A stretch of DNA of 64,000 bases from an uncultured Cohaesibacter sp. (GTDB taxonomy: Bacteria > Pseudomonadota > Alphaproteobacteria > Rhizobiales > Cohaesibacteraceae): the NCBI GenBank assembly GCA_963676485.1, contig OY781115.1. One strand, written 5' to 3'. The number at the start of each line of letters is the position of its first letter. Position 1 is the first letter of the stretch. The notes under the pieces were generated by a model. That model saw nothing but the letters and a program-made list of their open reading frames with translations, was not told where the DNA came from and ran no database searches. This document shows positions 1 through 64,000 of this stretch, one piece after another. The position numbers and the translations under genes are program-made.

Positions 1-910
1 GGAGCTTACGGGAAGCGAGAAAGCCCTGAGCATTATTCACGAATGGTTTGATGCGCGCTTGAGTGAGGGAACGCCCACCAAAAATATCAATACTGTAGCC
101 CCTTTCCTAACCCTTGCTAGCCTTTACGAACACGAGCCCAACCCTGTCTGGGTTCCGCTGATGGAGCGTTGGGCCGATTGGGTCATGTATGAAATGCCAC
201 GCACACGTGAGGGCGGCCTACAGCATATCGTCTATAACAGTGTCAATGATCAGCAGATGTGGGACGATACGCTCATGATGAGCGTGTTGCCACTGGCAAA
301 AATCGGGCTGGTGCTCAACAAGCCGGAATATGTCGAGGAAGCCAAATTCCAGTTCCTCAATCACATCCAGTATCTCTCCGACCGGGAGACCGGGCTTTGG
401 TTCCACGGCTGGACGTTCGATGGCAATCACAATTTCGCCAAAGCACTCTGGGCAAGGGGGAATAGCTGGATCACTATTGCCATTCCTGAATTTATCGACA
501 TGCTTGACCTTCAAGAAAGCGACCCGATCTGCCGCCATTTGCTTTCAACCCTGCGCTGTCAGGCTGAGGCCCTGAAAGACTATCAGGACGAGGAAACCGG
601 CTTATGGCATACGCTGATCAATGATCGTTCCAGCTACCTTGAGGCCTCCGCCACAGCCGGGTTCGCTTATGGACTGCTCAAGGGTGTGCGAAAGCGTTAT
701 CTCCCCGCTTCATTCGAACCCATAGCCGAAAAGGCCATAAAGGGTGTCATTAACAACATCAATGAAGAGGGGGAGTTGTTGCAGGTGTCGTTTGGCACGG
801 CTATGGGCACCGACCTCGACTTTTATCGCGAGATTGCGTTGACCTCGATGCCTTATGGGCAGGCGATGGCGATGTTCTGCCTGAGCGAATATCTACGAAC
901 CTACATATAG
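1..910 (+). CDS. GH105 (GH88/105) unsaturated rhamnogalacturonyl/uronyl hydrolase, 5'-partial
   Basis: Frame is open back to the window start (ELTGSEKALSIIHEWFDARL...). Motifs NINT, WDDTLMM (catalytic Asp), WARGNSW, LWHTLI and EASATA match YteR/YesR-type GH105. Confidence 0.9.
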   Translation, partial: ELTGSEKALSIIHEWFDARLSEGTPTKNINTVAPFLTLASLYEHEPNPVWVPLMERWADWVMYEMPRTREGGLQHIVYNSVNDQQMWDDTLMMSVLPLAKIGLVLNKPEYVEEAKFQFLNHIQYLSDRETGLWFHGWTFDGNHNFAKALWARGNSWITIAIPEFIDMLDLQESDPICRHLLSTLRCQAEALKDYQDEETGLWHTLINDRSSYLEASATAGFAYGLLKGVRKRYLPASFEPIAEKAIKGVINNINEEGELLQVSFGTAMGTDLDFYREIALTSMPYGQAMAMFCLSEYLRTYI

Positions 911-962
911 CAGGAAGGTAGGTTTCATTCCAATCTGAATAGTTTTTACGAGGAGGAGAATT

Positions 963-1934
963 ATGTTTAGAACGATTGGTGCACTGTCTATCGCAGCCCT
1001 GATGGTTGGCACAATGGCGGTAAAAGCTGAAACACTTAAGTTTGCCTATGCCAGCAACGCAACGCCTACGGTTGAGGCGATGAAGAAATTTGGCGAAATC
1101 CTTGAACAAAAAACCAACGGTGACATAACCGTTCAGTATTTTCCGGATAGCCAGTTGGGTGGCGAGCGTGAATTGGTTGAGCTGGTTCAGGCGGGTACCA
1201 TCGACTTTACCAAGGTATCTGGCGGTTTGATGGAAAGTTTCGCTCCTGTTTATGGTGTCTTTTCCATGCCATATCTCTTCAATAGCGAGGAGCATTTCTA
1301 CAAGGCAATGGACGATGCCCAGATTATGCAACCAATCTACGAGACCACCAAGGATCGCGGCATTGTTGGGCTGACTTATTTTAATTCGGGTGCGCGCAGC
1401 TTCTATACTGTCAAGAAGCCAATCAAAAGCGTTGCGGACCTGAAAGGCCTCAAATTCCGCGTTATGCAGAGTCCGACTTCGATCAAGATGGTTCAGCTGC
1501 TTGGCGCAACGCCGATCGCCATGGGGCAGGCCGAAGTCTATACCTCTCTGCAGCAAGGCGTTCTGGATGGTGCAGAAAACAACGAGTATGCCATTACCAT
1601 TGCTCGCCATGGCGAAGTGGCCAAATATTACAGCTATGATGTCCATACCCGCATTCCAGACATAATGCTGGTATCGAGAAAGACCCTTGAAAAGCTCTCG
1701 GACGAAAATCGCCAAGCTGTTCTGGATGCTGCCAGTGAAGCCACTGCATATCACAAACAGGTCTGGGCCGAAGCTATAGAAGCCGAAAAGAAAAAAGCTG
1801 AAGAAGACTTCGGTGTTCAGTTCTTCTATCCCGACGTTTCGGCGTTCCAAGCCGCTGTTCAGCCCATGTATAACGAGTTGAAAGCGGAACCAGAAAAATA
1901 TGCTGTCTATGAAGCAATCAAGGCTGTGAAATAA
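963..1934 (+). CDS. dctP: TRAP transporter substrate-binding protein
   Basis: Signal peptide, QLGGERE, GLKFRV, YTSLQQGVLDGAENN; AGGAGG RBS upstream. Confidence 0.93.
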   Translation: MFRTIGALSIAALMVGTMAVKAETLKFAYASNATPTVEAMKKFGEILEQKTNGDITVQYFPDSQLGGERELVELVQAGTIDFTKVSGGLMESFAPVYGVFSMPYLFNSEEHFYKAMDDAQIMQPIYETTKDRGIVGLTYFNSGARSFYTVKKPIKSVADLKGLKFRVMQSPTSIKMVQLLGATPIAMGQAEVYTSLQQGVLDGAENNEYAITIARHGEVAKYYSYDVHTRIPDIMLVSRKTLEKLSDENRQAVLDAASEATAYHKQVWAEAIEAEKKKAEEDFGVQFFYPDVSAFQAAVQPMYNELKAEPEKYAVYEAIKAVK

Positions 1935-2446
1935 TGACATACGCAAGGAGAATTCTCGACAGAATAGTGGGAACAGTCTGCTGTCTGATTCTGGGAGGTA
2001 TGGTTCTGGTACTCGCCTGGCAGGTCTTTAGCCGCTATGCGCTAAATGCTCCATCCACCTATTCCGAGGAAATCTTGCGCTATGGCATGATCTGGTCGTC
2101 CCTGTTAGGGGCGGCCTTTGCATGCGGCCGGCAGTCCCACATGGCGATCTATTTGCTCCGGGATACGATGAGCGGTCGCGTGCGCACGATTCTCAATCTG
2201 CTTACCCCTTTGGCTTTCATCATCTTTGCCTGTGCGGTTCTGATTGCAGGCGGACTTCGCGCCGTAGATGTCGCTCAAAGTCAGACAAGCCCCGTTATGC
2301 AAATACCTATGGTCTGGGTGTATGTGGCTATGCCCGTCAGTGGTGTCCTGATTGTCATCTATAGCGTGATGGAACTGATTGAAGCGTCCTCCGGGACAAG
2401 GCTTGAAACAAGTTCCATCGAGCAATCTGTAATTTCTGGAGAATAA
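1934..2446 (+). CDS. dctQ: TRAP transporter small permease
   Basis: 4 TM segments, QVFSRY, SEEILRY; shares one base with the dctP stop. Confidence 0.92.
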   Translation: MTYARRILDRIVGTVCCLILGGMVLVLAWQVFSRYALNAPSTYSEEILRYGMIWSSLLGAAFACGRQSHMAIYLLRDTMSGRVRTILNLLTPLAFIIFACAVLIAGGLRAVDVAQSQTSPVMQIPMVWVYVAMPVSGVLIVIYSVMELIEASSGTRLETSSIEQSVISGE

Positions 2447-2448
2447 CA

Positions 2449-3747
2449 ATGGCAGCTGTTTCAGGCCTCGTTCTTATTGCCGTGTTTGGTGGCTTGGCCA
2501 TATTGGGCATTCCGCTTGCCATCTCGATTGTTGCAGCAGCCTTCGCTTCGGTTCTTCTTGTCATCCCCCCTGACATGGCACTGTTCACCTCTGCGCAAAA
2601 GATGGTTGCCAGCCTTGACAGTTTCTCGCTGTTGGCCGTTCCCTTTTTCATTCTTTCTGGAGTGATGATGAATTCGGGCGGCATCGCTGTACGGCTGGTG
2701 AATTTCGCCAAGCTGATTGCGGGGCGTATTCCCGGCTCTCTGGCGCAGACCAACATAGCAGGCAACATGCTGTTTGGCTGTATATCAGGGTCAGCGATTG
2801 CGGCATCCACCTCCATTGGCGGGGTCATGATCCCAATTCAGGTGAAAGAAGGTTATGATCGTGATCTAGCAGCTGCAGTGAACATCGCCTCTGCTCCGAC
2901 GGGCATGCTCATTCCGCCAACCACTGCCTTTATTATCTATTCGCTTGTTTCTGGAGGAACATCGATTGCGGCGCTGTTTGTTGGTGGTGCGATTGCCGGA
3001 ACCCTGTGGGGGGTAGGGCTGATGATCATGACATCAATCATCGCCAAAAAACGCGGTTATCCTGTAACCAGTTTTCCCTCTTGCCGCGAGGCACTGAAGA
3101 TCACGCAAGACGCCATACCAAGCCTTCTGCTCATCGCATTCGTCATTGGGGGGATCATGCTGGGCATTGTTACGCCAGTTGAAGCTTCCGGGATCGCGGT
3201 GATCTATACCATGCTGCTGGCCTTTGTCATTCATCGAACGACACCATTCAGGGATTTTCCGAAATTTCTCCTGGAAACCTCTATCATGACAGGCGCTATC
3301 ATGATGCTGCTGGCAGCGTCCGCAGCTCTTTCCTTTTCGATGGCTTTTACAGGCATTCCGGCAGCAGTTACCAATCTCGTTCTGGGCATCTCCGAGAATC
3401 CGATCATCGTCATGCTGATCATCAATCTATTGTTGATCGTTATCGGATGCTTCATGGATATTGGCCCTGCCATCCTGATCTTTACACCAATATTGCTGCC
3501 AATCGCTCAGAAGATCGGCGTGGATCCGGTTCATTTTGGAGTTATCATGATATTCAATCTGGCGATCGGCACCATCACCCCTCCGGTCGGAACGGGGCTG
3601 TTTATTGGCGCGAGTGTTGCCAAAATTAAGGTGGAAAAAGCGATTGTTGCTCTTCTCCCATTTTATATCCTTCTCTTTGGCACTCTATTCTTGGTCACCT
3701 ACTTTCCGGATCTGACCATGGCGCTGCCTCGTTGGCTCGGCTTGTGA
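2449..3747 (+). CDS. dctM: TRAP transporter large permease
   Basis: LLAVPFFILSG, GMLIPP, TPVEAS, GTITPPVG motifs; about 12 TM. Confidence 0.93.
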   Translation: MAAVSGLVLIAVFGGLAILGIPLAISIVAAAFASVLLVIPPDMALFTSAQKMVASLDSFSLLAVPFFILSGVMMNSGGIAVRLVNFAKLIAGRIPGSLAQTNIAGNMLFGCISGSAIAASTSIGGVMIPIQVKEGYDRDLAAAVNIASAPTGMLIPPTTAFIIYSLVSGGTSIAALFVGGAIAGTLWGVGLMIMTSIIAKKRGYPVTSFPSCREALKITQDAIPSLLLIAFVIGGIMLGIVTPVEASGIAVIYTMLLAFVIHRTTPFRDFPKFLLETSIMTGAIMMLLAASAALSFSMAFTGIPAAVTNLVLGISENPIIVMLIINLLLIVIGCFMDIGPAILIFTPILLPIAQKIGVDPVHFGVIMIFNLAIGTITPPVGTGLFIGASVAKIKVEKAIVALLPFYILLFGTLFLVTYFPDLTMALPRWLGL

Positions 3748-4163
3748 CGCGATCCAAGCCCTAAACCGGGACGTGTAACGCTCTTCTGGAATTTATGGAG
3801 ACAACACGTCATCAGAAGGCAAAATGAACGCTGATAGTGCCGAAGGTCGGTTCCTATACTGAGGGCGTTCTTCAGATATGTATCGGCTTTGGCGCAGCAT
3901 TTCCGATCAAAAAAACTTGCGCTCTGCTGACTGCATAAATCTTGGCTTGAAGCAGGTCCCCATAAAAGCAGGTTCTGAATCGTGATTCAGGTCTCGATGC
4001 CCATTTGGGTCACCTAAGACTGCTTGGGTCAGGAAGCGTTCTGCCTTGAACTTGCGACAAGGAAATGGCTGGGGGCTGCATGACAGATCAATGTTATGGG
4101 CGCTTTACCAAAGGCTTGCGAGTGCGTTTGGCTTGGATGCGCCAACCAAGGAAATGTCTGAAA

Positions 4164-5180
4164 ATGCTCAAATTATTCGTCAGTATTGTTGTGCTGATTT
4201 CTTTTGCCACCGTTGCAGAGGCTGAGAATATCGGCTTTCGCACGGTTGGTATCGGCGGGGAGGGACCCCGCCCGCTGAATGTCGCGCTCTGGTATCCGAC
4301 CAAGGGCACCGGCCCGGAAGGTGTCGTTGCGGAAACCCCAGCCTTTGAGGGGGAGCCCGTCATCCGCGAAGCGAGACCATCGGCTGGGTCGCATCCTCTG
4401 GTCGTGCTGTCCCATGGTTATGGCGGCACCTGGCGCAATCTTAGCTGGCTGGCGGTGGATTTGGCCAAACGGGGCTATGCGGTTGCAGCACCCGATCATC
4501 CCGGAACAACGCATTTCAACCGCGATCGTAGGCAGGCAGCGATGCTTTGGGAGCGCCCGCATGATCTGAGCCGGGTGATCGACGCATTGGAGAAAGATCA
4601 GGCGTTGGTTGGCGCTATCGACCCTCAGCGTATCGCAGCCATCGGTCATTCACTGGGTGGCTGGAGCGTTACGGCGCTCGCCGGTGCACGGTTCGATCCT
4701 GATCTTTTGGCCAAGGCGTGCAGCTCCTATGCCCAATCGAGAAGTTGCACTGTCGATGATCTGGGGCTGACCGCTCCTCGGCTCAGGCAGAATATGCGCG
4801 ACCCACGGATCCGGGCCTTCGTGTCGCTTGATCTTGGTATGGCACAGGGCTTCACCCGAAAGAGTCTTGCAGAAGTCTCTATTCCAGCGCTGTTGATTGG
4901 TGCGGGGGTCGATATCGGTGATATGCCTGCGGAAAAAGAAACCGGCTGGCTCGCCAAAAATCTTCCCGCTCAGAGCACGCAAACACACATGATCCCTGAC
5001 GCAATGCATTTCAGCTTCCTTCAGCTTTGCAAGCCGGGTGCAGAGGCAATGATCGAGGCAGAAGATCCGGGCGACGGGATCGTTTGCCGGGATGGCGGAG
5101 ATCGGGGCCGGGGGGCGATTCATGCCGAGGTTGCTGGCTTGGTCACCGAGTTCTTGGATCGAGTGCTGTCCCCGCACTGA
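4164..5180 (+). CDS. Secreted alpha/beta-fold hydrolase (dienelactone hydrolase/PAF-acetylhydrolase-like)
   Basis: Signal peptide from MLKLFV (start 4164 preferred over the ORF-track start 4065), SHGYGG oxyanion loop, GHSLGG nucleophile elbow, DAMHFSF His. Confidence 0.82.
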   Translation: MLKLFVSIVVLISFATVAEAENIGFRTVGIGGEGPRPLNVALWYPTKGTGPEGVVAETPAFEGEPVIREARPSAGSHPLVVLSHGYGGTWRNLSWLAVDLAKRGYAVAAPDHPGTTHFNRDRRQAAMLWERPHDLSRVIDALEKDQALVGAIDPQRIAAIGHSLGGWSVTALAGARFDPDLLAKACSSYAQSRSCTVDDLGLTAPRLRQNMRDPRIRAFVSLDLGMAQGFTRKSLAEVSIPALLIGAGVDIGDMPAEKETGWLAKNLPAQSTQTHMIPDAMHFSFLQLCKPGAEAMIEAEDPGDGIVCRDGGDRGRGAIHAEVAGLVTEFLDRVLSPH

Positions 5181-6207
5181 GGTCCATTTTCGCCCGGCGG
5201 CGCCAGTCGCTGGGCGAAAGCCCCGTCACGCTGCGGAAGGTGGTGTTGAAATTCGATTTCGTCTGAAAGCCGCACTCGAACATGATTTCGGTCACGCTGC
5301 GGTCGGATTGTTCCAGAAGCGCTTGCGCTTCGCGAATGCGCCATCTGTTGATCTCCTGCGAGACATTGCGTCCGAGCCTGCGATTAACCGCTTGGGATAT
5401 CTGGCGTCCCGGAATGCCGACCCGTCTTGCCAGCCGCTCCAATGTCAGATCGGGATCGCGATAGAGATGACGTTCCTTCAGAACCCGGTGGAATTCGGCA
5501 AGGACATGCGCGTCATCGGCCCCTGTCAGATCTTCTGCTCTGAGGTTATCAGTCGCCTGAGGCTCGTCACTTTCCGGCAGGTTGCGTGTCACAGAAAGCA
5601 CCACCCAAGCGACCAGAGGCAGCAGCAGCATATTGCCGACACTCACGATCGTTGCTACATGCGTCCCTCCGCCCAGCTCGAAATCAAGGGCGATCGTCAG
5701 GTCGACCATTCCGGATAGCAGCAGCATGAATCCGACAAATGCTGCCACTCGATCAGGTGGCACCGACGTGCCCAGGCGGGCGCCTGCAAAGTGCTCCTCG
5801 CCCTGCATCCCGCGCCAGATCAAGGCACAACCATAGCCGAAAAACAGGCAGGCCAAAATCGCGTCAATCGGAGTGTGGACCCATTGCCAGAAGAGCGAAA
5901 GGAGAAGGATGACCGCGCCGGGCAAGAAATGCGGCCAGACAGTGCGGCGACGGCCACCACTTAGCCCCGAAAAGCACAACCATGCTGCTGGAGGCAGGAG
6001 AGACGCAAAGACAGGCTGGAGAAAACGAAAGACCGGCGCGTCAAAGCTCCATCGCAGACTCACAATGATCATCAGCGCTGTACTGGCTGCTAGAAACACG
6101 GTGATGGCGCGCAACCGCCGCTCGCGCTGCATCAGAACGAAGCACAGTAAAAAGCCAAGGAAAATCGCAACAACGGCGGGAAGCGGGATCAGAATCATGC
6201 CACACAT
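5143..6207 (-). CDS. Membrane-anchored AraC-family transcriptional regulator
   Basis: About 6 hydrophobic N-terminal helices; C-terminal LTLERLARR...CGFQTKSNFNTTFR HTH. Alternative start 6198. Confidence 0.88.
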   Translation of the reverse strand: MCGMILIPLPAVVAIFLGFLLCFVLMQRERRLRAITVFLAASTALMIIVSLRWSFDAPVFRFLQPVFASLLPPAAWLCFSGLSGGRRRTVWPHFLPGAVILLLSLFWQWVHTPIDAILACLFFGYGCALIWRGMQGEEHFAGARLGTSVPPDRVAAFVGFMLLLSGMVDLTIALDFELGGGTHVATIVSVGNMLLLPLVAWVVLSVTRNLPESDEPQATDNLRAEDLTGADDAHVLAEFHRVLKERHLYRDPDLTLERLARRVGIPGRQISQAVNRRLGRNVSQEINRWRIREAQALLEQSDRSVTEIMFECGFQTKSNFNTTFRSVTGLSPSDWRRRAKMDLSAGTALDPRTR

Positions 6208-6410
6208 TTAGCACACCCCGCCCTTGTATCAAGACGGCAAATTGGGTTCGAAGTTGACGCATGCTGCCATCCATCGCGCTATGATGTTGTTGGAGCCCGA
6301 AGCCGTATGCGTGGCTGATTGCCATCAGCCTTGACCGCAAAGATTCTTTTCAAGCCTCTTTTGGGTCGCTATGGGGCAAGAGCGCTCGATATGTCGCGCC
6401 TATCTGCTCC

Positions 6411-7220
6411 TTATTGCAATTCATTGATGTAGCGGTGGTTGCGGGTGGTTGCCCTGTGCTTGGTGAATAGCATGGGTGTGCCCGTTTGATCGTAGGCAAC
6501 TTCCTCTATCGTCAATACGGCACTTGGCGCTTCCAGCTCCAGATAGGCAAGGTCATCCTCATTGGCGAGTTCCGCTGCAATCTTTTCGCGCACTGCCGAA
6601 ATACGAATATCGTAATGTTCAAGCAGATATAGAAAGAGCAAAGCAGGGACATCTTCCGCATTCCTGGGGAAGTCTACCAGTTTCTCTGATGGCATTGTCA
6701 CGGTTTCAACCATCACGGGCCTGTTGTGCGCACTGCGAACACGCGCCAGACGGATGACGGGGGCTGCGGGAACAACTCTCAGATTCTCTGATTCGATATC
6801 CGTGGCTTCGCCAAACTCCAGAGACAGATTTCTGGCCTGTGAATGCTGCAGGGACCCGTCCAAACCATGCAGGCGGAAATACTGAAAGAAAAAGCGCAGG
6901 CTGTGTTGGGGCGTGCGGCCAGTGACCACTGTGCCGGTCTTGCGGCGGCGGCTGAGCATGCCTTCATTGGTCAATTCGCTCAGCGCCCGACGGATCGTCC
7001 CAACCGAAACACGCAGCATCCGCGCCAGTTCTACTTCGCTGGGCAAGACCGTGCCCGCAGGCCATTTGCCCATCATGATAGCTTCAAAGATTTGTTTCTT
7101 GACCACGAGGTAGAGGGGCTGGGCTCTTTCAGCCATTGACGGTGAAAAATCATCATCCTGCGCCTTGGGAAATAGGGCCTGCAGCGTCTCGTCATCTTTC
7201 ATATTGACAATCCATCTCAT
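6411..7220 (-). CDS. GntR-family regulator (HutC/UTRA subfamily)
   Basis: LPSEVELARMLRVSVGTIRRAL...GTVV winged HTH plus a UTRA-type C-terminal domain. Confidence 0.92.
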   Translation of the reverse strand: MRWIVNMKDDETLQALFPKAQDDDFSPSMAERAQPLYLVVKKQIFEAIMMGKWPAGTVLPSEVELARMLRVSVGTIRRALSELTNEGMLSRRRKTGTVVTGRTPQHSLRFFFQYFRLHGLDGSLQHSQARNLSLEFGEATDIESENLRVVPAAPVIRLARVRSAHNRPVMVETVTMPSEKLVDFPRNAEDVPALLFLYLLEHYDIRISAVREKIAAELANEDDLAYLELEAPSAVLTIEEVAYDQTGTPMLFTKHRATTRNHRYINELQ

Positions 7221-7234
7221 TTGCTCGCATTATA

Positions 7235-7255
7235 TTTCTATATAGTTTATAGAAA
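7235..7255. promoter_or_regulatory. Putative GntR operator TTTCTATA-N5-TATAGAAA
   Basis: Perfect 8-bp inverted repeat containing CTATATAG in the 70-bp divergent gap between gntR and the amidohydrolase operon. Confidence 0.6.
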
Positions 7256-7290
7256 ACATTCGCCACCGTCCACTATCCAGAGGCAACAAG

Positions 7291-8601
7291 GTGTCAAACA
7301 AAAGCAACTCTCTACATTTGCATCAAGCTTTGCAATCGGCATTTGAAGCCATTGAGACATCTGTCAAGACCGCAGAGGATGCGCTGGCGCAGATGATCGC
7401 GACCGACACCACTTTCCCTCCGGGAGAGGGCTACGGAGCCTTTGCAGATCTGGCGCAGTCGCTGTTTGAACCGCTGTCTTTTGATTGCAAATGCGTATCG
7501 GTGCCCGAGGAATTGTGGAAAACACCTACGGGCAAAGCGTCTGGCGAACGGGTCAATCTGATTGGTGAGCGTGTAACGGGCAAGCCGGTTTGTGGACTCT
7601 ATTTCCACGTTGATACGGTGCCCGTTGCACCGGGCTGGAGCTATGATCCGTTTGCCATGACCAAAGTGGATGATCGGCTCTACGGGCTGGGGGCTGCGGA
7701 TATGAAGGGCACCATGGCTGCCTGCTATCTGGCGCTCAAGGTGGCCAGAAACCTTGATATTCCGCTTGCCTATGATCCCATGCTTCTGTTTTGCACTGAT
7801 GAGGAATCCGGTCTTTATCCCGGCATTCGTTATCTGGCGGAACAAGGCCATCTCAAGGGCCATATTCTCAATTTCAACGGCACAGCTGCCCCGCGCATCT
7901 GGGCGGGATGCTTCGGCGTCTTTGCGCTTACACTATCCATTCACGGCGTACCCGTGCATGCGGGGGAAGGCAATCGCAGCGGGGCTGGGGCCAATGCGAT
8001 CGAAGCCAGCATCCCGCTGATGAATGCGCTCATGACGCTCAAGGAACGGGTCGGCGCGCGTGCCTCAAAGCTTGCTCCTGCACCTGGTGCAAGCGGTCCC
8101 TTGCGACCTCAGCTCTATATCGCTGCTGCCAATGGCGGGACGGCCCCGGGTCAGGTGCCGGGTTGTTTTGAGTTGCTGATCGGGCGGCGTTATGCGCCTG
8201 AAGAATCCTATGAGGACGCCCGCGCGGAAATCGAGGCATGCATCCATGCGGCCTTGGATGATCTTGACATGATCACCTATAGCATCGAGCAGACATCCCA
8301 TCTGACCCCGACGGCTGACGCTGATGGGCCACACTGGCCCCGCTGGCAACAGGCGCTGAGTGCGGGCTTTGGCTATCACAGGCAAGAGTTTGCCAAATGG
8401 GGCGCGGCCAGCTGTTCGGACTTCGGATATGTCCAGCAGGCCGGCGTGATGCAGGAAGTCCTGCTTGGCGGGCTGGGAAAACCGTCCCGCAATGTGCACG
8501 GTCCCGATGAACACACAACGACACCAGACATCATCGCGCTTGCCAAAAGCGTGCTGTCCTATCTGGCCTCAGACTTCGAACCGGATATGATTCCGGATTA
8601 A
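7291..8601 (+). CDS. M20-family metallo-amidohydrolase (ArgE/DapE-like)
   Basis: HVDTVP, GLGAADMKG, TDEESG, VHGPDE motifs; GTG start. Confidence 0.85.
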   Translation: MSNKSNSLHLHQALQSAFEAIETSVKTAEDALAQMIATDTTFPPGEGYGAFADLAQSLFEPLSFDCKCVSVPEELWKTPTGKASGERVNLIGERVTGKPVCGLYFHVDTVPVAPGWSYDPFAMTKVDDRLYGLGAADMKGTMAACYLALKVARNLDIPLAYDPMLLFCTDEESGLYPGIRYLAEQGHLKGHILNFNGTAAPRIWAGCFGVFALTLSIHGVPVHAGEGNRSGAGANAIEASIPLMNALMTLKERVGARASKLAPAPGASGPLRPQLYIAAANGGTAPGQVPGCFELLIGRRYAPEESYEDARAEIEACIHAALDDLDMITYSIEQTSHLTPTADADGPHWPRWQQALSAGFGYHRQEFAKWGAASCSDFGYVQQAGVMQEVLLGGLGKPSRNVHGPDEHTTTPDIIALAKSVLSYLASDFEPDMIPD

Positions 8602-8649
8602 AAACTAAAAAATCAGCCGAAAATCACCTCAAGAAGGAACGAACAAACA

Positions 8650-10209
8650 ATGCTAAAAACAACCCGCAGACGTTTTCTCCTCGGCACTGCCTTTGTGGCA
8701 GCGTCCGCGTCTCTCTCTCTTTCAGTCCCCGCATTTGCCCAGGCTCCGGTAAAGGGTGGCACCCTGCGTGTTGCCATCGATCAGGCTGCCAGTGTGCTCA
8801 ACCCGCTGCTCGTTCGGGTCAATCCCGAATATATGCTGTCCGAACTGCTCTATAGTGGCCTTACGCGCCTCAAGGTGGATATGAGCCCGGAAGCCGATCT
8901 GGCCGAAAGCTGGAGCCCCAATGAGGATCTCACCGAATGGACCTTCACCCTGCGCAAGGGCGTCACGTTCCATGATGGCTCGGCGATGACCGCTGCGGAT
9001 GTGGTTGCATCCTACAAGGCGATCCTCAATCCGGACACCGCTTCTCCGGGACGCAAGAATATCGGTCCAATCGCCGATGTGATTGCCAAGGATGATCTCA
9101 CCGTCGTCTTCAAGCTGACCGGGCCCTATGCCGACATGCCAGTCGCCACCGCCTATATGAGCGCCAAGATTGTTCCCGCTGCCATCATTGAGAGCGGCTT
9201 TGACAAGCTCTCCAGCGAAGCCGTTGGCACCGGTCCGTTCAAACTGGTTTCCTTCGAGCCGGACCGTCAGATCGTGGTTGAGCGCAACCCGGACTATTAT
9301 GATCCTGAGCGCCCCTATCTGGACAAGGTCGTTCTTAATGTCTACCCGGATTCAACCGCAGAAAGTTCAGCGCTTATCGCTGGCGAGATCGATCTGATCT
9401 CCACGCTTGATCCGACCGAATATATGCGTCTTGACGGCACCGATGGCATCGACCTGGAACGTGTCGCCTCCGGTCAGTTCTGCAACGTCAATATGCGCTG
9501 CGACGTCAAGCCGTTTGATGATCCGCGCGTCCGTCAGGCTCTCGCCCTGACGGTGGATCGCGACGCCATGATCCAGTTTGTCACCGAAGGTTTCGGCACG
9601 GCGGGCAACGACACGCCGATCAACAATGCTTATCGCTTCTATTCCGAATTGCCGCTGCGCAAGCCGGACATCGAGAAGGCCAAGCAGCTGCTGGCGGACG
9701 CTGGCTACGCCGATGGTGTCAAGATCACGCTGGTGGCGTCTGAAAAGCCGGCCCTGCGTACCCAGCTAGCTGTTGCCTTGCGCGAGATGGCCAAGCCTGC
9801 GGGCTTTGATATTGAAGTGCAGACGATGCCCCATGCCACCTATCTGGATCAGGTCTGGAAGAAGGGCAATTTCTATGTTGGCTTCTACAATATGCAGCCA
9901 ACCGAAGACGGTATCTTCAAATTGCTCTACACGTCTGACGCGGCCTGGAATGAAACGCGCTGGAACAATTCCGCTTTTGACAAGGCAGTGAACGACGCCC
10001 GTGTGACAGCTGATGATGCGATCCGCGCCAAGCTTTATGCCGAGGCCCAGACGCTTCAGTATGAGGGTGTTCCATCCCTCATCCCGACCTTCTTTGATGT
10101 GCTGGGTGCCAAGCGCACATGGGTTGAAGCCTATGAGATTCATCCGCGCGCTTCGGTGTTCCGTTTCGATCATACATGGTTGAGCGACAAGGCTCCGACA
10201 CGGTCATAA
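8650..10209 (+). CDS. Peptide/nickel-type (family 5) ABC substrate-binding protein, Tat signal
   Basis: TRRRFL Tat motif; FTLRKGVTFHDG, GTGPFKL, VRQALALTVDR. Confidence 0.92.
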   Translation: MLKTTRRRFLLGTAFVAASASLSLSVPAFAQAPVKGGTLRVAIDQAASVLNPLLVRVNPEYMLSELLYSGLTRLKVDMSPEADLAESWSPNEDLTEWTFTLRKGVTFHDGSAMTAADVVASYKAILNPDTASPGRKNIGPIADVIAKDDLTVVFKLTGPYADMPVATAYMSAKIVPAAIIESGFDKLSSEAVGTGPFKLVSFEPDRQIVVERNPDYYDPERPYLDKVVLNVYPDSTAESSALIAGEIDLISTLDPTEYMRLDGTDGIDLERVASGQFCNVNMRCDVKPFDDPRVRQALALTVDRDAMIQFVTEGFGTAGNDTPINNAYRFYSELPLRKPDIEKAKQLLADAGYADGVKITLVASEKPALRTQLAVALREMAKPAGFDIEVQTMPHATYLDQVWKKGNFYVGFYNMQPTEDGIFKLLYTSDAAWNETRWNNSAFDKAVNDARVTADDAIRAKLYAEAQTLQYEGVPSLIPTFFDVLGAKRTWVEAYEIHPRASVFRFDHTWLSDKAPTRS

Positions 10210-10309
10210 TCTTCTCCTAGCAAGTTCACTGCTGCCGACGGCCTGACGGGTCCGGGTTCCCTCTCTTGGATCTGTCGGGCCGCCGGTAACAAACAACAGG
10301 AATAAAACG

Positions 10310-11257
10310 TTGTCTGCCAGCTATCTTACAAAGCGGGTGGCCCTGATTTTCTATACGCTCCTGATCGTGTCGCTGATCGTTTTCGCCATGACCCAGATTC
10401 TGCCTGCCGATGCGGCGGTGATGATGTTGGGCGAAAACGCGACCGAGGAAGCGCTCCGTGCGCTTCGGGAGCAGATGGGGCTGAACGATCCGATCTGGGC
10501 GCAGTATCTGCACTGGATTCTGGGTGTATTTCAGGGTGATTTCGGCACGTCCTTGCGCACCGGCCTGTCCGTCGGGCCTGTCATGATCGAGGCGCTTAGC
10601 CGCTCGTTGCTTCTCGCGCTTTTTTCCATCTGCCTGATGCTGTTCATCGCGGTGCCTCTGGGTATTCTCGCTGCTGTGCGTCGCGGCAAGATCGTCGACA
10701 TGGCTGTCAGTCTCATTTCCTATGTCGGGGTGTCGCTGCCGGAATTTGTCACCGCAACGCTGGCGCTGCTGTTTTTTGCTGATCGCTGGAAGATCCTGCC
10801 GCCGACAGGCTATGTGCCGTTGACAGAGGATTTCTGGGGCGGAGTGGCCCATCTGATCATGCCCGCAGCGGTCATTTCCATCATTCTGGTGGCCCATGTC
10901 TCGCGCATGGTGCGATCGGAAATGGTTGATGTGCTGCATACCGACTATATCCGCGCGGCCCGTCTCAAGGGCCTTTCCTCCCAGCAAGTGCTCTGGGGGC
11001 ATGCCTTGCGCAATGCGCTGCTGCCCGCGATCACCATTGTGGCGCTGGATGTGGGATATCTGCTCGGCGGTGTGATCGTGGTGGAAGAGATCTTTGCCAT
11101 TCCCGGCATCGGCCGCCAATTGATCATTGCCATTCAGGCCCGCGATCTACCGTCCATTCAGGCGGGGGTAATGATCATGGCCGCGACCTACTGTCTGGTC
11201 AATTTCGTTGCCGACATCCTCTATTCCCTGCTCGACAAGAGGATCCAGTATGATTGA
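10310..11257 (+). CDS. DppB-like ABC permease
   Basis: GDFGTS, DYIRAARLKG (EAA loop), FAIPGIG; TTG start. Confidence 0.92.
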   Translation: MSASYLTKRVALIFYTLLIVSLIVFAMTQILPADAAVMMLGENATEEALRALREQMGLNDPIWAQYLHWILGVFQGDFGTSLRTGLSVGPVMIEALSRSLLLALFSICLMLFIAVPLGILAAVRRGKIVDMAVSLISYVGVSLPEFVTATLALLFFADRWKILPPTGYVPLTEDFWGGVAHLIMPAAVISIILVAHVSRMVRSEMVDVLHTDYIRAARLKGLSSQQVLWGHALRNALLPAITIVALDVGYLLGGVIVVEEIFAIPGIGRQLIIAIQARDLPSIQAGVMIMAATYCLVNFVADILYSLLDKRIQYD

Positions 11258-12074
11258 TTTTCTCAAACGCCTGATGCGATCTCCGCAAGGGGCGCTTGGC
11301 AGCGGCATCGTCTTTCTGGTGCTCATTGCCGTGGCCTTTGGCCCCTATCTGGCTCCGCATGATCCTGAAGCCATGTCGATCCTGGCGCGCTTCAAGGGCC
11401 CCAGCGCAGACTTTCTGATGGGAACCGATCAATATGGCCGGGACATTTTCTCGCGGCTGATGATTGGCGCTCGCTCCACGGTCATCATGGCGGTGGTGGC
11501 CACTCTGATCGGCACCGTGGTCGGTGCGCTGGTCGGGGTGACGTCGGCCTTTCTGGGCGGACGGGCCGATGAAGTGATTATGCGCACCGTCGATGCGGTT
11601 ATGTCGATCCCGAGCCTGTTGTTCGCGCTGATCATCGTCAATCTTTTAGGATCTTCCGACTTCAATGCGCTGCTGGCCGTTTCCATCGCCTTTGCGCCCG
11701 GCATGGCCCGCATCAGCCGGGCAGTTGCCCTGTCGGCGCGCAAACAGGATTTTGTCAGTGCGGCCATTGCGCGGGGGGAAAAGCCCAACTTCATTGTCCT
11801 CTCGGAGATGCTGCCCAACACGGTGGCGCCGATCATCGTTGAAATGACCATCCGTGTCTCCTTTGCCATCATGCTGTTCGCAACGCTCAGCTTTCTTGGT
11901 CTGGGAGCGCAGCCGCCGTCTGAAGAATGGGGCCTGATGGTTTCTGAGGCGCGCCGCTATATGCATATTTCCAGCTGGATTTTGGTCTGGCCAAGCCTTG
12001 CCATTGCACTGGTCGCCATCGGGTTCAACCTGCTTGGCGATGGGCTGCGCGATGTGCTCAATCCAAAAACCTGA
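11250..12074 (+). CDS. DppC-like ABC permease
   Basis: GTDQYGRD, DFVSAAIARG, LSFLGLG; start MIDFLK at 11250 overlaps the upstream gene by 8 bp. Confidence 0.92.
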   Translation: MIDFLKRLMRSPQGALGSGIVFLVLIAVAFGPYLAPHDPEAMSILARFKGPSADFLMGTDQYGRDIFSRLMIGARSTVIMAVVATLIGTVVGALVGVTSAFLGGRADEVIMRTVDAVMSIPSLLFALIIVNLLGSSDFNALLAVSIAFAPGMARISRAVALSARKQDFVSAAIARGEKPNFIVLSEMLPNTVAPIIVEMTIRVSFAIMLFATLSFLGLGAQPPSEEWGLMVSEARRYMHISSWILVWPSLAIALVAIGFNLLGDGLRDVLNPKT

Positions 12075-12084
12075 GGAGACCGGA

Positions 12085-13764
12085 ATGACCAGTGATACAA
12101 ACGCGCAGGTGCTCTCGGTCCAAGGCTACAGCCTTGATTACCGGACCGCCAAAGGGCCGTTTCATGCGCTCAAGGATATCAATCTGAACATCGGGGCGGG
12201 CGAGATTGTCGGGCTTGTAGGGGAGAGCGGATCGGGTAAATCCTCCCTTGCCTGGTCGATCATGCGCTTTCTGCCTGGCAACGCCCACGAGGTCTCCGGT
12301 GCCATTCACTTTGATGGCTCGGATATGATGGCGCGATCCAACAGCGAGATCGAGGCCATTCGTGGCAAACGCATTTCAATGGTCTTTCAGGATCCGGCAA
12401 CCTCTCTCAATCCGACGCTGTCGCTTGGCCGCCAGATTAGCGAAGTGTTGGTGCGCCATCAGGGGCTGAGCAAGAAACAGGCCTGGGCCGAAGCGGAAGC
12501 GCGGCTTGCCCATGTGGGCCTGAAGACACCGGCGCAGATGATGCACCGTTTCCCCCATGAAGCCTCCGGCGGAGAGAAACAGCGCGTTGTGATCGCCACG
12601 GCCTTTGCCTGCAATCCCGAACTGATCATCTTTGATGAGCCAACTACGGCGCTCGATGTCATCACCTCGCGGCAAATTCTGGACCTGTTCCAGACCTTGC
12701 AGCAGGAAACCGGCGTTGCCTCGCTCTATATCTCCCATGATCTGGCACTTGTGGCCACCACCGCGCACAGGGTGTCGGTGATCAACAAGGGGGAAATTGT
12801 CGAGCAGGGTCAGGTGGACGAGATTTTCTCCCGGCCGCAGGATGCCTATACTAGGAAGCTGATTGCCGCGGTTCCAGACCCGTCGGTTCGTCTTGCTGGC
12901 AAGGAACCGGACTATGAAAGCGACCCGTTGGCCGAGGTCGAAAATGTAAGCGTGACTTACGGGCGCAAGCCGTTTTTCGGGCGCTTCTCGCGCAAGACCG
13001 GCCATCATGTCACCGGCAACCGGGCGGTCAATCTGTCCATTCAACCCGGCGAAATCCTCGGGATTGTGGGGGAAAGCGGCTCGGGCAAGTCGACACTGGC
13101 CAAGGCGATGACGGGGCTTAACAAATTCGAGGGCGAAATCCGCTTTGAAGGCCGCGCGATCCACACCATCGCCGACATGAATGGCGCCTATCGTCGAGAC
13201 GTGCAGATCATCTTCCAGCATCCGGACGCTTCGCTCAATCCGCGCAAGACCATCGGCGACATCCTCTCGCGCCCCTATCGGCTCTATACCGAATATTCCG
13301 GCAAGGCCATGCGGAACGAGATCGCCCGTCTCCTCGAACAGGTCAAGCTGCCTGCTGCCTATGCCGCCCGCTATCCACACCAGCTGTCGGGCGGGGAGAA
13401 GCAGCGTGTGGCGATCGCTCGTGCCTTTGCCTCCCAGCCCAAGCTGGTCATCTGCGATGAGATCACCTCTGCGCTCGACGTTTCGGTTCAGGCCTCGGTC
13501 ATCGAGTTGCTGATGGAGCTGCGCGAGGAGTTCGGCACCGCCTATCTGTTCATCACGCACGACATAAATCTTGTGCGCCAGATTGCCCATCGGATCGCTG
13601 TCATGTATCGCGGCGATTTGATTGACATCGCCCCCACCCGAGAGATCTCTGCCCCGCAGAGAGCAGACTATACCCGGCAGCTTCTGGATGCAGTCCCCGT
13701 GCCCGTTGCCCGAAGCGCTCGTGATGCAGGCAATCTATCCCCCAAGGGTGAAATTAGATCATAG
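12085..13764 (+). CDS. Fused DppD/DppF double-domain ABC ATPase
   Basis: Two GESGSGKS Walker A, two SGGEKQR signatures, DEPTTALD and DEITSALD; start MTSDTN after GAGGAG. Confidence 0.93.
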
Positions 13765-13775
13765 AAAGACAAAAA

Positions 13776-14996
13776 ATGGATATCAATGAATTGATCGGGA
13801 AAGTCGACGAGAAGGCCTGCCTTGAATTTCTGGCAAGCATGGTGCGTCACAAAAGCTACTCGGAAACCGAAGGTGAGGTCGCACTGGCCCGCTATATGGC
13901 CAACGAACTTGAAAAGCTTGGGATCACCAGCGATTTGCAGCCTTTTGATGAGGGCCGTCGCTTCAATGCGATTGGCACATGGAAAGGCGAGGGCGGTGGC
14001 AAGAGCCTGCTTTTCAATGGCCATCTGGATACCAATCCGGTCACCGAGGGCTGGACCGTCGATCCATGGGGTGGGCTCGTGGATGACAAATTCATCTATG
14101 GCATCGGTGTCTCCAACATGAAGTCCGGCGATGCTGCCTATTTCTGCGCGGTCAAGACGCTGCTTGATGCGGGCATCAAACTCAAGGGCGATGTGATCCT
14201 GACCTTCGTGGTCGGCGAATTGCAGGGCGGGCCGGGCACCGTGGCTGCCATTGAGGCGGGCTACAAGGCGGATTATTTCGTCAATAGTGAGCCGAGCGAT
14301 CTCAAGGCTGTAACGATGCATGCCGAAGCGCTGATCTTCACCATCGAGCTGACCGGCAGCACCCGCCACCTGTCAAAGCGCGAGGAAGCGGTTGATGCCA
14401 TTGCTGCGGCCTGTGACATCATCCCGCGGATCAACGCCATGACATTCTCGGGCGCGCTCAGCGAAGAGCATAAGAGCATCAACAGAGGCCATATTGGTGT
14501 GGTGCGCGGTGCGCTGGGCAAGGATCTTGTCGAATGGCGTCCGCCGCAGGTGGCAGACTTTGTCCGCCTGAAGGGCACCGCACGCTATGCCCCGGGGCAA
14601 ACCCGCGAAGGCGTTGTGGCGGACATTCGCGCAGAGCTTGACGCGCTGGAAAGCCGGTTCCCCGGCCTTAAGGCAGAACTCCTGCCTGACAGCCCGGAAG
14701 GACGCCTGACCATGCCGGCCTTTGAAGTGTCCAAGGAGTCTCGCATCGTCAAGTCGATCAACAAGGCCTATGAAACCGTGCGCGGAGAGCCGCAACCAAC
14801 CGGTGCGATCACGCCAACCGGCTTTTATGGCAGTGATGCTGGTCATCTCTATCAGAAACTGGGCATGGAAGGTATCGTTTGCGGCCCGGGTGGCCGTTAC
14901 AACACCATGCCGGATGAGCGGGTCGACATCGACGACTTCCTCGACATGATCCGCATCTACATGCTGACCATTCTCGATATCTGCGAAGTGGCCTGA
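13776..14996 (+). CDS. M20-family amidohydrolase (ArgE-like) with altered metal ligands
   Basis: FNGHLDT, GIGVSNMK, VVGELQGG, NSEPS, YNTMPDE. Confidence 0.82.
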   Translation: MDINELIGKVDEKACLEFLASMVRHKSYSETEGEVALARYMANELEKLGITSDLQPFDEGRRFNAIGTWKGEGGGKSLLFNGHLDTNPVTEGWTVDPWGGLVDDKFIYGIGVSNMKSGDAAYFCAVKTLLDAGIKLKGDVILTFVVGELQGGPGTVAAIEAGYKADYFVNSEPSDLKAVTMHAEALIFTIELTGSTRHLSKREEAVDAIAAACDIIPRINAMTFSGALSEEHKSINRGHIGVVRGALGKDLVEWRPPQVADFVRLKGTARYAPGQTREGVVADIRAELDALESRFPGLKAELLPDSPEGRLTMPAFEVSKESRIVKSINKAYETVRGEPQPTGAITPTGFYGSDAGHLYQKLGMEGIVCGPGGRYNTMPDERVDIDDFLDMIRIYMLTILDICEVA

Positions 14997-14997
14997 G

Positions 14998-16125
14998 ATG
15001 GCGTTTCCCGCTGAAGAATATGCGTGGCGTCTGGGCAAGGCCCGGGCGCTTATGGCTGCCCATGGCGTGGAAATCATGCTGGCTGACTGTGCCGAGCTGA
15101 TGACATGGCTGACGGGTTATGCGCCATCGGAAACCATGTATCGGGCTGTGCTGCTGCCAAGGGATGGTGAGCCGGTTTATGTCCTCCGAAAGCTTGATGA
15201 GGATCCCTGTCGTCGCAACAATCAAGTGGCACGCATCGAGACCTTTGAGGATCATGAAGAGCCGCAGGTAGCGATCGCCGGGGCCTTGCGACGCCTCGGG
15301 ATGGAACAGGCCCGCATTGGCGTCGATTTCAATTCCTACAGCTTTACCGCTCATACCTATCGTCGCTTGATGGCGTTGTTGCCTCAGGCCATATTCGTTG
15401 ACCTGCCAAACGCCTCCGATGCTCTTAGATGGGTCAAATCCGGGCGCGAGGTGAATCAGTTGGGGATGGCTGCTGCCATCGCCGACAAGGCCATGGGGGC
15501 CATAGCCCAGGACATTCGGGTCGGCATGTCACCGCGCGATGCGGCCGCCATTGCGGCCCGAACCTATTTGCTGGAAGGAGCCGATACCGGCGAGGTTGGC
15601 CCGATCGTGCGCTCCAGCGGTGGACACGAGTTCCTCCATGGCAGTCTTGGCAATGACCTCCTTGAAGCTGGCGACATTCTGCATGTGGAACTGATCCCCA
15701 AGGTCGCGCATTATTGCGCCCGCCTTATGCGCCCGATTGTCATCGGCGAGCCATCACCGGACATGGAGGAAGCCGCAAAGGTGCTGATTTCCCTTCAGGA
15801 TCAGCAGATCAGCGCGATGAAGACCGGTGCCCTCGCTTCACAGGTCGACGCCATCCTGCGACAAGAATTGCTTAAGTCTGGCCTGCGTGATGCAATGCCC
15901 AATGTCACCGCCTACACGCTGGGGATCTACAATCGAACCCCGCGGAGCAGTGATTTCTCGCGCGTCTTCCTGCCAACGTCTGATTGGCGGCTGGAAACCG
16001 GCATGGTGTTCCATCTCTACGCGTCAGCGCAGGGGCTCGGATTTTCCGAAACCGTCGTTGTGACGGAGACTGGAGGCAAGCGCCTGACGCAATTCGAGCG
16101 CAGACTTCTATGCAGTCGCGCCTGA
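14998..16125 (+). CDS. M24-fold hydrolase, ectoine hydrolase (DoeA/EutD)/creatinase-like
   Basis: FPAEEY..RL..AR..M and WLTGY N-domain; pita-bread domain with HVE, YCARLMR, AYTLG, MVFHLY, FSET. Confidence 0.75.
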   Translation: MAFPAEEYAWRLGKARALMAAHGVEIMLADCAELMTWLTGYAPSETMYRAVLLPRDGEPVYVLRKLDEDPCRRNNQVARIETFEDHEEPQVAIAGALRRLGMEQARIGVDFNSYSFTAHTYRRLMALLPQAIFVDLPNASDALRWVKSGREVNQLGMAAAIADKAMGAIAQDIRVGMSPRDAAAIAARTYLLEGADTGEVGPIVRSSGGHEFLHGSLGNDLLEAGDILHVELIPKVAHYCARLMRPIVIGEPSPDMEEAAKVLISLQDQQISAMKTGALASQVDAILRQELLKSGLRDAMPNVTAYTLGIYNRTPRSSDFSRVFLPTSDWRLETGMVFHLYASAQGLGFSETVVVTETGGKRLTQFERRLLCSRA

Positions 16126-16227
16126 ATGCAATGAACGCAGCTTTGACTTAAGCTCTGAGCCAAGGCTCGGATCAACAAGCGAAATTGTGCAAGAAGCGTA
16201 TCCGCGATGCCTATAGAGAGCAAAAAG

Positions 16228-17424
16228 TCAGTCCCGGTCGGGGAAGAGTCCCGGCATCCATCTGCCAGCAAGCTTTGCAGGGAACCCAAGCTGCAAAGCT
16301 GTCCGCGGGCTCTCACTTTTTATCGCGCCAGAGTCTATCAGGCTGGATGTTACCCGACGGGCTGCCCGTTCGCTTAGACCGATTACATCCTGAACCTCGG
16401 AACGATTGACTTCTCCCTGATACAACAAGGCACGGAGCAAAAGATCGGACTTGGCGGGTAATTCTTTAAGCTGCATCTCTTCTCTTGCCCAAAGCAGAAT
16501 GCGCTCACGCAACCGCTCAGGCCTCATCAAGCCTTCCATAAATGAGACCTGATCAATACAGGCATTCAAAAAGAAGGCTGTAAAGTCAGCTAAGGATTGT
16601 TCACTCAAAGACCCGCGCCCATCGCGATCCCCTTGCCTTGGATAATCGCAAGCGGCCAAGTGGCGCTTATAATCAGCCTCGTTGCGCGCCAAACCACGCG
16701 CGATGGACCATAGGCCACGCGTATCCAGTGTATCGCGCAACATGGCGTAGGACATCAAACGAGCAACGCGTCCATTCCCATCAAGGAAGGGATGCACCCA
16801 GAGAAACCGATGGTGCGCGCAGGCCGCCGCCAATATGGGCTCGATGCGCCCTTTGCTGCTGTAGGCTTCACTCATGCGGTTCAAAAAACGTGAAATAGCA
16901 CCGGGGCTGATTGCAACGTGCCTGCCCACAGCAACATCAGTTTCCCGGAATTTTCCCGGCTCCAGCTGAGTGACTGCCGTGCCATCATCATTTTTGACGC
17001 TCAACAATTCGGGAGGAAGGTTCTCGCAGAAGCGCCGATGCATTGCCAAAATCATATCGGGCGATGTGGGAGCGTCGCTCATGCCGCCATCATCAATCCA
17101 TTTCTGAACCGCAATATGCGCCTTGGCTTCAATCTGCAGATCTCTCTTTTCCGGGTCGGTGCTGTAGTCACCGGCAAGAGCGCGCTCAATGTCGACAGGG
17201 TGCGTGTTGTGTCCTTCGATCAAATTGCTGTAATAGCAGTTCATCGAACGGATAAGGTCGGACAAAGACGTCGCGATGGAGGCTGGTAGAGAACTTCGGA
17301 ACGAAGCGGACTTCTCGGCGAGCTCCAAAGCCAGATCGTTAAGCTCAGCGCGTCGAGACGCCCCTTCGCTAACCATCAAGGGTTCAAATAACCCAATTGT
17401 CTCGCCATCATCCCGGATCGCCAT
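16228..17424 (-). CDS. Fic-family protein (class II) with C-terminal winged HTH
   Basis: Canonical HPFLDGNGRVAR; internal inhibitory motif SNLIEG; C-terminal VNRSEVQDVIGLSERAARRV. Confidence 0.92.
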   Translation of the reverse strand: MAIRDDGETIGLFEPLMVSEGASRRAELNDLALELAEKSASFRSSLPASIATSLSDLIRSMNCYYSNLIEGHNTHPVDIERALAGDYSTDPEKRDLQIEAKAHIAVQKWIDDGGMSDAPTSPDMILAMHRRFCENLPPELLSVKNDDGTAVTQLEPGKFRETDVAVGRHVAISPGAISRFLNRMSEAYSSKGRIEPILAAACAHHRFLWVHPFLDGNGRVARLMSYAMLRDTLDTRGLWSIARGLARNEADYKRHLAACDYPRQGDRDGRGSLSEQSLADFTAFFLNACIDQVSFMEGLMRPERLRERILLWAREEMQLKELPAKSDLLLRALLYQGEVNRSEVQDVIGLSERAARRVTSSLIDSGAIKSESPRTALQLGFPAKLAGRWMPGLFPDRD

Positions 17425-17437
17425 TTTGTCCTCAATT

Positions 17438-17545
17438 TTGGCCGTTTTATTGGCCGGTATCTTTTCTTTAAAATTGATTTTATCTCAATTACTTAAATTA
17501 TTCTATAACAATTTTTGTCCATGAATTTGGCCGCTTTGTTGGCCG
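17438..17545. repeat. Two copies of TTGGCCG-N5-TTGGCCG upstream of the fic gene
   Basis: Heptamers at 17438, 17450, 17527 and 17539; 12-bp period within each pair. Confidence 0.75.
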
Positions 17546-17770
17546 AATTATGAAACCCGGCCAGACTATCGTAAATCATTGGAAAATAGAGCCAAAGGCA
17601 TTCTTGTTGGCGTTGTTACAGAGATTGACAGGGGGCACCAAGAGGCCACTCTTCCCCTCAATCAAAGCGAGCTTCCTCGTGCCGTCACGAGAGCTCTGAG
17701 ACAGCGCCCTGTATCCACGCAAGATGGAATAATCGTGTGAAGACTAAATGCGATTGCGCCGCGCCCGCAG

Positions 17771-18742
17771 CTAGGCTTTGATCAAGGCCTGGGCGAGAGC
17801 TTGATCAACGCAAAGATGCGTTACATAGCCACCGCGAATGGCAGCCAGCACAGCATTCTTGCGCCTGATGCTCCCGGCGATAAGCAATTTTTTGGGTACG
17901 CGATGCAATGCGTCAAAATCTATCGCAATGAGCCGTTTATCGGGCGCCACGCGAACGGGCTCGCCTTCGGCATTGATATAGCGGCAACAGATCACTCCTA
18001 CCGCACCGGCATCCCTTGCCGCTTCCAGCTCTTCAGGTGTCGTCATGTGCGCCCGAATCATATGGGTCTGGTCTTGCACATGACCGATGGAAGCAACATA
18101 CATGTCCAGATTGTTGAGCTTTTCCAGTTGCTGCTTGATTGTTGGTTCATTCCGCAACAATTCTGCGATTTCGTCATTGGACCCGACAGCAGGCGCATGC
18201 AATGTCGAACATTGTGCTGACAGCATATTGGCTATCTGGATCGCACAGCGTTCGGAGGCCGGAACAGTGTCTGATCTCATGGAGCCGATCATCTGCCGCA
18301 CAATGACATCTCTCTTGTGGACCTTCGGCATTTGCTCGGATACCGTGAAAACGGTTTCGCCCCATGCAACCCCGAGTGTTTCTCCCGGCGCGATAATTTC
18401 AGCCAATGCAATGGCGCCAACGCGGCCCAACTGGCGCAGCATTTCATTTCTTGTAACTTTAGATCCGTCGACACCACTGGTTGAGATGTAAACATCTGTT
18501 AGGCCATATTTCTCGCCCAAGTCCTGAGACAGAGACGATCCTGCGAGATATTTACCATCAACCAGAATGTCGACCACACGATTTTCGCGCGCCTCACGCA
18601 GCATATTGACGACGGTGGCGCGTGAAACATTCATACGTTTCGCAATGTCGTTTTGGGTCAAACCCTCCCCATAATAGAGGAGGGCCACATTTGCGAGCGT
18701 TGATTCTTTGTTAAAATATCGTGAGGTTTGGTCTTTGTTCAT
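17771..18742 (-). CDS. SorC/DeoR-family sugar-binding transcriptional regulator
   Basis: LLYYGEGLTQNDIAKRMNVSRATV HTH, LGVAWGET, LHAPA. Confidence 0.92.
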   Translation of the reverse strand: MNKDQTSRYFNKESTLANVALLYYGEGLTQNDIAKRMNVSRATVVNMLREARENRVVDILVDGKYLAGSSLSQDLGEKYGLTDVYISTSGVDGSKVTRNEMLRQLGRVGAIALAEIIAPGETLGVAWGETVFTVSEQMPKVHKRDVIVRQMIGSMRSDTVPASERCAIQIANMLSAQCSTLHAPAVGSNDEIAELLRNEPTIKQQLEKLNNLDMYVASIGHVQDQTHMIRAHMTTPEELEAARDAGAVGVICCRYINAEGEPVRVAPDKRLIAIDFDALHRVPKKLLIAGSIRRKNAVLAAIRGGYVTHLCVDQALAQALIKA

Positions 18743-18745
18743 GAG

Positions 18746-19411
18746 CTAGCTATTAACAGACTTCTGCCCTGCTTGGCCATAGTTCTTTCTGAACCATTCA
18801 AAGCAACGAACAATTTCTTCTTGTGGTAATTCCTCAACCTCACCGCGCAACATCGCCAGATGCGTGGTCATGGCCGCTTCCTCGAGATACATGGCCACGG
18901 ACGTGGCTTCCGTCGCGGACTTGCCCATCGTGAAAACGCCATGGGCCTTGACCAGAGCCGCATAGCCGCCTTGGGCCGCCTCAAGAATGGCCTCGCCTGT
19001 ATCCACTTCACCCGCAGTTGCGTAGCGTGAGCAGGGCACATCGCGGCCAATCATGTGGGTAATGGGAGTGAGTACCGCAGGGATACGCTCTCCACGCGCA
19101 GCAAAGCTGGTCGCATAGGGCGAATGGGTGTGCGTAATGCCGCCGATATCATCCCTGTTGCGATAGAGATAAAGATGAATGCCAGCATCAACCGATGGTT
19201 TCATTTCACCCTCGATGACGTTACCGTCGATGTCGATGACCACCATCGTGTCGGGTGTCAATTTCGCAAACTTCACGCCCGATGGCTTGATAACAATAAG
19301 CCCTGTCTCTTTGTCGCGGCCGGATACATTGCCCCCCGACCCGACGACAAGATTGTTGCGCGGTAATTCGTGGTTCTGATCGCAGACTTCTTCTTTAAGT
19401 GCTTCAAGCAT
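18746..19411 (-). CDS. araD: Class II aldolase/epimerase, L-ribulose-5-phosphate 4-epimerase-like
   Basis: GNVSGRD, IKPSG, KPSVD (Asp as in AraD rather than the FucA Glu), HTHS, HG, C-terminal YGQ; start MLEALK at 19411. Confidence 0.75.
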   Translation of the reverse strand: MLEALKEEVCDQNHELPRNNLVVGSGGNVSGRDKETGLIVIKPSGVKFAKLTPDTMVVIDIDGNVIEGEMKPSVDAGIHLYLYRNRDDIGGITHTHSPYATSFAARGERIPAVLTPITHMIGRDVPCSRYATAGEVDTGEAILEAAQGGYAALVKAHGVFTMGKSATEATSVAMYLEEAAMTTHLAMLRGEVEELPQEEIVRCFEWFRKNYGQAGQKSVNS

Positions 19412-20468
19412 CACTGGCCTCCTTTGGAATGCCGTGCGGGTAAACGAGAATTTTGAGGGATTTTTCGGCGTCGACCAACATGCGGAAAGCCTCGGCAGAA
19501 TCCGCGATGTCAAACCGGTGGGAAATGGCTTCGTCAGCCATGATCCGCCCCGCTTCGAGCAATCGGATGTAACTGTAGGTGTCCGTATGGTCGGAGGAAT
19601 AGCGCGAGGTGATGGTCACCTGATTGAAATAGGCCTTGTTGCCATCCTGCACCCAATCGGTGTCCGGAGCGAGCGGTGCGCCCAAATGCAGGCATCCGCC
19701 TTCTTCCACCAGACTGCCCGCAAGCTCCCATGCCGGCGGGAAAGGCGCGATCACAATAACCGTATCTGCAAGGCGTCCATTGTTGAGGGCTCTAAGGGCT
19801 GCAACCGGATCACTCTCTGTTTTTGGGTTGATTGTGTGCGTTGCCCCAAAGCGTTTGGCTTGTTCAAGGCGCCAGTCAGAGAAGTCCAGCGCAATCACCT
19901 TGCCCGCACCAAATAGCGGGGCCATATGCACAAAGCCCTGTCCCATGAAGCCGGCTCCAACGACTGCCACTGTGTCGCCGGGCTGAATGTTGCACACTTT
20001 AAGGCCTGACATCACACAGGACCACGGCTCGATTGTCACCGCCGCCTCGGTCGAGATGCTGTCCGGCAGTTTGTGGGCATCCATCATTAGATGCTGAGCG
20101 GTAACGCGGTAATATTCGCAGACGCCGCCCGGATCGAGTTTGGTGGTTGAATAGAAAGGATCGCGCGTGAAATGGCCGCGCCGTGACCAATGGCTGTTCA
20201 CACGCCCCACATGGTGATTGATGAACAGACGATCCCCGATCGCGAAGTCTGTCACATTGGCTCCCACTTCCACCACTTCGCCAATTGGCTCATGTCCGAG
20301 CACCTTGGGCTTGGATTTCTTGTACCAGGACATAGCCTCGCCGCCACACAATCCGCAGACCAGTGTCTTGAGAAGAACCTCATCGGGTCCGATTTCCGGG
20401 ATTGGCCGCTCTTCAAGGCGAATGTCGTCAATCGCATAATAGACAGCGGCTTTCATCATGTTGCTCAT
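19404..20468 (-). CDS. Zn-dependent (MDR) polyol dehydrogenase, iditol-dehydrogenase-like
   Basis: CGLCGGE, GHEPIG, EPWSC, GAGFMG, ALD; start MSNMMK at 20468. Confidence 0.85.
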   Translation of the reverse strand: MSNMMKAAVYYAIDDIRLEERPIPEIGPDEVLLKTLVCGLCGGEAMSWYKKSKPKVLGHEPIGEVVEVGANVTDFAIGDRLFINHHVGRVNSHWSRRGHFTRDPFYSTTKLDPGGVCEYYRVTAQHLMMDAHKLPDSISTEAAVTIEPWSCVMSGLKVCNIQPGDTVAVVGAGFMGQGFVHMAPLFGAGKVIALDFSDWRLEQAKRFGATHTINPKTESDPVAALRALNNGRLADTVIVIAPFPPAWELAGSLVEEGGCLHLGAPLAPDTDWVQDGNKAYFNQVTITSRYSSDHTDTYSYIRLLEAGRIMADEAISHRFDIADSAEAFRMLVDAEKSLKILVYPHGIPKEASDA

Positions 20469-21979
20469 AGTTCGTCTTTCATCTGTTTTAGCTGCTTTGA
20501 CAGAAGTCGGGCATTTTCTGAGAGAAGCTTGTAGCGTTTGAAAATCTTGCAATAGGCTGCGTGTGCCTCGGCGTTCGGTTCATAGCGCTGGACTTTCTCT
20601 TCGCGCTTGACCAAAGACATGACGTCGCCCAGTCCTGCTGCAGCCGCTCCGATGCAGGCAGCCCCCCAGAGCCCCTGATCGGAGGCTTCAGAGACAATAA
20701 TAGGCACGCCAATCACATCGCTGATGATCTGGCACCAAACGGGGTTTTTCGACCCTCCGCCAGTCAGTTGAACAGGTTCGCTCGGCAGGCCCCCTTCCAT
20801 CTCAAAACAGTGACGCAGGCTCATTGCGCCTCCCTCCAAAACGGCTCGCCCCATGTCAGCTTTTGTGCTTCTTGAGGTTAAGCCTTGAAAGGAGGCGGTC
20901 ACGTTAGGAGAGACGAAAGGGGCACGCTCACCATTCAAATAGGGCAGGAACGTTACGCCATTTGCGCCTACGGGGACTTTGGTTACAAGTTCGTTGAGTT
21001 TGGCCGCCACTTCGCCGGGCGTATCGCCACCAAGGCTCAGTGGATGCAGCTCCGTAAACCAGTTAAACGCCGACGCTCCGGTTGTGGGCGCCAAAATTCT
21101 GATGATCACATCCGATGTGGCATGCAGCGCGCTGGCACCCACGGGCTGGTCGTGTGTTTCAATATGGTCTGTTAAAATGTTGACAACGGCGGTCGTACCC
21201 ATGATCATCATGGTCTGGCCGGGTTGGTCCATCCCCATCCCGACAATCATCGCAGTAAGATCCAATGTCGGCGTGGAAACCGGCAAACCTTCCGGCAGAC
21301 CTGTTAAGCGGGCGGTCTCGGCGGTCAAGGTACCCAACGGAGTTGTTGCCCGTTGCGGCTCAAGCAAATGCTGCTGGATGTCGGAGCAGTCAAGGGCGTC
21401 TGCAACGTCGGAACTGTAAGTGCGTGTAGAGAAATCAATGAACGGTATGGAAGCGTTCGAGAAATCGGTTCCTGCCTGACCGGTCAAGTTCAAACCGATC
21501 CAGTCGCCGCAGGTGAAAATCGTTGCGATTTTGCTGACGATTTCCGGTTTATTTTGCTTCAACCAGCGCCATAGCGCACCAGAAGTGCCAGGCCATAAGG
21601 ACGTGTGGCAGGCCCGACCAACAGCGGCGGCTTTTCCAGATGTCGCGAGTTGTTCGACATCTGCTGATGCGCGCGTGTCGTTCCAGAGCATGGCAGGACC
21701 CACGGGCTTGCCTGCCTCATCAACGGCCCAAAGCCCATCGCCCTGAGCGCTGATACCCAGCGAGACAGGAACAAAGTCATTGATTTTGCTCGCAATGGAT
21801 TTCAATGCGTCCAAAACCACGGAAAGGACCGCATTCATGTCCTGCTCAGATTTGCCTTCGCGTCCTGTTACATCCGGTGCAGATTTCTCCACCATTGCCA
21901 CTATCTGACCGGTCGAATCATACGCAGCGGCCTTGATCGAGGTTGTCCCAATATCAAGGCCAAGTCTCACAGCTGTCAT
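20465..21979 (-). CDS. FGGY-family carbohydrate kinase (erythritol kinase/L-xylulose kinase-like)
   Basis: GLDIGTTSIKA, SAQGDG, MLWNDTR, FLPYLNGER, LTGGGSKN; GGAGG RBS before MTAVRL at 21979. Confidence 0.88.
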   Translation of the reverse strand: MTAVRLGLDIGTTSIKAAAYDSTGQIVAMVEKSAPDVTGREGKSEQDMNAVLSVVLDALKSIASKINDFVPVSLGISAQGDGLWAVDEAGKPVGPAMLWNDTRASADVEQLATSGKAAAVGRACHTSLWPGTSGALWRWLKQNKPEIVSKIATIFTCGDWIGLNLTGQAGTDFSNASIPFIDFSTRTYSSDVADALDCSDIQQHLLEPQRATTPLGTLTAETARLTGLPEGLPVSTPTLDLTAMIVGMGMDQPGQTMMIMGTTAVVNILTDHIETHDQPVGASALHATSDVIIRILAPTTGASAFNWFTELHPLSLGGDTPGEVAAKLNELVTKVPVGANGVTFLPYLNGERAPFVSPNVTASFQGLTSRSTKADMGRAVLEGGAMSLRHCFEMEGGLPSEPVQLTGGGSKNPVWCQIISDVIGVPIIVSEASDQGLWGAACIGAAAAGLGDVMSLVKREEKVQRYEPNAEAHAAYCKIFKRYKLLSENARLLSKQLKQMKDEL

Positions 21980-22042
21980 ATAAGTACCTCCCGGACAGCA
22001 AATTATCGAGTTCTTAGATAATACAAATGACAAATAATCGAT

Positions 22043-22101
22043 CATATGTAAAGAAATAAGACAAAAAAATATTGACATGTGTAAAAAATTTTTACATGTG
22101 T
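22043..22101. promoter_or_regulatory. Divergent promoter with TGTAAAAA-A-TTTTTACA palindrome and TTGACA; candidate SorC operator
   Basis: 17-bp palindrome 22080-22096; ACATGTGT direct repeat at 22075 and 22094; CATATGTAAA at 22043; TTGACA at 22072. Confidence 0.6.
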
Positions 22102-22192
22102 ATAGAGCAATGTAGTTCACTTTTAAGGCAGGGTCTAGCATCTGGGAGGTTGGAGGATGCTGCCTGAATTAGAATCCGAAGGGGAGGATAGA

Positions 22193-23161
22193 ATGAAACT
22201 CAAGCTAATCACTTTGGTATCTGCGGCAGCGATGCTGTTTGCAGGTTCCGCAAATGCTGAAGATTTGAGTCTTGCAGGAAAGCGCATCGGCATTGCCGTT
22301 GTCGGCACACAGCATTTCTGGGATCGTGAAGCGTTCAATGGTGCCGTTTCCACCGTCGAGAAACTCGGTGGTGAAGCTGTCCCGGTCGATGGTGGCCGCG
22401 ACAACCAGGTGCATGCCGACAATCACGACATTTTGCTTACCAACAAAGTGGATGCTGTCATCTCCATTCTGGGTGATGCGGCTGTAGAACCCAAATTCAA
22501 GGCACTTACAGAAGCTGGTATTCCGGTCTTTACCGTTGATCACCCATCGCAATATTCCGTGAACAACACCACATCCGACAACTACTATATGGGAACAACC
22601 ATTGGACGCTTCATGGCCGATGCCATTGGTGGCAAGGGCAAGGTTGCTGTTTTCAATGCGTTCGAGAAATCTCTGCGCATTTGCGGCATCCGCGTAGGGC
22701 TGTGGAAGTATGTTCTTCAGGATTATCCGGAAATCGAAATCATTCAGCCAGAGCTTGCTGAAGCCTATGCAAATGCGCCTGAAGATGCGCGTAAGAAAAC
22801 CCTTGATTTGCTGAGCCAATATCCAGAAGGCACACTTGATGTCATCCATGTTGGCTGCTGGGACCAACCCGCCATTGGTGTGGTTCAGGCACTTGAAGAA
22901 ACCGGCCGGACCGATGTTCTGGTAACAGCGTTGGATGGTGGCCCGGATACTCTGGAAATCATGGCGGAAGACGGCAGCCCATTCGTTGCCAACGTTGCGC
23001 AGCAGCCAAACAAGATTGGTGCAACCGCTGCGAAAAATGTTGCTCGTTACTTTGCTGGCGAAACCCTGCTTCCTCAGACATATGTCGACGTTGTTCCTAT
23101 CAACGGACAGGACGGGGCCAAGAAAGCTTACGAAGAACTGGGCTACGGCACACTCGACTAA
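22193..23161 (+). CDS. CUT2 sugar ABC substrate-binding protein (RbsB-like fold)
   Basis: Signal peptide MKLKLITLVSAAAMLFAGSANA; two-lobed PBP1-type sequence. Alternative start 22157. Confidence 0.88.
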   Translation: MKLKLITLVSAAAMLFAGSANAEDLSLAGKRIGIAVVGTQHFWDREAFNGAVSTVEKLGGEAVPVDGGRDNQVHADNHDILLTNKVDAVISILGDAAVEPKFKALTEAGIPVFTVDHPSQYSVNNTTSDNYYMGTTIGRFMADAIGGKGKVAVFNAFEKSLRICGIRVGLWKYVLQDYPEIEIIQPELAEAYANAPEDARKKTLDLLSQYPEGTLDVIHVGCWDQPAIGVVQALEETGRTDVLVTALDGGPDTLEIMAEDGSPFVANVAQQPNKIGATAAKNVARYFAGETLLPQTYVDVVPINGQDGAKKAYEELGYGTLD

Positions 23162-23247
23162 GCGTCATTCCTTCTTGATATAAAATATCGGCGGCTGGTT
23201 GCTATCGGCTGCCGATGACCAGAATATCCATATGGGAGGATTAGGTC

Positions 23248-24774
23248 GTGTCTGATTTCGCTCTTGAGATGCGAAACATCACCAAAGAATTTCCCGGTGT
23301 TCGCGCGCTTGATCAAGCGAGCTTGTCCATCAAGCCCGGTGAAATTCACGGTCTCGTCGGAGAAAATGGCGCCGGCAAATCTACAATCATCAAGGTGCTT
23401 GCCGGTGTCTATAAGCCCGAAGCGGGACACGTGGATGTTTTTGGCAAAGCCCTGCCACAGGGGTTTGACCCAACAGCTGTCCATGATGCGGGGGTGCGGT
23501 TCATCCATCAGGAACTGCATTTGGTGCCATATTTTACAGTTGCCGAATCCGTGTTCATGGCGCAGGAGAAATCCGATTGGAAAGGGCTTAAGTCCTCAGA
23601 TATGCGCAAGAAGACCGAAGAGTTTCTTCGCGAGAAACTTGCGGTTTCAATATCCGGCAAGCGTCTGGTTCGGGATCTGAGCACTGCTGAGCGCAAGCTC
23701 GTCCAGATTGCCCGCGCACTCATTGATGATGAGGCCAAGATCGTGGTCTTTGATGAACCGACGGCACCACTCGCAAGTGGCGAAGTCGAGACATTGATGA
23801 ATGCGATCGCCCAGCTGAAAGAATCGGGTATATCGATTCTTTATGTCTCCCATTATCTCGATGAGATTACCGATATTTGCGATCGTGTGACTGTCTTTCG
23901 CCAAGGCAAGAATGTTGCTGTCTTTGACGAAATTTCCAAGTCGAGCGGTCAAGAGCTGGTCTCTGCCATGGTTGGCCGTGATTTGGGCTCGCTTTATCCG
24001 GAAAGCAACAGAATTCCGGGAAGTCCCGTGCTGGAATTGAAAGAATTCGGCGATGGTGACAACTTCCGAAACGTCAATCTGTGTGCACACCGGGGGCAGA
24101 TTCTGGGAATTGCAGGTCTGATCGGCTCTGGCCGTCAAGAACTGATCGATTGCATTTATGGCCTGAGAAGCGCCAATGAAGGCAAGATGTTCCTCAATGG
24201 CTCCCAGATTTCAATTCGCAACGCAGCGCAAGCTGTGAAAAATGGTGTTGTCTTGGTTCCAAGGGACAGAAGGCAGGACGGTCTGGTTTTGCCTATGACA
24301 GTCACCGAAAATGTGACATTGGCAACCTTGGACCAGGTTTCCTCTTTTGGTCTTGAAAACCGGACTTCGTCCAAGGCCTCTGCCCATAAGCAGATCAAGG
24401 ATCTGGACATCCGGACACCATCCGCTGAGACCGTGACGCGTTTGCTCAGCGGCGGCAACCAGCAGAAGGTCGTTCTGGGCCGTTGGTTGGCCAAGGACGC
24501 AAAAGTATTCATTCTCGATGAACCAACTGTCGGTGTCGATGTTGGGGCACGCGTCGAGATTTACCAATTGATCGAGCAATTGGCAGCCAATGGAACAACA
24601 GTCATTGTGTCGTCTTCCGATCCGGCAGAACTGATCGGTATCTGTGATCGGATCGCTGTCTTGATGCGTGGTGAAATAACCCACGAGGTTGAAACCGATA
24701 ATTTGACGGTTGATCGGCTGGTTGCAATTACGACAGGTGCAGAAAAGAGGGAGGATCTCGCAAATGCAAGCTAA
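23248..24774 (+). CDS. CUT2 sugar ABC ATPase (RbsA-like)
   Basis: GENGAGKS, DEPTA, LSGGNQQKV. Confidence 0.93.
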   Translation: MSDFALEMRNITKEFPGVRALDQASLSIKPGEIHGLVGENGAGKSTIIKVLAGVYKPEAGHVDVFGKALPQGFDPTAVHDAGVRFIHQELHLVPYFTVAESVFMAQEKSDWKGLKSSDMRKKTEEFLREKLAVSISGKRLVRDLSTAERKLVQIARALIDDEAKIVVFDEPTAPLASGEVETLMNAIAQLKESGISILYVSHYLDEITDICDRVTVFRQGKNVAVFDEISKSSGQELVSAMVGRDLGSLYPESNRIPGSPVLELKEFGDGDNFRNVNLCAHRGQILGIAGLIGSGRQELIDCIYGLRSANEGKMFLNGSQISIRNAAQAVKNGVVLVPRDRRQDGLVLPMTVTENVTLATLDQVSSFGLENRTSSKASAHKQIKDLDIRTPSAETVTRLLSGGNQQKVVLGRWLAKDAKVFILDEPTVGVDVGARVEIYQLIEQLAANGTTVIVSSSDPAELIGICDRIAVLMRGEITHEVETDNLTVDRLVAITTGAEKREDLANAS

Positions 24775-25741
24775 TGCGATCAGAGGAAATATCCTCGGCG
24801 AGGTCATCGGTGCAGCGCCCGTAATGATCTTTGCGGTGCTTCTGATTTACATCGGAATGAATGCGCCAAACTTCTTGACGCTGATCAACCTCAAGCTGAT
24901 TCTGATGCAGAGTCTGCCAATCGTGCTGGTTTGTGTCGGCCTTTCGGCCGTTGTCATGGCGGGCGGCGATGATGCGGTCTCTGGCGGTATTGATCTTTCC
25001 ATTCCTGCAACATGTGTTTTGTGTGCAGGGATCATAGCGAGCACGATTACGACTGGTACACCGCTTATTCTGGCGGCACTCTATGCATTGGTCGCAGCCC
25101 TGATCGTTGGATCAATCAATGCGTTTCTTGTCACCCGCGTTGGCATGACCCCTCTGTTGACATCGCTGTCCATGTTTGTGGCCGTTGTCGGGGTTAACAA
25201 GGTTGTCACCCAAAGTCGCCGCATTAACGTCAACAACGAAACCATCCTCTCCTTGCGCGATGGATCTCTCCTTGGCGTGCCACTGGGCATTTGGGTTGTC
25301 GGTCTGGTTGTTCTGGTTGGCTATCAGTTGATGCACCGAACCAAGTGGGGGCTCAACATGCAGGCGGTTGGTGGAAGTCGGGATGCGGCAGAAATTTCTG
25401 GCCTCAACACCAATCGCCTGTTTGCCCAGTCCTTCGTTATTGCAGCGGTCCTTGGGTTCATAACCAGCTTCTTTGTGATCGCCAGAGGCTCGGGCATTTC
25501 ACCCGGCGTGCAAGACAATCTGATGCTGGAAATGGTGCTTGCCACATTCCTGGGCGCCGCTTTCTCTCCGCGCAGGGTCGTGACGATGTGGGGCGCTGTT
25601 CTGGGGGCTGTTCTCGTCGCAGCCATTTCGATCGGCTTCAAGTCGATGGGCGTGAATGTCTTCTGGACCGGCCTCATCAAAGGGTCAATGATCGTTGTTG
25701 TCGTTGCAATGGGAGCCATTTCCCAGAGGGTACAACGATGA
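24764..25741 (+). CDS. CUT2 sugar ABC permease
   Basis: GGIDLS, AVGGSRDAAEISG; start MQANA at 24764. Confidence 0.9.
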   Translation: MQANAIRGNILGEVIGAAPVMIFAVLLIYIGMNAPNFLTLINLKLILMQSLPIVLVCVGLSAVVMAGGDDAVSGGIDLSIPATCVLCAGIIASTITTGTPLILAALYALVAALIVGSINAFLVTRVGMTPLLTSLSMFVAVVGVNKVVTQSRRINVNNETILSLRDGSLLGVPLGIWVVGLVVLVGYQLMHRTKWGLNMQAVGGSRDAAEISGLNTNRLFAQSFVIAAVLGFITSFFVIARGSGISPGVQDNLMLEMVLATFLGAAFSPRRVVTMWGAVLGAVLVAAISIGFKSMGVNVFWTGLIKGSMIVVVVAMGAISQRVQR

Positions 25742-26727
25742 GTATTTCTTCCATTCCAGGCAAGGGGAATAAAGTGAACTTTCCGAGTCTAAAAAGCACC
25801 TTTGTAAGATATGGCTTTGTTGTCGTCTTCGTGTGTTTCTTCCTGTTCTTTGCCGCATGGAACCCGGTGTTTGTGCAGGCACAGAACCTGACCAATATCT
25901 TTGAAGCATCATCGATCTTGTTGATCCTGGCGCTGGGGATGACTTTGGTTGTTGCAACCGGCGGCATTGATCTTTCGGTCGGGATTGCCCTCGACTTCGG
26001 AGCAGCATTCTCGGTGGTCGCCATGAAATCCTACGGGATGGACTGGTGGAGTGCTTCGATGATCGGCATTGCTGGCGGAAGCCTCGTGGGCATGTTGAAC
26101 GCCGCGCTTGTTGTTGGATTGAAGATCAGTCCATTTTTGGCAACTCTGAGCACATTCTTTATCGGCTCGTCCGTTCAGCGCATTTTCACCAATGGTGGCG
26201 GCCCCATCTCTTACCGAAGGATGCCGATTGAATATCGCAATCTGGCGCAAGGCGAGATCTATGGGATTCCGACGGAAATTGTCATTGCAGCCGTGGTGGC
26301 GATTATCTACTTCATCATTCTTGAACGGTCCATTTGGGGTCGACAGATCCATGCGATGGGCATGCAGAGATCAGCTTCCATCGTTGCCGGTCTACGCGTG
26401 AACAAGCTTCTGATCATTTGCTTTATCGCTGCGTCAGCCACATGCGCCATTGCGGGTTTGCTCGCTGCGTCCAATCTTAGAATGTTCACGCCACTGGCAG
26501 GCTTTGCCTATCTTCTCGATGCGATTGCTGCAGTCTTTATCGGAGCTGCCCTTCATCCACGCGGCAGGCCCAATATACCGGGCACTGTGGCTGGGGTGCT
26601 TTTCCTGGGAATGGTTGCCAATGGCCTGAATTTGATGGGGTTGAACTTCAACACCAAGGACGCCCTCTCTGGGATCATCCTTGTCTCGGCTCTTGCACTG
26701 GCCGTTGCACAAAGAAAGATGCGCTGA
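25738..26727 (+). CDS. CUT2 sugar ABC permease (second)
   Basis: GGIDLSVG, LLDAIAAVFIGA; ATGA overlap with the previous gene. Confidence 0.9.
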   Translation: MSISSIPGKGNKVNFPSLKSTFVRYGFVVVFVCFFLFFAAWNPVFVQAQNLTNIFEASSILLILALGMTLVVATGGIDLSVGIALDFGAAFSVVAMKSYGMDWWSASMIGIAGGSLVGMLNAALVVGLKISPFLATLSTFFIGSSVQRIFTNGGGPISYRRMPIEYRNLAQGEIYGIPTEIVIAAVVAIIYFIILERSIWGRQIHAMGMQRSASIVAGLRVNKLLIICFIAASATCAIAGLLAASNLRMFTPLAGFAYLLDAIAAVFIGAALHPRGRPNIPGTVAGVLFLGMVANGLNLMGLNFNTKDALSGIILVSALALAVAQRKMR

Positions 26728-26793
26728 CTATCAAGAGATGGGGCGGCCTCTTGCACCGCCTCGTTTGACCTACACCGCTTTTCTCCCAAAACT

Positions 26794-26825
26794 AAACCCC
26801 CGGACATTGTCCGAGGGTTTTTTTT
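26794..26825. terminator. Bidirectional intrinsic terminator
   Basis: AAACCC-C-CGGACA-T-TGTCCG-A-GGGTTT followed by a T-run, between convergent genes. Confidence 0.75.
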
Positions 26826-26861
26826 AAGGTTGATACCATTATCGCAATGGAGGATGCCGGT

Positions 26862-29126
26862 TCAGGCCGAGAGGATTGGCGGTTTGTCTATCGTTAAGGC
26901 AGGCAGCGCGCCCTGCCACTTCTCAACGCGCACCAATGCGGTATGAGCGATGTTCCCTTGGGAGAGACTGGAGCATCCCTTGTCCTTGGTCAGAACATTC
27001 GGATTGCCGTGCACCTCTATCGCACTGCCATTCACGATTTGAGGGTCGAACCAGGCCCCCGTGGCAAGCGACACACAATCGCGCCGGATATCATCGCAAT
27101 ATCTCAATCCCGCAAGGCAGGAGCCACGTTCATTGAATATCCGCACAATTGATCCGTTCTCCAAGCCTCTGGCTCTTGCTGTCTCGGAATGGATATAAGC
27201 TGGCTCTCTCCCCTCGATCTTGTCGGCAAGCGCTTCAGACCCTCTGTCATTTTGTGAGTGAAGGCGCGTGTCCGGCTGCCCTGATATCAAGTGAAGTTCG
27301 TCTTCTTCTGCACTCAACAGGCTCTCACATGGCTCCAGCCAAGACGGATGGGGTGGGCAATCTGGAAGCGCCATGGCTTCAATTGCTTCATTGAAAAGCG
27401 TGATTTTGCCGCTCTCTGTTTTGAGGGGGTGGGTTTCAGGGGCAGCGACAAACGCTTCAAGAGCGATACGCTGGGCCTTAGAGTTTGGCACATCAAACCG
27501 CCCCTTTTCGCGGAATACCTCAAAGGAGGGAAGCTCAAACCCTTCTGTTATCGCCACGCGCTGGCAATCTGTCCAGATTGTTTGTAGCCATCCGTCTTGA
27601 TCGCGCCCTTCTGTAAACTCTTCTGCGAATCCCAATTCCTTTGCCAGCAAGCTGAAAATCTCAAAGTCGCTCTTTGACTGCCCGAAAGGCTCAAAAAGCT
27701 GCGACATGAACAGTAATGTGCTGTCACGCCGGTTGATCATGATATCCTCGCGTTCCAAAGGGGTGGAGGCCGGAAAAACAATGTCGGCTCTTCTTGCCGT
27801 TGCGGTCCAGCTATGATCGTTGACAATAATCGTTTCCGGCTTGGCCCAGCCGGTTTCAAGCCTGTTCAGGTCCTGGTGATGATGGAACGGATTGCCGCCA
27901 GCCCACCAGACGAGCTTGATGTCGGGATAGGTTCTGTCCTGCCCGTTATATTTGTATGATCCTCCCGGATTGAGCAGCATATCCGCAATACGGGCCACCG
28001 GAATGTAATCAGAGACGGGATTGCGGCCTTGTGAAACGGATGGCCATGATATCAAGCGGGTAGGGCGGCCCACAGGCGTGGTTGATCCATAGCCAAAAGC
28101 AAAACCTGTTCCGGTTTTACCGATCTGGCCTAATGCACAGGCCAATGCGAGCCCCGCCCAAAGAGGTTGCTCGCCGTGATCACCGCGTTGAATCCCCCAT
28201 GACATGGCGATCATGCTCTTCTTGGACGCAAGTTGCGTGGCCAGCATTCTGATTTGTGTGGCGGGTAAATCACAAATGGACGCAGCCCATTCCGGTGTCT
28301 TGGCTTGCCCGTCTTTGCCATGCCCCAGAATATAGCTTTTGAACGCGTCCCAGCCGCTGGTGCAGCGCGCAAGGAAGTCTTCATCTGCCTTCCCTGTCTC
28401 AACAAGTACAAAGATCAAGGCGAGCAGCAAGGCTGTGTCCGTACCCGGTCGGATCGAAAGCCATTCAGATCCTGCAAGATCGCTTTTCTTTGGCGAGACA
28501 TTCACCAATTGGACATGCCGGTCTTGCAATGTCTTGAGCCAACCGGGAATTTCATGTTTGGACGTGCCTGCCGAGGCAATCTGGGCCGTTCGGCCTGAAA
28601 TGCCGCCAAAAACGAGCAACAGCTCGCAATGTTCTGCGACCAATGGCAACGAGGTCATTTCATCCTGAAAGGCACGGTTGCTCAGGCCCAGTATGTGCGG
28701 AAACAGAACTTCAGCGGCTGCGTGGGAATAGGTTTCCCGGGCGCCCACAAACCCTCCAGCCATATTCAGGAACCGCCGCAATTGGCTCTGGGCATGGTGA
28801 AAACGCCCGGCACTGGACCATCCGTAGGACCCGCCGAAAATCGCGCCATTGCCATAGTCTTCCTTGATACGCCGCACTTCTCGCGCTGCGAGTGAGACGG
28901 CTTGGTCCCAGCTGACTTCGATATATTTGTCGTTGCAGCGATTTTTGCCGCCGTCACCCTCCAGCCAACCCGCGCGTATGGCGGGTTGGCGGATGCGGCT
29001 ATTCTGATCGCGTGCAGCACTCTGCCAACCTTTCCCGATACGGGAAGGGGATGGGTCATCTGCAATAGGCCGCAAGCTCTTGTCGTCAATTTCGTAGGCG
29101 CCCCAATGGGCTGCGGTATATTTCAT
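26862..29126 (-). CDS. bisC: Cytoplasmic Mo-bisPGD S/N-oxide reductase (BisC/TorZ/DMSO reductase clade)
   Basis: AAHWG start, GSYGW (DMSOR Tyr/Trp), TYS Mo-ligand Ser, GNPFHH, RLHSQ, HGNPNVLT; no Tat signal and no Fe-S motif. Confidence 0.85.
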   Translation of the reverse strand: MKYTAAHWGAYEIDDKSLRPIADDPSPSRIGKGWQSAARDQNSRIRQPAIRAGWLEGDGGKNRCNDKYIEVSWDQAVSLAAREVRRIKEDYGNGAIFGGSYGWSSAGRFHHAQSQLRRFLNMAGGFVGARETYSHAAAEVLFPHILGLSNRAFQDEMTSLPLVAEHCELLLVFGGISGRTAQIASAGTSKHEIPGWLKTLQDRHVQLVNVSPKKSDLAGSEWLSIRPGTDTALLLALIFVLVETGKADEDFLARCTSGWDAFKSYILGHGKDGQAKTPEWAASICDLPATQIRMLATQLASKKSMIAMSWGIQRGDHGEQPLWAGLALACALGQIGKTGTGFAFGYGSTTPVGRPTRLISWPSVSQGRNPVSDYIPVARIADMLLNPGGSYKYNGQDRTYPDIKLVWWAGGNPFHHHQDLNRLETGWAKPETIIVNDHSWTATARRADIVFPASTPLEREDIMINRRDSTLLFMSQLFEPFGQSKSDFEIFSLLAKELGFAEEFTEGRDQDGWLQTIWTDCQRVAITEGFELPSFEVFREKGRFDVPNSKAQRIALEAFVAAPETHPLKTESGKITLFNEAIEAMALPDCPPHPSWLEPCESLLSAEEDELHLISGQPDTRLHSQNDRGSEALADKIEGREPAYIHSETARARGLENGSIVRIFNERGSCLAGLRYCDDIRRDCVSLATGAWFDPQIVNGSAIEVHGNPNVLTKDKGCSSLSQGNIAHTALVRVEKWQGALPALTIDKPPILSA

Positions 29127-29129
29127 AGA

Positions 29130-30203
29130 TCACAAATGCGGATCAAGGATCACCTTGATTTGCACTTCCCCTGGGTTTGGTTTACGCGAAAGGGCGGTTT
29201 CAAATTCCTCGAGCGGATAGCGATGGGTGATGCAGGCGTCACCATCAATCAGGCCACGCGCCATCAGATCCAGAGCCGTGGCATAGGTGAAGGGGGCGAG
29301 ATGACCGCCAAGAATATTCAGCTCCTTGAACTCGCCGAATATGTTGAGATCAACATTTACCTTGTCCTTATAGACCCCAAAGACAACAAGCGTGCCGCGC
29401 TTGCGGATCAGTTCCAGCCCTCTGGTGAAGGCGGATGTCTGCCCTGATGCTTCCAGATAAACATCGGCCCCGCGTCCCCCTGTCAGATCCCCAATCGCCT
29501 GATCCAGCTTCGGATCATCGGGATGGAAAGCAAGATCGGCTCCGAGTGTTTTCGCCAGTTCGCGTTTGGCTTCCCCGGGATTGACCAGAATGAGCTTTCG
29601 AGGGGTTTTCAGGCGGGCTGCTTGCAGCATTCCCATGCCGATCGGCCCTGCACCGGATACGACCACCACATCCTGAAACTGGATGTTGGCCCGCTCCACG
29701 CCGTGGATTGCATTGGCCAGTGGCTCGGTAAAGCAAGCTGCGTCATTGGACAGACCATCGGGCACCTTGTGGACCACGCAATCGGCTGGATAGATCATGT
29801 AATCCGCCCAGGCGCCATTGAGCGTCGCGCCAAGCACATCCATCTTGTCGCTCAGATGATAGAGCCCGCGTTGACGGAAATAATCATTCCCATAGGTGAT
29901 GTTGAGCTCTGCGACGGCACGATCGCCGACTTTGACGGCGTGGCGCTCTCCGGCCCCCTCTCCAAGTTCGACCACTGTACCGGTGAATTCGTGGCCCGGT
30001 ATGAACGGGAATGGGAACTCCCAAGGGGCTGTGGCGTCATACATGGCGCGATCCGCAGCACATATGCCTGACGCATCGACTTTCACCAAAATCTCGCCCG
30101 GGCCGGGTTCGGGTACCGGTTGCTTTGTAGTCAGGCGATGCTGTCCACCAAATCCGTGACACTGCACAGCACGCATCATCTTCCCTGTCATTTGTTCCTC
30201 CAA
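29130..30203 (-). CDS. Zn-dependent polyol dehydrogenase, EltD (erythritol/L-threitol dehydrogenase)-like
   Basis: GICAAD, PGHEF, EPLA, GAGPIG, GADVYLE and KELNILGGHLAP resemble the EltD family. Confidence 0.82.
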   Translation of the reverse strand: MEEQMTGKMMRAVQCHGFGGQHRLTTKQPVPEPGPGEILVKVDASGICAADRAMYDATAPWEFPFPFIPGHEFTGTVVELGEGAGERHAVKVGDRAVAELNITYGNDYFRQRGLYHLSDKMDVLGATLNGAWADYMIYPADCVVHKVPDGLSNDAACFTEPLANAIHGVERANIQFQDVVVVSGAGPIGMGMLQAARLKTPRKLILVNPGEAKRELAKTLGADLAFHPDDPKLDQAIGDLTGGRGADVYLEASGQTSAFTRGLELIRKRGTLVVFGVYKDKVNVDLNIFGEFKELNILGGHLAPFTYATALDLMARGLIDGDACITHRYPLEEFETALSRKPNPGEVQIKVILDPHL

Positions 30204-30250
30204 AGGCTATTTCTGATCGATTTTTCGCTCGCACAAAAAATCCTTCTTGA

Positions 30251-30288
30251 TTTTTACATATGAATATAATATTGACAATTGTAAAATG
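30251..30288. promoter_or_regulatory. Second divergent promoter with TTTTTACATATG...TGTAAAA; same motif as 22043-22101
   Basis: TTTACATATG at 30253 is the exact reverse complement of CATATGTAAA at 22043; TTGACA at 30272. Confidence 0.55.
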
Positions 30289-30301
30289 AGAGGAGATTGC
30301 T

Positions 30302-31228
30302 ATGCGCAATGAAAAAACGACAGAAGAGGTTGCTCTCGGTATTCGTCGTCGGGTGTTTGAGCACACGATGCGAAACAACGGGGGGTATCTGTCTCAGGCT
30401 TGTTCGGCAGCCGAGCAATTGGCTTGGTTGTATAACGAGCAGCTCAATCTGGGGGCACCAACGCTTCCAGCCATCCCGAAACCCTTTGCCGGCGTACCGT
30501 CTGCTGACAATCCCGATTATCACACGGGTGCGGGCTATAATGGACCGGCGTCACCGGAGTTTGATCGTCTCTTTATTGCGCCAGCCCATTACGCGCTGGT
30601 TGCCTATGCCACGCTGATTGAGGTGGGGCGTATGGATGAAGAAGGCCTCAAGATGTTCAACAAGGATGGCTCCTCCGTCGAGATGATCGGAGCGGAGCAT
30701 TCTCCGGGCATGGAAGTGCATAACGGCACGCTAGGGGTTGGTTTCTCCACCGCTGCCGGTCTTGCCTATGGCCGTCGCCTGAAGGGCGAAACCGGCAAGA
30801 CATGGGTCTTCATGTCCGATGGCGAAGTGGAAGAAGGCCAGACCTGGGAAGCGGTGCAGGCCGCGCGTTTTCATCGCATCGACAATCTGTGCGCCATCAT
30901 GGATGTGAATGAACAGCAATGCGATGGAGCCATGTCATCGGTGATGGAAGTGGGCGATATCCGCCAAAAACTCATCGATTTCGGTGCAGCATGCGTTGAA
31001 GTGGATGGTCATGATCTCGACGCCATCCGTCAGGCTTCCGAGGAACCCCATGAAGGACGTCCCCTGATCATCATGGCCCGGACCTCTCCGTTCAAAGCCA
31101 TGAATATTCTGGAAGAGCGGTTCCCACGTCTCCACTATGTGCGCTTCAAATCCGAAGAAGAGCGCGCCCGTTTCAACGTCTCGATTGCGGCAGACCTTGG
31201 TGTCGAGCCCGTCGATTACAGCCATTAA
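30302..31228 (+). CDS. Split transketolase, N-terminal (ThDP pyrophosphate-binding) subunit, atypical
   Basis: SDGEVEEGQTWEA...DVN ThDP motif, GTLGVG, VDGHD; GGYLSQACS where GH is usual. Confidence 0.88.
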   Translation: MRNEKTTEEVALGIRRRVFEHTMRNNGGYLSQACSAAEQLAWLYNEQLNLGAPTLPAIPKPFAGVPSADNPDYHTGAGYNGPASPEFDRLFIAPAHYALVAYATLIEVGRMDEEGLKMFNKDGSSVEMIGAEHSPGMEVHNGTLGVGFSTAAGLAYGRRLKGETGKTWVFMSDGEVEEGQTWEAVQAARFHRIDNLCAIMDVNEQQCDGAMSSVMEVGDIRQKLIDFGAACVEVDGHDLDAIRQASEEPHEGRPLIIMARTSPFKAMNILEERFPRLHYVRFKSEEERARFNVSIAADLGVEPVDYSH

Positions 31229-31240
31229 GGAGGCCTCATC

Positions 31241-32245
31241 ATGGTTGAAATGGTTAGTCGCCCCTATGCCCGCTCTTTCGAGAAATTCGCAGCCGGCAAT
31301 CCCGATATTCTGTGTCTGTCCGCCGATCTGACCTCATCCTGCGAGGTTGACGGCTTCCGGGATCGGCATCCGGATCAGTTTTTGAGCCTTGGCATGGCCG
31401 AGCAGAATATGCTCAGCTTTGCCGGTGGATTGGGCCTTGCTGGGTTCCGTCCCTTCATTCACACCTTTGGCGTCTTCATGTATCGCCGTCCCTATGACCA
31501 GTTGATGGCCTCCATTGCTTACCCCCGCAGAAAAGTACGGCTGATGGGCTTCTTGCCCGGGGTTACCACCCCCGGTGGGATGACCCATCAGTCGATTGAG
31601 GATATCTCGGTCATGCGCTCGATCCCCAATATGACCATATTGGAAACAGGCGACGCAACAGAGGTTGAATCCATTTGCGAGGCCGCCGACAGCATCGATG
31701 GACCGGTCTGGTGCCGGGTGCTGCGTGGCTCTGTGCCGCGTTTGTTCGATACCCCCATCAAGGTGGGTGAAATGCGTGTTCTGTCCGAAGGCGATGATAT
31801 TCTGGTTGTCACGGCAGGCATCACCACCGAAGAAGCCATGCGGGCGCGCTCTGCGCTCAAGGAGGCCGGGCTTTCCATCCGCCATCTGCATCTGCATACC
31901 ATCAAGCCGTTCGATGCCAAGGCATTGCTCGACCATATCGGTTCGGTCAAGCATGGGGTGATCACGCTGGAGAACCATGTCACCGAAGGCGGCATTGGCT
32001 CACTGGTTGCCGAGACCATGGCGGATGCCGGTGTTGGCAAGCGCCTTATTCGTCTGGGCCTCAAGGACACCTATGCCCATGGCGGATCACGGCCCTATCT
32101 GATGCGCTATTATGGTCTTGATGCCCTGGCACTCGTCAAGGGTATGGAAGATCTGATGGGGCAACAGTTCGGCATCACCGAAGATGACCTTGATACAGCC
32201 CGCGTCGAAGACGTTCACTCCCTCGTCAAGGCGGAGGCACTCTAA
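31241..32245 (+). CDS. Split transketolase, C-terminal (pyrimidine-binding) subunit, atypical
   Basis: SADL, GMAEQNM, THQ, IKPFD, ENH...GGIGS. Confidence 0.88.
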   Translation: MVEMVSRPYARSFEKFAAGNPDILCLSADLTSSCEVDGFRDRHPDQFLSLGMAEQNMLSFAGGLGLAGFRPFIHTFGVFMYRRPYDQLMASIAYPRRKVRLMGFLPGVTTPGGMTHQSIEDISVMRSIPNMTILETGDATEVESICEAADSIDGPVWCRVLRGSVPRLFDTPIKVGEMRVLSEGDDILVVTAGITTEEAMRARSALKEAGLSIRHLHLHTIKPFDAKALLDHIGSVKHGVITLENHVTEGGIGSLVAETMADAGVGKRLIRLGLKDTYAHGGSRPYLMRYYGLDALALVKGMEDLMGQQFGITEDDLDTARVEDVHSLVKAEAL

Positions 32246-32295
32246 AGCCTCATCGAAGAGGCTGCAAAGTGATCGGTCTCTTCGTCAATTGAACC

Positions 32296-32328
32296 ATAAA
32301 AGCCCCGCCATCATGGCGGGGCTTTTAT
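32296..32328. terminator. Bidirectional intrinsic terminator
   Basis: Long inverted repeat ATAAAAGCCCCGCCAT / ATGGCGGGGCTTTTAT between transketolase and dmsC. Confidence 0.85.
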
Positions 32329-32386
32329 CGTTTGGTCTCATCTGTAGCAATCAAAATGACAGGGTTCTTCAAGAAGCAAGACCGAC

Positions 32387-33241
32387 CTAACTTAAGCCTT
32401 CAGTCATATGCAGCCCATAATGCACATTGCGTCCGAGTATTTCGGCAAACAGGAAAAGCAAAGCACAAATGAGGGTGACAAAAAGCCCCCCGCCAGCGGC
32501 AGTGAAAAGCAGCCAAAGCAAGCAGGCGGCGCACAGCAAGATAAACCGGACGGACATAAGGGCCTTATATGCAAGAAACACAGTATCCCCCGAGCGCAGG
32601 GCGGTTTTGATGTTGGGGAGGGCTCTTGCTTGCAAGACTGTGGTCACTGCGGAGACGGCAATTGCGCAAATGGTCATGACCAAAGGTCCGATTTTCAAAA
32701 CCCCGACGTCACTGCATCCGGTTGCCATAAACAAAATAGCCGCCATGATGCTGCCGCCGATAAGAATTGATAGGCTAAAGTGCAAGGGGGTGAAAATCGT
32801 ATTCCATGTTGGAACGGTGCGCAGCATGTAAAGCGCGACCATATTATACATGAAGGCCAAACTCAGCAGAAATGTAATGAAAAGGGCAATCGGCAAAAGG
32901 ACCGCAGGCAGGAAGGACACCTGCGACAAAAGCCAGCTCAAGCCTCCAAAGGCCGCCGAGGCACTTCCAAAAACGATTTCGTTGGAAAATGGCGACCGTC
33001 CAAAGCGGAAAATGGCATTCATACCGCGCAATGGCCTGCCAAGATGCAAACTGGCAATTCCGAAGGAGAGTCCAAGAGCGATCCATATCGCGAGCATTCC
33101 CGTCAGTAAGGAGCCTTTCTGGTCTGGCGTAAGATCAACCAGGGAGAGGGCGATCAGACACCACCAGAAGGCTCCTATTGCTGACTGCGCCAACACGGTG
33201 AAGACCATCAACGGCCATTCTTTCCAAACAATCATGGTCAT
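32387..33241 (-). CDS. dmsC: DMSO reductase membrane anchor subunit
   Basis: EWPLMVFTVLAQ, SLHLGRP, SPFSNEI, EILGRNVHYG; about 8 TM. Confidence 0.92.
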   Translation of the reverse strand: MTMIVWKEWPLMVFTVLAQSAIGAFWWCLIALSLVDLTPDQKGSLLTGMLAIWIALGLSFGIASLHLGRPLRGMNAIFRFGRSPFSNEIVFGSASAAFGGLSWLLSQVSFLPAVLLPIALFITFLLSLAFMYNMVALYMLRTVPTWNTIFTPLHFSLSILIGGSIMAAILFMATGCSDVGVLKIGPLVMTICAIAVSAVTTVLQARALPNIKTALRSGDTVFLAYKALMSVRFILLCAACLLWLLFTAAGGGLFVTLICALLFLFAEILGRNVHYGLHMTEGLS

Positions 33242-33858
33242 ACCTCCTTGGGATTGCCAAGCAAACCAGAATGGTCATCCGTGGCGCGGGCCGTTCGACC
33301 GGGCGTAATCGTGAGATTGGGGTCAGTGAGCGTTGCAGCTGGCAGAGGAGCGATGGACGCTTGGCCTCCATATTTCGCTCGAAGCTCGTCAATGGGACCA
33401 AAATCAAGCGCGCGCAGGGGGCAGGATTCCACACAGACGGGTTGCAGCCCGAGCGAAATCCTCTCAGCGCATCCGTTACATTTGGTCATGATCCCCTTGC
33501 GTTCATCATATTGGGGGGCCCCATAAGGGCAGGCCATCTCACAAGACTGACACCCGATGCAGACATCCTCATTGACGGATACCAGCCCGTTATCTTCCTG
33601 CTTGTACATCGCCCCGGTTGGGCAGATCGAAACACAAATCGGATCCGAGCAATGATTGCAGGAAATTGACAGATAATAAGCGAAGACGTCGTTGGTCCAG
33701 CCATCGTCCGTTTTTTGCCAACCGCCGCCTGTGAATTCATAGACACGGCGGAAATTGATATCGGCGGGCAAATCTTTGTAATCCTTGCAAGCAAGCTGAC
33801 AGGTCTTGCAACCAGTGCAGCGGGATACGTCAATGTAGAATCCATATTCCTGCTTCAT
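33238..33858 (-). CDS. dmsB: DMSO reductase Fe-S subunit
   Basis: CTGCKTC..AC, CNHCSDP.C..C, CIGCQSCEMAC, CNGC...CVESC. Confidence 0.95.
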   Translation of the reverse strand: MKQEYGFYIDVSRCTGCKTCQLACKDYKDLPADINFRRVYEFTGGGWQKTDDGWTNDVFAYYLSISCNHCSDPICVSICPTGAMYKQEDNGLVSVNEDVCIGCQSCEMACPYGAPQYDERKGIMTKCNGCAERISLGLQPVCVESCPLRALDFGPIDELRAKYGGQASIAPLPAATLTDPNLTITPGRTARATDDHSGLLGNPKEV

Positions 33859-33867
33859 GTTCAGACC

Positions 33868-36273
33868 TCAAGCTTTTGTCACTTCAACCAGATTGGTGTG
33901 TTGCGGATTGCCTTTTGCCAATGCTGTGGGCCGTTGGGATGTCAGGCTGTTTACAGATCCGGCAATGTCATTCCCGTTCTCGTCGGTTTTGTGCCAGATG
34001 CCCTGCTCCAGAGCGACAACACCGGGCATGATGCGCGGCGTGATTTTGGCTTCGATGAAGGTGTGGGCCCGTTTGCTCTGGATCCGAACCTTGTCGCCAT
34101 CTTTGATCCCTCGATCCTTTGCATCGATCGGGTTGATCCAGAGATTATCGGTGACGGCCTGACGCAGCACTTTGACATTGTGATAGGTGGAATGGGTTCG
34201 CCCTTTTGGGTGACGTCCGAACAATTGCAGGGGGAAGGTCTTGCGTGTGTCGTGATCCTCATAGCTCTCCCAGGCGGCCGTATATTCAGGCAGCGGGGTG
34301 ATGACGTCGCCTTCAGCAAGCTCCCAGGTGCTGGCAATGTCCGCCAATTGTTCGGAGTAGATCTCAATCTTCCCACTTGGTGTGCGAAGAGGATGCGCCT
34401 TGGGGTCAGATCGGAAGTCTGCGAGGCCAACCTTTGTTTCTTCCGGGGCGTTGCGCTTGATCATGCCCATTGCCCGCGCCGTCTCGAGGTCAGGAAGATC
34501 CGGATCACTCTTGCGCATATGTTCATGGGCTTCCTTGAGCCATTCTTCGAGTGTCTTGTTTTCGGTGAATGCTTCCTCGACCCCGAGTTCCTTTGACAGA
34601 AGCGTGCAAACGTCCCAAGCCGACTTGCACTCATACATCGGGTCGATGACCGGCGACAAATAGATCGGACCTCCCATCTCCCCCACTGCATAGCCATTTT
34701 CGATGATGTCGCGGGTCTCAAAGTTTGTGACATCCGGTAGCAATATGTCGGCGAATTTGGCGCTGGGGGTTAAATGGGTGTCGATGACCAGAATGAATTC
34801 GCACTGGGATTCATCTTCAAGGATCTCTTTGGTCTTCTTGATGTCAGAATGCTGATTGATGAGGGCGTTACTGGCATAGTTCCAAATGAACTTGATCGGG
34901 TTTTTAAGCTTCTCGGCCCCTTTGATGCCGTCCGCCAGAGCGGTCATTTCGGGGCCTCGTGTGACCGCATCTGTCCAGAGAAAGCAAGGGATGGTGGCCT
35001 TGACCTTATTCTCCGGGATCGGCAGGAGAGGAACCGGATAGGTGTAATTTCCGGGCTCTTCGCCAAGATTGGTGCCCGGCAATCCGATGTTGCCGGTCAA
35101 AATGGGTAACATGCAGATGGCGCGTGCGGTTTGCTCGCCGTTGACCTGCCGCTGAGGTCCCCAGCCCTGCGCAAAGAAGACCGGATCAGTTTGGCCAATC
35201 TCCCGCGCCAAACGGGCAATCCTGTCTGAAGGGATGCCGGTGATCTCAGCTGCCCATTGGGGTGTCTTTGCCACTTTGTCCGGCCCGCTGCCCAGAATAT
35301 AGTCCTTGTAAGATGCGTTTTGGGGAGCGCTTTTGGGAAGCGTTTTTGCGTCATAGCCGATGCAGTGCGTGTCCAGAAATGCCTGATCAACGAGCTCTTC
35401 CGTTATCAGAATATAGGCTATGGCGTTGACCAGCGCAGCGTCGGTGCCCGGGCGTATCGCGATCCACTCGTCTTCTTTGCCCAACATGCTATCGGTATAG
35501 ATGGGGTCGATAAAAATGGTACGGACGCCATCCGCACGCATGCGCTCGGCGATCTGATAGACCTCACCGCCGCCACTCATCCGTGTTTGAGCGGGATTGT
35601 AGCCAAAAAAGACGCACAATTTGGCATTGCTGATTTCTGTGCTCAGACTGCGGTGGTCAACATAATCCTCGCCATAGGTGAATGCGAGGGCGCACTCGAT
35701 CTGACCCTTGCTATAGGTGTTGTGATAGCCAAGATAGCCGCCAATCGTGCTCAGAAACCGATAACAGCATCTCTCGCCATTGAAATTATAGCCAACGGTG
35801 CCCGTGCCATACTGGTAGTAGATGGCATCATTGCCATACGTGTCGATGGTGTGCCTGAGGCGATCAGCAATCGTTTTGATCGCTTCGTCCCAGCTGATGC
35901 GCTCGAATTTCCCCTCACCGCGCCTGCCAACGCGCTTCATGGGATATTGAAGCCGGTCTTCGGAATAAACCCGGTGTTTGGCTGAGCGGCCCCTCAGACA
36001 TGCGCGAACCTGATGCTGGGAGAAGTGATCCTTGCCCGTGGACCCATTGTCTTCCTGCGTGATCCAGCGGATCTTGCCATCAACCACATGGCATTTGAGC
36101 GGGCATCTGCTGCCGCAATTGACCACACAGGCATTCATGACCTCGTGCTCTTGTGTTCCGACAATAGAGCAAACGGTCTTTTCGGTACGGTGCCATGGAA
36201 AGGAATAGGGCAGGGACGCGCTCATTCCATCGAGCTTGCTCTTCAAGAAGTCGGTGAGGTTGGCCATCATCAT
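33868..36273 (-). CDS. dmsA: DMSO reductase catalytic subunit (DmsA/YnfE family) lacking a Tat motif
   Basis: CVVNCGSRC..ACLRGRS FS0 motif, YS..QI Ser ligand, GWGPQR, KGRTHSTY, KGNPQHTNLVEV. Confidence 0.92.
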   Translation of the reverse strand: MMMANLTDFLKSKLDGMSASLPYSFPWHRTEKTVCSIVGTQEHEVMNACVVNCGSRCPLKCHVVDGKIRWITQEDNGSTGKDHFSQHQVRACLRGRSAKHRVYSEDRLQYPMKRVGRRGEGKFERISWDEAIKTIADRLRHTIDTYGNDAIYYQYGTGTVGYNFNGERCCYRFLSTIGGYLGYHNTYSKGQIECALAFTYGEDYVDHRSLSTEISNAKLCVFFGYNPAQTRMSGGGEVYQIAERMRADGVRTIFIDPIYTDSMLGKEDEWIAIRPGTDAALVNAIAYILITEELVDQAFLDTHCIGYDAKTLPKSAPQNASYKDYILGSGPDKVAKTPQWAAEITGIPSDRIARLAREIGQTDPVFFAQGWGPQRQVNGEQTARAICMLPILTGNIGLPGTNLGEEPGNYTYPVPLLPIPENKVKATIPCFLWTDAVTRGPEMTALADGIKGAEKLKNPIKFIWNYASNALINQHSDIKKTKEILEDESQCEFILVIDTHLTPSAKFADILLPDVTNFETRDIIENGYAVGEMGGPIYLSPVIDPMYECKSAWDVCTLLSKELGVEEAFTENKTLEEWLKEAHEHMRKSDPDLPDLETARAMGMIKRNAPEETKVGLADFRSDPKAHPLRTPSGKIEIYSEQLADIASTWELAEGDVITPLPEYTAAWESYEDHDTRKTFPLQLFGRHPKGRTHSTYHNVKVLRQAVTDNLWINPIDAKDRGIKDGDKVRIQSKRAHTFIEAKITPRIMPGVVALEQGIWHKTDENGNDIAGSVNSLTSQRPTALAKGNPQHTNLVEVTKA

Positions 36274-36338
36274 TCCAGTCAGTTCAGCTGATGTTTGATC
36301 AGAATGACTGGGAATCTAGTTTCATATTCAAGTTAAAG

Positions 36339-36370
36339 ATATGACTAATGTCAAAAAATATGACTAATGT
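36339..36370. promoter_or_regulatory. 13-bp direct repeat ATATGACTAATGT with ATGAC-N4-GTCAA near-palindrome upstream of dmsA
   Basis: Copies at 36339 and 36358; the first extends to a CRP/FNR-like inverted repeat. Confidence 0.5.
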
Positions 36371-36775
36371 ACGTTTTCGCAGCGGGAGACCAAAGAGTGA
36401 TATGGGGACCGCCGTGCTCTGTCATCCTTGGTTCAAGATACCGGTAGCTTGTGCCGTATCTGTATTCCCAATGGCCTGTCTGCAAGATCACATCACCCCT
36501 CAAATAGCGCGGCTTGAAGTCTTTATGTATGCACCGTATCTACCTAAAATTACACCCTGTAATTGATAGTATATTTTATACAATCAAAATCTATTGCCAA
36601 GATATTTAGCGTATTGATGCAGTTGAAACTGGGGCATATTGGCCCTGGCAACTAGAAACTGTCAGACATAGTGTCGCACTTGGCGCAAAAAAAGAAGCAA
36701 TTTAATTTCCAGTTTATAGAAATTTTACCTAAGTAAAGCTTCCTAAGGATATGTCATCCTTCCGGGAGAGAAACA

Positions 36776-39097
36776 ATGTCCGTGGGTAAAAAGATCGTTA
36801 TTGGATTTATTTCCGTAATAGTGATTGCACTTGGTTGTATTGTTGCTGCCAATCAATATTTGATGGCCGACCTGTCAAATGATGCTTTTCACTCCAAGTT
36901 GAAAGACAATTACAAGACGCTCAAGAGCGCCATTTTGGCCGAAGCCTTTCGCGCAGAAAGCATGAGTGCTCTGGTTGCTAACATTCCGGAAGCTCAGAAG
37001 TTATTTGCTGAGAAGGACAGGGCTGGGTTGATTGCCATGTTCGCCCCGTCCTTTGATGAGCTCAAGCAAAAATATGCGGTTAGACAGTTCCAGTTTCATA
37101 TGCCGCCCGCGCAATCCTTTGCACGCATACACAAGCACGAAAAGTTTGGCGATGACCTTTCTTCATTCCGCAAAACGGTCGTGAAAACCAACGCTTCAAA
37201 AAAGCCGACCTTCGGTTTGGAAGTCGGGGTCGCTGGCCTTGGCGTGCGCGGTATGGTCCCCATGTTCTATAAGAGCAAGCATTTGGGCTCTATCGAATTT
37301 GGTATGTCCTTCGATCAGGCTTTCTTTGACCATTTCAAGAAGGATTATGGCGTTGACGCTGCTCTCTATCTCAAGAGAGGGGATGAATTCAAACAATTTG
37401 CAACCACCTTTGGTGAAGCGAATCCGTTTGATAGCGCCTCATTGGACAAAGCGTTTTCTGGCAAAGCCCAATTCTCGGAATTCAAAAAGAGCGACGGGAC
37501 AGAAGCCATCTATGCCGAAGTCGTGAATGATTTCTCTGGGGATCCGATTGGCGTAATTGTTGTTGGTCGATCGACCGAGGCCCATGTTGCCGCCCTCGCG
37601 CATGCACGCAATCTGTCGCTCCTGATCTCGGGTCTGGCCTTGATCGCCGCACTTGCTGTGTCCTTTGCGCTTGGCCACTCAATCGGCAATCCCATCAAGG
37701 CCATCACTGCCGTGATCAGTAAAATGGCCGAAGGCAACATCGATTCTGATATCCCTGAATATAAAGGCAGCTCTGAAGTGAACGAGATTGCCAAAGCGCT
37801 CGCGGTCTTCAAGAACAACATCCTGAATACGCGCCAAATGGAAGAAAACACCCGACGCGATCAATCCAAGATGCAGTTGGAATCAGATATCGCTCGCATC
37901 AGCAACATGGCGACAACGCTGTCCACGGTGAATTCGACCGCAATCAATCTCTATCATCTCAACAATCATTCTTCTGAGGTCAGCTCCAACGGCCAATCAA
38001 TCGCTGCCGCTGCCGCAGAACTTGTTAGCTCCGTTGACGAGATTTCCCGCAACAGCGAAAGCGCTGCAGAAAATGCCCGCGAAGCGGACGAGATGGTGCG
38101 CGATGCAACCGAAGCCGCCAACGAGACAAAAACGTCCATTCACGAGATCTCGCAGGCCATGAACACATCGATCGAGAGCCTGGCAGATCTCTCCAATGCA
38201 TCTGACCAGATTGGCCAGATCCTCTCGGTGATCGAAGATATTGCCGGTCAGACCAATCTGCTTGCGCTGAATGCGACCATTGAGGCCGCCCGCGCTGGCG
38301 AGGCTGGCAAGGGCTTTGCTGTGGTGGCGTCTGAGGTCAAAGAGCTTTCCAACCAAACCAGCAAGACGACGGAAGACATTGCCCGTCGGATCGAGTTGCT
38401 TCGATCTGGGATGCACCACATCTCCCAAACCATGGACCAGACAAAATCAGCCGTGGATGGTGGCAACGAGTCTATCCTCAAATCGACCGAAACCATGCAT
38501 CAGGCAGTACAGCGCGTGACGGATGTGACGGCACGAATGGATGAAGTCAATCAAATCCTGACAGATCAGAAAAGCGCGAGTTCCGAAATCGCACAAAGCA
38601 TTAATGGCGTTGCGGATCTGGCCGAGGAAAGCCGTAGACAAGTGATGGAAATTTCGGGGCTTTTCGCAGAAATCAACGATAAAATCTCTGAAAGTGCCGG
38701 AGATACAGTCAAGTCCGATGATCCACGCATTCATTGCGAAATCGCCAAGGTTGACCACATCATCTTCACCAAACGCGCCATCGATGCGGCAATGGGGAGA
38801 GGCGATTTGAGATCAGACCAACTTACCGATCACACGCACTGTCGGCTAGGGCACTGGTATGGGGCGTTGACTGACGAAGCAATAACTTCAATGCCGCTCT
38901 TCAAGCAACTGGACGAGCCACACATGCAGGTCCATGCCTTTGCCAAAAAGGCGCTCGTAGCCCACGAGGCCAACGACCAAAAGGCCGCGCTGGAATATCT
39001 CGAAGCCATGAGCCAGGCAAGAGAAAGCGTCATTACCAAACTGGAAGAACTCTCTCATGCCATTGACGCTGAAGAGAAGAGGCGCGAAGTGGCCTGA
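36776..39097 (+). CDS. Methyl-accepting chemotaxis protein: TM-Cache-TM-HAMP-MA-CZB
   Basis: Two TM helices around a Cache-like domain; [30 protein letters not shown] hairpin; C-terminal [19 protein letters not shown]. Confidence 0.92.
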
Positions 39098-39115
39098 GGC
39101 AGGAAAACACGAAAT

Positions 39116-39147
39116 AAAAAGCCGGAACCAACGCTAGTGGTTCCGGC
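39116..39147 (-). terminator. Intrinsic terminator
   Basis: AAAAA-GCCGGAACCA-7 nt-TGGTTCCGGC; U-tract on the minus strand after the sugar-binding protein gene. Confidence 0.75.
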
Positions 39148-39176
39148 CCCGATTTAGACTTTGGCTCTTCTCGCAA

Positions 39177-40124
39177 TCAGCGTGGAGAGGTCCAGCCCTT
39201 ATAGTCTTTGAGATTGTCTGCCGTGATCAGAACAGGATCGATCAAGACGGTATCTTTTTCTGGCTTTTTGCCGTTGAAGAAATCGTAGCCCATTTTCAAG
39301 GCTTCACCAGCCATGACATATGGATCCTGCGAAGCGGAGGCCTTGATCAGGGAATCCGGATCAGCCAAGGCTTTTTCGGTATCAGGCGCGCCATCAACAC
39401 CGGTGATGATGATGTTGGTCCGCTTCAATTGTTTGGCTGCGAGTTGGGCACCAAGAGCCATTGGATCATTTGCACCAAAGACAGCATCAAGATCGGAGAA
39501 GCGGGTCAAAAGACCTTGCATCACATTCATGCCACCTTCTCTGGCGCCCAAACCATTCTGGTCGTTTGAGACGACCTTGATGTCTGGATTTGCCTCAAAT
39601 ACGCCCATGCATCCGTTGAAGCGATCATTGAGCGAGGAGGAGGATGGGCCCTTGATGATGGCAACATTGCCTTTGCCGTTCAGGGCATCAACAATATATT
39701 GGCAGGCTTTGCGGCCCGCAGCCACGTTATCGGTCATCACCGTAACATCAGCGCCCGGTGCGGACACGTCAAAAGCAGCAATGGTAACGCCAGCCTTTTT
39801 GGCGCGCATCACTGCGGGGGCGATTGCAGTATCATCCACGGCGTTGAGCATGATGATATCGACGCCCTTGGCGATGAAACTGTCGATCTGGCTGACCTGT
39901 TTGTTCAAATCGTAGTCGGCAGAAACCGAGGTAATTTCAACATCGGGGTTGATTTCACGGGCACGGTCTTCAATGCCTTTGATCGTGGCCACAAAGAATG
40001 GATTGCCGAGCAGCCCGACAGAAATGCCGATGCTTTTGAGTTCCTTGTCAGCGGCCTGAGCACCAGATGCCAACACCGACAACGCAGTTGCTGCGCCCAG
40101 TAAGATTTTTAAAACTTTGCCCAT
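39177..40124 (-). CDS. CUT2 sugar ABC substrate-binding protein
   Basis: Signal peptide, NPFF, TDNVAAG, FGANDPMALG, GVDG. Confidence 0.92.
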   Translation of the reverse strand: MGKVLKILLGAATALSVLASGAQAADKELKSIGISVGLLGNPFFVATIKGIEDRAREINPDVEITSVSADYDLNKQVSQIDSFIAKGVDIIMLNAVDDTAIAPAVMRAKKAGVTIAAFDVSAPGADVTVMTDNVAAGRKACQYIVDALNGKGNVAIIKGPSSSSLNDRFNGCMGVFEANPDIKVVSNDQNGLGAREGGMNVMQGLLTRFSDLDAVFGANDPMALGAQLAAKQLKRTNIIITGVDGAPDTEKALADPDSLIKASASQDPYVMAGEALKMGYDFFNGKKPEKDTVLIDPVLITADNLKDYKGWTSPR

Positions 40125-40176
40125 TTCAATTCCTCCCTAGAATTATGGATTGCAAGTTTAAAATAGGGCCAGTCTA

Positions 40177-41157
40177 TCAGGCAGTTGTGCTTTTCCCGCG
40201 GAAACGATCCAGCGTAACAGCCGCGATGATGACAAGACCCTTGATGATGAACTGCCAGATGTCAGAAGTACCAGTCAGAATCAGGCCGTTCGAAAGGACA
40301 GCTATGATCAATGCGCCGATCAAAGTGCCCGTAATGGAGCCGACCCCGCCAACAAAACTGGTGCCGCCCAGAATTACCGCCGCAATGGCGTCAAGCTCAT
40401 AGGCCTGTCCGAGTTGCAGACCGTTTGCCGCATAAAGGCGCGCAGCGGACATCACCCCCCCAAGGCCTGACATCATGCCCGACATGGCATAGACAAACAG
40501 CAACACCAGCGGCACTTTGATGCCGGTCAGCCTCGCCGCTTCCTCATTGCCACCAACGGCGTAAATCCAGGTTCCCAATATGGTTCGGCGCAGGATGAAC
40601 CAGGACAATATGATCACGGAAATGGCGAGGATCGCGAGGATCGGCACCCCCAGAATGGTGCCTTCGCCAATCACGGCAAAAGGCAAATCGGCATTAAAAA
40701 CCGTGGTATCTCCCCCCAAGAGACGGGCAACCCCACGCACCGCCGTCAGCGATCCCAATGTCACGATAAAGGGCGGCAATTTAAGAAAGGCCACAAAGCC
40801 GCCATTCACAAGCCCAAACACGAGACCCAGCGCAATACCAGCCGGAACCCCTATCCATCCCAACCCCGGAACGAGTGACATAATCACGGCGGCCATTGCC
40901 GATGCCGCGAGGATGGACCCCACCGACAGATCAATGCCGCCGGTCAGGATGACAAAGGTCATGCCCGCAGCCAAAACAATATTGATTGAAGCCTGCTGCA
41001 AAACGATGGACAGATTACCCGCAGCCAGAAACTTGCCTGTCAGGGCGTGAAAGGCGAGCGCCAACAAGATCAATACAGGCAACATGCCCAATGCCCGAAT
41101 GATGCCTTTGAATTGAGCGGATGACTTGTTGGATTTTGCGGTCGGAGCAGAGCTCAT
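40177..41157 (-). CDS. CUT2 sugar ABC permease
   Basis: GGIDLSVGS, YAVGGNEEAARLTG, YELDAIAAVILGG. Confidence 0.93.
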   Translation of the reverse strand: MSSAPTAKSNKSSAQFKGIIRALGMLPVLILLALAFHALTGKFLAAGNLSIVLQQASINIVLAAGMTFVILTGGIDLSVGSILAASAMAAVIMSLVPGLGWIGVPAGIALGLVFGLVNGGFVAFLKLPPFIVTLGSLTAVRGVARLLGGDTTVFNADLPFAVIGEGTILGVPILAILAISVIILSWFILRRTILGTWIYAVGGNEEAARLTGIKVPLVLLFVYAMSGMMSGLGGVMSAARLYAANGLQLGQAYELDAIAAVILGGTSFVGGVGSITGTLIGALIIAVLSNGLILTGTSDIWQFIIKGLVIIAAVTLDRFRGKSTTA

Positions 41158-41186
41158 CTTGATCGATCCTTTTGGCGCATTGCAAA

Positions 41187-42725
41187 CTATTGTGCGACGT
41201 GGCTATCAGCCACGGTACCGGTTGAAAGCCTCATAATCGCTTCTTGTTGAATGGGTTGGGCTTGGCTGGCTTTCACTTCACCAGCGATTTCTCCTTCCCG
41301 CAGCACCAAGACACGGTCAGCCACGCCAATAATTTCAGGCAGCTCACTGGAAATCATGACGATTGCCATCCCTTGGCGCGCCAACTCATCGATCAGACGA
41401 TAAATCTCTGACTTGGCCCCGACATCGACCCCGCGCGTCGGCTCATCGAGCAGAATGACTTTGGGCTTTGCTTCAAGAAGCCGGGCAAGAAGCACCTTTT
41501 GTTGGTTTCCGCCAGACAGAGACCCAACCAGAACTGACGCGGACGGCGCTTTGATGGACAAAGTCTGAAACGCATTCGCGGACCTTTGCGCTGCTTTGGA
41601 GAAATTCTTGAGGACCGCCAAAATCGAGTCCTCACTCATCACACACATATTGATATTGTCCGAGATCGACATCTCGAGAAACAACCCTAGCTGCTTCCGG
41701 TCTTCGGTCAAATAAGCGATACCCTTGGACAGAGCATCACCCGGGCTCTGCGGGTTGATCTCCTCGCCATCAAGAAAAATTCGGCCCGTTTCTTTGCGAT
41801 CTGCACCGTAAATCAAACGAGCGAGCTCTGTTCGGCCCGAACCGACCAGTCCGGAGATGCCAAGCACCTCACCGCGGCGGACCTCAAAAGAGCAATTGCG
41901 AACCTTGCGATTGTCGCCCAGTCCTTCGACGCGCATAACAACGTCCGACACATTGTCGGCCCGGTGTTCCTTTTTATAAAATGAAGACAGCTCGCGTCCA
42001 ACCATCATGGAAATCAGGCGTTCCGCGCTCAAGTCTTGACGATCCAGCGTGCCGATATATTTGCCATCCCGCAGCACCGAGCAGCGATCGGCGAGCTTGT
42101 ACACCTCTTCCATCCGGTGACTGATATAGATGATCGCGATATTCTCTCGTTTGAGGGCTTCAATGACATCAAACAAACGTTCTGTTTCGCGGCTGGAAAG
42201 GGCTGTTGTCGGCTCATCCATGACAATGATGCGCGTATCTGCCGATAGGGCGCGCGCAATTTCCACCAGCTGTCTCTCGCCAAGAGACAGATCACGGACC
42301 TTTGTAGACGGGAGAAACGAAACACCCAGTCGATCCAAGATCGGCTGCGTTTCAGTACGCATGGCAACACGATTCACAAGCCCGAATTTGGACGGTTCGT
42401 TACCGAGAAAAATATTTTCAGCGACTGTGAGATTGGGTGCGAGGGATAATTCCTGATAAATAACGGCAATGCCATAGAATTTGGCAATCTTGGGATTGCC
42501 AGTCGGCATGACATTTCCGGAGATCAGGATTTCTCCGCCCTTATCGGACTTATAGGCGCCCGATAGGATTTTCATGAGCGTGGATTTACCAGCGCCGTTC
42601 TCACCCATCAGAGCGTGAACTTCACCGCCAAAAGCGGTCAGCGAAACATTTGACAATGCGCGAATAGCCCCGAAGGTTTTTGAAATATCGCGCATTTCCA
42701 GCACTGGGGTGGAATCCCCTGCCAT
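41187..42725 (-). CDS. CUT2 sugar ABC ATPase
   Basis: GENGAGKS, DEPTT, LSGGNQQKV; start MAGDST at 42725. Confidence 0.93.
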   Translation of the reverse strand: MAGDSTPVLEMRDISKTFGAIRALSNVSLTAFGGEVHALMGENGAGKSTLMKILSGAYKSDKGGEILISGNVMPTGNPKIAKFYGIAVIYQELSLAPNLTVAENIFLGNEPSKFGLVNRVAMRTETQPILDRLGVSFLPSTKVRDLSLGERQLVEIARALSADTRIIVMDEPTTALSSRETERLFDVIEALKRENIAIIYISHRMEEVYKLADRCSVLRDGKYIGTLDRQDLSAERLISMMVGRELSSFYKKEHRADNVSDVVMRVEGLGDNRKVRNCSFEVRRGEVLGISGLVGSGRTELARLIYGADRKETGRIFLDGEEINPQSPGDALSKGIAYLTEDRKQLGLFLEMSISDNINMCVMSEDSILAVLKNFSKAAQRSANAFQTLSIKAPSASVLVGSLSGGNQQKVLLARLLEAKPKVILLDEPTRGVDVGAKSEIYRLIDELARQGMAIVMISSELPEIIGVADRVLVLREGEIAGEVKASQAQPIQQEAIMRLSTGTVADSHVAQ

Positions 42726-42964
42726 AACTGCCGCCCCCCCTAATTGGCGTAACGCACTCGCGCAGAATGACTTTTCCTCCTCTGGCTCTATCCGAGCCAA
42801 GATCGAGCAATTGTGTTATAGCTCCCCCCTACCCGCAACAGCACCGGCCAGAAAACAACACAATAATCTATGAAAACGACACGTTACTCTATGCCTCCTG
42901 AAAGAAGAAAAATTTTACTCTCGAAAGTACAAAGCGCAAGCGCATATAGCGGACAAAAGCAGAT

Positions 42965-43182
42965 ATGATTGATTTTTGACTGCCAACTGATCAGGATTTG
43001 CCGCGCGTCATGGAGATCTGGCGTAGGTAAGTCTGCAACTCGCACTTGATGTGAATGAGCAAAATCCTCACGCACTGGGATTTTACGAACATATGGACTT
43101 TGAGCGTATCGGCCGTTCGGCGTTTGACGGGCAGGGGAGCCCCTCTCCCCTCATTCATCTCCGTCGTCGGTCAGATCTCTGA
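42965..43182 (+). pseudogene. YjaB-like GNAT acetyltransferase remnant
   Basis: MIDF*LPTDQDLPRVMEIWRR* followed, in another frame, by LDVNEQNPHALGFYEHMDFERIGRSAFDGQGSPSPLIHL; nonsense codon plus loss of the central part. Confidence 0.8.
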
Positions 43183-43236
43183 TTTATCATTTTGTCTTTT
43201 CAAGCTTTTCATAAAATTGCCAGATACTAGCTGCGG

Positions 43237-43683
43237 TTAGAGATCGTCAGCTGCCTCTTGTATATTGGCTTTTATGATCTTGTTCAGCAGGGCGATGAAT
43301 TGTCGTTGCTCATCTTCTGAAAGGCAGGCTAGGGCTGAGATATTTTCATCTTGAGCTGCAGTGACAGCAGAACCGCGCAAACGCCTTGCTCTCTGCGTGA
43401 GCCAGATCCGCTGGATGCGGCCATCGCTTTCGTCTTTCTTTCGTGTGATCAACCCATCGCGTTCCATACGCGCCAAGGTGTTGGCCATTGTCGCCTGTTC
43501 AATATCCAGCCGGTTAACCAGTTGCTTTTGGTTTAATCCGTCGGTTTCCCACAATTCAAGCAAAGCGGGGAATGTCCCGGTGGTCAGTCCCAACGGCTTT
43601 ATGCGTGCCGACAGGCCGCGCGCAAATATGCGGGCGACGTGATTGATAAGATATCCTGCCGATTGGTGTTTGATGAATGTCAT
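43237..43683 (-). CDS. MarR-family transcriptional regulator
   Basis: LNQKQLVNRLDIEQATMANTLARMERDGLI...DGR...IWLT. Confidence 0.92.
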   Translation of the reverse strand: MTFIKHQSAGYLINHVARIFARGLSARIKPLGLTTGTFPALLELWETDGLNQKQLVNRLDIEQATMANTLARMERDGLITRKKDESDGRIQRIWLTQRARRLRGSAVTAAQDENISALACLSEDEQRQFIALLNKIIKANIQEAADDL

Positions 43684-43690
43684 GGCCCAC

Positions 43691-43736
43691 TATTGCATTT
43701 AAATAGCAAGCTATGCAATAATATATAGCATGCTAT
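43691..43736. promoter_or_regulatory. Tandem MarR-type palindromes ATAGCAAGCTAT / ATAGCATGCTAT
   Basis: 12-bp (near-)palindromes at 43703 and 43725, 22 bp apart, in the divergent gap; outer TATTGCAT...ATGCAATA inverted repeat. Confidence 0.65.
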
Positions 43737-43758
43737 TTTTATAAAGGAGGGAAATCTC

Positions 43759-44208
43759 GTGGCTAAAATCGTTCATCCCGTTGCAGGTGCGGTCGCACTC
43801 GTCATGATCCTCACATTCTGGCTTTCGACGACCCTGAGTGAGCTCTTTGCAAACCAGTCCGTTGTGACCATGGTCAAAACCGCAATTCCCTGGGGCTTCT
43901 TGATCCTTGTCCCGGCTATGATGATCGTAGGCGCATCCGGTTTTCGATTGGGTAAGACCTGGCGCGGCCCTTTGGTCGCAAAGAAAAGAGCGCGGATGCC
44001 TTTGATTGCCGCCAACGGGCTTCTTGTTCTGATCCCAGCCGCACTCTACCTGTCGTCCAAAGCACAGTCTGGGGCATTTGATACCGAATTTTATGCAGTG
44101 CAAGTGCTGGAGCTGGTTGCAGGGGCACTGAATATCACGCTTCTAACCCTGAACATGTGCGATGGATTGCGGCTTAAAGGAAGGCTGCCCAGCGATCCAA
44201 ATCACTAA
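43759..44208 (+). CDS. Conserved-looking 4-TM membrane protein of unknown function
   Basis: GTG start with AAGGAGG RBS, four hydrophobic segments, divergent from marR. Confidence 0.75.
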   Translation: MAKIVHPVAGAVALVMILTFWLSTTLSELFANQSVVTMVKTAIPWGFLILVPAMMIVGASGFRLGKTWRGPLVAKKRARMPLIAANGLLVLIPAALYLSSKAQSGAFDTEFYAVQVLELVAGALNITLLTLNMCDGLRLKGRLPSDPNH

Positions 44209-44298
44209 GTTTTATTTTCTCGCCACTTTCTTCCGCTATTCAAGCATCTGGATATTGGCGGTTCGCCGAAATATTGACTGAGCGTTTCCTTCATCAAC

Positions 44299-44343
44299 AT
44301 GAAAATTTCTTTCATATAGCGCAAAATATTTTCATGTTGCATA
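44299..44343. promoter_or_regulatory. Operator copy 1 (ATGAAA-N5-TTTCAT...) upstream of dctP-kduD
   Basis: 22-bp core identical to 46440 and 52112; 41 of 45 bp identical to 46440-46484. Confidence 0.8.
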
Positions 44344-44450
44344 ATCCATTCAAAGTTCATGTGTACGCTTAAATCAGCAAATGCCATGCAACAGAACTGG
44401 ATCGCTCGATCGGATCGGGTGATGGGAGACACCAATTAGGGAGTTCAAAC

Positions 44451-45431
44451 GTGAAAAAACTCGTAGTCAGTGCTATCGCTCTTGCAGCCGTGGCTTTTTC
44501 CGCAGTGAGCGCAAATGCCGGTACCATCCGGTTGAAGATGGGCGATGCACTCGCCGAAGACCATCCGACCAGCTTGGCTCTTCAGCATTTCATCAAGGAA
44601 GTTGAAGAGAAAACAAACAAAAGCGTGCGGATCAAACTGTTCCCAAATGCTGTACTTGGTTCAGAGCGTGAAGTGCTTGAACAAATTCAAAACGATGCTG
44701 TTGATATTGCGCGCATCAGCGCCTCGAACCTTGAAAACTTCAACTCGATCTATTCGGCCTTTACGTTGCCATACCTTTTCGAGAGTGAAGATCACTTCTA
44801 CAACGTTCTGAGCGGCCCTATCGGCGAAAAAATCTATGGCGCAACACTTGATAGTGGTTTCCGTGGGCTTACCTTCTTCGATTCAGGAGCGCGTAGCTTC
44901 TACACCAAAGACAAAGCGGTCAATACGCCTGATGACCTTAAAGGCCAAAAGGTTCGTGTGATCAATAGTCACACTTCCATCCGCATGGTGGAGATGATGG
45001 GCGGCACGCCGACGCCTTTGGCTTATGGTGAAATCTACACGGCTCTTCAGCAGGGCGTGATCGATGGAGCCGAAAACAACCCGACAGCCCTGACGCTGGG
45101 GCGGCATGGCGAAGTTGTCAAATACTACGCCCTTGATGAACATACCCGCATCCCTGACTTCATGATCATTTCCAACAAGGCATGGGACAAGCTGGACGAT
45201 AACCAGAAGAAAATCGTCAAGGAAGCCGCTCGGAACGCGACCAAATATCATCGTGAAATCTGGGGCAAAGCCATTCAGGACGCTTTGGTCGAGGCACACG
45301 ACAAGATGGGTGTCACGATCTCTCATCCTGACAAAGCCCCATTCCTTGCGAAAGTCATGCCGATCATCGAAGAATATCGTCAGGATCCGGCGATTGATGA
45401 ACTCGTTGGCGCAATTCTCAACGCCAAATAA
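44451..45431 (+). CDS. dctP: TRAP transporter substrate-binding protein
   Basis: LGSEREVLEQ, GQKVRV, YTALQQGVIDGAENN; GTG start. Confidence 0.93.
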   Translation: MKKLVVSAIALAAVAFSAVSANAGTIRLKMGDALAEDHPTSLALQHFIKEVEEKTNKSVRIKLFPNAVLGSEREVLEQIQNDAVDIARISASNLENFNSIYSAFTLPYLFESEDHFYNVLSGPIGEKIYGATLDSGFRGLTFFDSGARSFYTKDKAVNTPDDLKGQKVRVINSHTSIRMVEMMGGTPTPLAYGEIYTALQQGVIDGAENNPTALTLGRHGEVVKYYALDEHTRIPDFMIISNKAWDKLDDNQKKIVKEAARNATKYHREIWGKAIQDALVEAHDKMGVTISHPDKAPFLAKVMPIIEEYRQDPAIDELVGAILNAK

Positions 45432-45487
45432 ATCATAAACTACAGAGGTGCGGAGCCATCCGCACCTTACTTACCGAGCGAGATATC

Positions 45488-46246
45488 ATGAAAGAACAAT
45501 TTGATCTTACAGGGAAAATTGCTGTTGTCACTGGCTGCGATACCGGTCTTGGACAGGGCATGGCTGTAGGCCTTGCCAAAGCGGGCTGTGATATCGCTGG
45601 CGTCAACATCGTTGAGCCGACCGATACCAAGGACATGATCGAAGGTCTTGGCCGGAAATTCCTCGATATCCGCGCCAATCTGATGAAAATGGATGATATT
45701 CCCGATATCGTTGCCAAAGCTGTCGCCGAATATGGCCGCATTGATATTCTGGTGAACAATGCTGGTATCATCCGTCGCGAAGATGCAATCGAGTTCTCCG
45801 AGAAGGACTGGGACGATGTGATGAACATTAACATCAAGTCTGTCTTCTTCCTGTCTCAAGCTGTTGCCAAACAGTTCCTGGCGCAGGGTGAGGGCGGCAA
45901 GATCGTCAATGTCGCTTCGATGCTTTCCTTCCAGGGTGGCATTCGTGTGCCGTCTTACACCGCTTCCAAATCCGGTGTTATGGGCGTCACACGCCTATTG
46001 GCCAATGAGTGGGCAAAGCACGACATCAATGTGAATGCCATCGCACCGGGCTACATGGCCACGAACAACACGCAGGCCCTGCGCGAAGATGCGGCACGCA
46101 GCAAGGAAATCCTTGATCGTATTCCGGCTGGCCGTTGGGGGTTGCCGTCCGATCTGGCCGGACCTGTGGTCTTCCTTAGCTCTCCGGCTTCTTCCTACAT
46201 AAGTGGCTATACGATTGCCGTTGATGGTGGTTGGCTGGCGCGCTAG
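45488..46246 (+). CDS. kduD: 2-dehydro-3-deoxy-D-gluconate 5-dehydrogenase
   Basis: VTGCDTGLGQG, NNAGIIRR, SMLSFQGGIRVPSYTASK, RIPAGRWG closely match KduD. Confidence 0.95.
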   Translation: MKEQFDLTGKIAVVTGCDTGLGQGMAVGLAKAGCDIAGVNIVEPTDTKDMIEGLGRKFLDIRANLMKMDDIPDIVAKAVAEYGRIDILVNNAGIIRREDAIEFSEKDWDDVMNINIKSVFFLSQAVAKQFLAQGEGGKIVNVASMLSFQGGIRVPSYTASKSGVMGVTRLLANEWAKHDINVNAIAPGYMATNNTQALREDAARSKEILDRIPAGRWGLPSDLAGPVVFLSSPASSYISGYTIAVDGGWLAR

Positions 46247-46338
46247 TCCTTGCAGACTTGCATTTAAACAAGTGCGAAAGGGTCTTCCTTTCGCGTCAAC
46301 TGGATGGCTTGACCCTCCCAGCCCATATTCAGTTGTTT

Positions 46339-46392
46339 AGCAGCGGCTCTAACCGGATTTTACAGTTCCGGTCGGAGCCGCTGCTTTATTTT
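46339..46392 (+). terminator. Intrinsic terminator after kduD
   Basis: AGCAGCGGCTC...GAGCCGCTGCT stem followed by TTATTTT. Confidence 0.7.
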
Positions 46393-46439
46393 CAAGATAT
46401 TTCAGATAGTTAGAAAGAGCACTAATCAACAGGTGCTGA

Positions 46440-46484
46440 ATGAAAATTTCTTTCATATAGCGCAATTTATTTTCGTATTGCATA
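46440..46484. promoter_or_regulatory. Operator copy 2 upstream of GH105-kduI-unknown
   Basis: ATGAAAATTTCTTTCATATAGCGCAATTTATTTTCGTATTGCATA. Confidence 0.8.
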
Positions 46485-46521
46485 CTATTTTCAGAAATCA
46501 GCTTAATTTAGGAGTAACACT

Positions 46522-47598
46522 GTGCTTTCAGACCAGTTGCTAAAAGAAAAAATATCGGCTGTCGTCTCAGGATTGGCGGCGCTACGCGACGAGGGAAAGT
46601 TCAATGAGCCCAACCTCGATGGGTCTACTGGCGATTATGTGAGCTTTGACTCATGGGAATGGCCTCAAGGTGTGGGACTCTATGGCCTGGCTCAGCAATG
46701 GCTGCGCACTGGAGACGAAGAGTCCAAGACTTTGCTGGAAGACTGGTACACCAAGCAGCTGGATCAGGGGTTGCCAACGCTTAATGTCAACACCACCGCT
46801 CCGATGCTCGCACTTTCTCTTTTGTGGGGTAAAACCAAGGAAGAGAAATGGTTCAAGCCAATGGACGACTGGGCCAATGCCGTCCTGTCCATGCCGCGAA
46901 CGAAAATAGGCGGTTTCCAGCATAATGTTTCTGACAAGATCAACGATAATGAGCTTTGGGATGACACCCTGTTCATGGTTGCCTTGTTTCTTGCCAGCTA
47001 TGGCGAGCAATCCGGTCGGCGAGAATTGGTCGATGAGGCTGTTTTCCAGTTTCTGGTTCACACCCACTATCTTTGCGAGCCGGAAACCGGGCTTTGGTTC
47101 CATGGCTGGTCTTTCGATGGGAACCACAATTTTGCACGTGCCAGATGGGCACGCGGCAACGCCTGGATCTCTGCAGGTGTTCTGGATCTCCTTGAGCTGG
47201 CCGATATTGGTGAAGGCAACAAGCGCTTTTTGATCGCTGTCGTGACTGCCCAGATCAACACGCTTATGAAGTATCAGGCTGAATCCGGCGCATGGCACAC
47301 ATTGATTGACGATGATAGTTCCTATGAAGAAATCTCGGCAACCGCAGCATTCGGCTATGCCATGATGAAGGGCGCTCGCCTTGGGATCGGCCCTGAAAGC
47401 TGGCGCGAAGCGGGCTTGAAGGCTCTTGATGCGGTGCTTGCCAATATCGATGAAAATGGCACTGTGCAGAATGTGTCATATGGCACACGCATGGGGCATG
47501 ATCTTCAATTCTACAAAGACATTCCGCTTGAACCGACAGCCTATGGCCAATCAATGGCATTGCTCTGCCTTGTTGAAGCTCTCAACCATGTGAAATAA
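46522..47598 (+). CDS. GH105 unsaturated rhamnogalacturonyl/uronyl hydrolase
   Basis: WEWPQGVGLYG, NVNTT, WDDTLFM, WARGNAW, WHTL, EISATA; GTG start after AGGAG. Confidence 0.9.
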   Translation: MLSDQLLKEKISAVVSGLAALRDEGKFNEPNLDGSTGDYVSFDSWEWPQGVGLYGLAQQWLRTGDEESKTLLEDWYTKQLDQGLPTLNVNTTAPMLALSLLWGKTKEEKWFKPMDDWANAVLSMPRTKIGGFQHNVSDKINDNELWDDTLFMVALFLASYGEQSGRRELVDEAVFQFLVHTHYLCEPETGLWFHGWSFDGNHNFARARWARGNAWISAGVLDLLELADIGEGNKRFLIAVVTAQINTLMKYQAESGAWHTLIDDDSSYEEISATAAFGYAMMKGARLGIGPESWREAGLKALDAVLANIDENGTVQNVSYGTRMGHDLQFYKDIPLEPTAYGQSMALLCLVEALNHVK

Positions 47599-47615
47599 AC
47601 AATCGGTAGGAAATC

Positions 47616-48452
47616 ATGTTTGTAAACACGCTTTATGGTGCCTCACCCCGCGACATCAAGCATTACGACAATCAGCGCCTTCGTGAAGAATTTGTCATTC
47701 CTGACATGTTCGTCGCGGATGAGGTGCGCCTGACATACACTCATGTTGATCGCATGATCGTCGGCGGCGCTCAGCCTGTTGCCAAGGAACTCGAACTGTC
47801 CAGCGGAGACGCACTTGGTACGGACAGCTTCTTCTCTGCGCGTGAAATGGGAATCGCCAACCTTGGCGGGACCGGCACGATTGAGGTGGATGGCACCAGC
47901 TACACGCTTGAGCATCGCGATGTGCTTTATGTCGGTCGGGGAACGAAGGGCATTAAGTTTGCCTCCGAGAACCCGGAAGCTCCGGCTAACTTTTATATGA
48001 ACTCGGTGCCTGCTGGTGAAGAGTTCCCCGCTGCACTCATCAAACAGGAAGACTCCAAGCCCATCACAATGGGGGAAGAAGCCCTTTCGAACAAGCGGAC
48101 CTTGCGGATGTATATCCATCCAGAAGTCTCGCCTTCCTGCCTCTTGCTGATGGGCATTACCGAGCCAGCCTCGGGCAGTGTTTGGAACACAGAGCCACCG
48201 CATCTGCATGAGCGGCGCATGGAAGCCTATTGCTATTTCAATATGGCTCCGGAGCACCGCGTCATGCATTTCATGGGTGAACCAACTGAAATTCGGGCGA
48301 TGCCAATTGCCAATCTGGAAGGGCTTGTCTCTCCAGCCTGGTCCATTCATATGGGCGCGGGCACCGGACCTTATTGCTTCGTTTGGGGCATGACCGGTGA
48401 AAACAAGGCCTATTGGGATTCAAACCCCGTTGCAGTGAGTGAGCTACGCTAA
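47616..48452 (+). CDS. kduI: 4-deoxy-L-threo-5-hexosulose-uronate ketol-isomerase (divergent)
   Basis: LREEF, DRMIVGG, HLHERRME, WSIH, WGMTGEN. Confidence 0.88.
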   Translation: MFVNTLYGASPRDIKHYDNQRLREEFVIPDMFVADEVRLTYTHVDRMIVGGAQPVAKELELSSGDALGTDSFFSAREMGIANLGGTGTIEVDGTSYTLEHRDVLYVGRGTKGIKFASENPEAPANFYMNSVPAGEEFPAALIKQEDSKPITMGEEALSNKRTLRMYIHPEVSPSCLLLMGITEPASGSVWNTEPPHLHERRMEAYCYFNMAPEHRVMHFMGEPTEIRAMPIANLEGLVSPAWSIHMGAGTGPYCFVWGMTGENKAYWDSNPVAVSELR

Positions 48453-50950
48453 TGAGCACTCAGGCACCAAATGCAAACCCTGATTTCCTGCGTCGTCCTT
48501 TGGACGCAGGAAACCCGATCATCTACTGGAATGTCAGCGCTATTTCTGAAGAGCAGTATGATGTTGCTGACAAGACCATGACTGGCAACATGGATGCGCA
48601 GTTTTTCCTGACCAAGGAAAAGAACTTCATTCCACATGAATATCCCTGCCGCACCCAATTTGTTGCTGATTTTCGCGGCAAGAAACCTGCCGTAAGAGAC
48701 GAGCAGCCAACCGATCATGTATGGCTACCATTCGGTTCGCCCCGCATGGATTTCTCCGGTTTTTGGTTCCGGGCCACACGTCTTTCTGCGTGGGCACAGA
48801 CTTGCATCGAGGCTGACGCTGCGGGAAAAGCAAAGTTGAAGCTGATCACCTGCGGTGGCGCGGTGCTCTGGGTTAACGGCAAGCAAGTTTGCGAGAGTGC
48901 AACCTATATTCGCAACTATGAGCAGGCTGTTGAGTGTGAGGTTGAGCTTGACGCAGGCATCAACGAATTCAAGATCTTCTTTGATGATCTTGCAGAGCGT
49001 GATACCCGCTATTTTTTCCAGCTCGATTATCTTTCGGGTCCAGATGCTCAGATTGCCTTGCCAGTTGCCTCACGTGCGGGCGTAGCGGATCAGATTGAGC
49101 AGGCGCTTGACCGGATGCATTTTGACAAACCCGCTTATTCCACGGGTGATGTGATTATGCTTCTGCCTGCCACGGTTGATTGCGACGTGGATGTCACCAT
49201 CACGGTAGAAGGGGATTTCCTAAGTCAGGAAAAACTGGTCGTGAACCGGCATTTGAAAGCGGGTGCGAAGAGTATTGTTGTCGGGCATGTTTCCGATTTT
49301 CATAGTGATTTCCGCCATTTCGAAGTGTCCCTTTCTGCGGAAGGCTTTTCCGCGGAGCGTCCCTTCACAGTGGAAATCGCTCATAGTGAAGAACAGGGCG
49401 AAGCACCGGCAACATTGGACGCACGGGTCGATGAAGCGCTGAGCCACGTTGCTCACAAGGGCTATGACGATTCCATCTCCGCTCTCGCGCGCCTGTCGCT
49501 TGGGTTGGGAGACGCCGTTACCGAGCGCATGATCAACAATTCGTTGCCCAAAATCGAAGCCTGTCACGATTGCGCCGATTTCCATCTGGTGCCGCTGCTG
49601 TTCGGGCGTATTCAATATGCCCATCTGCTCAGCAAGGACATGCTCAGCCGCATAGACCGGGCAACGCTCGATTTCCGTTTCTGGCTTGATGAGCCGGGCA
49701 ACGATGTACAGTGGTACTATTCGGAAAATCATGCCTTGCTGTTCCATACGGCGGCCTATCTCGCCGGACATCTGCATGCAGATAAAGTCTTCACCCGATC
49801 TGGAAATATCGGTAAAGACCAGTCTCTGGCAGCCGCCGGGCGTTTGCGTGCATGGTTTGACCATTTCGAGCAATGGGAAATGGCCGAATTCAACTCGGTG
49901 CCCTATTTCCCGATCGATCTGAAGGGGCTTGCAACGCTTGCAGCCTTGGCCCATGACGAGGACATCAAGGCGCGTGCCAAACGTGCGGTTCTGCGCCTCA
50001 TCAAGGTTGTTGCCAGTTCTGCCCATCACGGCATCATGACAGGCGCTCAAGGGCGCTCTTACGAGCATACGCTTATGGCAGCCCGCACCTCGGAACTCTC
50101 GGCTATTTCCAGAGTTCTGTGGGGGAGGGGCTGGTTTGGCCGTTGCTTCCACTGCCTGCCTCAGTTGCTTCTCTGCATGCGTGACTTCGGGCTCGAGGTG
50201 CCGCAGGACTATCGGGACATGGCAATCCTCACCGGCGACGAACAGCGCGAGTGGGTCTTTGCGCAAGGTGAAAACAAATTCACCAAGCTCTATCACTACA
50301 AGACATCCAGTACGGCAATGGGAAGTGCTGCTCGCTATCGTTGGGGTGAGTGGGGGTATCAGGAAACTGTGCTGCAATTGCGCCTTGGAATGAACCCCGA
50401 TGCCCAGATCTGGGTGAACCATCCCGGGGAAGTCATTCATTGTGGCTTTGGGCGTCCGTCCTACTGGGGCGGCTGTGGCACAATGCCCCGCGTGCATCAG
50501 TACAGGGATCTTGCCATTGTTCTGTTCGAAACCCATGAAGAGCAACCGGATTTCACCCATATATGGTTCCCGCAGATTGCCTTTGATGAGGCCGAGATCG
50601 GAGACGCTATTGCAACTGCACGATCCGGCGATGGGTTTGTTCAGGTGTTGTCCGACAAGCCTTTGGAAATGCTCTCCTACGGCCCGACAGCCAACAATGA
50701 GTTGCGCCAGATGGGCCGAAAAACAGCTTGGCTGATCCGTTTGGGCAATGCTCGCACGAGCGGCACATTTGCCTCCTTCAAGGACCGGTTTGCGTCTCTT
50801 TCTTACAAACAGGAAGAAGGTATCATCGTGATTGAAGACCCTGACTATGGAGTGGTGTCGTTCCAAGAGGACGGAACCATCAAGGCAGAAGGCCGCACTC
50901 TCGATCCCGCCACGTGGAGCGTAGAGGGTACTTTGGCTGACCTGCGCTGA
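48452..50950 (+). CDS. 832-aa protein of unknown function, candidate uronate-oligosaccharide lyase/hydrolase
   Basis: Coupled to kduI (TAATG overlap); no signal peptide; WYYSENH and EFNSVPY motifs; helical middle, beta-rich ends. Confidence 0.7.
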   Translation: MSTQAPNANPDFLRRPLDAGNPIIYWNVSAISEEQYDVADKTMTGNMDAQFFLTKEKNFIPHEYPCRTQFVADFRGKKPAVRDEQPTDHVWLPFGSPRMDFSGFWFRATRLSAWAQTCIEADAAGKAKLKLITCGGAVLWVNGKQVCESATYIRNYEQAVECEVELDAGINEFKIFFDDLAERDTRYFFQLDYLSGPDAQIALPVASRAGVADQIEQALDRMHFDKPAYSTGDVIMLLPATVDCDVDVTITVEGDFLSQEKLVVNRHLKAGAKSIVVGHVSDFHSDFRHFEVSLSAEGFSAERPFTVEIAHSEEQGEAPATLDARVDEALSHVAHKGYDDSISALARLSLGLGDAVTERMINNSLPKIEACHDCADFHLVPLLFGRIQYAHLLSKDMLSRIDRATLDFRFWLDEPGNDVQWYYSENHALLFHTAAYLAGHLHADKVFTRSGNIGKDQSLAAAGRLRAWFDHFEQWEMAEFNSVPYFPIDLKGLATLAALAHDEDIKARAKRAVLRLIKVVASSAHHGIMTGAQGRSYEHTLMAARTSELSAISRVLWGRGWFGRCFHCLPQLLLCMRDFGLEVPQDYRDMAILTGDEQREWVFAQGENKFTKLYHYKTSSTAMGSAARYRWGEWGYQETVLQLRLGMNPDAQIWVNHPGEVIHCGFGRPSYWGGCGTMPRVHQYRDLAIVLFETHEEQPDFTHIWFPQIAFDEAEIGDAIATARSGDGFVQVLSDKPLEMLSYGPTANNELRQMGRKTAWLIRLGNARTSGTFASFKDRFASLSYKQEEGIIVIEDPDYGVVSFQEDGTIKAEGRTLDPATWSVEGTLADLR

Positions 50951-50970
50951 TCCAATCTAGCTTGATAATG

Positions 50971-51006
50971 AAAACCCCGCGTATCGAATGATACGCGGGG
51001 TTTTTT
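50971..51006. terminator. Bidirectional intrinsic terminator
   Basis: AAAACCCCGCGTATC-GAAT-GATACGCGGGGTTTT. Confidence 0.88.
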
Positions 51007-51058
51007 ATAGAAAAAAAAAGCTAGGCAACCATATCATCTGCGCGGGGGCAGTTCAGGA

Positions 51059-52087
51059 TCAGGCCTTTTTGCAAGGGGCATGGGAAGCGCGCGGAACCAG
51101 CTTGCAATAGAGCTCAACACGCTTGGACAAACGGTCCGGTTCGGCCAGCTGATCGCGCAACATGTCGATTGCGTGCATGCCGATTTCCTTCATCGGAATA
51201 TGCACCGAAGTGAGAGGAGGGCTGACAAATTCCCCTTGTGGTAGTCCGTCCATGCCAATGACCGAGATATCTTCAGGAACTTTCAATCCCTTTTCCAATA
51301 GTCCCATAATTGCGCCAAAGGCCAGACTGTCACCAGCACAGAGAACGGCAGAAAAATTCTGTCCGCTTCTTTCCATGTGATCCAGGATCGCCTTGCGCGC
51401 CGCTTCCGGTGTCCAATCATCCACATCAACGAAAAGCGCTTTCCAGTCTGTGTGTCCCATCTCAGTGATGCGATCACGCCAACCTTCCAGGCGTCTTTCA
51501 ATGGTCCGACGCCCTCGGTGCGCCATAAACAGGATCTTGTTGTGGCCTTCTTGGTTCAAATAGGACGTTGCGCTGGCCGCTGCGGCTCTATTACAAGGCG
51601 CAATGCTTGAAAGCTCCATTGAGGGGTCATCACCATTGACCAGAATAACGGGTTTCGAAAAGCCTCTCGTTTTCGCCAGCATGGTTTCATCATCCATGGT
51701 AATGAACAGCAAACCGGCAATCTCGTCATCTTGCAAGGCTTGTTCCAGAACAGTCTGTTCTTCGTTCAGATTTGCAATCGGACGCGTCACGATTTCCGCA
51801 CCAAGAACCTCTGCCCGTGCTCTTATGCCCTCCAGCACATAGGTCGTAAACTGTTGGCGTTGGTGGTCCAGCATGGCAACTGCACTGGCCGCTACGATAA
51901 CCTTGGCGCCGGCTATCGATGTCGGTGTGTAATAGTTCAGCGTCTTGGCTGCGGCCATGACCTTCTCGCGCAGTTCGGTCCGAACTCCGGGGGTCCCAGA
52001 AAGCGCCCGAGAGGCCGTGCTCATCGATACGCCACAATAAGCAGCGAGATCAACAAGGCGCACTTTCTGCTGTTTCTTTTTATCCAT
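51059..52087 (-). CDS. LacI-family transcriptional regulator
   Basis: LVDLAAYCGVSMSTASRAL, GDSLAFG, VPEDISVIGMDG, PPLTSV. Confidence 0.93.
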   Translation of the reverse strand: MDKKKQQKVRLVDLAAYCGVSMSTASRALSGTPGVRTELREKVMAAAKTLNYYTPTSIAGAKVIVAASAVAMLDHQRQQFTTYVLEGIRARAEVLGAEIVTRPIANLNEEQTVLEQALQDDEIAGLLFITMDDETMLAKTRGFSKPVILVNGDDPSMELSSIAPCNRAAAASATSYLNQEGHNKILFMAHRGRRTIERRLEGWRDRITEMGHTDWKALFVDVDDWTPEAARKAILDHMERSGQNFSAVLCAGDSLAFGAIMGLLEKGLKVPEDISVIGMDGLPQGEFVSPPLTSVHIPMKEIGMHAIDMLRDQLAEPDRLSKRVELYCKLVPRASHAPCKKA

Positions 52088-52111
52088 TCACATTACCTCT
52101 GGAAAGAGAAT

Positions 52112-52133
52112 ATGAAAATTTCTTTCATATAGC
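52112..52133. promoter_or_regulatory. Operator copy 3 between lacI and dctQM
   Basis: ATGAAAATTTCTTTCATATAGC, identical 22-mer, 25 bp upstream of the lacI start. Confidence 0.8.
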
Positions 52134-52268
52134 AAATATTTTGTCTTTACGGCATAATTATACCAACATGAAAACAGTTTCGGTCAAATTGCAAGTTCTG
52201 GTAAGCAATTTATGTGTCTATCAACGCAAAAATGATCGACGATACCCATAATAACAGGAGGAATAAGG

Positions 52269-52769
52269 GTGCTTACAAAGCTCAAAACCAGCTTGGAGAG
52301 AGCCCTTGCGGCGCTGACATCCTTCATGCTGGCTGTGATGGTCTGCCTGATGCTTTGGCAGGTTTTTACACGCTATGTTCTTCAAACTCCGGCACTATTC
52401 ACTGAAGAAATGCTCCGCTTCACAATGATCTGGATGGCTTTGCTCGGCTCAGCCTATTGCTTTGGTCGCCGCAAACACTTGTCATTGGTTTTTGTCCTGG
52501 AGGCGCTCCCCCCCGCAAAACGGCGCCTGTTCTTCATTATCAATGATGTCATCGTGCTATGCTTCGCATTCTTCATTCTCTTCCTTGGTGGCATTCGGGC
52601 CGTTGAATCCACCATGCAGCAATTCTCACCGATCCTGCGGATCCCTATGGGCTATGTCTATCTGATCCTGCCAATAACCGCAGTTCTGATCTTTATTCTG
52701 CAGAGTCTGAACACCATCGAATTCATTCGTCACGGTGACAAGCCCCAAGCTCCCCAAAAGACTTCATAA
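52269..52769 (+). CDS. dctQ: TRAP transporter small permease
   Basis: QVFTRY, TEEMLRF, RRKHLS; GTG start after AGGAGG. Confidence 0.92.
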   Translation: MLTKLKTSLERALAALTSFMLAVMVCLMLWQVFTRYVLQTPALFTEEMLRFTMIWMALLGSAYCFGRRKHLSLVFVLEALPPAKRRLFFIINDVIVLCFAFFILFLGGIRAVESTMQQFSPILRIPMGYVYLILPITAVLIFILQSLNTIEFIRHGDKPQAPQKTS

Positions 52770-52784
52770 GAAGAGCGCAAAGCT

Positions 52785-54107
52785 ATGGATTTCATTTTCA
52801 ACTATGTCGACGAGTCGCTCTTTGCAGCAGTTTCGTTGTTCGTTCTATTCTTCTGGATGCTGGCACAAGGGGTGGCCATCTCTGTGGCGATCGCCGTCTC
52901 ATCCATTCTAACCGGCCTGTTCTTCCTGCCGTTTGACACAGCCTTTTTCATTGCCACACAAAAGATGTTTGCTGGTATAGACAGCTTCACTCTGCTGGCT
53001 ATTCCCTTCTTCATTTTGGCGGGCAACATCATGAACAAGGGCGGCATCGCCATGCGCCTTGTCAACTTGGCCAAGCTATTCGGTGGTCGTTTGCCCGGTG
53101 CGCTAGCTCATACCAACGTCATTGCGAATATGCTCTTTGGCTCTATCTCCGGCTCGGCGATTGCCGCTGCGGCAGCCGTCGGCGGAACGATGGCTCCTTT
53201 GCAAAAAAAGGAAGGCTATGATCCCGAGTTTTCTGCTGCCGTCAATATTGCGTCAGCACCGTCGGGTATCCTGATCCCACCCAGCGGTCCGCTCATTCTC
53301 TATTCACTGGTTTCTGGTGGCACATCCATTTCCGCGCTGTTTCTTGGCGGATATGTGCCCGGCATCCTGATGGGGCTGTCCATTATGATCGTTGCATCGA
53401 TCATTGCCTACAAGCGGGGCTATCCCATTGCAGCGAAGGTACCCTGCAAGCAGGCATTCTTTATTATTCTGGACGCCTTGCCATCCCTTCTTATGGTGAT
53501 CGTGGTGATCGGGGGTATTGTTGCCGGCATCTTCACAGCAACAGAAGGAGCGGCAGTCGCTGTTCTCTATTCTTTCCTGCTGTCCCTCATCTATCGCATG
53601 GCTTCGCCTAAGGAATATCTGGAAGTTTTGCGCTCCTCAATGGAAATGAGCGCTTCGATCCTGTTCCTGATTGCAGCCTCAGGCATCATGTCTTACGTGA
53701 TGACAATCACGTCCATCCCCGATGTGATTGCTGATGCGTTGTTGATGTTTGACAGCCCCATCGTGATCTTCCTGATCATGAACTTCTGCCTGCTGATCAT
53801 CGGCTTCTTTATGGACCTGACACCCGCAGTGCTGATCTTTACCCCAATTTTCTTGCCCATCGCGCAAGAGTTGGGTATGGACCCGGTTCATTTCGGCCTT
53901 ATGTTGATTTTCAACCTTGGCATTGGTTCCATGACGCCTCCTGTCGGCAGTGTTCTGTTCGTTGGCTGCGCTATTGGTGGTGTCACGATTGAAAAAGTTG
54001 CAAAGCCACTCATGCCATTCTTCATAGTCTTGATCGTTGCTTTGTTGCTGATCACCTATTTCCCGATTTTGACGACAGGTCTGCCGAGGTTGTTAGGCTT
54101 GATGTAA
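52785..54107 (+). CDS. dctM: TRAP transporter large permease
   Basis: LLAIPFFILAGNIM, GILIPPS, FTATEGA, GSMTPPVG. Confidence 0.93.
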   Translation: MDFIFNYVDESLFAAVSLFVLFFWMLAQGVAISVAIAVSSILTGLFFLPFDTAFFIATQKMFAGIDSFTLLAIPFFILAGNIMNKGGIAMRLVNLAKLFGGRLPGALAHTNVIANMLFGSISGSAIAAAAAVGGTMAPLQKKEGYDPEFSAAVNIASAPSGILIPPSGPLILYSLVSGGTSISALFLGGYVPGILMGLSIMIVASIIAYKRGYPIAAKVPCKQAFFIILDALPSLLMVIVVIGGIVAGIFTATEGAAVAVLYSFLLSLIYRMASPKEYLEVLRSSMEMSASILFLIAASGIMSYVMTITSIPDVIADALLMFDSPIVIFLIMNFCLLIIGFFMDLTPAVLIFTPIFLPIAQELGMDPVHFGLMLIFNLGIGSMTPPVGSVLFVGCAIGGVTIEKVAKPLMPFFIVLIVALLLITYFPILTTGLPRLLGLM

Positions 54108-54137
54108 ACTCCTATGCTGCTTGCATGAATAAAAGCG

Positions 54138-54175
54138 TCCCCGCTCGGGCTTCCTGGGCGGGGATATTTGTTTTG
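54138..54175 (+). terminator. Probable intrinsic terminator
   Basis: TCCCCGCTC...GGGCGGGGA stem followed by a T-rich tract after dctM. Confidence 0.55.
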
Positions 54176-54410
54176 ATATACAAGAGTGAGCAAATGCTCC
54201 GATTTGTCGGTGGAGCACCTTAAGATAGGAGCCTCAAACATTTGAGGTGATTTCGCTCGCCAAAGAGAATAGTCGCAGAAGATATGTTATGGAACTTATC
54301 GGAGAAATTTTGATATTGGCCAACTGATAAGGTGATCGGATGCTAGAAGCAAAGATACCGGACCTCTGTGGCTCGCATTTCTTATTCATTTGAAAGATAG
54401 TCATCAAAGC

Positions 54411-55469
54411 TCATCGCAGGCGTTTGCCGCTTTCCCGTTCGAACAAGCGGATGTCGCCCAGATCGAATGCAAGACCGACAGCTGCTTGTTCTTGATATTG
54501 GCAGGCTCCACTTTCGGCGACCACAACACGCTCACCGTTTTCGGACATCAAATGCAGATAGGACAGGCCACCCAATCGCTCGATGAAATCGATCCGAAAT
54601 TGAGTACCATCTGGGTCTACTGACAGATGTTCGGGACGAATGCCGACTTCGATTTTGGTTCCTGCCGCAGGCAAGTCAACATAGGGTGACAGGCTGGTCG
54701 CCAGAGAGGTGACAAACACCTTGTTGTCCTGCACCTGCGCACCTAGAAAATTCATCGAAGGCGAGCCGATAAAGCCCGCCACGAAACGGTTGTCCGGGTC
54801 CTCATAAAGCTCCAGAGGCTTGCCCACCTGCTCGATATTTCCATCCCGCAGAACCACAATCTTGTCAGCCAGCGTCATCGCCTCGACCTGATCGTGGGTT
54901 ACATAGATCATGGTCGCGCCGATCTCCTTGTGAAGCCGCGCGATTTCAACACGCATCTCGACACGAAGCTCCGCATCAAGATTGCTGAGGGGTTCGTCAA
55001 ACAAAAACACGTCCGGCCCTCGCACGATGGTCCGACCGATGGCCACACGCTGACGCTGGCCGCCGGACAAGGCCTTGGGCTTGCGATCCATATAGGCATC
55101 AAGCTTCAGGATCCGACTGGCTTCGGCAACCTTCTTGCGGATTTTATCCTTGGGCACGCCATTCATGCGCAGCCCGAACCCCATATTCTCCTCGACCGTC
55201 ATATGCGGATAAAGGGCATAGGTCTGAAACACCATGGCAACACCGCGATCCGCCGGATCAAGCTTGGTTACATCCAATGAGCCAATGTGAATGCTGCCCG
55301 ATGTGGTAGCCTCCAGCCCCGCCACCATACGCATCAAGGTCGATTTGCCGCAGCCGGACGGGCCGACGAAAACGCAGAATTCCCCATCCTCAATGGTGAG
55401 ACTGACGCCATGGATGACTTCCACATCGCCAAATTTCTTGACTACATTCTTCAGCACAACACCGGTCAT
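54411..55469 (-). CDS. CUT1 sugar ABC ATPase (MsmK/UgpC-like)
   Basis: GPSGCGKS, LSGGQRQRV, DEPLSNLD, YVTHDQVEAM. Confidence 0.95.
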   Translation of the reverse strand: MTGVVLKNVVKKFGDVEVIHGVSLTIEDGEFCVFVGPSGCGKSTLMRMVAGLEATTSGSIHIGSLDVTKLDPADRGVAMVFQTYALYPHMTVEENMGFGLRMNGVPKDKIRKKVAEASRILKLDAYMDRKPKALSGGQRQRVAIGRTIVRGPDVFLFDEPLSNLDAELRVEMRVEIARLHKEIGATMIYVTHDQVEAMTLADKIVVLRDGNIEQVGKPLELYEDPDNRFVAGFIGSPSMNFLGAQVQDNKVFVTSLATSLSPYVDLPAAGTKIEVGIRPEHLSVDPDGTQFRIDFIERLGGLSYLHLMSENGERVVVAESGACQYQEQAAVGLAFDLGDIRLFERESGKRLR

Positions 55470-55473
55470 AGGT

Positions 55474-56598
55474 CTACTCCGCGCTTTCTCTGCATCCCTT
55501 GCGTGTCAAAGCAGAAAGGATCTCGATTTCTCTGGGGTCATAGGATGTCCCGTCCGTCTGGAGCAGGTCGTGGAACCATTCCGCCGGGGCATCATCTGCG
55601 TGCCTAGCCCGGCCATGATACGTCTCCAGCATGGCGGGCCACGGCAGATGGGTCTGGGTGCGGCCGCGCACAAAGCCCCATTGGTAACATCCCACATTAT
55701 TTTTCTGATAAAGCTCTAGCTGGTCTTCAATGCGGCTGCCGATCGTTCGCGCCATCCATTCCGTTGACAGCATCGGACGGCCAAAGGCCCCAAGCTGCTC
55801 TATATACCGGCGTGCATGATCAACATCGCAATAGGCATGGAAAGTGATGATGTCGGACAACGCGAGCGCCAAATGGTCGATCTCGTTGTCATAAGCGATA
55901 CTATCATCTCCAACCGGCGGCGTGCGCCATGCCGCAACAGTCAGCGGCTGGCTCACCCCGACGGCGCGGGCGCACTCAAAGCTTTGGATCATCAGATCAC
56001 GACTATGATCTGCCAAGGCCGGGTCATATTGAGAAAAGCTACCATCATGGCCGAAAATCATGCCATTGCCCGGCTCGTTATAGAGGTCCCACGCCAGAAT
56101 GCGCGTATCCTCGGAAAAGTGACCCAGAATTTCGGTGACGTAGGTGCGGAAACCAGCCCACTCATTCCGATCCATCACAGCAGCCCGCCCCGGGCTGGCA
56201 ACCGCTCGGCTGTTATGAATACCGGGCACAGGGTCTGGCTGCGAGCCATAGACCGGCTCGAACCCACCGAAGCCGCAATCATCAAACAGCACCGGCATGA
56301 CAGAAAGCCCAACCTGCGAGGCACAGCCAAGGAACCAGTCGAAGCGCTCCATAAACCCGTCACGCTCATGCTTCCAGACCAGATAATGCAGATTGACGCG
56401 GATGGAATTGAAACCGATGTTTGCTGCCCAGCGAAGCTCCCGTGTGATGGTTTCGCGATCAAAACTCTCCACCATCCACATGTCCAGAAAATTGACTGCG
56501 GTAGATGGCAGATAGTTGAAACCGCAAACCCAACTCTGCTGCTGCCACCAGTTTTGGGCCTTGGTCTTCGGCCAACGGCCAGTGGTATTCAATTCCAT
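55474..56598 (-). CDS. GH5-type (clan GH-A) glycoside hydrolase, cytoplasmic
   Basis: GFNY, GFNSIRV, WDLYNEP (acid/base Glu), ITFHAY, STEW (nucleophile Glu), WGFV; start MELNTT at 56598, no signal peptide. Confidence 0.8.
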   Translation of the reverse strand: MELNTTGRWPKTKAQNWWQQQSWVCGFNYLPSTAVNFLDMWMVESFDRETITRELRWAANIGFNSIRVNLHYLVWKHERDGFMERFDWFLGCASQVGLSVMPVLFDDCGFGGFEPVYGSQPDPVPGIHNSRAVASPGRAAVMDRNEWAGFRTYVTEILGHFSEDTRILAWDLYNEPGNGMIFGHDGSFSQYDPALADHSRDLMIQSFECARAVGVSQPLTVAAWRTPPVGDDSIAYDNEIDHLALALSDIITFHAYCDVDHARRYIEQLGAFGRPMLSTEWMARTIGSRIEDQLELYQKNNVGCYQWGFVRGRTQTHLPWPAMLETYHGRARHADDAPAEWFHDLLQTDGTSYDPREIEILSALTRKGCRESAE

Positions 56599-56698
56599 TG
56601 TCTTTTTCCTGCAATAGGGATCTAGGGACGGCACCTGTCCGGCCCAAGGGCCGGACAGGTCAAACTGTCTGAAGGATTATGCCTTTGAGCGATCAAGA

Positions 56699-57979
56699 TC
56701 AGCGATCCAGCAAATCCTGCACATCAGTCTGGGCGTTGGACAAGGCCTCATCGACGTCCTTGCCGGTCAGCCAGATGGCTTTGTACTCGCGGTTGAGCGC
56801 ATCCCAGATCGCGCCGTAATGCTTGTTCGGCGGCATGGTGCGGGCCATCGCAGCGGTGCCAGCATATTCGGTCCGGTGTGGCAGCTTGGCATAGGCATCA
56901 CTCTCCAGGACAGATTTGCGGACCGCCATATGGCCAGTGCGTGCCCAGTCCCCATTGTGGTCATTGATGAAAGCCAGAACCTTCAATGCGGCCTGATATT
57001 TCTCCGGGTCATTCTTTTTCACAGAGGCCGGGATCGCCCACATATGGCTGTCTGCCCAGGAGGCATCGGTGCCGAACAGGGTTGGGAAACTGGCAGCATA
57101 GTAATTTTTGAGAGCAACATCCGGGTCGGCTGCCTGTGCGTCGTTGAAGTCGACCACCCATGTGCCATTGATGAAGATTGCTCCTTCCCCGTTGAGAAAG
57201 GCTTGCTGGCTATCAGCATAGTTCAGCTTGGGCTTGGCATAGCCATTGTCGAACAGATCGGTCAGGACCTTGAGAGCGGCTTTCGCTTCAGGGGTGTTGA
57301 CCGTGGCAGTATCCCCCTCATACAGGTCGCCCCCCTGTTGCCAGATCAGGGACATGACCACCCGGACGCCCGTATCGAACTGCGAAAAATCGCCGATGAG
57401 ATAGTCCTTGCCGGTTTTCTCCTTGACCTGTTTGGCCTGCGCCATCAGCTCATCGACCGAAGTGGGAAGGATGGGTTTGCCATCTTTGACCAAACCCGCC
57501 TCATCCATGATGTCCATGTTGACGTGCCACAAATTGGCATGGAAATCGAACGGCACACCATAGACACGGCCCTTGTAGGTCACGCCCTCTCTGGCGGCCG
57601 GAGCCCAGTCTGAGACATCGATCCCGGCGCCAGCCAGATCATCGGTCAAGTCTGCAAGGGCACCAAGACCGGCGAATTCGGCAACCCGGTGACGGTGCAT
57701 AACATGGACATCCGGCGGGGTGCCTCCGGCATAGGCGGCTTTTATCTGGTCATAATAGTTGCCCCAATCTGTGGGCAGCGTCTCGATGGTGACACCGTCG
57801 ATCTCAGCGCTTGCGGCGTTGATGATCGATTGCACGATGCAGGGTTCGCCAACGGAGGCCTTCGTGTCGGTGCCTGCATCTTCACAAGCTCCGAAGAAAC
57901 GGCCCAGCGTGATCTCCTGAGCAAGTGTTGGGGTGACGACACCTATGGCCATCGTCGCCGCCAGAATAAGTCTTTTCAT
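56699..57979 (-). CDS. CUT1 sugar ABC substrate-binding protein
   Basis: Signal peptide MKRLILAATMAIGVVTPTLA, PPDV, YGVPFD, NGTW. Confidence 0.9.
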   Translation of the reverse strand: MKRLILAATMAIGVVTPTLAQEITLGRFFGACEDAGTDTKASVGEPCIVQSIINAASAEIDGVTIETLPTDWGNYYDQIKAAYAGGTPPDVHVMHRHRVAEFAGLGALADLTDDLAGAGIDVSDWAPAAREGVTYKGRVYGVPFDFHANLWHVNMDIMDEAGLVKDGKPILPTSVDELMAQAKQVKEKTGKDYLIGDFSQFDTGVRVVMSLIWQQGGDLYEGDTATVNTPEAKAALKVLTDLFDNGYAKPKLNYADSQQAFLNGEGAIFINGTWVVDFNDAQAADPDVALKNYYAASFPTLFGTDASWADSHMWAIPASVKKNDPEKYQAALKVLAFINDHNGDWARTGHMAVRKSVLESDAYAKLPHRTEYAGTAAMARTMPPNKHYGAIWDALNREYKAIWLTGKDVDEALSNAQTDVQDLLDR

Positions 57980-58023
57980 GTTGTATCCTCCCATTTGTCT
58001 TCACTGTGGGCCGCAAGGCCCGG

Positions 58024-58863
58024 TTATCCTTTGCTTCCGCCTGCGGTCATTGCCTGAACCACGTAACGCTGGAAGATGAGGAAAAGCAAAACCACAGGTA
58101 CGGTCGCGATGACGCCGGATGCCATGACCCGACCGAGCCCCTCAGACTGTGCGAAATTTGATTGAAGGCTGGCGAGACCGAGCGTGATGGTAAAAATCTC
58201 CCGTTTCTGGGCCGAGACCAGCGGCCAGAGATAATCGTTCCATGCATAAAGAAAGGTCAGGATAGCCAGCGTGGTGATAGCAGGGCGCGCGAGCGGCAAC
58301 ATGATGTGCCAGAAAATCTGCAACCAGCTCACCCCGTCAAGGCGCGCAGCTTCCTCGATATCGGAAGGAATCGCCTTGAAGAACTGCATCATCAGAAACA
58401 CGCCGATCGGCACAGCCACCCGCGGCAGGATCAATGCGTGGTAGCTGTTATGCCAGTCAAGATCAGCAAACATGGTGTAAAGCGGGATGAATACGGCCTG
58501 TTCTGGCACCATCAGCCCGATGAGACAGAAGACAATCACGCCCTTCTTGAAAGGAAAGTCCAGCCGAGCCAACGCATAACCTGCGGTGGTGGAGACGAAC
58601 AACACCGCAAAGGTCATGCCGAAGGCGACAATGGCCGAATTCAGGAACCACAGCGGTGTATGCCCAAAAGAAAAGAGAGCCGTATAATTGTCCAGCGTAA
58701 AGGGGATCGGCACCAGACCAAAGAAGGTCGAAGAGGTGGTTCGGGCCAGAACATCATTGGGCTGCAGCGACAGGGACACCATCCAGAGAATGGGAACCAG
58801 CCAGGCAAAGGCGGGAATGGCAAGCGCTGTCACCAGCCAGTAATAGCTGCGTCCAAGCATCAC
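58024..58863 (-). CDS. CUT1 ABC permease (MalG-like)
   Basis: EEAARLDG, WNDYLWPL. Confidence 0.92.
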   Translation of the reverse strand: MMLGRSYYWLVTALAIPAFAWLVPILWMVSLSLQPNDVLARTTSSTFFGLVPIPFTLDNYTALFSFGHTPLWFLNSAIVAFGMTFAVLFVSTTAGYALARLDFPFKKGVIVFCLIGLMVPEQAVFIPLYTMFADLDWHNSYHALILPRVAVPIGVFLMMQFFKAIPSDIEEAARLDGVSWLQIFWHIMLPLARPAITTLAILTFLYAWNDYLWPLVSAQKREIFTITLGLASLQSNFAQSEGLGRVMASGVIATVPVVLLFLIFQRYVVQAMTAGGSKG

Positions 58864-59954
58864 TTCTCTCCCCGCCCTAGAATGAATTGCACGATAGAAA
58901 AGGCCCCCATGATGATGAACAGGAAGATCGCCATGGCCGTCGCCCGCCCCAGATCGCTATCCCGGAAGCCGGTTTGGTAGATGTAGCGCACAAGGGTCTG
59001 GGTGCTGCCGTCCGGCCCGCCGCCAGTCATCAGATGCGACTGTCCGAATACCTGAAAATGCATGATGATCTGCAGGACCACGACCAGCGTGATCGTGCGC
59101 TTGAGATTGGGCAGTGTGATATAACGGAAAGCGCGCAAGCCGCGTGCATTATCAAGAGCGGCAGCCTCATAGATATCCCGACTGATATCCTGAAGCCCGG
59201 CAAGAAACAGGATCATGGCAACACCCAGAGACCACCACACCGTGGTGATGGCGATGGCAGCCATGGCAAACCCTTCGTCGGTCAGCCAGTGGATGGGAGT
59301 TCCGCCAAAAAGCTCCATGACATTGGCAACAAGCCCCTGTCGTGGAGAGAACATGATCTGCCAGATGAGGGTCACAACCGTGACCGACAGCACCTGGGAG
59401 AGAAAGAAGACGGTGCGAAAAATCGCCATCATCCGGCTTTCGCGATTAAGAAGCGCAGCAAGGACAAGCGCCACAATGGTGACACCGGGCACGGTCAGGG
59501 CAACAAACAGAATGGTGTTCCCGACCGTCGGCCAGAAGCGGCGGTCGTACCAACGTCCCCCTTCTGCGGGATGAAAGCCGCAGGCGATGAAGAAAGCAAG
59601 CGCCACCACACCAATCAGGATGGCTGTTGATCGACTGATGCGGCGCGCGCGATCAAGCACAAACACGCCTATCAGAACCGCCGCCGAACCCATTTGAATT
59701 AAAGGAAGGGCAGTTGCCGACCAAACGATGTCTCTCCCCCACATGATGCGCTCGAAATTACGCAAGCCAACGAATTGCTTGGCATCGGGATTGAAAGCCA
59801 CTTCCAGAAGATTCCAGTCATGCAGACTGATCCAGATTCCCCGGAAAAAGGGAAAGACCAGAAAAGCGCTATAGACAATCAAAAAAGGGGTCAACAGAAC
59901 AAGCGCCGAGCCGGTTTGGCCCAAACGCCGTGTCGACAATCGAAAACTGGCCAC
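58860..59954 (-). CDS. CUT1 ABC permease (MalF-like) with an inserted TM hairpin
   Basis: FVGLRNF, YEAAALDNA, FQVFGQ; about 60 extra residues after GLRNF. Confidence 0.88.
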   Translation of the reverse strand: MASFRLSTRRLGQTGSALVLLTPFLIVYSAFLVFPFFRGIWISLHDWNLLEVAFNPDAKQFVGLRNFERIMWGRDIVWSATALPLIQMGSAAVLIGVFVLDRARRISRSTAILIGVVALAFFIACGFHPAEGGRWYDRRFWPTVGNTILFVALTVPGVTIVALVLAALLNRESRMMAIFRTVFFLSQVLSVTVVTLIWQIMFSPRQGLVANVMELFGGTPIHWLTDEGFAMAAIAITTVWWSLGVAMILFLAGLQDISRDIYEAAALDNARGLRAFRYITLPNLKRTITLVVVLQIIMHFQVFGQSHLMTGGGPDGSTQTLVRYIYQTGFRDSDLGRATAMAIFLFIIMGAFSIVQFILGRGEK

Positions 59955-59983
59955 TTAGTCCTCCCCATGGCAGAAATCGCTTG

Positions 59984-60013
59984 TGCTAAAATTATTAGCA
60001 ATATTTATTAGCA
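59984..60013. promoter_or_regulatory. Putative LacI operator TGCTAA-N5-TTAGCA with repeated TTATTAGCA
   Basis: Inverted repeat 59984-60000; half-site repeated at 60005-60013; lies in the divergent gap. Confidence 0.6.
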
Positions 60014-60045
60014 GCAATTGGACCAACGCGCAAGGAGCATTTTAC

Positions 60046-61077
60046 TTGGCTGACAATCGGCGACCTCAAGGCAGCAGAGTGACGATGAATGACGTTGCTC
60101 TCAGAGCAGGCGTTTCGCAATCCACCGTATCTTTTGTCCTCAACGGTCAGGAAGATATGCGGATCAGCAGCGAGACCCGCAGCCGTGTGCTGCAGGCAGT
60201 GCGTGACCTCGGCTATCGACCCCGATCAGCAGGCCGCCCGCCCGCGGGTGCTGGCCATGGTGTGATCGGCCTGATGGTCGATGAAATTGCGACCAGCCAT
60301 TTCGCCGCCATTTCCATTGATGCCATCCAATCCGCCGCCTGGAAGGAAAATGTCGTCCTGGAAACCGTTATGACCGGGGGTGACAAGGAATATGAGCGCG
60401 CCATTCTGCGCAAATGGTCAGCGGACCGAGTGCGGGGTGTTATCTACAGCTCCATTCTAACCCGCATGGTCTCCCCTCCTGATTTGCTTGCCAATCACAA
60501 ATGCCTTTTGATGAACTGTTATGACCGGAAAGGGCGCTATGCCTCGATTGTCCCCGGCGAGTGTCAGGGTGGCGAGAGAGCAGCTCGGGCTCTCATTGAT
60601 GCAGGACATCGCCGTATTGCGTTCATCACGGGAGAGCCATGGATGGACGCGGCCAGACTACGACGGGAAGGCTTCGAACAGGCCTTGGCCGATGCTGGCC
60701 TTCAATTGGATCCGGAGCTGATTGTGGAGGGCAACTTCCTTGCGTCCGGAGGTCGCAGTGCGACCCTTCAATTGATGAACCGAAGCAATCCTCCCGAAGC
60801 CATATTCTGTTCGAACGATCTGACAGCCGTGGGCTGCTATGAGGCGCTCAAGGAATTGGGATTGAAAATCGGGATCGATGTTGGCGTCATGGGATATGAC
60901 GATCAGGAAATCGCGCAACATCTGCATCCGACTCTGACCACCGTTCTCTTGCCCCATGCAGAAATGGGACAATTGGCAACCGAACAAATCCTTGCCGATC
61001 AGGACATCCTTTTGCAGCAGGTCGAAGTGGCATGCCCTTTGGTTGAGCGGGTATCGCACTTGCGAAGCACATCTTGA
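60046..61077 (+). CDS. LacI-family transcriptional regulator
   Basis: TMNDVALRAGVSQSTVSFVLN, FCSNDLTA, VMGYDD, PTLTTV; TTG start after AAGGAG. Confidence 0.92.
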   Translation: MADNRRPQGSRVTMNDVALRAGVSQSTVSFVLNGQEDMRISSETRSRVLQAVRDLGYRPRSAGRPPAGAGHGVIGLMVDEIATSHFAAISIDAIQSAAWKENVVLETVMTGGDKEYERAILRKWSADRVRGVIYSSILTRMVSPPDLLANHKCLLMNCYDRKGRYASIVPGECQGGERAARALIDAGHRRIAFITGEPWMDAARLRREGFEQALADAGLQLDPELIVEGNFLASGGRSATLQLMNRSNPPEAIFCSNDLTAVGCYEALKELGLKIGIDVGVMGYDDQEIAQHLHPTLTTVLLPHAEMGQLATEQILADQDILLQQVEVACPLVERVSHLRSTS

Positions 61078-61145
61078 TAAATTCTTGAAGGCCGGTAGCT
61101 ATGCCAATCGATATCAATGCATCAATTGCTTTCTTCGCAAGATGT

Positions 61146-62099
61146 TTACATGAAGTGCATTTTTCCTGCGTTTGACAGGCTTTTGTTGATATTCTTCGAC
61201 CGCATCTGCTTGCGGAATTGCATGGGCTTTTCGTTAAACCGCTTCTGGAAGGCATCGTAGAAGGTGGAGAGCGACCCGAACCCTGATTCAAAGGCAATTT
61301 CAACAACGGTCAGCTCGGTTGAGATCAAGAGGGATCGGGCGGTATCAAGACGGTGCCGGACAATGGCCTGATTGATTGTCGATCCCATCGTGCGCTTGAA
61401 GACCATCATGGCATAGTTGGGATGCAACCCCGCAGCCTCTGCCACATCATCAACGGAAATTTTCCGCAGGGCATTTTCACTGATGAAGCGCAACATCTGT
61501 TCGATATGGTGAATACGCTCCACATCGCATTGGCGTAGATTGACCAGCACCTCCCCCTGCTCGCGCAGATCGCGCCAGCCGTCATTTTCGATGCGTTTGA
61601 CGCGCGCCACCAGTTCGGAGCGGAGAATTTCCTCCATATTCGCGTCTCCTGCAAGCAGCTCCTTGCGCCAGTCCAAAAACATCTGTCGGTCATAGGGCCG
61701 GATGGACAAGGCCTCGATTACAGCGCCGCGAAAGAGTGCTGCGCGCAGGCGGGGAAGATTTGCCATGCCGAGGATGGCAGACATCGGCATGTAAAGGCAA
61801 ACGAACTTCGTGCCCTCCTTGCGGTCTGTGACCTGATGCGGGCTCATGCCCCAGAACAAACACAACCGGTCGGCGGATAGGGTCAATTCGCGCCCATCGA
61901 ACCAATAGGTCATCTGCCCTTCCAGCACATAGTTGATCTCGATCTGGCTGTGCATATGCGGGCCTGCCATACGGCGAACCTCGGTTGTCGTCCCTGCGCA
62001 GAAGCGATGATCATCAAAGATGACAAGAGGGTGTGATGGATCAAGCTCCGGGTGCGCGGGAATGGCACCGTCAAGTTCGAAAGGTGGCTTGCTGTTCAT
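61146..62099 (-). CDS. AraC-family regulator (MelR-like)
   Basis: HMHSQIEINY cupin domain, LFWG..PHQ, VAEAAGLHPNYAM, SGFGSLSTFYDAF. Confidence 0.9.
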   Translation of the reverse strand: MNSKPPFELDGAIPAHPELDPSHPLVIFDDHRFCAGTTTEVRRMAGPHMHSQIEINYVLEGQMTYWFDGRELTLSADRLCLFWGMSPHQVTDRKEGTKFVCLYMPMSAILGMANLPRLRAALFRGAVIEALSIRPYDRQMFLDWRKELLAGDANMEEILRSELVARVKRIENDGWRDLREQGEVLVNLRQCDVERIHHIEQMLRFISENALRKISVDDVAEAAGLHPNYAMMVFKRTMGSTINQAIVRHRLDTARSLLISTELTVVEIAFESGFGSLSTFYDAFQKRFNEKPMQFRKQMRSKNINKSLSNAGKMHFM

Positions 62100-62269
62100 T
62101 CTCCTCCCCTTACACCTTAGAATTCCGGAATAATTTCTCTACAACCCGGTAGAGTATTTCGGATTTCGGACCGAACATCAATCTATTCGTTTGGCACATC
62201 TGGGGAGGTCCGGGTGCCGAAACACGGCCATGAGGCACAACAGAACCGATTGGCAACTGGGAGGAAAAT

Positions 62270-63496
62270 ATGACACTTTGCGAACGACTGGGCGGCATCG
62301 CCCTTTGCGCTACTCTTGTTTCATCAACGGCCTTTGCCGGGGAACTGGTCCTCAATTCGGATCAGTCCGATCCGGCGCCCAAAAAGGCCATGGAAGAACT
62401 GATTGCCGGTTTTGAGGCAGCCAATCCTGACATCACGGTCAAGTGGAACAATTTCGACCACGAGGGCTACAAATCCGCCATTCGCAACTTTTTGAGCGCC
62501 GATGCGCCCGATGTTGCGGCTTGGTATGCAGGCAACCGCATGGCTCCCTTTGTGAAGGCGGGATTGTTCGAAGACGTCACCGATGTCTGGGATGAAAACA
62601 ACCTCAATGAAGAGTTGAAATCCGCCGCCGCTTCCATGACCATAGATGGCAAGAAATGGGGCGTTCCCTACACTTATTATCAGTGGGGCATCTACTACAA
62701 CAAGGATGCCTACAAGAAGGCAGGCGTTGAGATTCCCAAAAACTGGGACGAGTTCGTCGCCGCATGCAAAAAATTCGATGCCGCCGGGGTAGACTGCCTC
62801 ACCACGGGCACGAAATATCTGTGGCCCGGCGCCGGCATCTTCGACTATATCAACCTGCGCACCAATGGCTACGAGTTCCACATGGACCTCACAGCAGGCA
62901 AGGTTAAATGGACGGATGATCGCGTCAAGGCCACCTTCGACAACTGGGCCAAGATCGTGCCCTACACGACGAAAAACCATGCCGCTCTTGACTGGCAGGA
63001 AGCCGCCGCCCTTCTGGTGCAGGGCAAGGCCGCCAATTACGTGATGGGCAACTTTGCCGTCGCCACCTTCCGTGAAGGCGGCATGAGCGATGACAATCTG
63101 GGCTTCATGCTCTTCCCCGAAATCACGCCGGGCGTGCCAAGGGCCGAAGATGCGCCGACGGATACCTTCCACATCCCGTCAGGGGCCAAGAACAAGGCAG
63201 ACGCCAAAAAGTTCCTTGCCTATCTCGCCTCTCCGGATGTGCAGACCAAGATGAACATCACGCTTAGCCAGCTGCCGGTCAACAACAAGTCCGAAGCGGC
63301 TGACGACCCGTTCCTCAAGGCTGGCTTCAAAGCCCTGTCGAGCGCCTATGCGCTGGCGCAGTTCTTCGACCGGGACGCCCCGGCCGACATGGCCAAGGCA
63401 GGCATGGAAGCCTTTCAGGAATTCATGACCAAGCCGGAGCGTCAGGAGAAGATTCTGAAGCGCCTCGAGAAAATCCGGACCAAGGTCTACAGGTAA
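62270..63496 (+). CDS. CUT1 sugar ABC substrate-binding protein (raffinose/melibiose-type)
   Basis: Signal peptide, FDHEGYKSAIRNFL, GVPYTYYQWG, AQFFDRD. Confidence 0.9.
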   Translation: MTLCERLGGIALCATLVSSTAFAGELVLNSDQSDPAPKKAMEELIAGFEAANPDITVKWNNFDHEGYKSAIRNFLSADAPDVAAWYAGNRMAPFVKAGLFEDVTDVWDENNLNEELKSAAASMTIDGKKWGVPYTYYQWGIYYNKDAYKKAGVEIPKNWDEFVAACKKFDAAGVDCLTTGTKYLWPGAGIFDYINLRTNGYEFHMDLTAGKVKWTDDRVKATFDNWAKIVPYTTKNHAALDWQEAAALLVQGKAANYVMGNFAVATFREGGMSDDNLGFMLFPEITPGVPRAEDAPTDTFHIPSGAKNKADAKKFLAYLASPDVQTKMNITLSQLPVNNKSEAADDPFLKAGFKALSSAYALAQFFDRDAPADMAKAGMEAFQEFMTKPERQEKILKRLEKIRTKVYR

Positions 63497-63592
63497 AAGC
63501 TTTTAGCTTACCAAAAGGCAGTGTCGGGCGGGTCATCCTGCCCGACATCACCTGAAGCATGTCTCCTTTTCTGACACAGAAAGCGACTTTTT

Positions 63593-64000
63593 ATGGCGGG
63601 TCGAGAAAAATTGCGAAAAAAGAGCAAATATAACTGGGCGCCATGGCTGTTTCTGGCCCCCGGCATCCTGATGTTCCTCATCTATGTGATCTGGCCGATC
63701 TTCCAGTCGATCCGTATTTCCTTTTACGACTGGGATGGTCTTGGAAAGATGACCTGGATCGGGCTGGAGAATTATATCTATCTGCTGGACGATGATTCCT
63801 TCTACACATCACTCTGGAACAACCTCATCTGGCTGGTCCTCTATCTTTTGGCGGTTCCCGCCGGATTGGGTATCGCCCTGTTCCTTAATCAGACCGTCAC
63901 CGGAATCCGGCTGTACAAGTCGCTCTTCTTCTTCCCCTTCGTGATCTCTCAGGTGGTCGTCGGCCTCATCTTCACCTGGTTCTATGCCCCTGATTTCGGC
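63593..64000 (+). CDS. CUT1 ABC permease, 3'-partial
   Basis: Own translation from ATG 63593: WAPWLFLAPG...WIGLENY...KSLFFFPFVISQVVVG; open to the window end. Confidence 0.88.
   Translation, partial: MAGREKLRKKSKYNWAPWLFLAPGILMFLIYVIWPIFQSIRISFYDWDGLGKMTWIGLENYIYLLDDDSFYTSLWNNLIWLVLYLLAVPAGLGIALFLNQTVTGIRLYKSLFFFPFVISQVVVGLIFTWFYAPDFG

Follow-up and report, generated by a model that had tools for sequence, protein, structure and literature searches.

Methylthioribose is a by-product of S-adenosylmethionine, and gene clusters encoding MtnK and MtnA serve the purpose of methionine salvage. The molybdoenzyme BisC of E. coli reduces methionine-S-sulfoxide, and in DorA the residue Ser147 is the molybdenum ligand while Tyr114 favours S-oxides. 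Regulators of the SorC family sense sugar phosphates, as established for DeoR, LsrR and CggR. No previous description was found in the searchable literature for the combination reported here, in which a cytoplasmic molybdenum sulfoxide-type reductase is joined with enzymes for polyol sugars and with an unusual transketolase (TK).

The locus lies in a 64-kb stretch of DNA from an uncultured Cohaesibacter sp. (the window). Between positions 17771 and 32328, 12 tightly packed genes are organised in four transcription units: FGGY-MDR1-AraD-like-SorC, the CUT2 ABC importer, MDR2-BisC and TK-N-TK-C. Analysis of ORFs with Pfam and NCBIfam recovered every gene of the initial annotation where it had been placed; the CUT2 ABC system was upheld as an importer, but it comprises two permease genes rather than a single transporter unit. 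The features are as follows.

17771..18742, minus strand: SorC/DeoR(Bacillus)-type transcriptional regulator (PF04198, 1.8e-58, plus HTH)
18746..19411, minus strand: AraD-like class II aldolase-fold enzyme, 221 aa (PF00596)
19404..20456, minus strand: MDR zinc dehydrogenase 1 (MDR1), 350 aa (PF08240 and PF00107)
20465..21979, minus strand: FGGY carbohydrate kinase, xylulokinase-like, 504 aa (PF00370 and PF02782)
22072..22104, no strand: tandem operator-like palindromes TTGACATGTGTAAA and TTTACATGTGTATA, in the kinase/binding-protein divergent promoter region
22193..23161, plus strand: CUT2 periplasmic solute-binding protein, polyol-type (PF13407)
23248..24774, plus strand: ABC ATPase with two fused nucleotide-binding domains (PF00005 twice)
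24764..25741, plus strand: ABC permease 1 (PF02653; 325-aa orthologue in loci L001 and L002)
25738..26727, plus strand: ABC permease 2 (PF02653; 329-aa orthologue in loci L001 and L002)
26789..26825, no strand: hairpin where the transporter and BisC operons converge (18-nt arms, 83% complementary)
26862..29126, minus strand: BisC-family Mo-bisMGD S/N-oxide reductase, predicted cytoplasmic, 754 aa (PF00384 and PF01568)
29130..30191, minus strand: MDR zinc dehydrogenase 2 (MDR2), 353 aa (PF08240 and PF00107)
30272..30285, no strand: operator-like palindrome TTGACAATTGTAAA, in the MDR2-BisC/TK divergent promoter region
30302..31228, plus strand: split transketolase, N-terminal ThDP/PP-domain subunit (TK-N; Transketolase_N)
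31241..32245, plus strand: split transketolase, C-terminal Pyr and C-domain subunit (TK-C; PF02779 and PF02780)
32296..32328, no strand: strong palindromic intrinsic terminator (15-bp stem, 8 GC pairs, flanking A and T runs)

The SorC regulator is the last gene of the kinase operon. MDR2 is the first gene of its unit, and the 3 nt between it and the BisC start place the two in one operon. Both intergenic regions of the two divergent promoter pairs proposed earlier are present. The hairpin at 26789..26825, which contains a terminator-like match at 26801-26813, is likely a bidirectional terminator. The hairpin at 32296-32328, also proposed earlier, is the strongest terminator of the region and serves as the end of both the TK operon and dmsCBA, a neighbouring convergent operon that is unrelated to the cluster.

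A 14-nt palindrome, TTKACANNTGTAAA, occurs in the 64-kb window at 22072, 22091 and 30272 only (3 sites versus 0.13 expected), that is, in both divergent promoter regions of the cluster and nowhere else. It occupies the same place in the kinase/binding-protein promoter region of 12 of 16 type A loci (those with the CUT2-transporter architecture). The stretch of up to 250 bp ahead of TK-N also contains it in 11 of 18 loci of type A, 14 of 22 of type B and 10 of 42 of type C. Genes preceded by it in the relatives are those for TK-N, for the sulfatase and for the binding proteins of the CUT2 and SsuA-like systems; control loci gave three matches in 816 kb. The protein that binds this candidate operator is presumably the SorC regulator, which is kept in types A and B (43-57% identity) and scores below the NCBIfam cut-offs for DeoR and LsrR. 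Through the common palindrome, the promoter region of MDR2-BisC/TK is linked with that of the kinase and transporter, and the comparisons show the 14.5-kb block as one apparent regulon of four transcription units.

None of the cluster enzymes reached an NCBIfam equivalog cut-off, a point against the pathway proposed below. The AraD-like protein (78-87% identical across genera) scored 243.9 bits against NF005123, an L-ribulose-5-phosphate 4-epimerase subfamily (cut-off 251). Compared with AraD, it has Asp at the D76 position and keeps His95/97/171 and Tyr229, while His stands in place of Asp120; in the aldolase of the sister clusters described below, the D76 position has a FucA-type Glu. It is predicted to be a 4-epimerase of a pentulose-5-phosphate. 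MDR1, found in types A and B, has sorbitol dehydrogenase, ketose reductase and xylitol dehydrogenase as its nearest solved structures and is predicted to be a polyol 2-dehydrogenase. The FGGY kinase matched XylB best in NCBIfam (281 bits, below the cut-off of 380), and its nearest solved structures are xylulokinases. MDR2, which resembles Tdh and sorbitol-DH, is specific to type A (71-94% identical there, absent from type B); the Hoeflea prorocentri cluster is without it and has an aldo-keto reductase adjoining the TK genes. The fused ATPase is AraG/XylG/RbsA-like, under their cut-offs, and the nearest solved structures to the binding protein (22193-23161) are 3l49 and 4wt7 (E 1e-63 to 8e-69), the latter crystallised with allitol (PMC10318746).

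Such a gene content would also suit an ordinary pentitol pathway with a passenger BisC. The cluster would take up a common polyol, be it L-arabitol, ribitol, xylitol or allitol, and convert it through L-ribulose, L-ribulose-5-phosphate and D-xylulose-5-phosphate, leading into the pentose phosphate pathway via an extra TK, and BisC would be a housekeeping biotin or methionine sulfoxide reductase. The set of dehydrogenase, FGGY kinase and AraD-like epimerase corresponds exactly to the logic of L-arabitol/L-arabinose pathways, and the likeness of the binding protein to an allitol-binding protein fits as well. The molybdoenzyme itself has no Fe-S domain in Pfam and no signal peptide, scores 815 bits against TIGR00509 (below the cut-off of 1017) and is 39% identical to E. 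coli BisC. The DorA residues Y114, W116, Y146 and S147 are kept as Y101, W103, Y133 and S134; because the pocket residues and the molybdenum-ligand serine are all conserved, S-oxide chemistry is suggested, and this full BisC/DorA set is likewise what a housekeeping enzyme would keep. A BioY biotin transporter gene adjoins BisC in one locus (L048), and three subclade members stand away from TK (L003, L093, L094).

The distribution of the enzyme argues the other way. As judged from identity (at least 53%), the molybdoenzyme belongs to a distinct TK-linked BisC subclade, and the TK-linked proteins form a single clade in an NJ tree. Dozens of genera of marine Alphaproteobacteria have the cluster gene set, and cultured carriers include Marinovum algicola DG 898, Paracoccus seriniphilus DSM 14827, Sagittula marina and Hoeflea prorocentri. 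The BisC-TK pairing takes at least three architectural forms within Rhodobacterales and Hyphomicrobiales. A BisC-like gene (53-92% identity) was present in 36 of the 80 genome loci found with TK-N, always beside TK; the co-occurrence that the initial annotation had proposed to look for thus extends to about half of the sampled genomes, and homologous clusters do not consistently lack the molybdoenzyme. Conversely, eight of nine subclade members looked up were adjacent and divergent to TK, the other standing alone. In a metagenome scan, cluster genes accompanied three of five BisC homologues of at least 53% identity and none of 75 canonical BisC homologues of 49% or less.

The adjacency, moreover, outlasts a complete swap of transporter and upstream enzymes (types A, B, L048 and L044). 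BisC comes first in the type B loci, its stop overlapping the start of the FGGY kinase, and there the CUT2 importer and MDR2 give way to an FGly-type sulfatase, FGE and an SsuA-like ABC importer of the kind that handles sulfonates or sulfate esters; one type B locus (L021) is without BisC. These comparisons show the molybdoenzyme as an evidently integral and conserved member, irrespective of the remaining cluster content. Its earlier description as a pathway part rather than a bystander is borne out by the TK linkage and the common palindrome. For a passenger, the operon and operator in common with the sugar genes and the co-regulated type B sulfatase would be hard to account for.

The transketolase points in the same direction. 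TK-N and TK-C scored 143.7 and 192.6 bits, respectively, against NF004559 (cut-off 488). NNGGYLSQACS in TK-N, which includes the GGYLSQACS motif recognised earlier, is invariant across 91 homologues, and its GGY replaces the canonical GGH. Aligned with TktA, TK-N has the GDG...N metal/ThDP motif and TK-C the cofactor Glu and the THQ His (E411/H473), while D469 and H461 are not conserved. The enzyme is therefore atypical and may not make the ordinary transketolase products, so that the entry into the pentose phosphate pathway foreseen in the initial annotation is not established. With such a TK, common to methylthioribose and not to pentitol clusters, the ordinary pentitol pathway appears quite unlikely.

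The same TK (77-97% identical, GGY invariant) also ends a set of sister clusters encoding the methylthioribose kinase MtnK (TIGR01767, 464 bits versus a cut-off of 275), the methylthioribose-1-phosphate isomerase MtnA (NF004326, 467 versus 271), a RuBisCO-like protein (nearest solved structure 3qfw), an RbsD/FucU protein and a CUT2 importer, whose binding protein is nearest to 4RY8. Both cluster types occur in one MAG, where the TK genes are 98.7% identical in DNA, and in an Ensifer MAG a single TK is flanked by both. Among the substrates suggested initially, a methylthio-sugar sulfoxide gains independent support because the identical TK closes the MtnK/MtnA/RuBisCO-like cluster; the identity of the substrate remains speculative.

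These data, and equally the BisC-TK linkage, could be read as a methionine or sulfur-salvage unit, in which the molybdoenzyme would act on a free small sulfoxide (methionine-S-sulfoxide or DMSO) and not on a sugar. The sugar genes would recycle a methylthio-pentose or -pentitol, and BisC would separately re-reduce methionine or the oxidised C2-sulfur product of TK. The salvage role of MtnK/MtnA clusters, the identity of the active site with DorA and BisC at four key residues, and a stand-alone subclade member in a Cohaesibacter with only the MtnK/MtnA/RuBisCO-like/TK cluster are in keeping with this. We nevertheless consider it unlikely. A sugar phosphate-sensing SorC regulator would have induction follow the sugar and not methionine sulfoxide, the clusters are without methionine-synthesis or methionine-transport genes, BisC leads the kinase operon in type B with overlapping codons, and no distinct subclade would be needed to act on what canonical BisC can already reduce.

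The preferred reading is a pathway for a sulfoxide sugar, in which we infer every chemical step from family resemblance. The substrate would be a pentose or pentitol with an oxidised heteroatom on its terminal carbon, the likeliest candidate being the methylthio-sugar sulfoxide 5-deoxy-5-methylsulfinyl-ribose or -ribitol, an oxidised counterpart of methylthioribose. After uptake by the polyol-type CUT2 transporter, the cytoplasmic Mo-bisMGD enzyme, with its Ser-ligated Mo and Tyr/Trp S-oxide pocket, would reduce S=O to the thioether. MDR2 would convert sugar to polyol and the sorbitol-dehydrogenase-like MDR1 would oxidise the carbon adjoining the substituted end, the two together "inverting" the sugar to a 1-substituted L-ribulose. 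The xylulokinase-like FGGY kinase would then phosphorylate the free 5-OH, and the AraD-like 4-epimerase would yield 1-substituted D-xylulose-5-phosphate, an intermediate also expected from the sister route (MtnK, MtnA, RuBisCO-like protein) with the same TK. Cleavage by the atypical TK would give glyceraldehyde-3-phosphate and a C2-sulfur fragment.

This model is supported by the TK-BisC linkage in both directions, operon integration, co-regulation and the S-oxide residues, as well as by the TK common to methylthio-sugar clusters. The enzyme logic (MDR1, FGGY kinase, the Asp of the AraD-like protein, the H. prorocentri aldo-keto reductase and the allitol-type binding protein) agrees with it, as does the presence of methylsulfinyl-adenosines in marine animals (PMC4278203). 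The observations of the initial annotation are confirmed and its central interpretation is supported. One regulon with an integral molybdoenzyme, the part that sequence and comparison reach, is probable; regulon and sulfoxide-sugar mechanism taken together are a tentative proposal, somewhat short of an even chance, and the specific sulfoxide substrate is rather doubtful.

Several observations weigh against the model. Sorbitol-dehydrogenase-type enzymes normally require a free C1-OH beside the oxidised carbon, and the Asp120-to-His change in the AraD-like protein, the BisC-less type B locus and the three subclade members away from TK do not favour it. To our knowledge, neither methylthioribose sulfoxide nor methylthioribitol is an abundant marine metabolite. 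In addition, the sulfatase, FGE and SsuA-like set of type B indicates a sulfate ester substrate, for which plain methylthioribose sulfoxide offers no explanation.

The type B set would be accommodated if the oxidised heteroatom were arsenic (or nitrogen or selenium) and the regulon degraded algal dimethylarsinoyl-ribosides (arsenosugars). In type B, the SsuA-like transporter would bring in a sulfate (or sulfonate) arsenosugar for subsequent desulfation, and in type A a neutral glycerol arsenosugar would enter through CUT2; the molybdoenzyme would reduce As(V)=O, and the ribose-derived skeleton would be handled like a 5-substituted ribose. Arsenosugars are the sole nameable candidate joining an oxide, a pentose, a polyol aglycone and a sulfate ester, and would account for the CUT2/MDR2 and sulfatase/SsuA-like modules under one operator. 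They derive from 5'-deoxy-5'-dimethylarsinoyl-adenosine, a structural analogue of methylthioadenosine, a likeness that matches the TK common to MtnK/MtnA clusters. However, a glycosidase or lyase that would free the riboside is absent from every cluster type, no ars genes are adjacent, and the retained Tyr114 equivalent favours S-oxides in DorA. For trace compounds, so widespread a carbon-type regulon would also be surprising, and arsenosugars are on balance a very unlikely substrate. Their algal origin is in line with carriers in alga- and dinoflagellate-associated genera, e.g., Marinovum algicola and Hoeflea prorocentri, and with the algae and plastisphere metagenomes among the runs containing the window sequence. 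The cluster region is 91-92% identical in DNA to a Cohaesibacter MAG contig, and TK-N is 99% identical to a protein of an uncultured Cohaesibacter sp.

The cluster comprises twelve genes in four transcription units. Its gene content, as listed in the initial annotation, was borne out by the ORF listing and by profile searches:

21979-17771, minus strand: tight operon (overlaps or gaps of at most 8 nt) of an FGGY kinase (504 aa; best match XylB, with a score under the XylB cut-off), the MDR zinc dehydrogenase MDR1 (350 aa), an AraD-like class II aldolase-fold protein (221 aa; 243.9 bits against a cut-off of 251 for NF005123, an L-ribulose-5-P 4-epimerase subfamily) and a SorC-type regulator
22193-26727, divergent from the kinase operon: CUT2 importer, with a binding protein, a double ATPase and two permeases
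30191-26862, convergent on the importer genes: the second zinc dehydrogenase, MDR2, followed 3 nt downstream by a 754-aa molybdopterin enzyme (BisC-like)
30302-32245, divergent from MDR2-BisC: transketolase (TK), in two halves (TK-N and TK-C)
32296-32328, 3' of the TK genes: terminator with a 15-bp stem

The importer is of the CUT2 (ribose) type, with a Peripla_BP_4 binding protein, an ATPase bearing two ABC domains and BPD_transp_2 permeases, and the regulator combines an N-terminal HTH with the C-terminal sugar-phosphate-binding domain (PF04198) of the SorC family. None of the enzymes of the window cluster reached an NCBIfam equivalog cut-off. An Lsr (autoinducer-2) system was considered and rejected, on scores of 116 bits versus 486 for LsrR, 121 versus 528 for LsrK and 369 versus 586 for LsrA; LsrF and LsrG were both lacking in the cluster. 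The whole cluster region shows 91-92% DNA identity to a contig of a Cohaesibacter MAG, and TK-N is 99% identical to a protein from an uncultured Cohaesibacter. Megablast against all complete E. coli genomes gave no match to the block, which speaks against an enteric organism, and a genomic island was rejected, composition being unremarkable. A search for expression data returned only sequencing runs of DNA or unknown type.

The BisC-like enzyme matched PF00384 and PF01568 and, unlike the neighbouring DmsA, did not match the 4Fe-4S domain PF04879, which is the layout of the type III DMSO reductase family. Its closest solved relative is Rhodobacter DorA (1eu1, E 2e-168); in the alignment, Y101, W103, Y133 and S134 occupy the positions of DorA Tyr114, Trp116, Tyr146 and the Mo ligand Ser147. 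The protein begins with MKYTAAHWG, its residue 5 aligning with residue 11 of mature DorA, and its sequence contains no RR motif of a twin-arginine signal peptide. Because the DorA pocket and Mo ligand are kept, while Fe-S domain and signal peptide are missing, the enzyme is classed as a cytoplasmic type III S-/N-oxide reductase, an activity predicted by every sequence criterion tried. The two-domain architecture without an Fe-S cluster is common to E. coli BisC, Rhodobacter biotin sulfoxide reductase and DorA/TorA, the Ser ligand and the Tyr/Trp pocket are those of DorA/TorA and BisC, and the predicted cytoplasmic location is that of BisC. By score and phylogeny, nonetheless, the enzyme is placed outside canonical BisC: it scored 815.4 bits with TIGR00509, under the curated cut-off of 1017.55, has a full-length identity of 39% to E. 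coli BisC, and belongs to a clade separate from the canonical alphaproteobacterial BisC homologues, with which identity is at most 49%. It further differs from the BisC/DorA/TorA family in that its gene is embedded in, and apparently co-regulated with, a sugar operon, an arrangement for which we know of no precedent in that family.

The claim of the initial annotation that the molybdoenzyme is a member of the cluster was upheld along several independent lines, namely linkage in both directions, a control, the recurrent architectures and the operator. In a scan with TK-N as query and one genome per species, 80 loci were returned (TK-N 77-97% identical), and the neighbourhoods of these TK homologues contained the BisC-like gene directly beside the TK in 36 cases, at 53-92% identity. 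Looked up from the BisC side, eight of nine clade members were adjacent and divergent to the TK; the ninth, from Cohaesibacter celericrescens, stands alone. At 75 metagenome loci with BisC homologues of 44-49% identity none of the cluster genes was found (0/75), versus three of five metagenome loci with a homologue of at least 53%. Plasmid matches to the protein were similarly divided, with 58-67% identity in clusters and at most 48% elsewhere (including Cereibacter, Paracoccus denitrificans and Phaeobacter). In a neighbour-joining tree all of the TK-linked BisC-like proteins formed one clade, with three unlinked ones nested inside (loci L003, L093 and L094, whose neighbouring genes were uninformative).

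The architectures around the TK were sorted from a tblastn presence/absence matrix and gene maps; three families of spurious antisense ORFs in high-GC loci (x11, x27 and x31) were left out and the tblastn maps used. Three architectures recur:

Type A, as in the window: CUT2 importer, with MDR2 and the BisC-like gene beside the TK, and kinase, MDR1, AraD-like enzyme and SorC regulator
Type B: operon of the BisC-like gene (first), kinase, MDR1, AraD-like enzyme and SorC regulator, head-to-head with the TK; a sulfatase, a formylglycine-generating enzyme (FGE) and an SsuA-like ABC importer replace the CUT2 importer and MDR2
Type C: the same TK without the BisC-like gene, at about 40 loci, other Cohaesibacter species among them

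Type A was carried by Marinibacterium, Pararhodobacter, Roseobacter, Tateyamaria, Yoonia, Roseinatronobacter, Martelella, an Ensifer MAG and Sagittula, and type B by Oricola, Paracoccus, Ruegeria, Cognatishimia, Gymnodinialimonas, Nioella, Marinovum and Roseobacter cerasinus; one type B locus (L021) lacked the BisC-like gene. In rarer architectures the BisC-TK pair was kept although the remaining genes differed. At one such locus (L048), MDR1, the FGGY kinase and the AraD-like enzyme are replaced by a Gfo/Idh/MocA oxidoreductase, a TIM-barrel isomerase, an Rpe-like epimerase and a ROK kinase. MDR2 was missing from two loci (L044 and L053) and located downstream of the TK in two others (L095 and L099); it was also missing from the Hoeflea prorocentri cluster, where an aldo-keto reductase adjoins the TK genes. 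A gene for a BioY biotin transporter (5493-6086 of L048) lies between the alternative set of sugar enzymes and the SorC-BisC-TK core, and is the sole hint tying the TK-linked BisC clade to biotin. At locus L177 (14910-16556), the AraD-like enzyme and the SorC regulator were called as a single 548-aa product (Aldolase_II and Sugar-bind); either the two genes are fused there or sequencing introduced a frameshift.

The palindrome TTKACANNTGTAAA, searched with at most one mismatch, had just three occurrences in the 64-kb window, against 0.13 expected: two in the kinase/transporter promoter region (22072 and 22091) and one in the MDR2-BisC/TK promoter region (30272). Among the relatives, the 250 bp preceding TK-N contained it in 11 of 18 loci of type A, 14 of 22 of type B and 10 of 42 of type C, and it also preceded the CUT2 binding protein (12/16 loci), the SsuA-like binding protein (13/15) and the sulfatase (10/16); the control loci yielded three matches in 816 kb. 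It is a candidate operator for the SorC regulator in both divergent promoter regions, and since it is shared, the BisC operon, the TK, the transporters and the type B sulfatase would form one regulon. The Mo enzyme is probably a catalytic member of this TK-centred regulon, which would serve a modified pentose or pentitol.

The halves of the TK matched Transketolase_N, Transket_pyr and Transketolase_C; the ThDP/metal motif is kept (FMSDGEVEEG at TktA D155, MDVNEQ at N185), as is the cofactor-activating Glu (GMAEQNM, aligning with TktA E411). The NCBIfam scores of the halves were far under the cut-offs. A Tyr stands in place of the catalytic His (E. coli His26, GGH/SGH motif) within NNGGYLSQACS, in all 91 of 91 homologues, whereas to our knowledge this first catalytic His is otherwise universal in transketolases. 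Moreover, the sequence reads TPGGMTHQ versus GEDGPTHQ, and equivalents of E. coli His461 and Asp469 are missing.

The type C clusters (loci L005, L086-L088, L010, L019, L054 and about 35 more) lie outside the window. In these loci a CUT2 importer, an RbsD/FucU protein, the TK and a RuBisCO-like protein (RLP; closest solved structure 3qfw) are divergent from S-methyl-5-thioribose kinase (MtnK), S-methyl-5-thioribose-1-P isomerase (MtnA), a SorC regulator and a FucA-type aldolase or aldolase-SDR fusion. MtnK and MtnA both passed their equivalog cut-offs (464 bits against 275 and 467 against 271, respectively). The binding protein is closest to PDB 4ry8, which we take to be a methylthioribose-bound protein. 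The type C cluster appears to be a so far undescribed route in which methylthioribose or 5-deoxyribose is imported and a transketolase forms the last step. Two genomes bring types A and C together. One Cohaesibacter MAG has both a type A (L004) and a type C cluster (L005). Between the two, the TK genes show 98.7% DNA identity over exactly 1942 bp, the length of the two genes, while both pairs differ by about 8% from the window TK (30302-32243); this suggests that only the TK genes underwent a recent duplication or gene conversion. In the Ensifer MAG, type A and type C clusters flank one single TK pair. Since the TK is shared with the MtnK/MtnA clusters, the TK step would be common to the methylthioribose route and to that of the window. 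MtnK, MtnP, MtnA and RLP were all lacking from the window, and with the TK nevertheless shared with type C, the window cluster may converge on the type C intermediate, without being a member of methionine salvage or of the MTA-isoprenoid shunt.

In Rhodospirillum rubrum, MtnA and RLP convert methylthioribose-1-P to 1-methylthio-D-xylulose-5-P, from which the MTA-isoprenoid shunt continues with a cupin methylsulfurylase. In type C, MtnK, MtnA and RLP would make the same 1-methylthio-D-xylulose-5-P and hand it to the TK. The window enzymes could reach this compound without these three. MDR2 (or, in the MDR2-less Hoeflea cluster, the aldo-keto reductase beside the TK) would reduce an aldose to an alditol; MDR1, which is closest to sorbitol and xylitol dehydrogenases, would then oxidize the carbon neighbouring the substituted end to give a 1-substituted L-ribulose; the xylulokinase-like kinase would phosphorylate the 5-OH, and the AraD-like enzyme would epimerize C4. 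The latter enzyme keeps equivalents of the AraD zinc ligands H95, H97 and H171, of D76 (Asp, not Glu) and of Tyr229, while Asp120 aligns with His; the type C aldolase has the FucA-type Glu at AraD position 76. The role of the Mo enzyme would be to convert the substituent from sulfoxide to thioether, and the TK would cleave 1-methylthio-xylulose-5-P to glyceraldehyde-3-P.

Methylsulfinyl-adenosines have been found in marine animals (PMC4278203). A specific sulfoxide substrate for the window cluster is a tentative proposal, with odds of roughly one in three. Similarly tentative is the full scheme, in which two undescribed branches for recycling SAM by-products in marine alphaproteobacteria would converge on the GGY-site TK, one carrying methylthioribose via MtnK, MtnA and RLP, and the other, that of the window, a methylthio-pentose or -pentitol in oxidized or conjugated form (sulfoxide, sulfate ester). 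A cytoplasmic Mo S-oxide reductase dedicated to this branch would act directly on the sugar-borne sulfoxide, and cleavage of 1-methylthio-xylulose-5-P to glyceraldehyde-3-P by the TK would, after beta-elimination on ThDP, free methanethiol and an acetyl unit.

The main unexplained feature of the family is the type B sulfatase module, which the sulfoxide model does not account for. The cytoplasmic CxPxR sulfatase, the FGE and an importer of the sulfonate/sulfate-ester type imply a sulfate ester as substrate, and at several type B loci (L084, L085, L090, L091, L174, L177 and others) the three stand under the palindrome of the TK and BisC-like genes. An arsenosugar as substrate would explain this sulfate-ester module but is unlikely, a glycosidase being missing. 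The module resembles the Pseudomonas AtsRBC/AtsA sulfate-ester system in having an SsuA-family binding protein, an ABC transporter, a CxPxR sulfatase and an FGE, here beside the core genes and under their operator; it differs in that its partners are sugar enzymes and not sulfur-starvation genes, and the window has the CUT2 importer and MDR2 instead.

Other known systems bear comparison with the window cluster as well. In relation to the MTA-isoprenoid shunt and the DHAP shunt for methylthioribose/5-deoxyribose, the window TK is 77-97% identical to the TK closing the MtnK/MtnA/RLP/FucA-type aldolase clusters, and a 1-substituted xylulose-5-P is proposed as the intermediate of both; in the window, however, polyol dehydrogenase, FGGY kinase and AraD-like epimerase would replace MtnK, MtnA and RLP, and relative to R. 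rubrum a TK takes the place of the cupin and a Mo S-oxide reductase is extra. The L-arabinose/L-arabitol route (AraB, AraD) and bacterial pentitol operons likewise unite a dehydrogenase, an FGGY kinase and an AraD-fold epimerase in one operon. The AraD-like enzyme of the window keeps the AraD metal ligands, Asp76 and Tyr229, although His replaces Asp120 and the scores lie under the AraD and XylB cut-offs; the window regulon adds to both a dedicated atypical TK, a second MDR and the Mo reductase. Two-subunit transketolases for non-standard ketose phosphates occur in catabolic clusters as AptAB (apulose-4-P transketolase, D-apiose) and SqwGH (sulfoquinovose sulfo-TK). In general organization the window TK is like these, with two subunits and a place within a catabolic cluster, and it too may act on a non-standard ketose phosphate; it differs in the Tyr for the GGH His and in its ties to methylthioribose genes and a Mo enzyme.

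A full-text search of the accessible literature gave no account of the gene combination of the window, of an MtnK/MtnA/RLP/TK cluster or of PDB 4ry8, and public annotations in the cultured carriers are generic ('molybdopterin-dependent oxidoreductase', 'thiamine pyrophosphate-dependent enzyme', 'Anaerobic dehydrogenase'). The enzyme families are all known already; the novelty lies in how the genes are combined, in the BisC subclade, in the GGY transketolase and in the regulon that unites them. The cluster is best seen as a SorC-regulated regulon for the catabolism of a sugar derivative, with a fair prospect of new chemistry. We know of no Mo bis-MGD oxotransferase with an assigned step in a carbohydrate pathway; here such an enzyme appears to be built into one at the level of both operon and operator, in an arrangement conserved over Rhodobacterales and Hyphomicrobiales from seawater, sediment, algae and plastics. 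If the substrate were a methylthio-sugar sulfoxide, the cluster would define a new oceanic sink for organosulfur derived from SAM, and the BisC family would gain a new class of substrate. Under the full scheme, the enzyme would be the first of the Mo-bisMGD group assigned to carbohydrate catabolism and the TK reaction a new C-S-releasing step in the marine sulfur cycle. Through the GGY TK and the sister cluster (MtnK/MtnA/RLP) that shares it, the routes of methylthioribose salvage would acquire a further ending. The hypothesis is open to direct test, since there are cultured carriers with complete plasmid sequences, namely Marinovum algicola DG 898 (pMaD5) and Paracoccus seriniphilus DSM 14827 (p420573).

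On the minus strand at 32387-36273, a complete dmsCBA operon, encoding DmsA with its Fe-S domain, DmsB and DmsC, runs towards the TK operon and ends at the same terminator. Together with the BisC-like enzyme, this gives two different Mo S-oxide reductases within 10 kb. A functional link was rejected: the adjacency was found only in the 91-92% identical Cohaesibacter relative (L001/L004), and at other loci the dmsA query gave only cross-matches of 26-31% to BisC itself. On the opposite flank, a Fic/DOC-domain protein (16228-17424, minus strand) lies directly beyond the SorC regulator, on the side where L001 has a gene for a glycoside hydrolase of family 8. Synteny with L001 ends at about 36531, where L001 carries a phage terminase; beyond this point (36776-42800 and 44451-47598), the window encodes a chemoreceptor of the dCache/CZB type, another CUT2 ABC importer, and a TRAP binding protein together with an SDR and an unsaturated glucuronyl hydrolase of family GH88.

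Follow-up and report, generated by a model that had tools for sequence, protein, structure and literature searches.

Cytoplasmic molybdoenzymes of the BisC type are held to be stand-alone repair enzymes that have no operon partners and whose electron donor is unknown (PMC7759655). Among them, E. coli BisC, a biotin and free Met-S-sulfoxide reductase, is encoded by a monocistronic gene, and RsBisC of R. sphaeroides belongs to 'group 3' of the Dor/Tor-type enzymes (PMC8166771). DorA of R. sphaeroides and R. capsulatus (1EU1) and MtsZ of H. influenzae (7L5I) are periplasmic, Tat-exported and respiratory. On the carbohydrate side, the closest described systems are the MTA-isoprenoid and DHAP shunts (MtnP/MtnK, MtnA, the RuBisCO-like protein RLP and a cupin methylsulfurylase; Ald2), of which a molybdenum S-oxide reductase is not known to be part, and the L-arabinose and pentitol routes (AraB-AraD; polyol dehydrogenase, pentulokinase, 4-epimerase).

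Here we analysed a stretch of 64,000 nucleotides from an uncultured Cohaesibacter sp. (contig OY781115.1; "the window"), in which the gene of a BisC-like reductase closely follows that of a polyol-type dehydrogenase, ZnADH2 (Table 1). The predicted reductase resembles RsBisC in being an alphaproteobacterial, cytoplasmic, single-subunit bis-MGD enzyme without Fe-S motif or Tat signal, and both have the Ser ligand and Tyr/Trp pair; unlike the stand-alone, repair-type RsBisC, it falls in a distinct clade of strong support that has H135, Q154 and S186, and is predicted to be operonic with sugar enzymes. It shares domains, cytoplasmic location and the Tyr/Trp/Ser triad with E. coli BisC, whose D146, Y166 and W197 are nevertheless T132, F153/Q154 and S185 in the window enzyme, and whose gene, unlike the predictedly operonic one of the window reductase, has no operon partner. 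The fold and Mo ligation are those of DorA and MtsZ, but the hydrophobic pocket of these enzymes (Y165, W196, Y360, with D145) is missing. The surrounding genes share with the MTA shunts a transketolase family that occurs with MtnK, MtnA and RLP and, as we propose, the intermediate 1-methylthio-D-xylulose 5-phosphate, although here the feeding enzymes are a polyol dehydrogenase, an FGGY kinase and an AraD-like epimerase. The same families in the same logical order make up the L-arabinose and pentitol routes; in contrast to these, the window cluster reaches no equivalog cut-off and adds a dedicated atypical transketolase and the Mo enzyme.

Table 1. Features of the reductase locus (positions in the window; strand as read).
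Feature	Position	Strand	Remarks
SorC-family regulator	17771-18742	(-)	
AraD-like class II epimerase/aldolase	18746-19411	(-)	
ZnADH1	19404-20468	(-)	NAD-type Asp at end of beta-2
FGGY kinase	20465-21979	(-)	
Core operon FGGY / ZnADH1 / AraD-like / SorC	17771..21979	(-)	
Divergent promoter region 2, between FGGY and ABC operons	21980..22156	both directions	
Operator TGACATGTGTAAA	22073-22085		same motif; within FGGY/ABC divergent region
CUT2 sugar/polyol ABC importer	22193..26727	(+)	
SBP of CUT2 importer	22193-23161	(+)	
ATPase of CUT2 importer	23248-24774	(+)	
Permeases of CUT2 importer	24764-25741 and 25738-26727	(+)	
Reductase ORF; predicted cytoplasmic bis-MGD molybdoenzyme, Dor/Tor/BisC S-/N-oxide reductase superfamily, 'YSH' clade	26862..29126	(-)	754 aa
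Spacer TCT, ZnADH2 stop / reductase start	29127..29129	(-)	without clear SD
ZnADH2 ORF	29130..30203	(-)	program ORF list
ZnADH2, MDR-family polyol-type dehydrogenase/reductase	29130..30191	(-)	353 aa; ATG 30191
Divergent promoter region, ZnADH2-reductase / transketolase genes	30204..30301	both directions	
Operator TGACAATTGTAAA	30273-30285		overlaps promoter-like site 30278..30250
TktN, split transketolase	30302-31228	(+)	
TktC, split transketolase	31241-32245	(+)	

Exploring the junction, we read the minus strand as ...CATTTG TGA TCT ATG AAA..., in which the ZnADH2 stop codon (TGA, 29132-29130) and the reductase ATG (29126) are separated by 3 nt, as the initial annotation had stated. Its remark that there is no room for a promoter between the two genes agrees with a consensus scan of the junction, which found neither a promoter-like nor a terminator-like site. 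The scan placed one promoter-like site upstream of ZnADH2 (30278..30250, minus strand) and a second minus-strand site within the reductase gene (29028..29001), its 3 total matches being at chance level (2.5 expected). Because the 3-nt spacer offers no clear Shine-Dalgarno (SD) sequence, translation of the reductase is likely coupled to that of ZnADH2. A search of sequencing runs found no RNA run; those that contain the locus are contig sets covering genes and intergenic regions alike, and thus look like DNA. Lying on the same strand with a minimal spacer and a clean junction, and kept adjacent across taxa, the ZnADH2 and reductase genes make up a conserved pair, predicted to be an operon. ATG 30191 is the more likely start of ZnADH2 than TTG 30203, because GGAGG lies 5 nt upstream of the former, the latter falls inside this SD and a 92%-identical relative has a gene of 353 aa.

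ZnADH2 carries PF08240 (ADH_N) and PF00107 (ADH_zinc_N), keeps the motifs GIC, PGHE, TEPL and GAGPIG (a GxGxxG motif) together with the catalytic zinc ligands (Cys, His-Glu, Glu), and has 2D8A, 4EJ6 and 1PL6 as its nearest solved relatives; these are the features of MDR polyol dehydrogenases of the sorbitol or threonine dehydrogenase type. A profile search reached no NCBIfam equivalog for it. All 10 ZnADH2 orthologues carry Asn instead of Asp at the end of Rossmann strand beta-2, suggesting that the probable cofactor is NADP(H).

Profile searches of the reductase detected PF00384 (7.5e-49) and PF01568 (7.8e-21) only, and no Molybdop_Fe4S4 domain (PF04879), whereas a neighbouring DmsA homologue does carry one. 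The best solved relatives over the full length are 1EU1 (2.3e-168, residues 5-747) and 7L5I (5e-161). The alignment with mature R. sphaeroides DMSO reductase opens at residue 5 of the window enzyme and residue 11 of the other, indicating that there is no Tat leader; Y101 and W103 of the GGSYGW motif align to Y114 and W116 of the same enzyme and S134 to its Mo ligand S147, and all three are invariant in 168 relatives. The initial annotation was therefore right to describe a reductase that lacks a Tat peptide and an Fe-S motif and keeps the SYGW pair and the Ser ligand. With this domain architecture, ligand and pair, the protein falls in type III of the superfamily, and like the BisC family it has neither a Tat leader nor an N-terminal Fe-S motif. 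The W-to-S spacing of 31 residues equals that of W90/S121 in RsBisC, and taxonomy and this W/S spacing suggest that the window reductase may belong to 'group 3' of the Dor/Tor enzymes. All the canonical pocket positions of RsDorA are replaced: D145 by T132, Y165 by F153/Q154, W196 by S185 and Y360 by S348 or a deletion. The same losses occur throughout the alphaproteobacterial BisC-like family; Y165 and W196 are named as oxide-binding pocket positions in PMC8166771. In the tree, the reductase clade had an SH-aLRT of 100 and a stem of 0.52, and the residues peculiar to it (H135, Q154, S/A186) are at or adjoin the Ser ligand and the Y165/W196 positions. The score against TIGR00509 (BisC family) was 815.4 bits, below the cut-off of 1017.55. 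Given this score and the remodelled pocket, the predicted enzyme is not a true BisC, and the earlier label "BisC-like" holds at family level only. An exact look-up gave no match for the window protein or the L010 protein, and a metagenome scan gave few close relatives among the matches listed.

The two genes are part of a regulon of ~14.5 kb (17771-32245) composed of four operons with one operator, TTTAC-N4-GTCA, common to all, which is presumably bound by the cluster's own SorC-family repressor. Nearly all cluster loci carry this operator in the two divergent regions, TktN/reductase and FGGY/ABC; elsewhere we found 6 chance matches in 2.06 Mb of other loci, and none beside stand-alone copies of the reductase. 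The nearest liganded homologue of the substrate-binding protein (SBP), 4WT7, binds allitol. In the class II protein the AraD-type Asp is present (PSVD); its identity is 43% to AraD versus 30% to FucA, and at the position of AraD Asp120 it has His. A methylthioribulose-1-P aldolase of the DrdA/Ald2 type was also considered for this protein, since 6BTD scores as well as AraD, but the 43% identity to AraD and a metal site with the AraD Asp in place of the aldolase Glu make this less likely. Besides the reductase, the cluster enzymes are all of generic carbohydrate families and fall short of equivalog cut-offs. By gene content, this appears to be an undescribed sugar-alcohol gene cluster of which the reductase is a conserved, co-regulated member.

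The pairing is not unique to this strain, so that the refuting case named in the initial annotation does not apply. A tight ZnADH2-reductase junction was found in 11 loci from Rhodobacterales and Hyphomicrobiales, ranging from a 4-nt overlap (L177) through spacers of 3-12 nt (L002, L003, L006, L008, L081, L085, L165 and L167) to a gap of 36 nt (L174-176); two transketolase-first samples also yielded such pairs. Together with the shared operator of the regulon, this bears out the initial proposal that the two enzymes act in one pathway. In a scan of species-representative genomes, reductase orthologues of at least 62% identity were all inside the same cluster. Conservation extends beyond the pair to the split transketolase, the FGGY kinase, ZnADH1, the AraD-like epimerase and the SorC regulator, and in more than 20 loci of the two orders a sugar-type SorC operator precedes an operon whose first or second gene is the reductase; cluster position and operator are conserved across both orders and also on plasmids. 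Bacteria that carry the cluster are marine and associated with algae. Roughly half of the cluster loci (type B) keep the reductase but lack both ZnADH2 and the sugar ABC importer, and usually add a cytoplasmic CxPxR sulfatase and an SsuA/TauA-like (taurine/sulfonate-type) ABC importer, in front of which L083 carries the operator. The sulfatase and the sulfonate-type importers have no obvious fit in a thioether-sugar reading of the cluster. In L088 and L092, ZnADH2 is located behind transketolase, in the transketolase operon, and not beside the reductase; ZnADH2 co-varies with the ABC importer and not with the reductase. Across these loci, the link of the reductase with the whole regulon is more conserved than its link with ZnADH2.

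Stand-alone reductase orthologues are interspersed within the clade, indicating that the enzyme can work outside the cluster. They include one in Cohaesibacter celericrescens (L082, 69% identical), one in Roseibaca (L168), very close in the tree to the clustered L006, and three that adjoin nitrate-assimilation regulators (L009, L011, L013). L010, of LsrF/aldolase-like context, was rejected as a link from the clade to methanethiol oxidase, its SBP56-family protein scoring 152 bits versus an MtoX cut-off of 650.

TktC is 89% identical to P0198 of C. celericrescens, the neighbours of which are MtnK (MTRK, 464 bits versus a cut-off of 275), MtnA (425 versus 279), RLP, ABC and RbsD genes. This cluster holds no Mo S-/N-oxide reductase; in C. 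celericrescens the reductase and the transketolase cluster are on separate contigs. Such a reductase-free MtnK/MtnA/RLP cluster, like the stand-alone orthologues, speaks against a pathway-specific role. MtnK, MtnA and RLP are all absent from the window. Since this transketolase is part of methylthioribose salvage elsewhere, the compound handled by the cluster is probably an oxidised sugar or polyol that bears sulfur. Our literature search returned nothing relevant on a methylthioribose-sulfoxide reductase, a methylthioxylulose transketolase or methylthioribitol, nor did it turn up any methylsulfinyl sugar or polyol reported among marine metabolites.

In the pathway that we propose, the regulon would catabolise a sulfur-bearing pentose or polyol, or salvage sulfur from it, and converge on the atypical split transketolase, which, presumably working downstream of MtnK, MtnA and RLP elsewhere, would act on a 1-methylthio-pentulose 5-phosphate. 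ZnADH1 would oxidise a polyol of the 5-methylthio-D-ribitol type with NAD+, next to the thioether carbon, to 1-methylthio-L-ribulose; the FGGY kinase would phosphorylate C5 and the AraD-like 4-epimerase would yield 1-methylthio-D-xylulose 5-phosphate, the transketolase substrate. On paper, the stereochemistry of this scheme closes. The molybdoenzyme would be the sulfoxide reductase of the pathway, converting a methylsulfinyl substrate or intermediate to the thioether with NAD(P)H-derived electrons. An optional front-end module would consist of ZnADH2, of the NADPH type, and the polyol-type ABC importer; a cytoplasmic sulfatase and a taurine/sulfonate-type importer may replace it in other species.

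We tentatively prefer the reading in which the reductase acts on the methylthio-type sugar or polyol of the pathway itself, in its sulfoxide form. It might instead be a general cytoplasmic S-/N-oxide reductase (of free MetSO, BSO, DMSO or TMAO), like the biotin sulfoxide reductase of R. sphaeroides, that does not act on a sugar or polyol and is in the regulon because both serve sulfur or methionine salvage. The mixing of stand-alone with clustered orthologues in the tree, the separate contigs in C. celericrescens, the further sulfur-scavenging genes of type-B loci (sulfatase, SsuA-like importer) and the action of RsBisC on BSO, MetSO, DMSO and TMAO (PMC8166771) all suit such an enzyme. It would, however, be odd to find a housekeeping repair enzyme downstream of a sugar-type SorC operator in over 20 loci from two orders, and the polar replacements in the oxide-binding pocket are peculiar to the clade; we consider this explanation unlikely but give it some weight. 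That the cluster degrades an ordinary polyol of the allitol or ribitol type and carries the reductase as a fortuitous passenger without a role there would agree with the allitol-binding SBP homologue and with remaining enzymes that are all of generic carbohydrate families below equivalog cut-offs. Yet position and operator are kept across two orders and on plasmids, and a dedicated transketolase would be superfluous for an ordinary polyol; the one present is 89% identical to that of a methylthioribose cluster. We find a passenger hard to credit.

The initial annotation had also suggested a redox couple in which ZnADH2, oxidising a polyol, passes NAD(P)H to the reductase and so drives S-/N-oxide reduction. 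The BSO reductase of R. sphaeroides reportedly takes NADPH directly (Pollock and Barber). In favour of the couple, the tight junction is conserved and the NAD-specific Asp is missing in 10 of 10 ZnADH2 orthologues; for E. coli BisC, the physiological electron donor is not known (PMC7759655). But ZnADH2 is lacking from about half of the clusters that have the reductase, is in the transketolase operon in L088 and L092, and tracks the ABC importer; close reductase orthologues also stand alone, the NADPH pool diffuses freely and NADPH-type MDR enzymes are more often reductases in vivo. With the Asn at beta-2 as the sole point for ZnADH2 supplying NAD(P)H as its specific function, this part of the annotation found no support, and we regard a dedicated couple as improbable. 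Equally improbable, in our view, is a substrate other than a sulfoxide, whether an N-oxide, a selenoxide or the arsine oxide of an arsenosugar (5-deoxy-5-dimethylarsinoyl-ribose) derivative, or a reaction on the polyol that transfers no oxo group. Arsenosugars resemble methylthioribose as structural analogues and exist in sulfate and sulfonate forms, which would suit the type-B sulfatase and sulfonate-type importer; the carriers are alga-associated, and the pocket residues D145, Y165, W196 and Y360 are all changed. Against this, the cluster has no conserved glycosidase and no conserved arsenic genes (an ArsR-ArsP pair is 6 kb off in one species only), and S-/N-oxide reduction is the only activity known for type III Mo enzymes. 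It is very improbable that the whole regulon is an arsenosugar breakdown route for oxidised 5-deoxy-5-X-pentoses, X being methylsulfinyl and also dimethylarsinoyl. The sulfatase and sulfonate-type importer would then serve the uptake of arsenosugars in their sulfate and sulfonate forms, reduction of the arsine oxide would fall to the Mo enzyme, and the transketolase would release a C2 arsenical, a precursor of dimethylarsinoyl-acetate or -ethanol; such a route, if true, would for the first time give genetic access to how arsenobetaine precursors arise.

Returning to the pathway-specific sulfoxide reductase that we prefer, one reductase clade appears as a fixed, co-regulated part of a carbohydrate-type regulon in many marine Rhodobacterales and Hyphomicrobiales. 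The regulon is also found on plasmids of culturable strains, and its transketolase ties it to methylthioribose metabolism, so strains, operator sites and binding proteins are now at hand for finding the substrate. Culturable carriers include Marinovum algicola DG 898 (pMaD5, MALG_04568-04578), Paracoccus seriniphilus DSM 14827 (p420573), Sagittula marina DSM 102235, Roseicitreum antarcticum and Hoeflea prorocentri. If a sugar or polyol sulfoxide is indeed reduced, it would be a new substrate class for Mo S-oxide reductases and a new entry route into methylthio-pentulose metabolism, and would point to a previously unrecognised marine pool of oxidised organosulfur compounds.

On the minus strand, the dehydrogenase ZnADH2 runs into the molybdoenzyme gene (the reductase) through CATTTG-TGA-TCT-ATG, in which the stop (29132-29130) and the reductase ATG (29126) are separated by 3 nt. 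A consensus scan of the window, whose number of promoter and terminator matches was at chance level, found this junction and its vicinity free of promoter-like and terminator-like sites, the only minus-strand promoter-like sites being at 30278..30250, upstream of ZnADH2, and 29028..29001, within the reductase gene. Sequence and scan thus confirmed the same-strand, promoterless 3-nt junction of the initial annotation; public runs containing the locus behave as DNA. ZnADH2 most likely starts at ATG 30191 rather than at TTG 30203: GGAGG lies 5 nt upstream of the ATG, the TTG falls within that Shine-Dalgarno sequence, and the counterpart in a 92%-identical relative (L081) was called as 353 aa.

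A synteny survey showed that the pair, rather than being unique to one strain, recurs as a tight unit in other loci (Martelella, L002; Sagittula marina, L003; Roseinatronobacter ekhonensis, L006; Aquamicrobium terrae, L167; a common marine Rhodobacteraceae, L174-176; also L008, L081, L085 and L165), and with a 4-nt overlap in Roseicitreum antarcticum (L177); the pairs of L174-176 and L177 were retrieved with the transketolase, not the reductase, as starting point. In L088 and L092 ZnADH2 is placed instead after TktC, one half of the split transketolase TktN/TktC. Nine further species carry type-B clusters without ZnADH2 and without the CUT2 ABC importer, the FGGY kinase then coming directly after the reductase (Roseobacter cerasinus, L001; Roseitalea, L004; Cognatishimia, L012; Marinovum algicola pMaD5, L083/L180; Hoeflea prorocentri, L166; a Paracoccus seriniphilus plasmid, L179; also L005, L014 and L035). 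ZnADH2 co-varies with the ABC importer. Presence and absence across these loci and type A, which has both, therefore leave the divergent split transketolase, the FGGY kinase, the second dehydrogenase ZnADH1, the AraD-like protein and the SorC-family regulator as constant partners of the reductase. At least 18 clusters of the best 120 for the reductase and of the best 120 for TktC agree in the size of the longest contig, several below 35 kb, which serves as a rough indicator of linkage. In L174-L176, from a widespread marine Rhodobacteraceae species, the stretch from the reductase to the ABC genes contains additional genes, namely an alpha/beta hydrolase, a NUDIX protein and, in one variant, an AraC-type regulator, and an ArsR-ArsP pair lies ~6 kb beyond TktC (positions 2895-5454 and 16938-18312 for these features).

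Features and their coordinates (window, unless a locus is named)
Feature	Location	Strand	Remark
ZnADH2 ORF	29130..30203	-	ORF call
Reductase ORF	26862..29126	-	ORF call; P0001, 754 aa
AraD-like class II protein	18746-19411	-	AraD-type metal-site Asp; 43% identical to AraD
ZnADH1	19404-20468	-	
TktN	30302-31228	+	
TktC	31241-32245	+	
DmsABC-type operon	32387-36273	-	directly downstream of TktC
Region at stand-alone reductase, L009	12397-14150		adjoins NasT/NasS-like genes
Region at stand-alone reductase, L011	1776-3499		adjoins NasT/NasS-like genes
Region at stand-alone reductase, L013	1819-3575		adjoins NasT/NasS-like genes
Region at basal clade member, L010	9051-12283		directly behind LsrF-type thiolase
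BisC-like paralogues, L087	392-2746; 4734-7034		one metagenome contig
Sulfatase/importer, L083	16603-18135		type B
Sulfatase/importer, L179	8253-9797		type B
Sulfatase/importer, L001	17598-19205		type B
Sulfatase/importer, L012	6242-7819		type B
Sulfatase/importer, L014	14858-16573		type B
Sulfatase/importer, L035	15703-17328		type B

In the window, AATATTGACA-NNN-GTAAAA is present in each of the two divergent promoter regions, at 22073 and 30273. The core TTTAC-N4-GTCA was found between TktN and the reductase (or ZnADH2) in 11 loci and within the FGGY/ABC region in 7 type-A loci; it also lies between reductase and FGGY kinase in L004 and L166, which have a long gap there, and upstream of the SsuA-like importer of Marinovum (L083). 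Elsewhere the core is rare, with only 6 occurrences in the 2.06 Mb of the other loci and none beside the stand-alone copies of the reductase. This distribution speaks for joint control of the reductase and the sugar enzymes, with the SorC regulator presumably acting on the shared putative operator.

The domains detected in the reductase are PF00384 and PF01568, an Fe-S domain being absent, and the protein aligns with mature R. sphaeroides DMSO reductase from its residue 5 onward (residue 11 of the latter), indicating that it has no Tat leader; both absences had been annotated. The SYGW pair and Ser ligand also held, GGSYGW giving Y101/W103 (DorA Y114/W116) and ETYSH the Mo ligand S134 (DorA S147). 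Among solved structures it is closest to DorA (1EU1, 2e-168) and to H. influenzae MtsZ (7L5I). The S-/N-oxide pocket of MtsZ comprises Y154, W156, Y205, W236 and Y400, corresponding to DorA Y114, W116, Y165, W196 and Y360, and Asp185 (DorA D145) is likewise conserved (PMC8166771). Unlike E. coli BisC, which keeps the D, Y and W, the reductase retains only the Tyr/Trp pair (D145 to T132, Y165 to F153/Q154, W196 to S185, Y360 loop altered), and these losses are common to all 168 collected alphaproteobacterial-type relatives. By sequence, the reductase and these relatives make up a branch of their own within the superfamily, which probably corresponds to the 'third group' that PMC8166771 describes around R. 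sphaeroides BisC. The label 'BisC-like' stands insofar as the protein is predicted to work like Dor/Tor/BisC S-/N-oxide reductases, as a remote member; assignment to BisC itself is unwarranted, because its top NCBIfam model, TIGR00509 (bisC_fam), scored 815 bits, below the cut-off of 1017, and the pocket is not conserved. Within the branch 28 of the sampled sequences, this protein among them, form a clade (SH-aLRT 100, stem 0.52) marked by H135 directly after the Ser ligand (28/28), S/A186 (Gly in 138/140 sequences outside), Q154 and F344; lying at or beside pocket positions, these residues are predicted to make the pocket more polar. The two BisC-like paralogues of L087 are ~2 kb apart.

None of the cluster's sugar enzymes reaches an equivalog cut-off, and the transketolase is the decisive lead to what the regulon handles. 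TktC, 85-94% identical across all cluster loci, has 89% identity with the Cohaesibacter celericrescens protein P0198, whose gene shares an operon with a RuBisCO-like protein (RLP); adjoining that operon are methylthioribose kinase (MtnK; 464 bits, cut-off 275), MtnA (425 bits, cut-off 279), an ABC importer, RbsD, a SorC-type regulator and a FucA-like aldolase. The MtnK/MtnA/RLP association was seen in this one species; the window contains none of the three, and its class II protein and the P0198-cluster aldolase have only 30% identity. This protein retains the C-terminal Tyr of AraD and is a divergent epimerase or aldolase, since Asp120 is replaced by His and it scored 243 bits against the PRK06557 epimerase model (cut-off 251). 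The substrate-binding protein is nearest to 3L49 and 4WT7, the latter with bound allitol, and by analogy suggests an acyclic, ribo-configured polyol. The two MDR dehydrogenases differ in the residue that discriminates between cofactors: ZnADH1 has an NAD-type Asp (ALDFSD) and ZnADH2 (29130-30191) an Asn (LVNPG; 10/10 orthologues), which suggests one NAD-linked and one NADP(H)-linked step. We infer a three-step scheme in which a 5-methylthio-D-ribitol-type polyol would be oxidised beside the sulfur-bearing carbon to 1-methylthio-L-ribulose, phosphorylated at position 5 by the FGGY kinase, and converted by an L-ribulose-5-P 4-epimerase-type enzyme to 1-methylthio-D-xylulose 5-phosphate, a plausible substrate of the shared transketolase because it is the product of the RLP route. 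ZnADH2 may catalyse a second, NADPH-linked front-end step, e.g. aldose or ketose reduction, and the role proposed for the Mo enzyme is to reduce the imported compound, or an intermediate, from its sulfoxide form.

Some orthologues stand alone and are scattered through the clade, for example those of C. celericrescens (L082, beside a ferritin-like gene), of Roseibaca (L168/L086, very close to the clustered L006) and of L009, L011 and L013; the reductase could therefore be a generic methionine sulfoxide, biotin sulfoxide or DMSO reductase recruited into a sulfur-salvage regulon, to which we give perhaps one chance in four. The neighbours in the last three loci are an ANTAR response regulator and an NMT1-type sensor, nitrate-assimilation genes, and this setting could point to an N-oxide or nitrogen-related role in that sub-branch. 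The thiolase of L010, a 3-hydroxy-5-phosphonooxypentane-2,4-dione thiolase (483 bits, cut-off 297), is accompanied by a bifunctional aldolase/SDR, a FucA-like aldolase, an SBP56-family protein and a SorC/LsrR-like regulator. That ZnADH2 and the reductase form a redox couple, as initially proposed, is improbable, the NADP-type motif and the tight junction being all that favours it; reduction of a different oxide, e.g. the arsine oxide in an arsenosugar, or a different chemistry is equally improbable. A mere passenger gene is slightly less probable still, given the conserved operator and position.

In type B the front end is replaced by a cytoplasmic sulfatase and a taurine/sulfonate-type importer, which keep the organosulfur theme and are not explained by the thioether model. 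The sulfatase is signal-less, has an intact CMPAR (formylglycine) motif, adjoins an SsuA/TauA-like ABC importer, and matches no equivalog and arylsulfatase/choline-sulfatase models only weakly. The DmsABC-type operon of the window encodes a membrane-bound S-oxide reductase whose DmsA N-terminus (MMMANLTDFLKSKLDG...) has no twin-arginine pair; its adjacency to TktC recurs in L081 and is absent in the other cluster loci.

BisC has been described as lacking operon partners, its donor unknown (PMC7759655), and in the literature searched we found no Mo S-oxide reductase within a carbohydrate-type, SorC-controlled regulon tied to methylthio-pentulose metabolism. Two culturable strains, Marinovum algicola DG 898 (pMaD5, CP010860.1; L180) and Paracoccus seriniphilus (p420573, NZ_CP067132.1; L179), carry the complete type-B cluster on a plasmid, a location that fits its patchy distribution over two orders. 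The association of the reductase with the regulon is real and conserved, and it can be tested in culturable strains, for which these two are ready experimental systems.

Follow-up and report, generated by a model that had tools for sequence, protein, structure and literature searches.

Two adjacent genes on the forward strand of the window, the 64,000-nucleotide stretch of DNA analysed here, encode the two chains of a split transketolase: a chain carrying the ThDP-binding PP domain (TK-N) and a chain carrying the Pyr and C-terminal domains (TK-C). The spacer between the two genes is 12 nt long and holds the Shine-Dalgarno sequence AAGGAGG. The neighbouring genes are listed with their supporting matches in Table 1.

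Table 1. Features of the transketolase locus in the window, in order of position.
Feature	Coordinates	Strand	Supporting evidence
SorC/DeoR-type sugar-phosphate-sensing regulator	17771..18742	-	Pfam Sugar-bind; NCBIfam matches
Class II aldolase-family protein, nearest to the L-ribulose-5-phosphate 4-epimerase subfamily (AraD-like)	18746..19411	-	Pfam Aldolase_II; NF005123 244 bits, cutoff 251; start refined
ADH2, second Zn-dependent dehydrogenase	19404..20468	-	in 17/80 loci at ~80% identity
FGGY-family kinase, xylulokinase-like	20465..21979	-	Pfam FGGY_N/C; TIGR01312 XylB 281 bits, cutoff 380; start refined
Periplasmic sugar-binding protein, RbsB-like, Peripla_BP_4	22193..23161	+	
Sugar ABC ATPase, two ABC domains	23248..24774	+	Pfam ABC_tran x2
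CUT2-type sugar ABC permease 1	24764..25741	+	Pfam BPD_transp_2; start refined
CUT2-type sugar ABC permease 2	25738..26727	+	Pfam BPD_transp_2; start refined
Cytoplasmic type-III DMSO-reductase-family molybdoenzyme (BisC/DorA-like S-/N-oxide reductase)	26862..29126	-	TIGR00509 bisC_fam 815 bits
ADH1, Zn-dependent medium-chain dehydrogenase, polyol/threonine-dehydrogenase-like, divergent from TK-N	29130..30203	-	Pfam ADH_N, ADH_zinc_N
TK-N, PP-domain (ThDP) chain, 308 aa	30302..31228	+	Pfam Transketolase_N 2e-16
TK-C, Pyr + C-terminal domain chain, 334 aa	31241..32245	+	Pfam Transket_pyr 3e-23, Transketolase_C 1e-20

The domain matches of both chains exceed the Pfam gathering scores, so that the architecture of the transketolase superfamily is complete. 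The AF2 monomer model of TK-N (pLDDT 86) has 6YAK as its top fold match (TM 0.74/0.81), and it matches 6YAK as well as human, yeast and bacterial transketolases with a probability of 1.0; low pLDDT values are found in the loop equivalent to that of His100 (residues 121-140) and in an insert (61-80) that belongs to a family-specific insertion of about 30 residues (approximately 48-81). On these grounds TK-N and TK-C are confidently predicted to form, as alpha and beta chains respectively, a ThDP-dependent enzyme of the transketolase fold. None of the curated NCBIfam equivalog cutoffs for transketolase (EC 2.2.1.1) was reached by either chain: the best model, NF004559, gave 143.7 bits for TK-N and 192.6 bits for TK-C with a cutoff of 488, and TIGR00232 gave 54 and 44 bits with a cutoff of 682. 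The model for DXP synthase, dxs (TIGR00204/NF003933), scored 159 bits on TK-C, with a cutoff of 466 and a best transketolase score of 193, and TK-N matched Pfam DXP_synthase_N weakly (2e-4). The pair does not qualify as a DXP synthase, having a score under the cutoff and two chains instead of one.

Residues were mapped by HMMER pairwise alignment to the split transketolase 6YAK/6YAJ and by MAFFT alignment with E. coli TktA (L007) and 30 relatives, and the two methods concur on the equivalences in both chains; residue-level assignments come from these alignments, the AF2 model being used for the fold only. In the intermediates of E. coli transketolase (2R8O/2R8P), we take the C1 hydroxyl to be bound by His100 and His473 and the C3 hydroxyl by His26 and His261. 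Asp469 binds the C4 hydroxyl in the same structures, and His461, Arg358, Ser385 and Arg520 bind the phosphate. An alignment by eye in an earlier note had suggested that His26, His100, His461 and Asp469 are replaced, and proper alignment, which could have revealed the four residues as conserved, gave Tyr, Ile, Leu and Gly by both methods. In E. coli numbering, His26 corresponds to Tyr29 of TK-N (GGY; 30386-30388), His100 to Ile129 of TK-N in EMIGAEH (30686-30688) and His461 to Leu105 of TK-C (GFLPG; 31553-31555), while Glu468-Asp469 read Pro111-Gly112 of TK-C (31571-31576) with a deletion of one residue (TT-PGGMTHQ). His133 of TK-N, near Ile129, is not conserved in the family. Hence the canonical set of donor ligands (His26, His100, His66, His261, His473) is incomplete through the replacement of His26 and His100, and the canonical aspartate of D-threo specificity, which reads the acceptor C2 hydroxyl, is a glycine.

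The retained residues are those expected from the earlier note, which had listed the ThDP motif, the activating Glu, the THQ His, Ser385, Arg520 and probably Arg358 as kept. The ThDP/Mg2+ motif and the cofactor-activating Glu411 equivalent are present; TK-N keeps Asp155 as Asp173 (SDGE), Asn185 as Asn203 (DVN), His261 as His278 and, although SKGH reads APAH, His66 as His96. In TK-C, Glu411 is found as Glu54, Phe434/Phe437 as Phe76/Phe79 and His473 as His116. At the phosphate site, where His461 is Leu105, Ser385 and Arg520 align with Ser33 and Arg162 of TK-C, and the Arg358 equivalent is probably Arg7, displaced by one alignment column. The alignments thus support a systematic change of the predicted substrate-recognition residues.

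A search for relatives returned 4228 matches, the best 120 of which all share at least 82% identity, and full-length relatives with 35-56% identity exist. At least 597 genomic stretches encode a relative (597 of the 600 stretches listed, in a collection holding one genome per species). For the census of gene context, 80 species-level orthologous loci were sampled and their neighbours counted by tblastn. SDGE and DVN occur in 80/80 of these loci, SDGE, DVN, LHYVR and TTPGGMTHQ are each present in 79-80/80 (TTPGGMTHQ in 79/80), and Tyr occupies the His26 site in at least 72/80. Relatives at 35-56% identity in Nitrospirota, Gemmatimonadota and diatoms bear the same substitutions; because these are conserved from the Alphaproteobacteria to these groups, they constitute a family signature rather than chance or decay. 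The claim that the enzyme is not decayed is thereby borne out, with intact reading frames, conserved cofactor and catalytic residues and substitutions fixed across phyla, and a pseudogene was rejected on the same grounds. TK-N and TK-C represent a large, conserved and uncharacterised transketolase subfamily.

More distant relatives sit in other gene contexts (L008, L092 and L093), hence the wider family is functionally mixed. One 41% identical transketolase (L091) is encoded together with a RuBisCO-like protein (RLP), a Zn-ADH and a PTS. In a Nitrospirota locus (L009), a fused transketolase directly follows MsrA; an RLP is encoded at a distance of 5.5 kb, and Cys/Met PLP enzymes are close by. 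The position beside MsrA was seen once and may be a coincidence. In diatoms, RuBisCO_large, TK-N and TK-C are fused in single proteins (P0276 of Conticribra weissflogii, 1130 aa, as well as P0122, P0127 and P0130), which bear the same active-site substitutions. The RLP domain of these fusions has 3QFW as its best PDB match (3e-60) and is 39% identical to the RLP of the bacterial operon.

Two kinds of cluster surround the orthologous genes. In the first (type A), TK-N, TK-C and an RLP form an operon; the RLP is present in 54/80 loci, about two thirds of the species sampled, and mostly begins within a few bases of where TK-C stops, in the same orientation. The RLP gene adjoins the transketolase pair in all but one of the RLP-bearing loci (53/54); in the exception, L012, about 1.2 kb separates the two, and the RLP is encoded on the other strand. 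The 53 loci with an RLP only also encode MtnA (45/53), MtnK (40/53), an ABC binding protein (40/53) and a bifunctional aldolase/SDR (31/53); a ribose-type ABC importer commonly accompanies the operon together with MtnK and MtnA. In the Ahrensia marina locus (L039), MtnK scored 474 bits on TIGR01767 (cutoff 275) and MtnA 416 bits on TIGR00512 (cutoff 279). The RLP of this locus has its best PDB match in 3QFW (378 aa; 9e-61), which we take to be an RLP of the DeepYkr clade, with MtnW enolases (2e-38) and Photo-type RLPs well behind. RLPs of the DeepYkr clade convert 5-methylthioribulose-1-phosphate to 1-methylthio-xylulose-5-phosphate and 1-methylthio-ribulose-5-phosphate in a ratio of 3:1 (PMC5893883).

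In the second kind (type B; 22/80 loci including the window), a molybdoenzyme adjoins the transketolase genes, and the further neighbours are a xylulokinase-like kinase, an AraD-like protein, one or two Zn-dehydrogenases and a different importer, the sugar-binding protein of the window differing from that of the clusters with MtnK, MtnA and RLP. The best PDB match of the molybdoenzyme is DorA (1EU1, 2e-168), of which it keeps Tyr114 and Trp116 (SYGW, residue 100) and the Mo-coordinating Ser147 (TYSHAAA, residue 132). It contains the Molybdopterin and Molydop_binding domains only; no Tat leader or export signal and no Fe-S domain were found in it. The top NCBIfam match of ADH1 is Tdh (200 bits, under the cutoff); about 11 of the 22 type-B loci contain an orthologue of ADH1 (71-80% identity), and the other tblastn matches (24-31%) are to the ADH2 gene. 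An AI-2 (lsr-like) pathway, brought to mind by the CUT2 ABC importer, the FGGY kinase and the SorC regulator, was rejected since LsrK and LsrR scored far under their cutoffs and below XylB and DeoR.

MtnA, MtnK and the type-A ABC binding protein were found in 0/21 loci with the molybdoenzyme only. The association of MtnA and MtnK/MtnP with an RLP is a property of type-A loci, and the window lacks MtnK, MtnA and RLP; its transketolase would be tied to the methylthioribose pathway through orthology with those of type-A loci. The mean identity between the two types (TK-N 0.77, TK-C 0.80) is similar to the values within types, and an alignment of both yielded no transketolase residue column that separates them. 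Both modules flank a single transketolase pair in L012, where the order is FGGY kinase, ABC, molybdoenzyme and ADH1, then TK-N and TK-C, then RLP, ABC, MtnK and MtnA; the two modules thus converge on one enzyme.

The earlier note had proposed a natural transketolase for a deoxy or otherwise substituted acceptor. A deoxy or substituted substrate fits the gene context, though the evidence mainly indicates an altered donor ketose, in which the C1-hydroxyl position (the His100/His473 site) would bear a methylthio group or a hydrogen. The basis for this reading is the conserved association with MtnK, MtnA and an RLP whose nearest solved relative is 3QFW. We propose that the enzyme would act directly after the RLP, with the RLP product, 1-methylthio-D-xylulose-5-phosphate and/or 1-methylthio-D-ribulose-5-phosphate, as donor; from gene context and residue logic, we regard cleavage of such a 1-methylthio-pentulose-5-phosphate as having about an even chance of being correct. 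The C1 substituent would be SCH3 instead of OH, which would account for the change of His100, the C1-OH ligand, and the neighbouring His26 to Ile and Tyr, and the distal phosphate would be held by the remaining Arg358, Ser385 and Arg520 equivalents. Cleavage between C2 and C3 would free glyceraldehyde-3-phosphate, while the other two carbons, with the methylthio group, would stay bound to ThDP; this fragment might be released as 2-(methylthio)acetaldehyde or might lose methanethiol by beta-elimination to give acetyl-ThDP, a route for which phosphoketolase and sulfoacetaldehyde acetyltransferase would be the precedents. The enzyme would then replace the cupin methylsulfurylase of the Rhodospirillum rubrum MTA-isoprenoid shunt. 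Against this proposal, a substrate that keeps its C4 hydroxyl and 5-phosphate would not obviously call for the loss of Asp469 and His461, and the bifunctional aldolase/SDR of type-A loci could conceivably cleave methylthioribulose-1-phosphate by itself.

The type-B module would most likely make the same intermediate without an RLP, starting with a pentose or pentitol that bears a methylthio or methylsulfinyl group and has been imported. In this scheme on paper, the molybdoenzyme would reduce the S-oxide, the two dehydrogenases would lead from the aldose through the pentitol to 1-methylthio-L-ribulose, the kinase would phosphorylate C5 and the AraD-like protein would 4-epimerise the product to the D-xylulose configuration. 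Arsenosugars or other S-/N-oxide nutrients as substrates are pure speculation. Taken together, we tentatively suggest, at somewhat less than even probability, a new RLP-transketolase route in which a hitherto unrecognised ThDP enzyme consumes 1-methylthio-pentulose-5-phosphate, so that cells may draw carbon and sulfur from methylthioribose or MTA; the products would be glyceraldehyde-3-phosphate with methanethiol and acetyl units, or methylthioacetaldehyde. Such a route would be common among marine Alphaproteobacteria, and diatoms would have it as a single fused protein. In the window variant, with its dedicated cytoplasmic molybdenum S-oxide reductase, methylthio sugars, oxidised or reduced, would enter by a branch that needs no RLP. 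Diatoms produce much MTA in long-chain polyamine synthesis. Among the papers covered by a full-text search, none links this RLP clade or 1-methylthio-xylulose-5-phosphate to a transketolase.

The loss of the C1-OH ligands would suit a C1 methyl equally with C1-SCH3, and enzymes of the MtnK/MtnA type, like the DHAP shunt, handle deoxy-ribose as well as methylthio-ribose (PMC13474568; PMC6079011). The enzyme might accordingly belong to a pathway for 5-deoxyribose, a radical-SAM by-product, and cleave or form 1-deoxy-D-xylulose-5-phosphate, that is, act as a DXP synthase in reverse, perhaps handling methylthio and deoxy substrates alike; the closeness of the dxs score of TK-C to its best transketolase score would agree with this. 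We nonetheless consider it unlikely, given that the S-oxide reductase beside the type-B transketolase and the MsrA beside the Nitrospirota homologue would have no role for a sulfur-free sugar, that MtnK and MtnA score far over the methylthioribose equivalog cutoffs and that the DXP synthase cutoffs are not reached. There is a similarly small chance that the enzyme serves the methylthioribose pathway at another step or by other chemistry, either with 5-methylthioribulose-1-phosphate as its substrate, ahead of the RLP or in the place of the RLP, or as a carboligase that passes a two-carbon methylthio unit to an acceptor. The gene context ties the transketolase to the pathway and to no particular step, the type-A locus L021 has MtnK, MtnA and the transketolase with no RLP on the recovered portion of the contig, and a hydrophobic, non-phosphorylated distal end would be suited by the loss of His461 and Asp469. 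However, the RLP is the most constant partner (53/53 RLP-only loci), usually begins where TK-C stops and, in diatoms, is part of the same protein; the kept Arg358, Ser385 and Arg520 equivalents argue for a distal phosphate, and the xylulokinase-like kinase and AraD-like protein of type B indicate 5-phosphates.

The importer, the polyol-type dehydrogenases, the kinase and the AraD-like protein of the window would also be at home in a pentitol or pentose cluster leading from L-arabitol or ribitol through L-ribulose and L-ribulose-5-phosphate to D-xylulose-5-phosphate, served by an ordinary pentose-phosphate transketolase whose residue changes are neutral drift. This is very unlikely: four substrate ligands are replaced and the replacements fixed across phyla, the scores lie far under all transketolase equivalog cutoffs, most orthologues accompany MtnK, MtnA and RLP rather than pentitol genes, and the molybdenum S-oxide reductase would be left without explanation. 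We give hardly any weight to identity with a specialised split transketolase already known, either AptA/AptB (apulose-4-phosphate, apiose catabolism) or SqwG/SqwH (6-deoxy-6-sulfofructose), which would share the split architecture and a catabolic cluster with importer, reductase or dehydrogenase and kinase. RLPs reportedly occur in apiose pathways too, which counts for AptA/AptB; against this, the operon RLP scored 60 bits on the OiaX model (cutoff 700) and is matched far better by 3QFW and MtnW-type enolases, and no apiose isomerase was found among the cluster genes. The partners of the transketolase are instead MtnK and MtnA at equivalog level. SqwGH is described as closely homologous to the pentose-phosphate transketolase and as passing an ordinary ketol unit on to GAP (PMC9594981); intact C1-OH ligands are therefore implied, which counts against SqwG/SqwH. 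A sulfoquinovosidase, a sulfo-sugar (SQ) isomerase and a sulfoacetaldehyde reductase were sought in the window cluster and in L039, and none was found. A sulfoquinovose pathway, raised by the split transketolase and by sulfatase and NMT1-type ABC genes in Mameliella, was likewise rejected, there being no SQ genes and the Arg phosphate ligands being kept. The gene contexts argue against both known systems.

To our knowledge, few RLP reactions are known, and the sole known fate of 1-methylthio-xylulose-5-phosphate is the cupin methylsulfurylase of two purple bacteria. The pairing with an RLP of methylthioribose recycling suggests an undescribed step in sulfur-sugar salvage; if the proposal is true, the salvage of methionine/SAM by-products would gain a new branch through a transketolase-type partner of the RLP, present in diatoms and in several hundred species or more, and a very common 'transketolase' annotation in marine genomes would acquire a function. 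A new source of methanethiol or of a methylthio-C2 compound in the marine sulfur cycle would also be suggested. A cytoplasmic DMSO-reductase-type enzyme as a fixed partner suggests a sulfoxide-bearing sugar metabolite that is as yet undescribed. The family also offers a natural transketolase scaffold with H26Y-like and D469X-like changes, earlier known only from directed evolution.

The closest solved sequence is the split transketolase of Carboxydothermus hydrogenoformans (6YAK/6YAJ; TK-N 2.5e-32, TK-C 6.5e-53), in which the PP domain and the Pyr plus C domains are likewise encoded as separate chains by adjacent genes. Both enzymes share the ThDP motif and the Glu411, His66, His261 and His473 equivalents; however, the C. 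hydrogenoformans enzyme, an ordinary transketolase (PMC7661550), has the canonical SGH, SKGH, GHP, THAG and GEDGASHQ, whereas the window enzyme has Tyr, Ile, Leu, Gly, a one-residue deletion and a 30-residue insert. With E. coli TktA the fold and catalytic core are shared. The natural Tyr-26 and non-acidic 469 mimic the TktA H26Y and D469X variants, which accept non-hydroxylated aldehydes and reverse selectivity, as the earlier note correctly stated; the enantiomeric excess with propanal is 58% (S) for the wild type and 88% (R) for H26Y, and D469Y reverses selectivity (PMC3657141). Unlike in these variants, the changes in the window enzyme are natural and combined, and are joined by the loss of His100 and His461 and by a dedicated context outside the pentose-phosphate pathway. 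The cupin of the MTA-isoprenoid shunt, encoded beside a DeepYkr-type RLP whose product it consumes (PMC5893883), occupies the same proposed slot, and we infer that the transketolase may take over its position. Fold and chemistry are unrelated: the cupin strips the methylthio group with glutathione and leaves DXP, whereas a ThDP enzyme would break C2-C3. In phosphoketolase and Xsc, a C2 carbanion/enamine on ThDP expels a beta leaving group (water or sulfite) to give acetyl-ThDP. These enzymes provide a precedent for the release of methanethiol from a methylthio C2-ThDP adduct, with kinship at the level of the ThDP fold only, and such elimination chemistry in the window enzyme is speculative. 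DXP synthase, finally, has a likewise 1-substituted (1-deoxy) xylulose-5-phosphate as its substrate or product, and its model fits TK-C nearly as well as the transketolase models do; it is a single chain, however, whereas the window enzyme is split and scores far under the dxs cutoff.

The two genes at the end of the cluster, separated by a 12-nt spacer that holds a Shine-Dalgarno sequence, encode a PP-domain chain (TK-N) and a chain with Pyr and C-terminal domains (TK-C). Both chains fell far below every curated transketolase or DXP-synthase equivalog cutoff; the top model, NF004559, gave 144 bits for TK-N and 193 bits for TK-C against a cutoff of 488. The nearest solved protein was the split transketolase of Carboxydothermus hydrogenoformans, 6YAK/6YAJ (2.5e-32 for TK-N, 6.5e-53 for TK-C), and 6YAK was also the top fold match of the TK-N AlphaFold model (pLDDT 86; TM 0.74/0.81).

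Residues were mapped in a MAFFT alignment that combined the window proteins and E. coli TktA with members of the family and canonical relatives, and the HMMER pairwise alignments were consistent with this mapping. In E. coli TktA numbering, His26 is replaced by Tyr29 and His100 by Ile129 of TK-N, His461 by Leu105 of TK-C, and Glu468-Asp469 by Pro111-Gly112 of TK-C together with a one-residue deletion. Retained residues comprise His66, Asp155, Asn185 and His261 of the PP domain as well as Glu411, Phe434, Phe437, His473, Ser385 and Arg520, and the equivalent of Arg358 is probably Arg7 of TK-C, shifted by one alignment column. The earlier note had described a split transketolase with replaced substrate-binding residues, and both alignment methods agreed with every item of that description. 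Its engineering facts are also borne out: H26Y and D469 variants change or invert selectivity, the wild-type enzyme giving 58% ee (S), H26Y giving 88% ee (R) and D469Y inverting selectivity (PMC3657141).

At least 597 stretches encode a relative (597 of 600 among the matches listed, with one genome per species scanned). The best 120 database matches were 82-100% identical, belonged to Rhodobacterales, Hyphomicrobiales/Rhizobiales and a few Gammaproteobacteria, and were all annotated at source as 'transketolase' or 'thiamine pyrophosphate-dependent enzyme'. The closest protein, 99% identical, is from an uncultured Cohaesibacter. Among the 50%-identity cluster representatives there were relatives aligned over their full length at 35-56% identity, including a fused 661-aa Nitrospirota protein, Gemmatimonadota proteins and diatom proteins. 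All of these aligned with GGY, GFLPG, T-PGGxTHQ and a non-His residue at the His100 site, and all have, behind the first helix pair, an extra segment of about 30 residues that canonical split transketolases do not have. The motifs SDGE, DVN, LHYVR and TTPGGMTHQ each occurred in 79-80 of the 80 best loci. Judged by this conservation of substitutions and motifs across the family, which agrees with the view already taken that the enzyme is not decayed, the substitutions are a family signature and not decay. In three family members of about 300 aa (P0146, P0148 and P0154), the N-terminal signature of GGY/GGF plus insert is intact but the ThDP/Mg motif is lost, GDG becoming AAD, DAD or DEK and the Asn being absent; a non-catalytic role, as paralogues or partner subunits, is probable for them. 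Other split transketolase-like clades without the insert (P0169, P0172, P0190, P0192) also have Tyr at the His26 site and a non-His residue at the His100 site, and that part of the remodelling thus predates this family and extends beyond it.

Gene context was surveyed by tblastn over the 80 best loci. The TK pair was accompanied by a RuBisCO-like protein (RLP) gene in 54/80 loci, and in most of these the RLP reading frame opens no more than a few bases from the TK-C stop and is read from the same strand (type A). Type-A organisms include Ahrensia, Hoeflea and Oceanicola. The 53 RLP-only loci held RLP (53), MtnA (45), MtnK (40), an ABC binding protein (40) and an aldolase/SDR (31), none of which was detected by the census in the 21 loci with only the molybdoenzyme (Mo enzyme). 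Loci with the Mo enzyme (type B), the window included, form the minority context (22/80). One type-A locus, from Ahrensia marina, was annotated in detail and encodes a SorC regulator, a bifunctional class II aldolase/SDR, MtnA (TIGR00512, 416 bits against a cutoff of 279), MtnK (TIGR01767, 474 bits against 275), a three-gene ribose-type ABC importer, TK-N, TK-C and RLP. The nearest solved relative of the operon RLP was the 378-aa RLP 3QFW (9e-61), which we take to be a member of the DeepYkr clade; MtnW enolases and Photo-type RLPs scored far lower.

The transketolases of the two types have a mean identity of 0.77-0.80, equal to the similarity within types, and no alignment column separates them. 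In an Ensifer sp. MAG (L012), a single TK-N/TK-C pair lies between both modules, with FGGY kinase, ABC importer, Mo enzyme and the Zn-dehydrogenase ADH1 on the type-B side and RLP, ABC importer, MtnK and MtnA on the type-A side; in another locus (L041), RLP occurs together with the kinase, dehydrogenase and AraD-like genes of type B. Therefore, both modules converge on one enzyme, and presumably share one substrate.

The window cluster encodes, in order, a SorC regulator, an AraD-like class II aldolase-family protein, the Zn-dehydrogenase ADH2, a xylulokinase-like FGGY kinase, a four-gene ribose-type ABC importer, the Mo enzyme (cytoplasmic, DMSO-reductase family), ADH1, TK-N and TK-C. The arrangement in Martelella is identical, and Mameliella and a genome labelled Microbulbifer carry a variant with a single dehydrogenase and an NMT1-type importer. 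The Mo enzyme is nearest to Rhodobacter DorA (2e-168) and retains its Tyr114/Trp116/Ser147 set; as neither a Tat leader nor an Fe-S domain was found in it, it is predicted to be a BisC-like soluble S-/N-oxide reductase. Type-B clusters of the Rhodobacterales form also encode a sulfatase together with a formylglycine-generating enzyme (both present in 7/80 loci), a possible sign that the imported compound has a sulfated precursor.

Coordinates of features in the window and in loci of relatives
Feature	Location	Strand	Length	Remarks
Fic/DOC-domain protein	16228-17424	-	398 aa	just beyond cluster boundary, beside SorC regulator
Type-B cluster	17771-32245		14.5 kb	
Importer binding protein	22193-23161			
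TK-N	30302-31228	same as TK-C	308 aa	Pfam Transketolase_N
TK-C	31241-32245	same as TK-N	334 aa	Pfam Transket_pyr and Transketolase_C
DmsABC-type operon	32387-36273	-		directly downstream of TK-C
DmsC anchor	32387-33241	-		DmsABC-type operon
4Fe-4S subunit	33238-33858	-		DmsABC-type operon
Mo subunit with Fe4S4 domain	33868-36273	-		DmsABC-type operon
Methyl-accepting chemotaxis protein	36776-39097	+		dCache_3, HAMP, C-terminal CZB zinc-binding domain; between DmsABC operon and second importer
Second CUT2 sugar ABC importer	39177-42800			
Long ORF	48452-50950	+	832 aa	no Pfam match
Long ORF	55474-56634	-	386 aa	no Pfam match
L001/L005 (Mameliella; genome labelled Microbulbifer sp. S227A)	817-3418			sulfatase and formylglycine-generating enzyme adjoining SorC regulator
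L012 (Ensifer sp. MAG, JBNKZZ010000004.1)	317-20916			one TK pair between both modules
L039 (Ahrensia marina)	8769-9821			importer binding protein
L091 (GCA_018436095.1)	3808-15284			operon-like block
L008 (Gemmatimonadota-type contig)	2951-16845			45% identical relative

With the DmsABC-type operon beyond TK-C, two different DMSO-reductase-family enzymes flank the TK genes. No obvious twin-arginine motif was seen at the called DmsA N-terminus, and the operon probably lies outside the conserved module since it is missing from the Martelella and Mameliella clusters. Further along, the 832-aa ORF comes after GH88 and KduI genes, with TRAP transporters at the locus; this neighbourhood resembles a locus for using unsaturated uronates or glycosaminoglycans, and the ORF may be an unclassified polysaccharide lyase.

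The pairing with RLP recurs in distant organisms. The diatom proteins join RuBisCO_large, TK-N and TK-C in a single chain with the substitutions of the window enzyme; one from Conticribra (Thalassiosira) weissflogii transcriptomes is complete at 1130 aa (P0276). Their RLP domain shares 39% identity with the operon RLP of bacteria and again best matches 3QFW (3e-60), an RLP structure (PMC13454268). In an unrelated bacterium (L091), the block around a 41% identical pair also encodes a 434-aa RLP that has an N-terminal RuBisCO domain, along with a Zn-dehydrogenase, a HAD phosphatase and a complete galactitol-type PTS; here again RLP is paired with a transketolase, this time beside another kind of uptake system. 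The fused Nitrospirota transketolase lies directly downstream of MsrA, with an RLP 5.5 kb off and Cys/Met-metabolism PLP enzymes nearby. Other distant relatives (L008, L092, L093) have different gene contexts; thus, the wider family is not functionally uniform. In L008, the partners are an aldo-keto reductase, a luciferase-like monooxygenase, a PfkB kinase, a Zn-dehydrogenase, a TIM-barrel sugar epimerase/isomerase, SorC and a CUT2 importer, which follows the same logic of reductase, dehydrogenase, kinase and epimerase with non-homologous enzymes.

In covalent-intermediate structures of E. coli transketolase, His100 and His473 hold the C1-OH, His26 and His261 the C3-OH and Asp469 the C4-OH, and the phosphate is bound by Arg358, Ser385, His461 and Arg520. 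Judged from sequence, the His100 to Ile and His26 to Tyr replacements would fit a C1 bearing SCH3 or H, not OH, and the retained Arg358, Ser385 and Arg520 would fit a 5-phosphate. DeepYkr RLPs convert the MtnA product 5-methylthioribulose-1-P into 1-methylthio-xylulose-5-P and 1-methylthio-ribulose-5-P at 3:1 (PMC5893883). The parsimonious order would be MtnK, MtnA, RLP and then the transketolase-like enzyme, whose attack on a 1-methylthio-pentulose-5-P would free glyceraldehyde-3-P and leave CH3S-CH2-C(OH)=ThDP. Phosphoketolase expels water, and Xsc sulfite, to give acetyl-ThDP; here, protonation could release the C2 fragment as 2-(methylthio)acetaldehyde, or methanethiol could be expelled to yield acetyl-ThDP. 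Such a substrate does not account for the loss of Asp469 and His461, which, speculatively, may relax the stereochemical reading and let both RLP products be used.

Type B lacks MtnK, MtnA and RLP in the census and could reach the same intermediate by another route. The route would begin with reduction of a methylsulfinyl form by the Mo enzyme; 5-methylthio-D-ribose would then be reduced to a pentitol, re-oxidised at C4 to 1-methylthio-L-ribulose, phosphorylated at C5 by the xylulokinase-like kinase and brought to the D-xylulose configuration, as 1-methylthio-D-xylulose-5-P, by an L-ribulose-5-P 4-epimerase-type enzyme. We infer that this scheme, a chemically coherent proposal, would call on precisely the enzymes encoded there (two dehydrogenases, kinase and AraD-like protein). 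The binding proteins of type B and type A were unrelated at the census threshold (0/21), so the imported compound is probably not simply methylthioribose.

A 1-deoxy version, leading from 5-deoxyribose to DXP, would also suit a C1 bearing H, yet it leaves the S-oxide reductases without a role and is considered unlikely. A different step or chemistry inside the same methylthioribose pathway carries a similarly small chance, given that RLP is the most constant partner and that the phosphate ligands are retained. The pentitol-type genes of the window could suggest an ordinary pentitol-pathway transketolase; however, four ligands are lost in a fixed manner and the majority of loci are type A, which makes this improbable. 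Slightly less probable again is an enzyme of the AptA/B or SqwG/H type, for which, judged by gene context, the partner genes are wrong.

The window enzyme has a transketolase fold and a remodelled donor site, and its pathway context is apparently undescribed. The earlier note had proposed a natural transketolase with different stereochemistry or a deoxy or substituted acceptor; this reading is supported in part, in that the remodelled substrate site stands, with its residues fixed in the family, but the evidence points mainly to an altered donor. A full-text literature search of incomplete coverage returned no link of this RLP clade or of 1-methylthio-xylulose-5-P with a transketolase-type enzyme, and given that coverage an earlier description may exist. 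What is mainly new is that the enzyme is coupled in a conserved way to MtnK, MtnA and RLP, together with the diatom fusion and the dedicated S-oxide reductase of the window. In R. rubrum and R. palustris, an RLP-adjacent cupin strips the methylthio group (PMC5893883), and a July 2026 review cites the cupin as the only enzyme for this step (PMC13474568). In the loci studied here, it is the transketolase pair that lies next to RLP.
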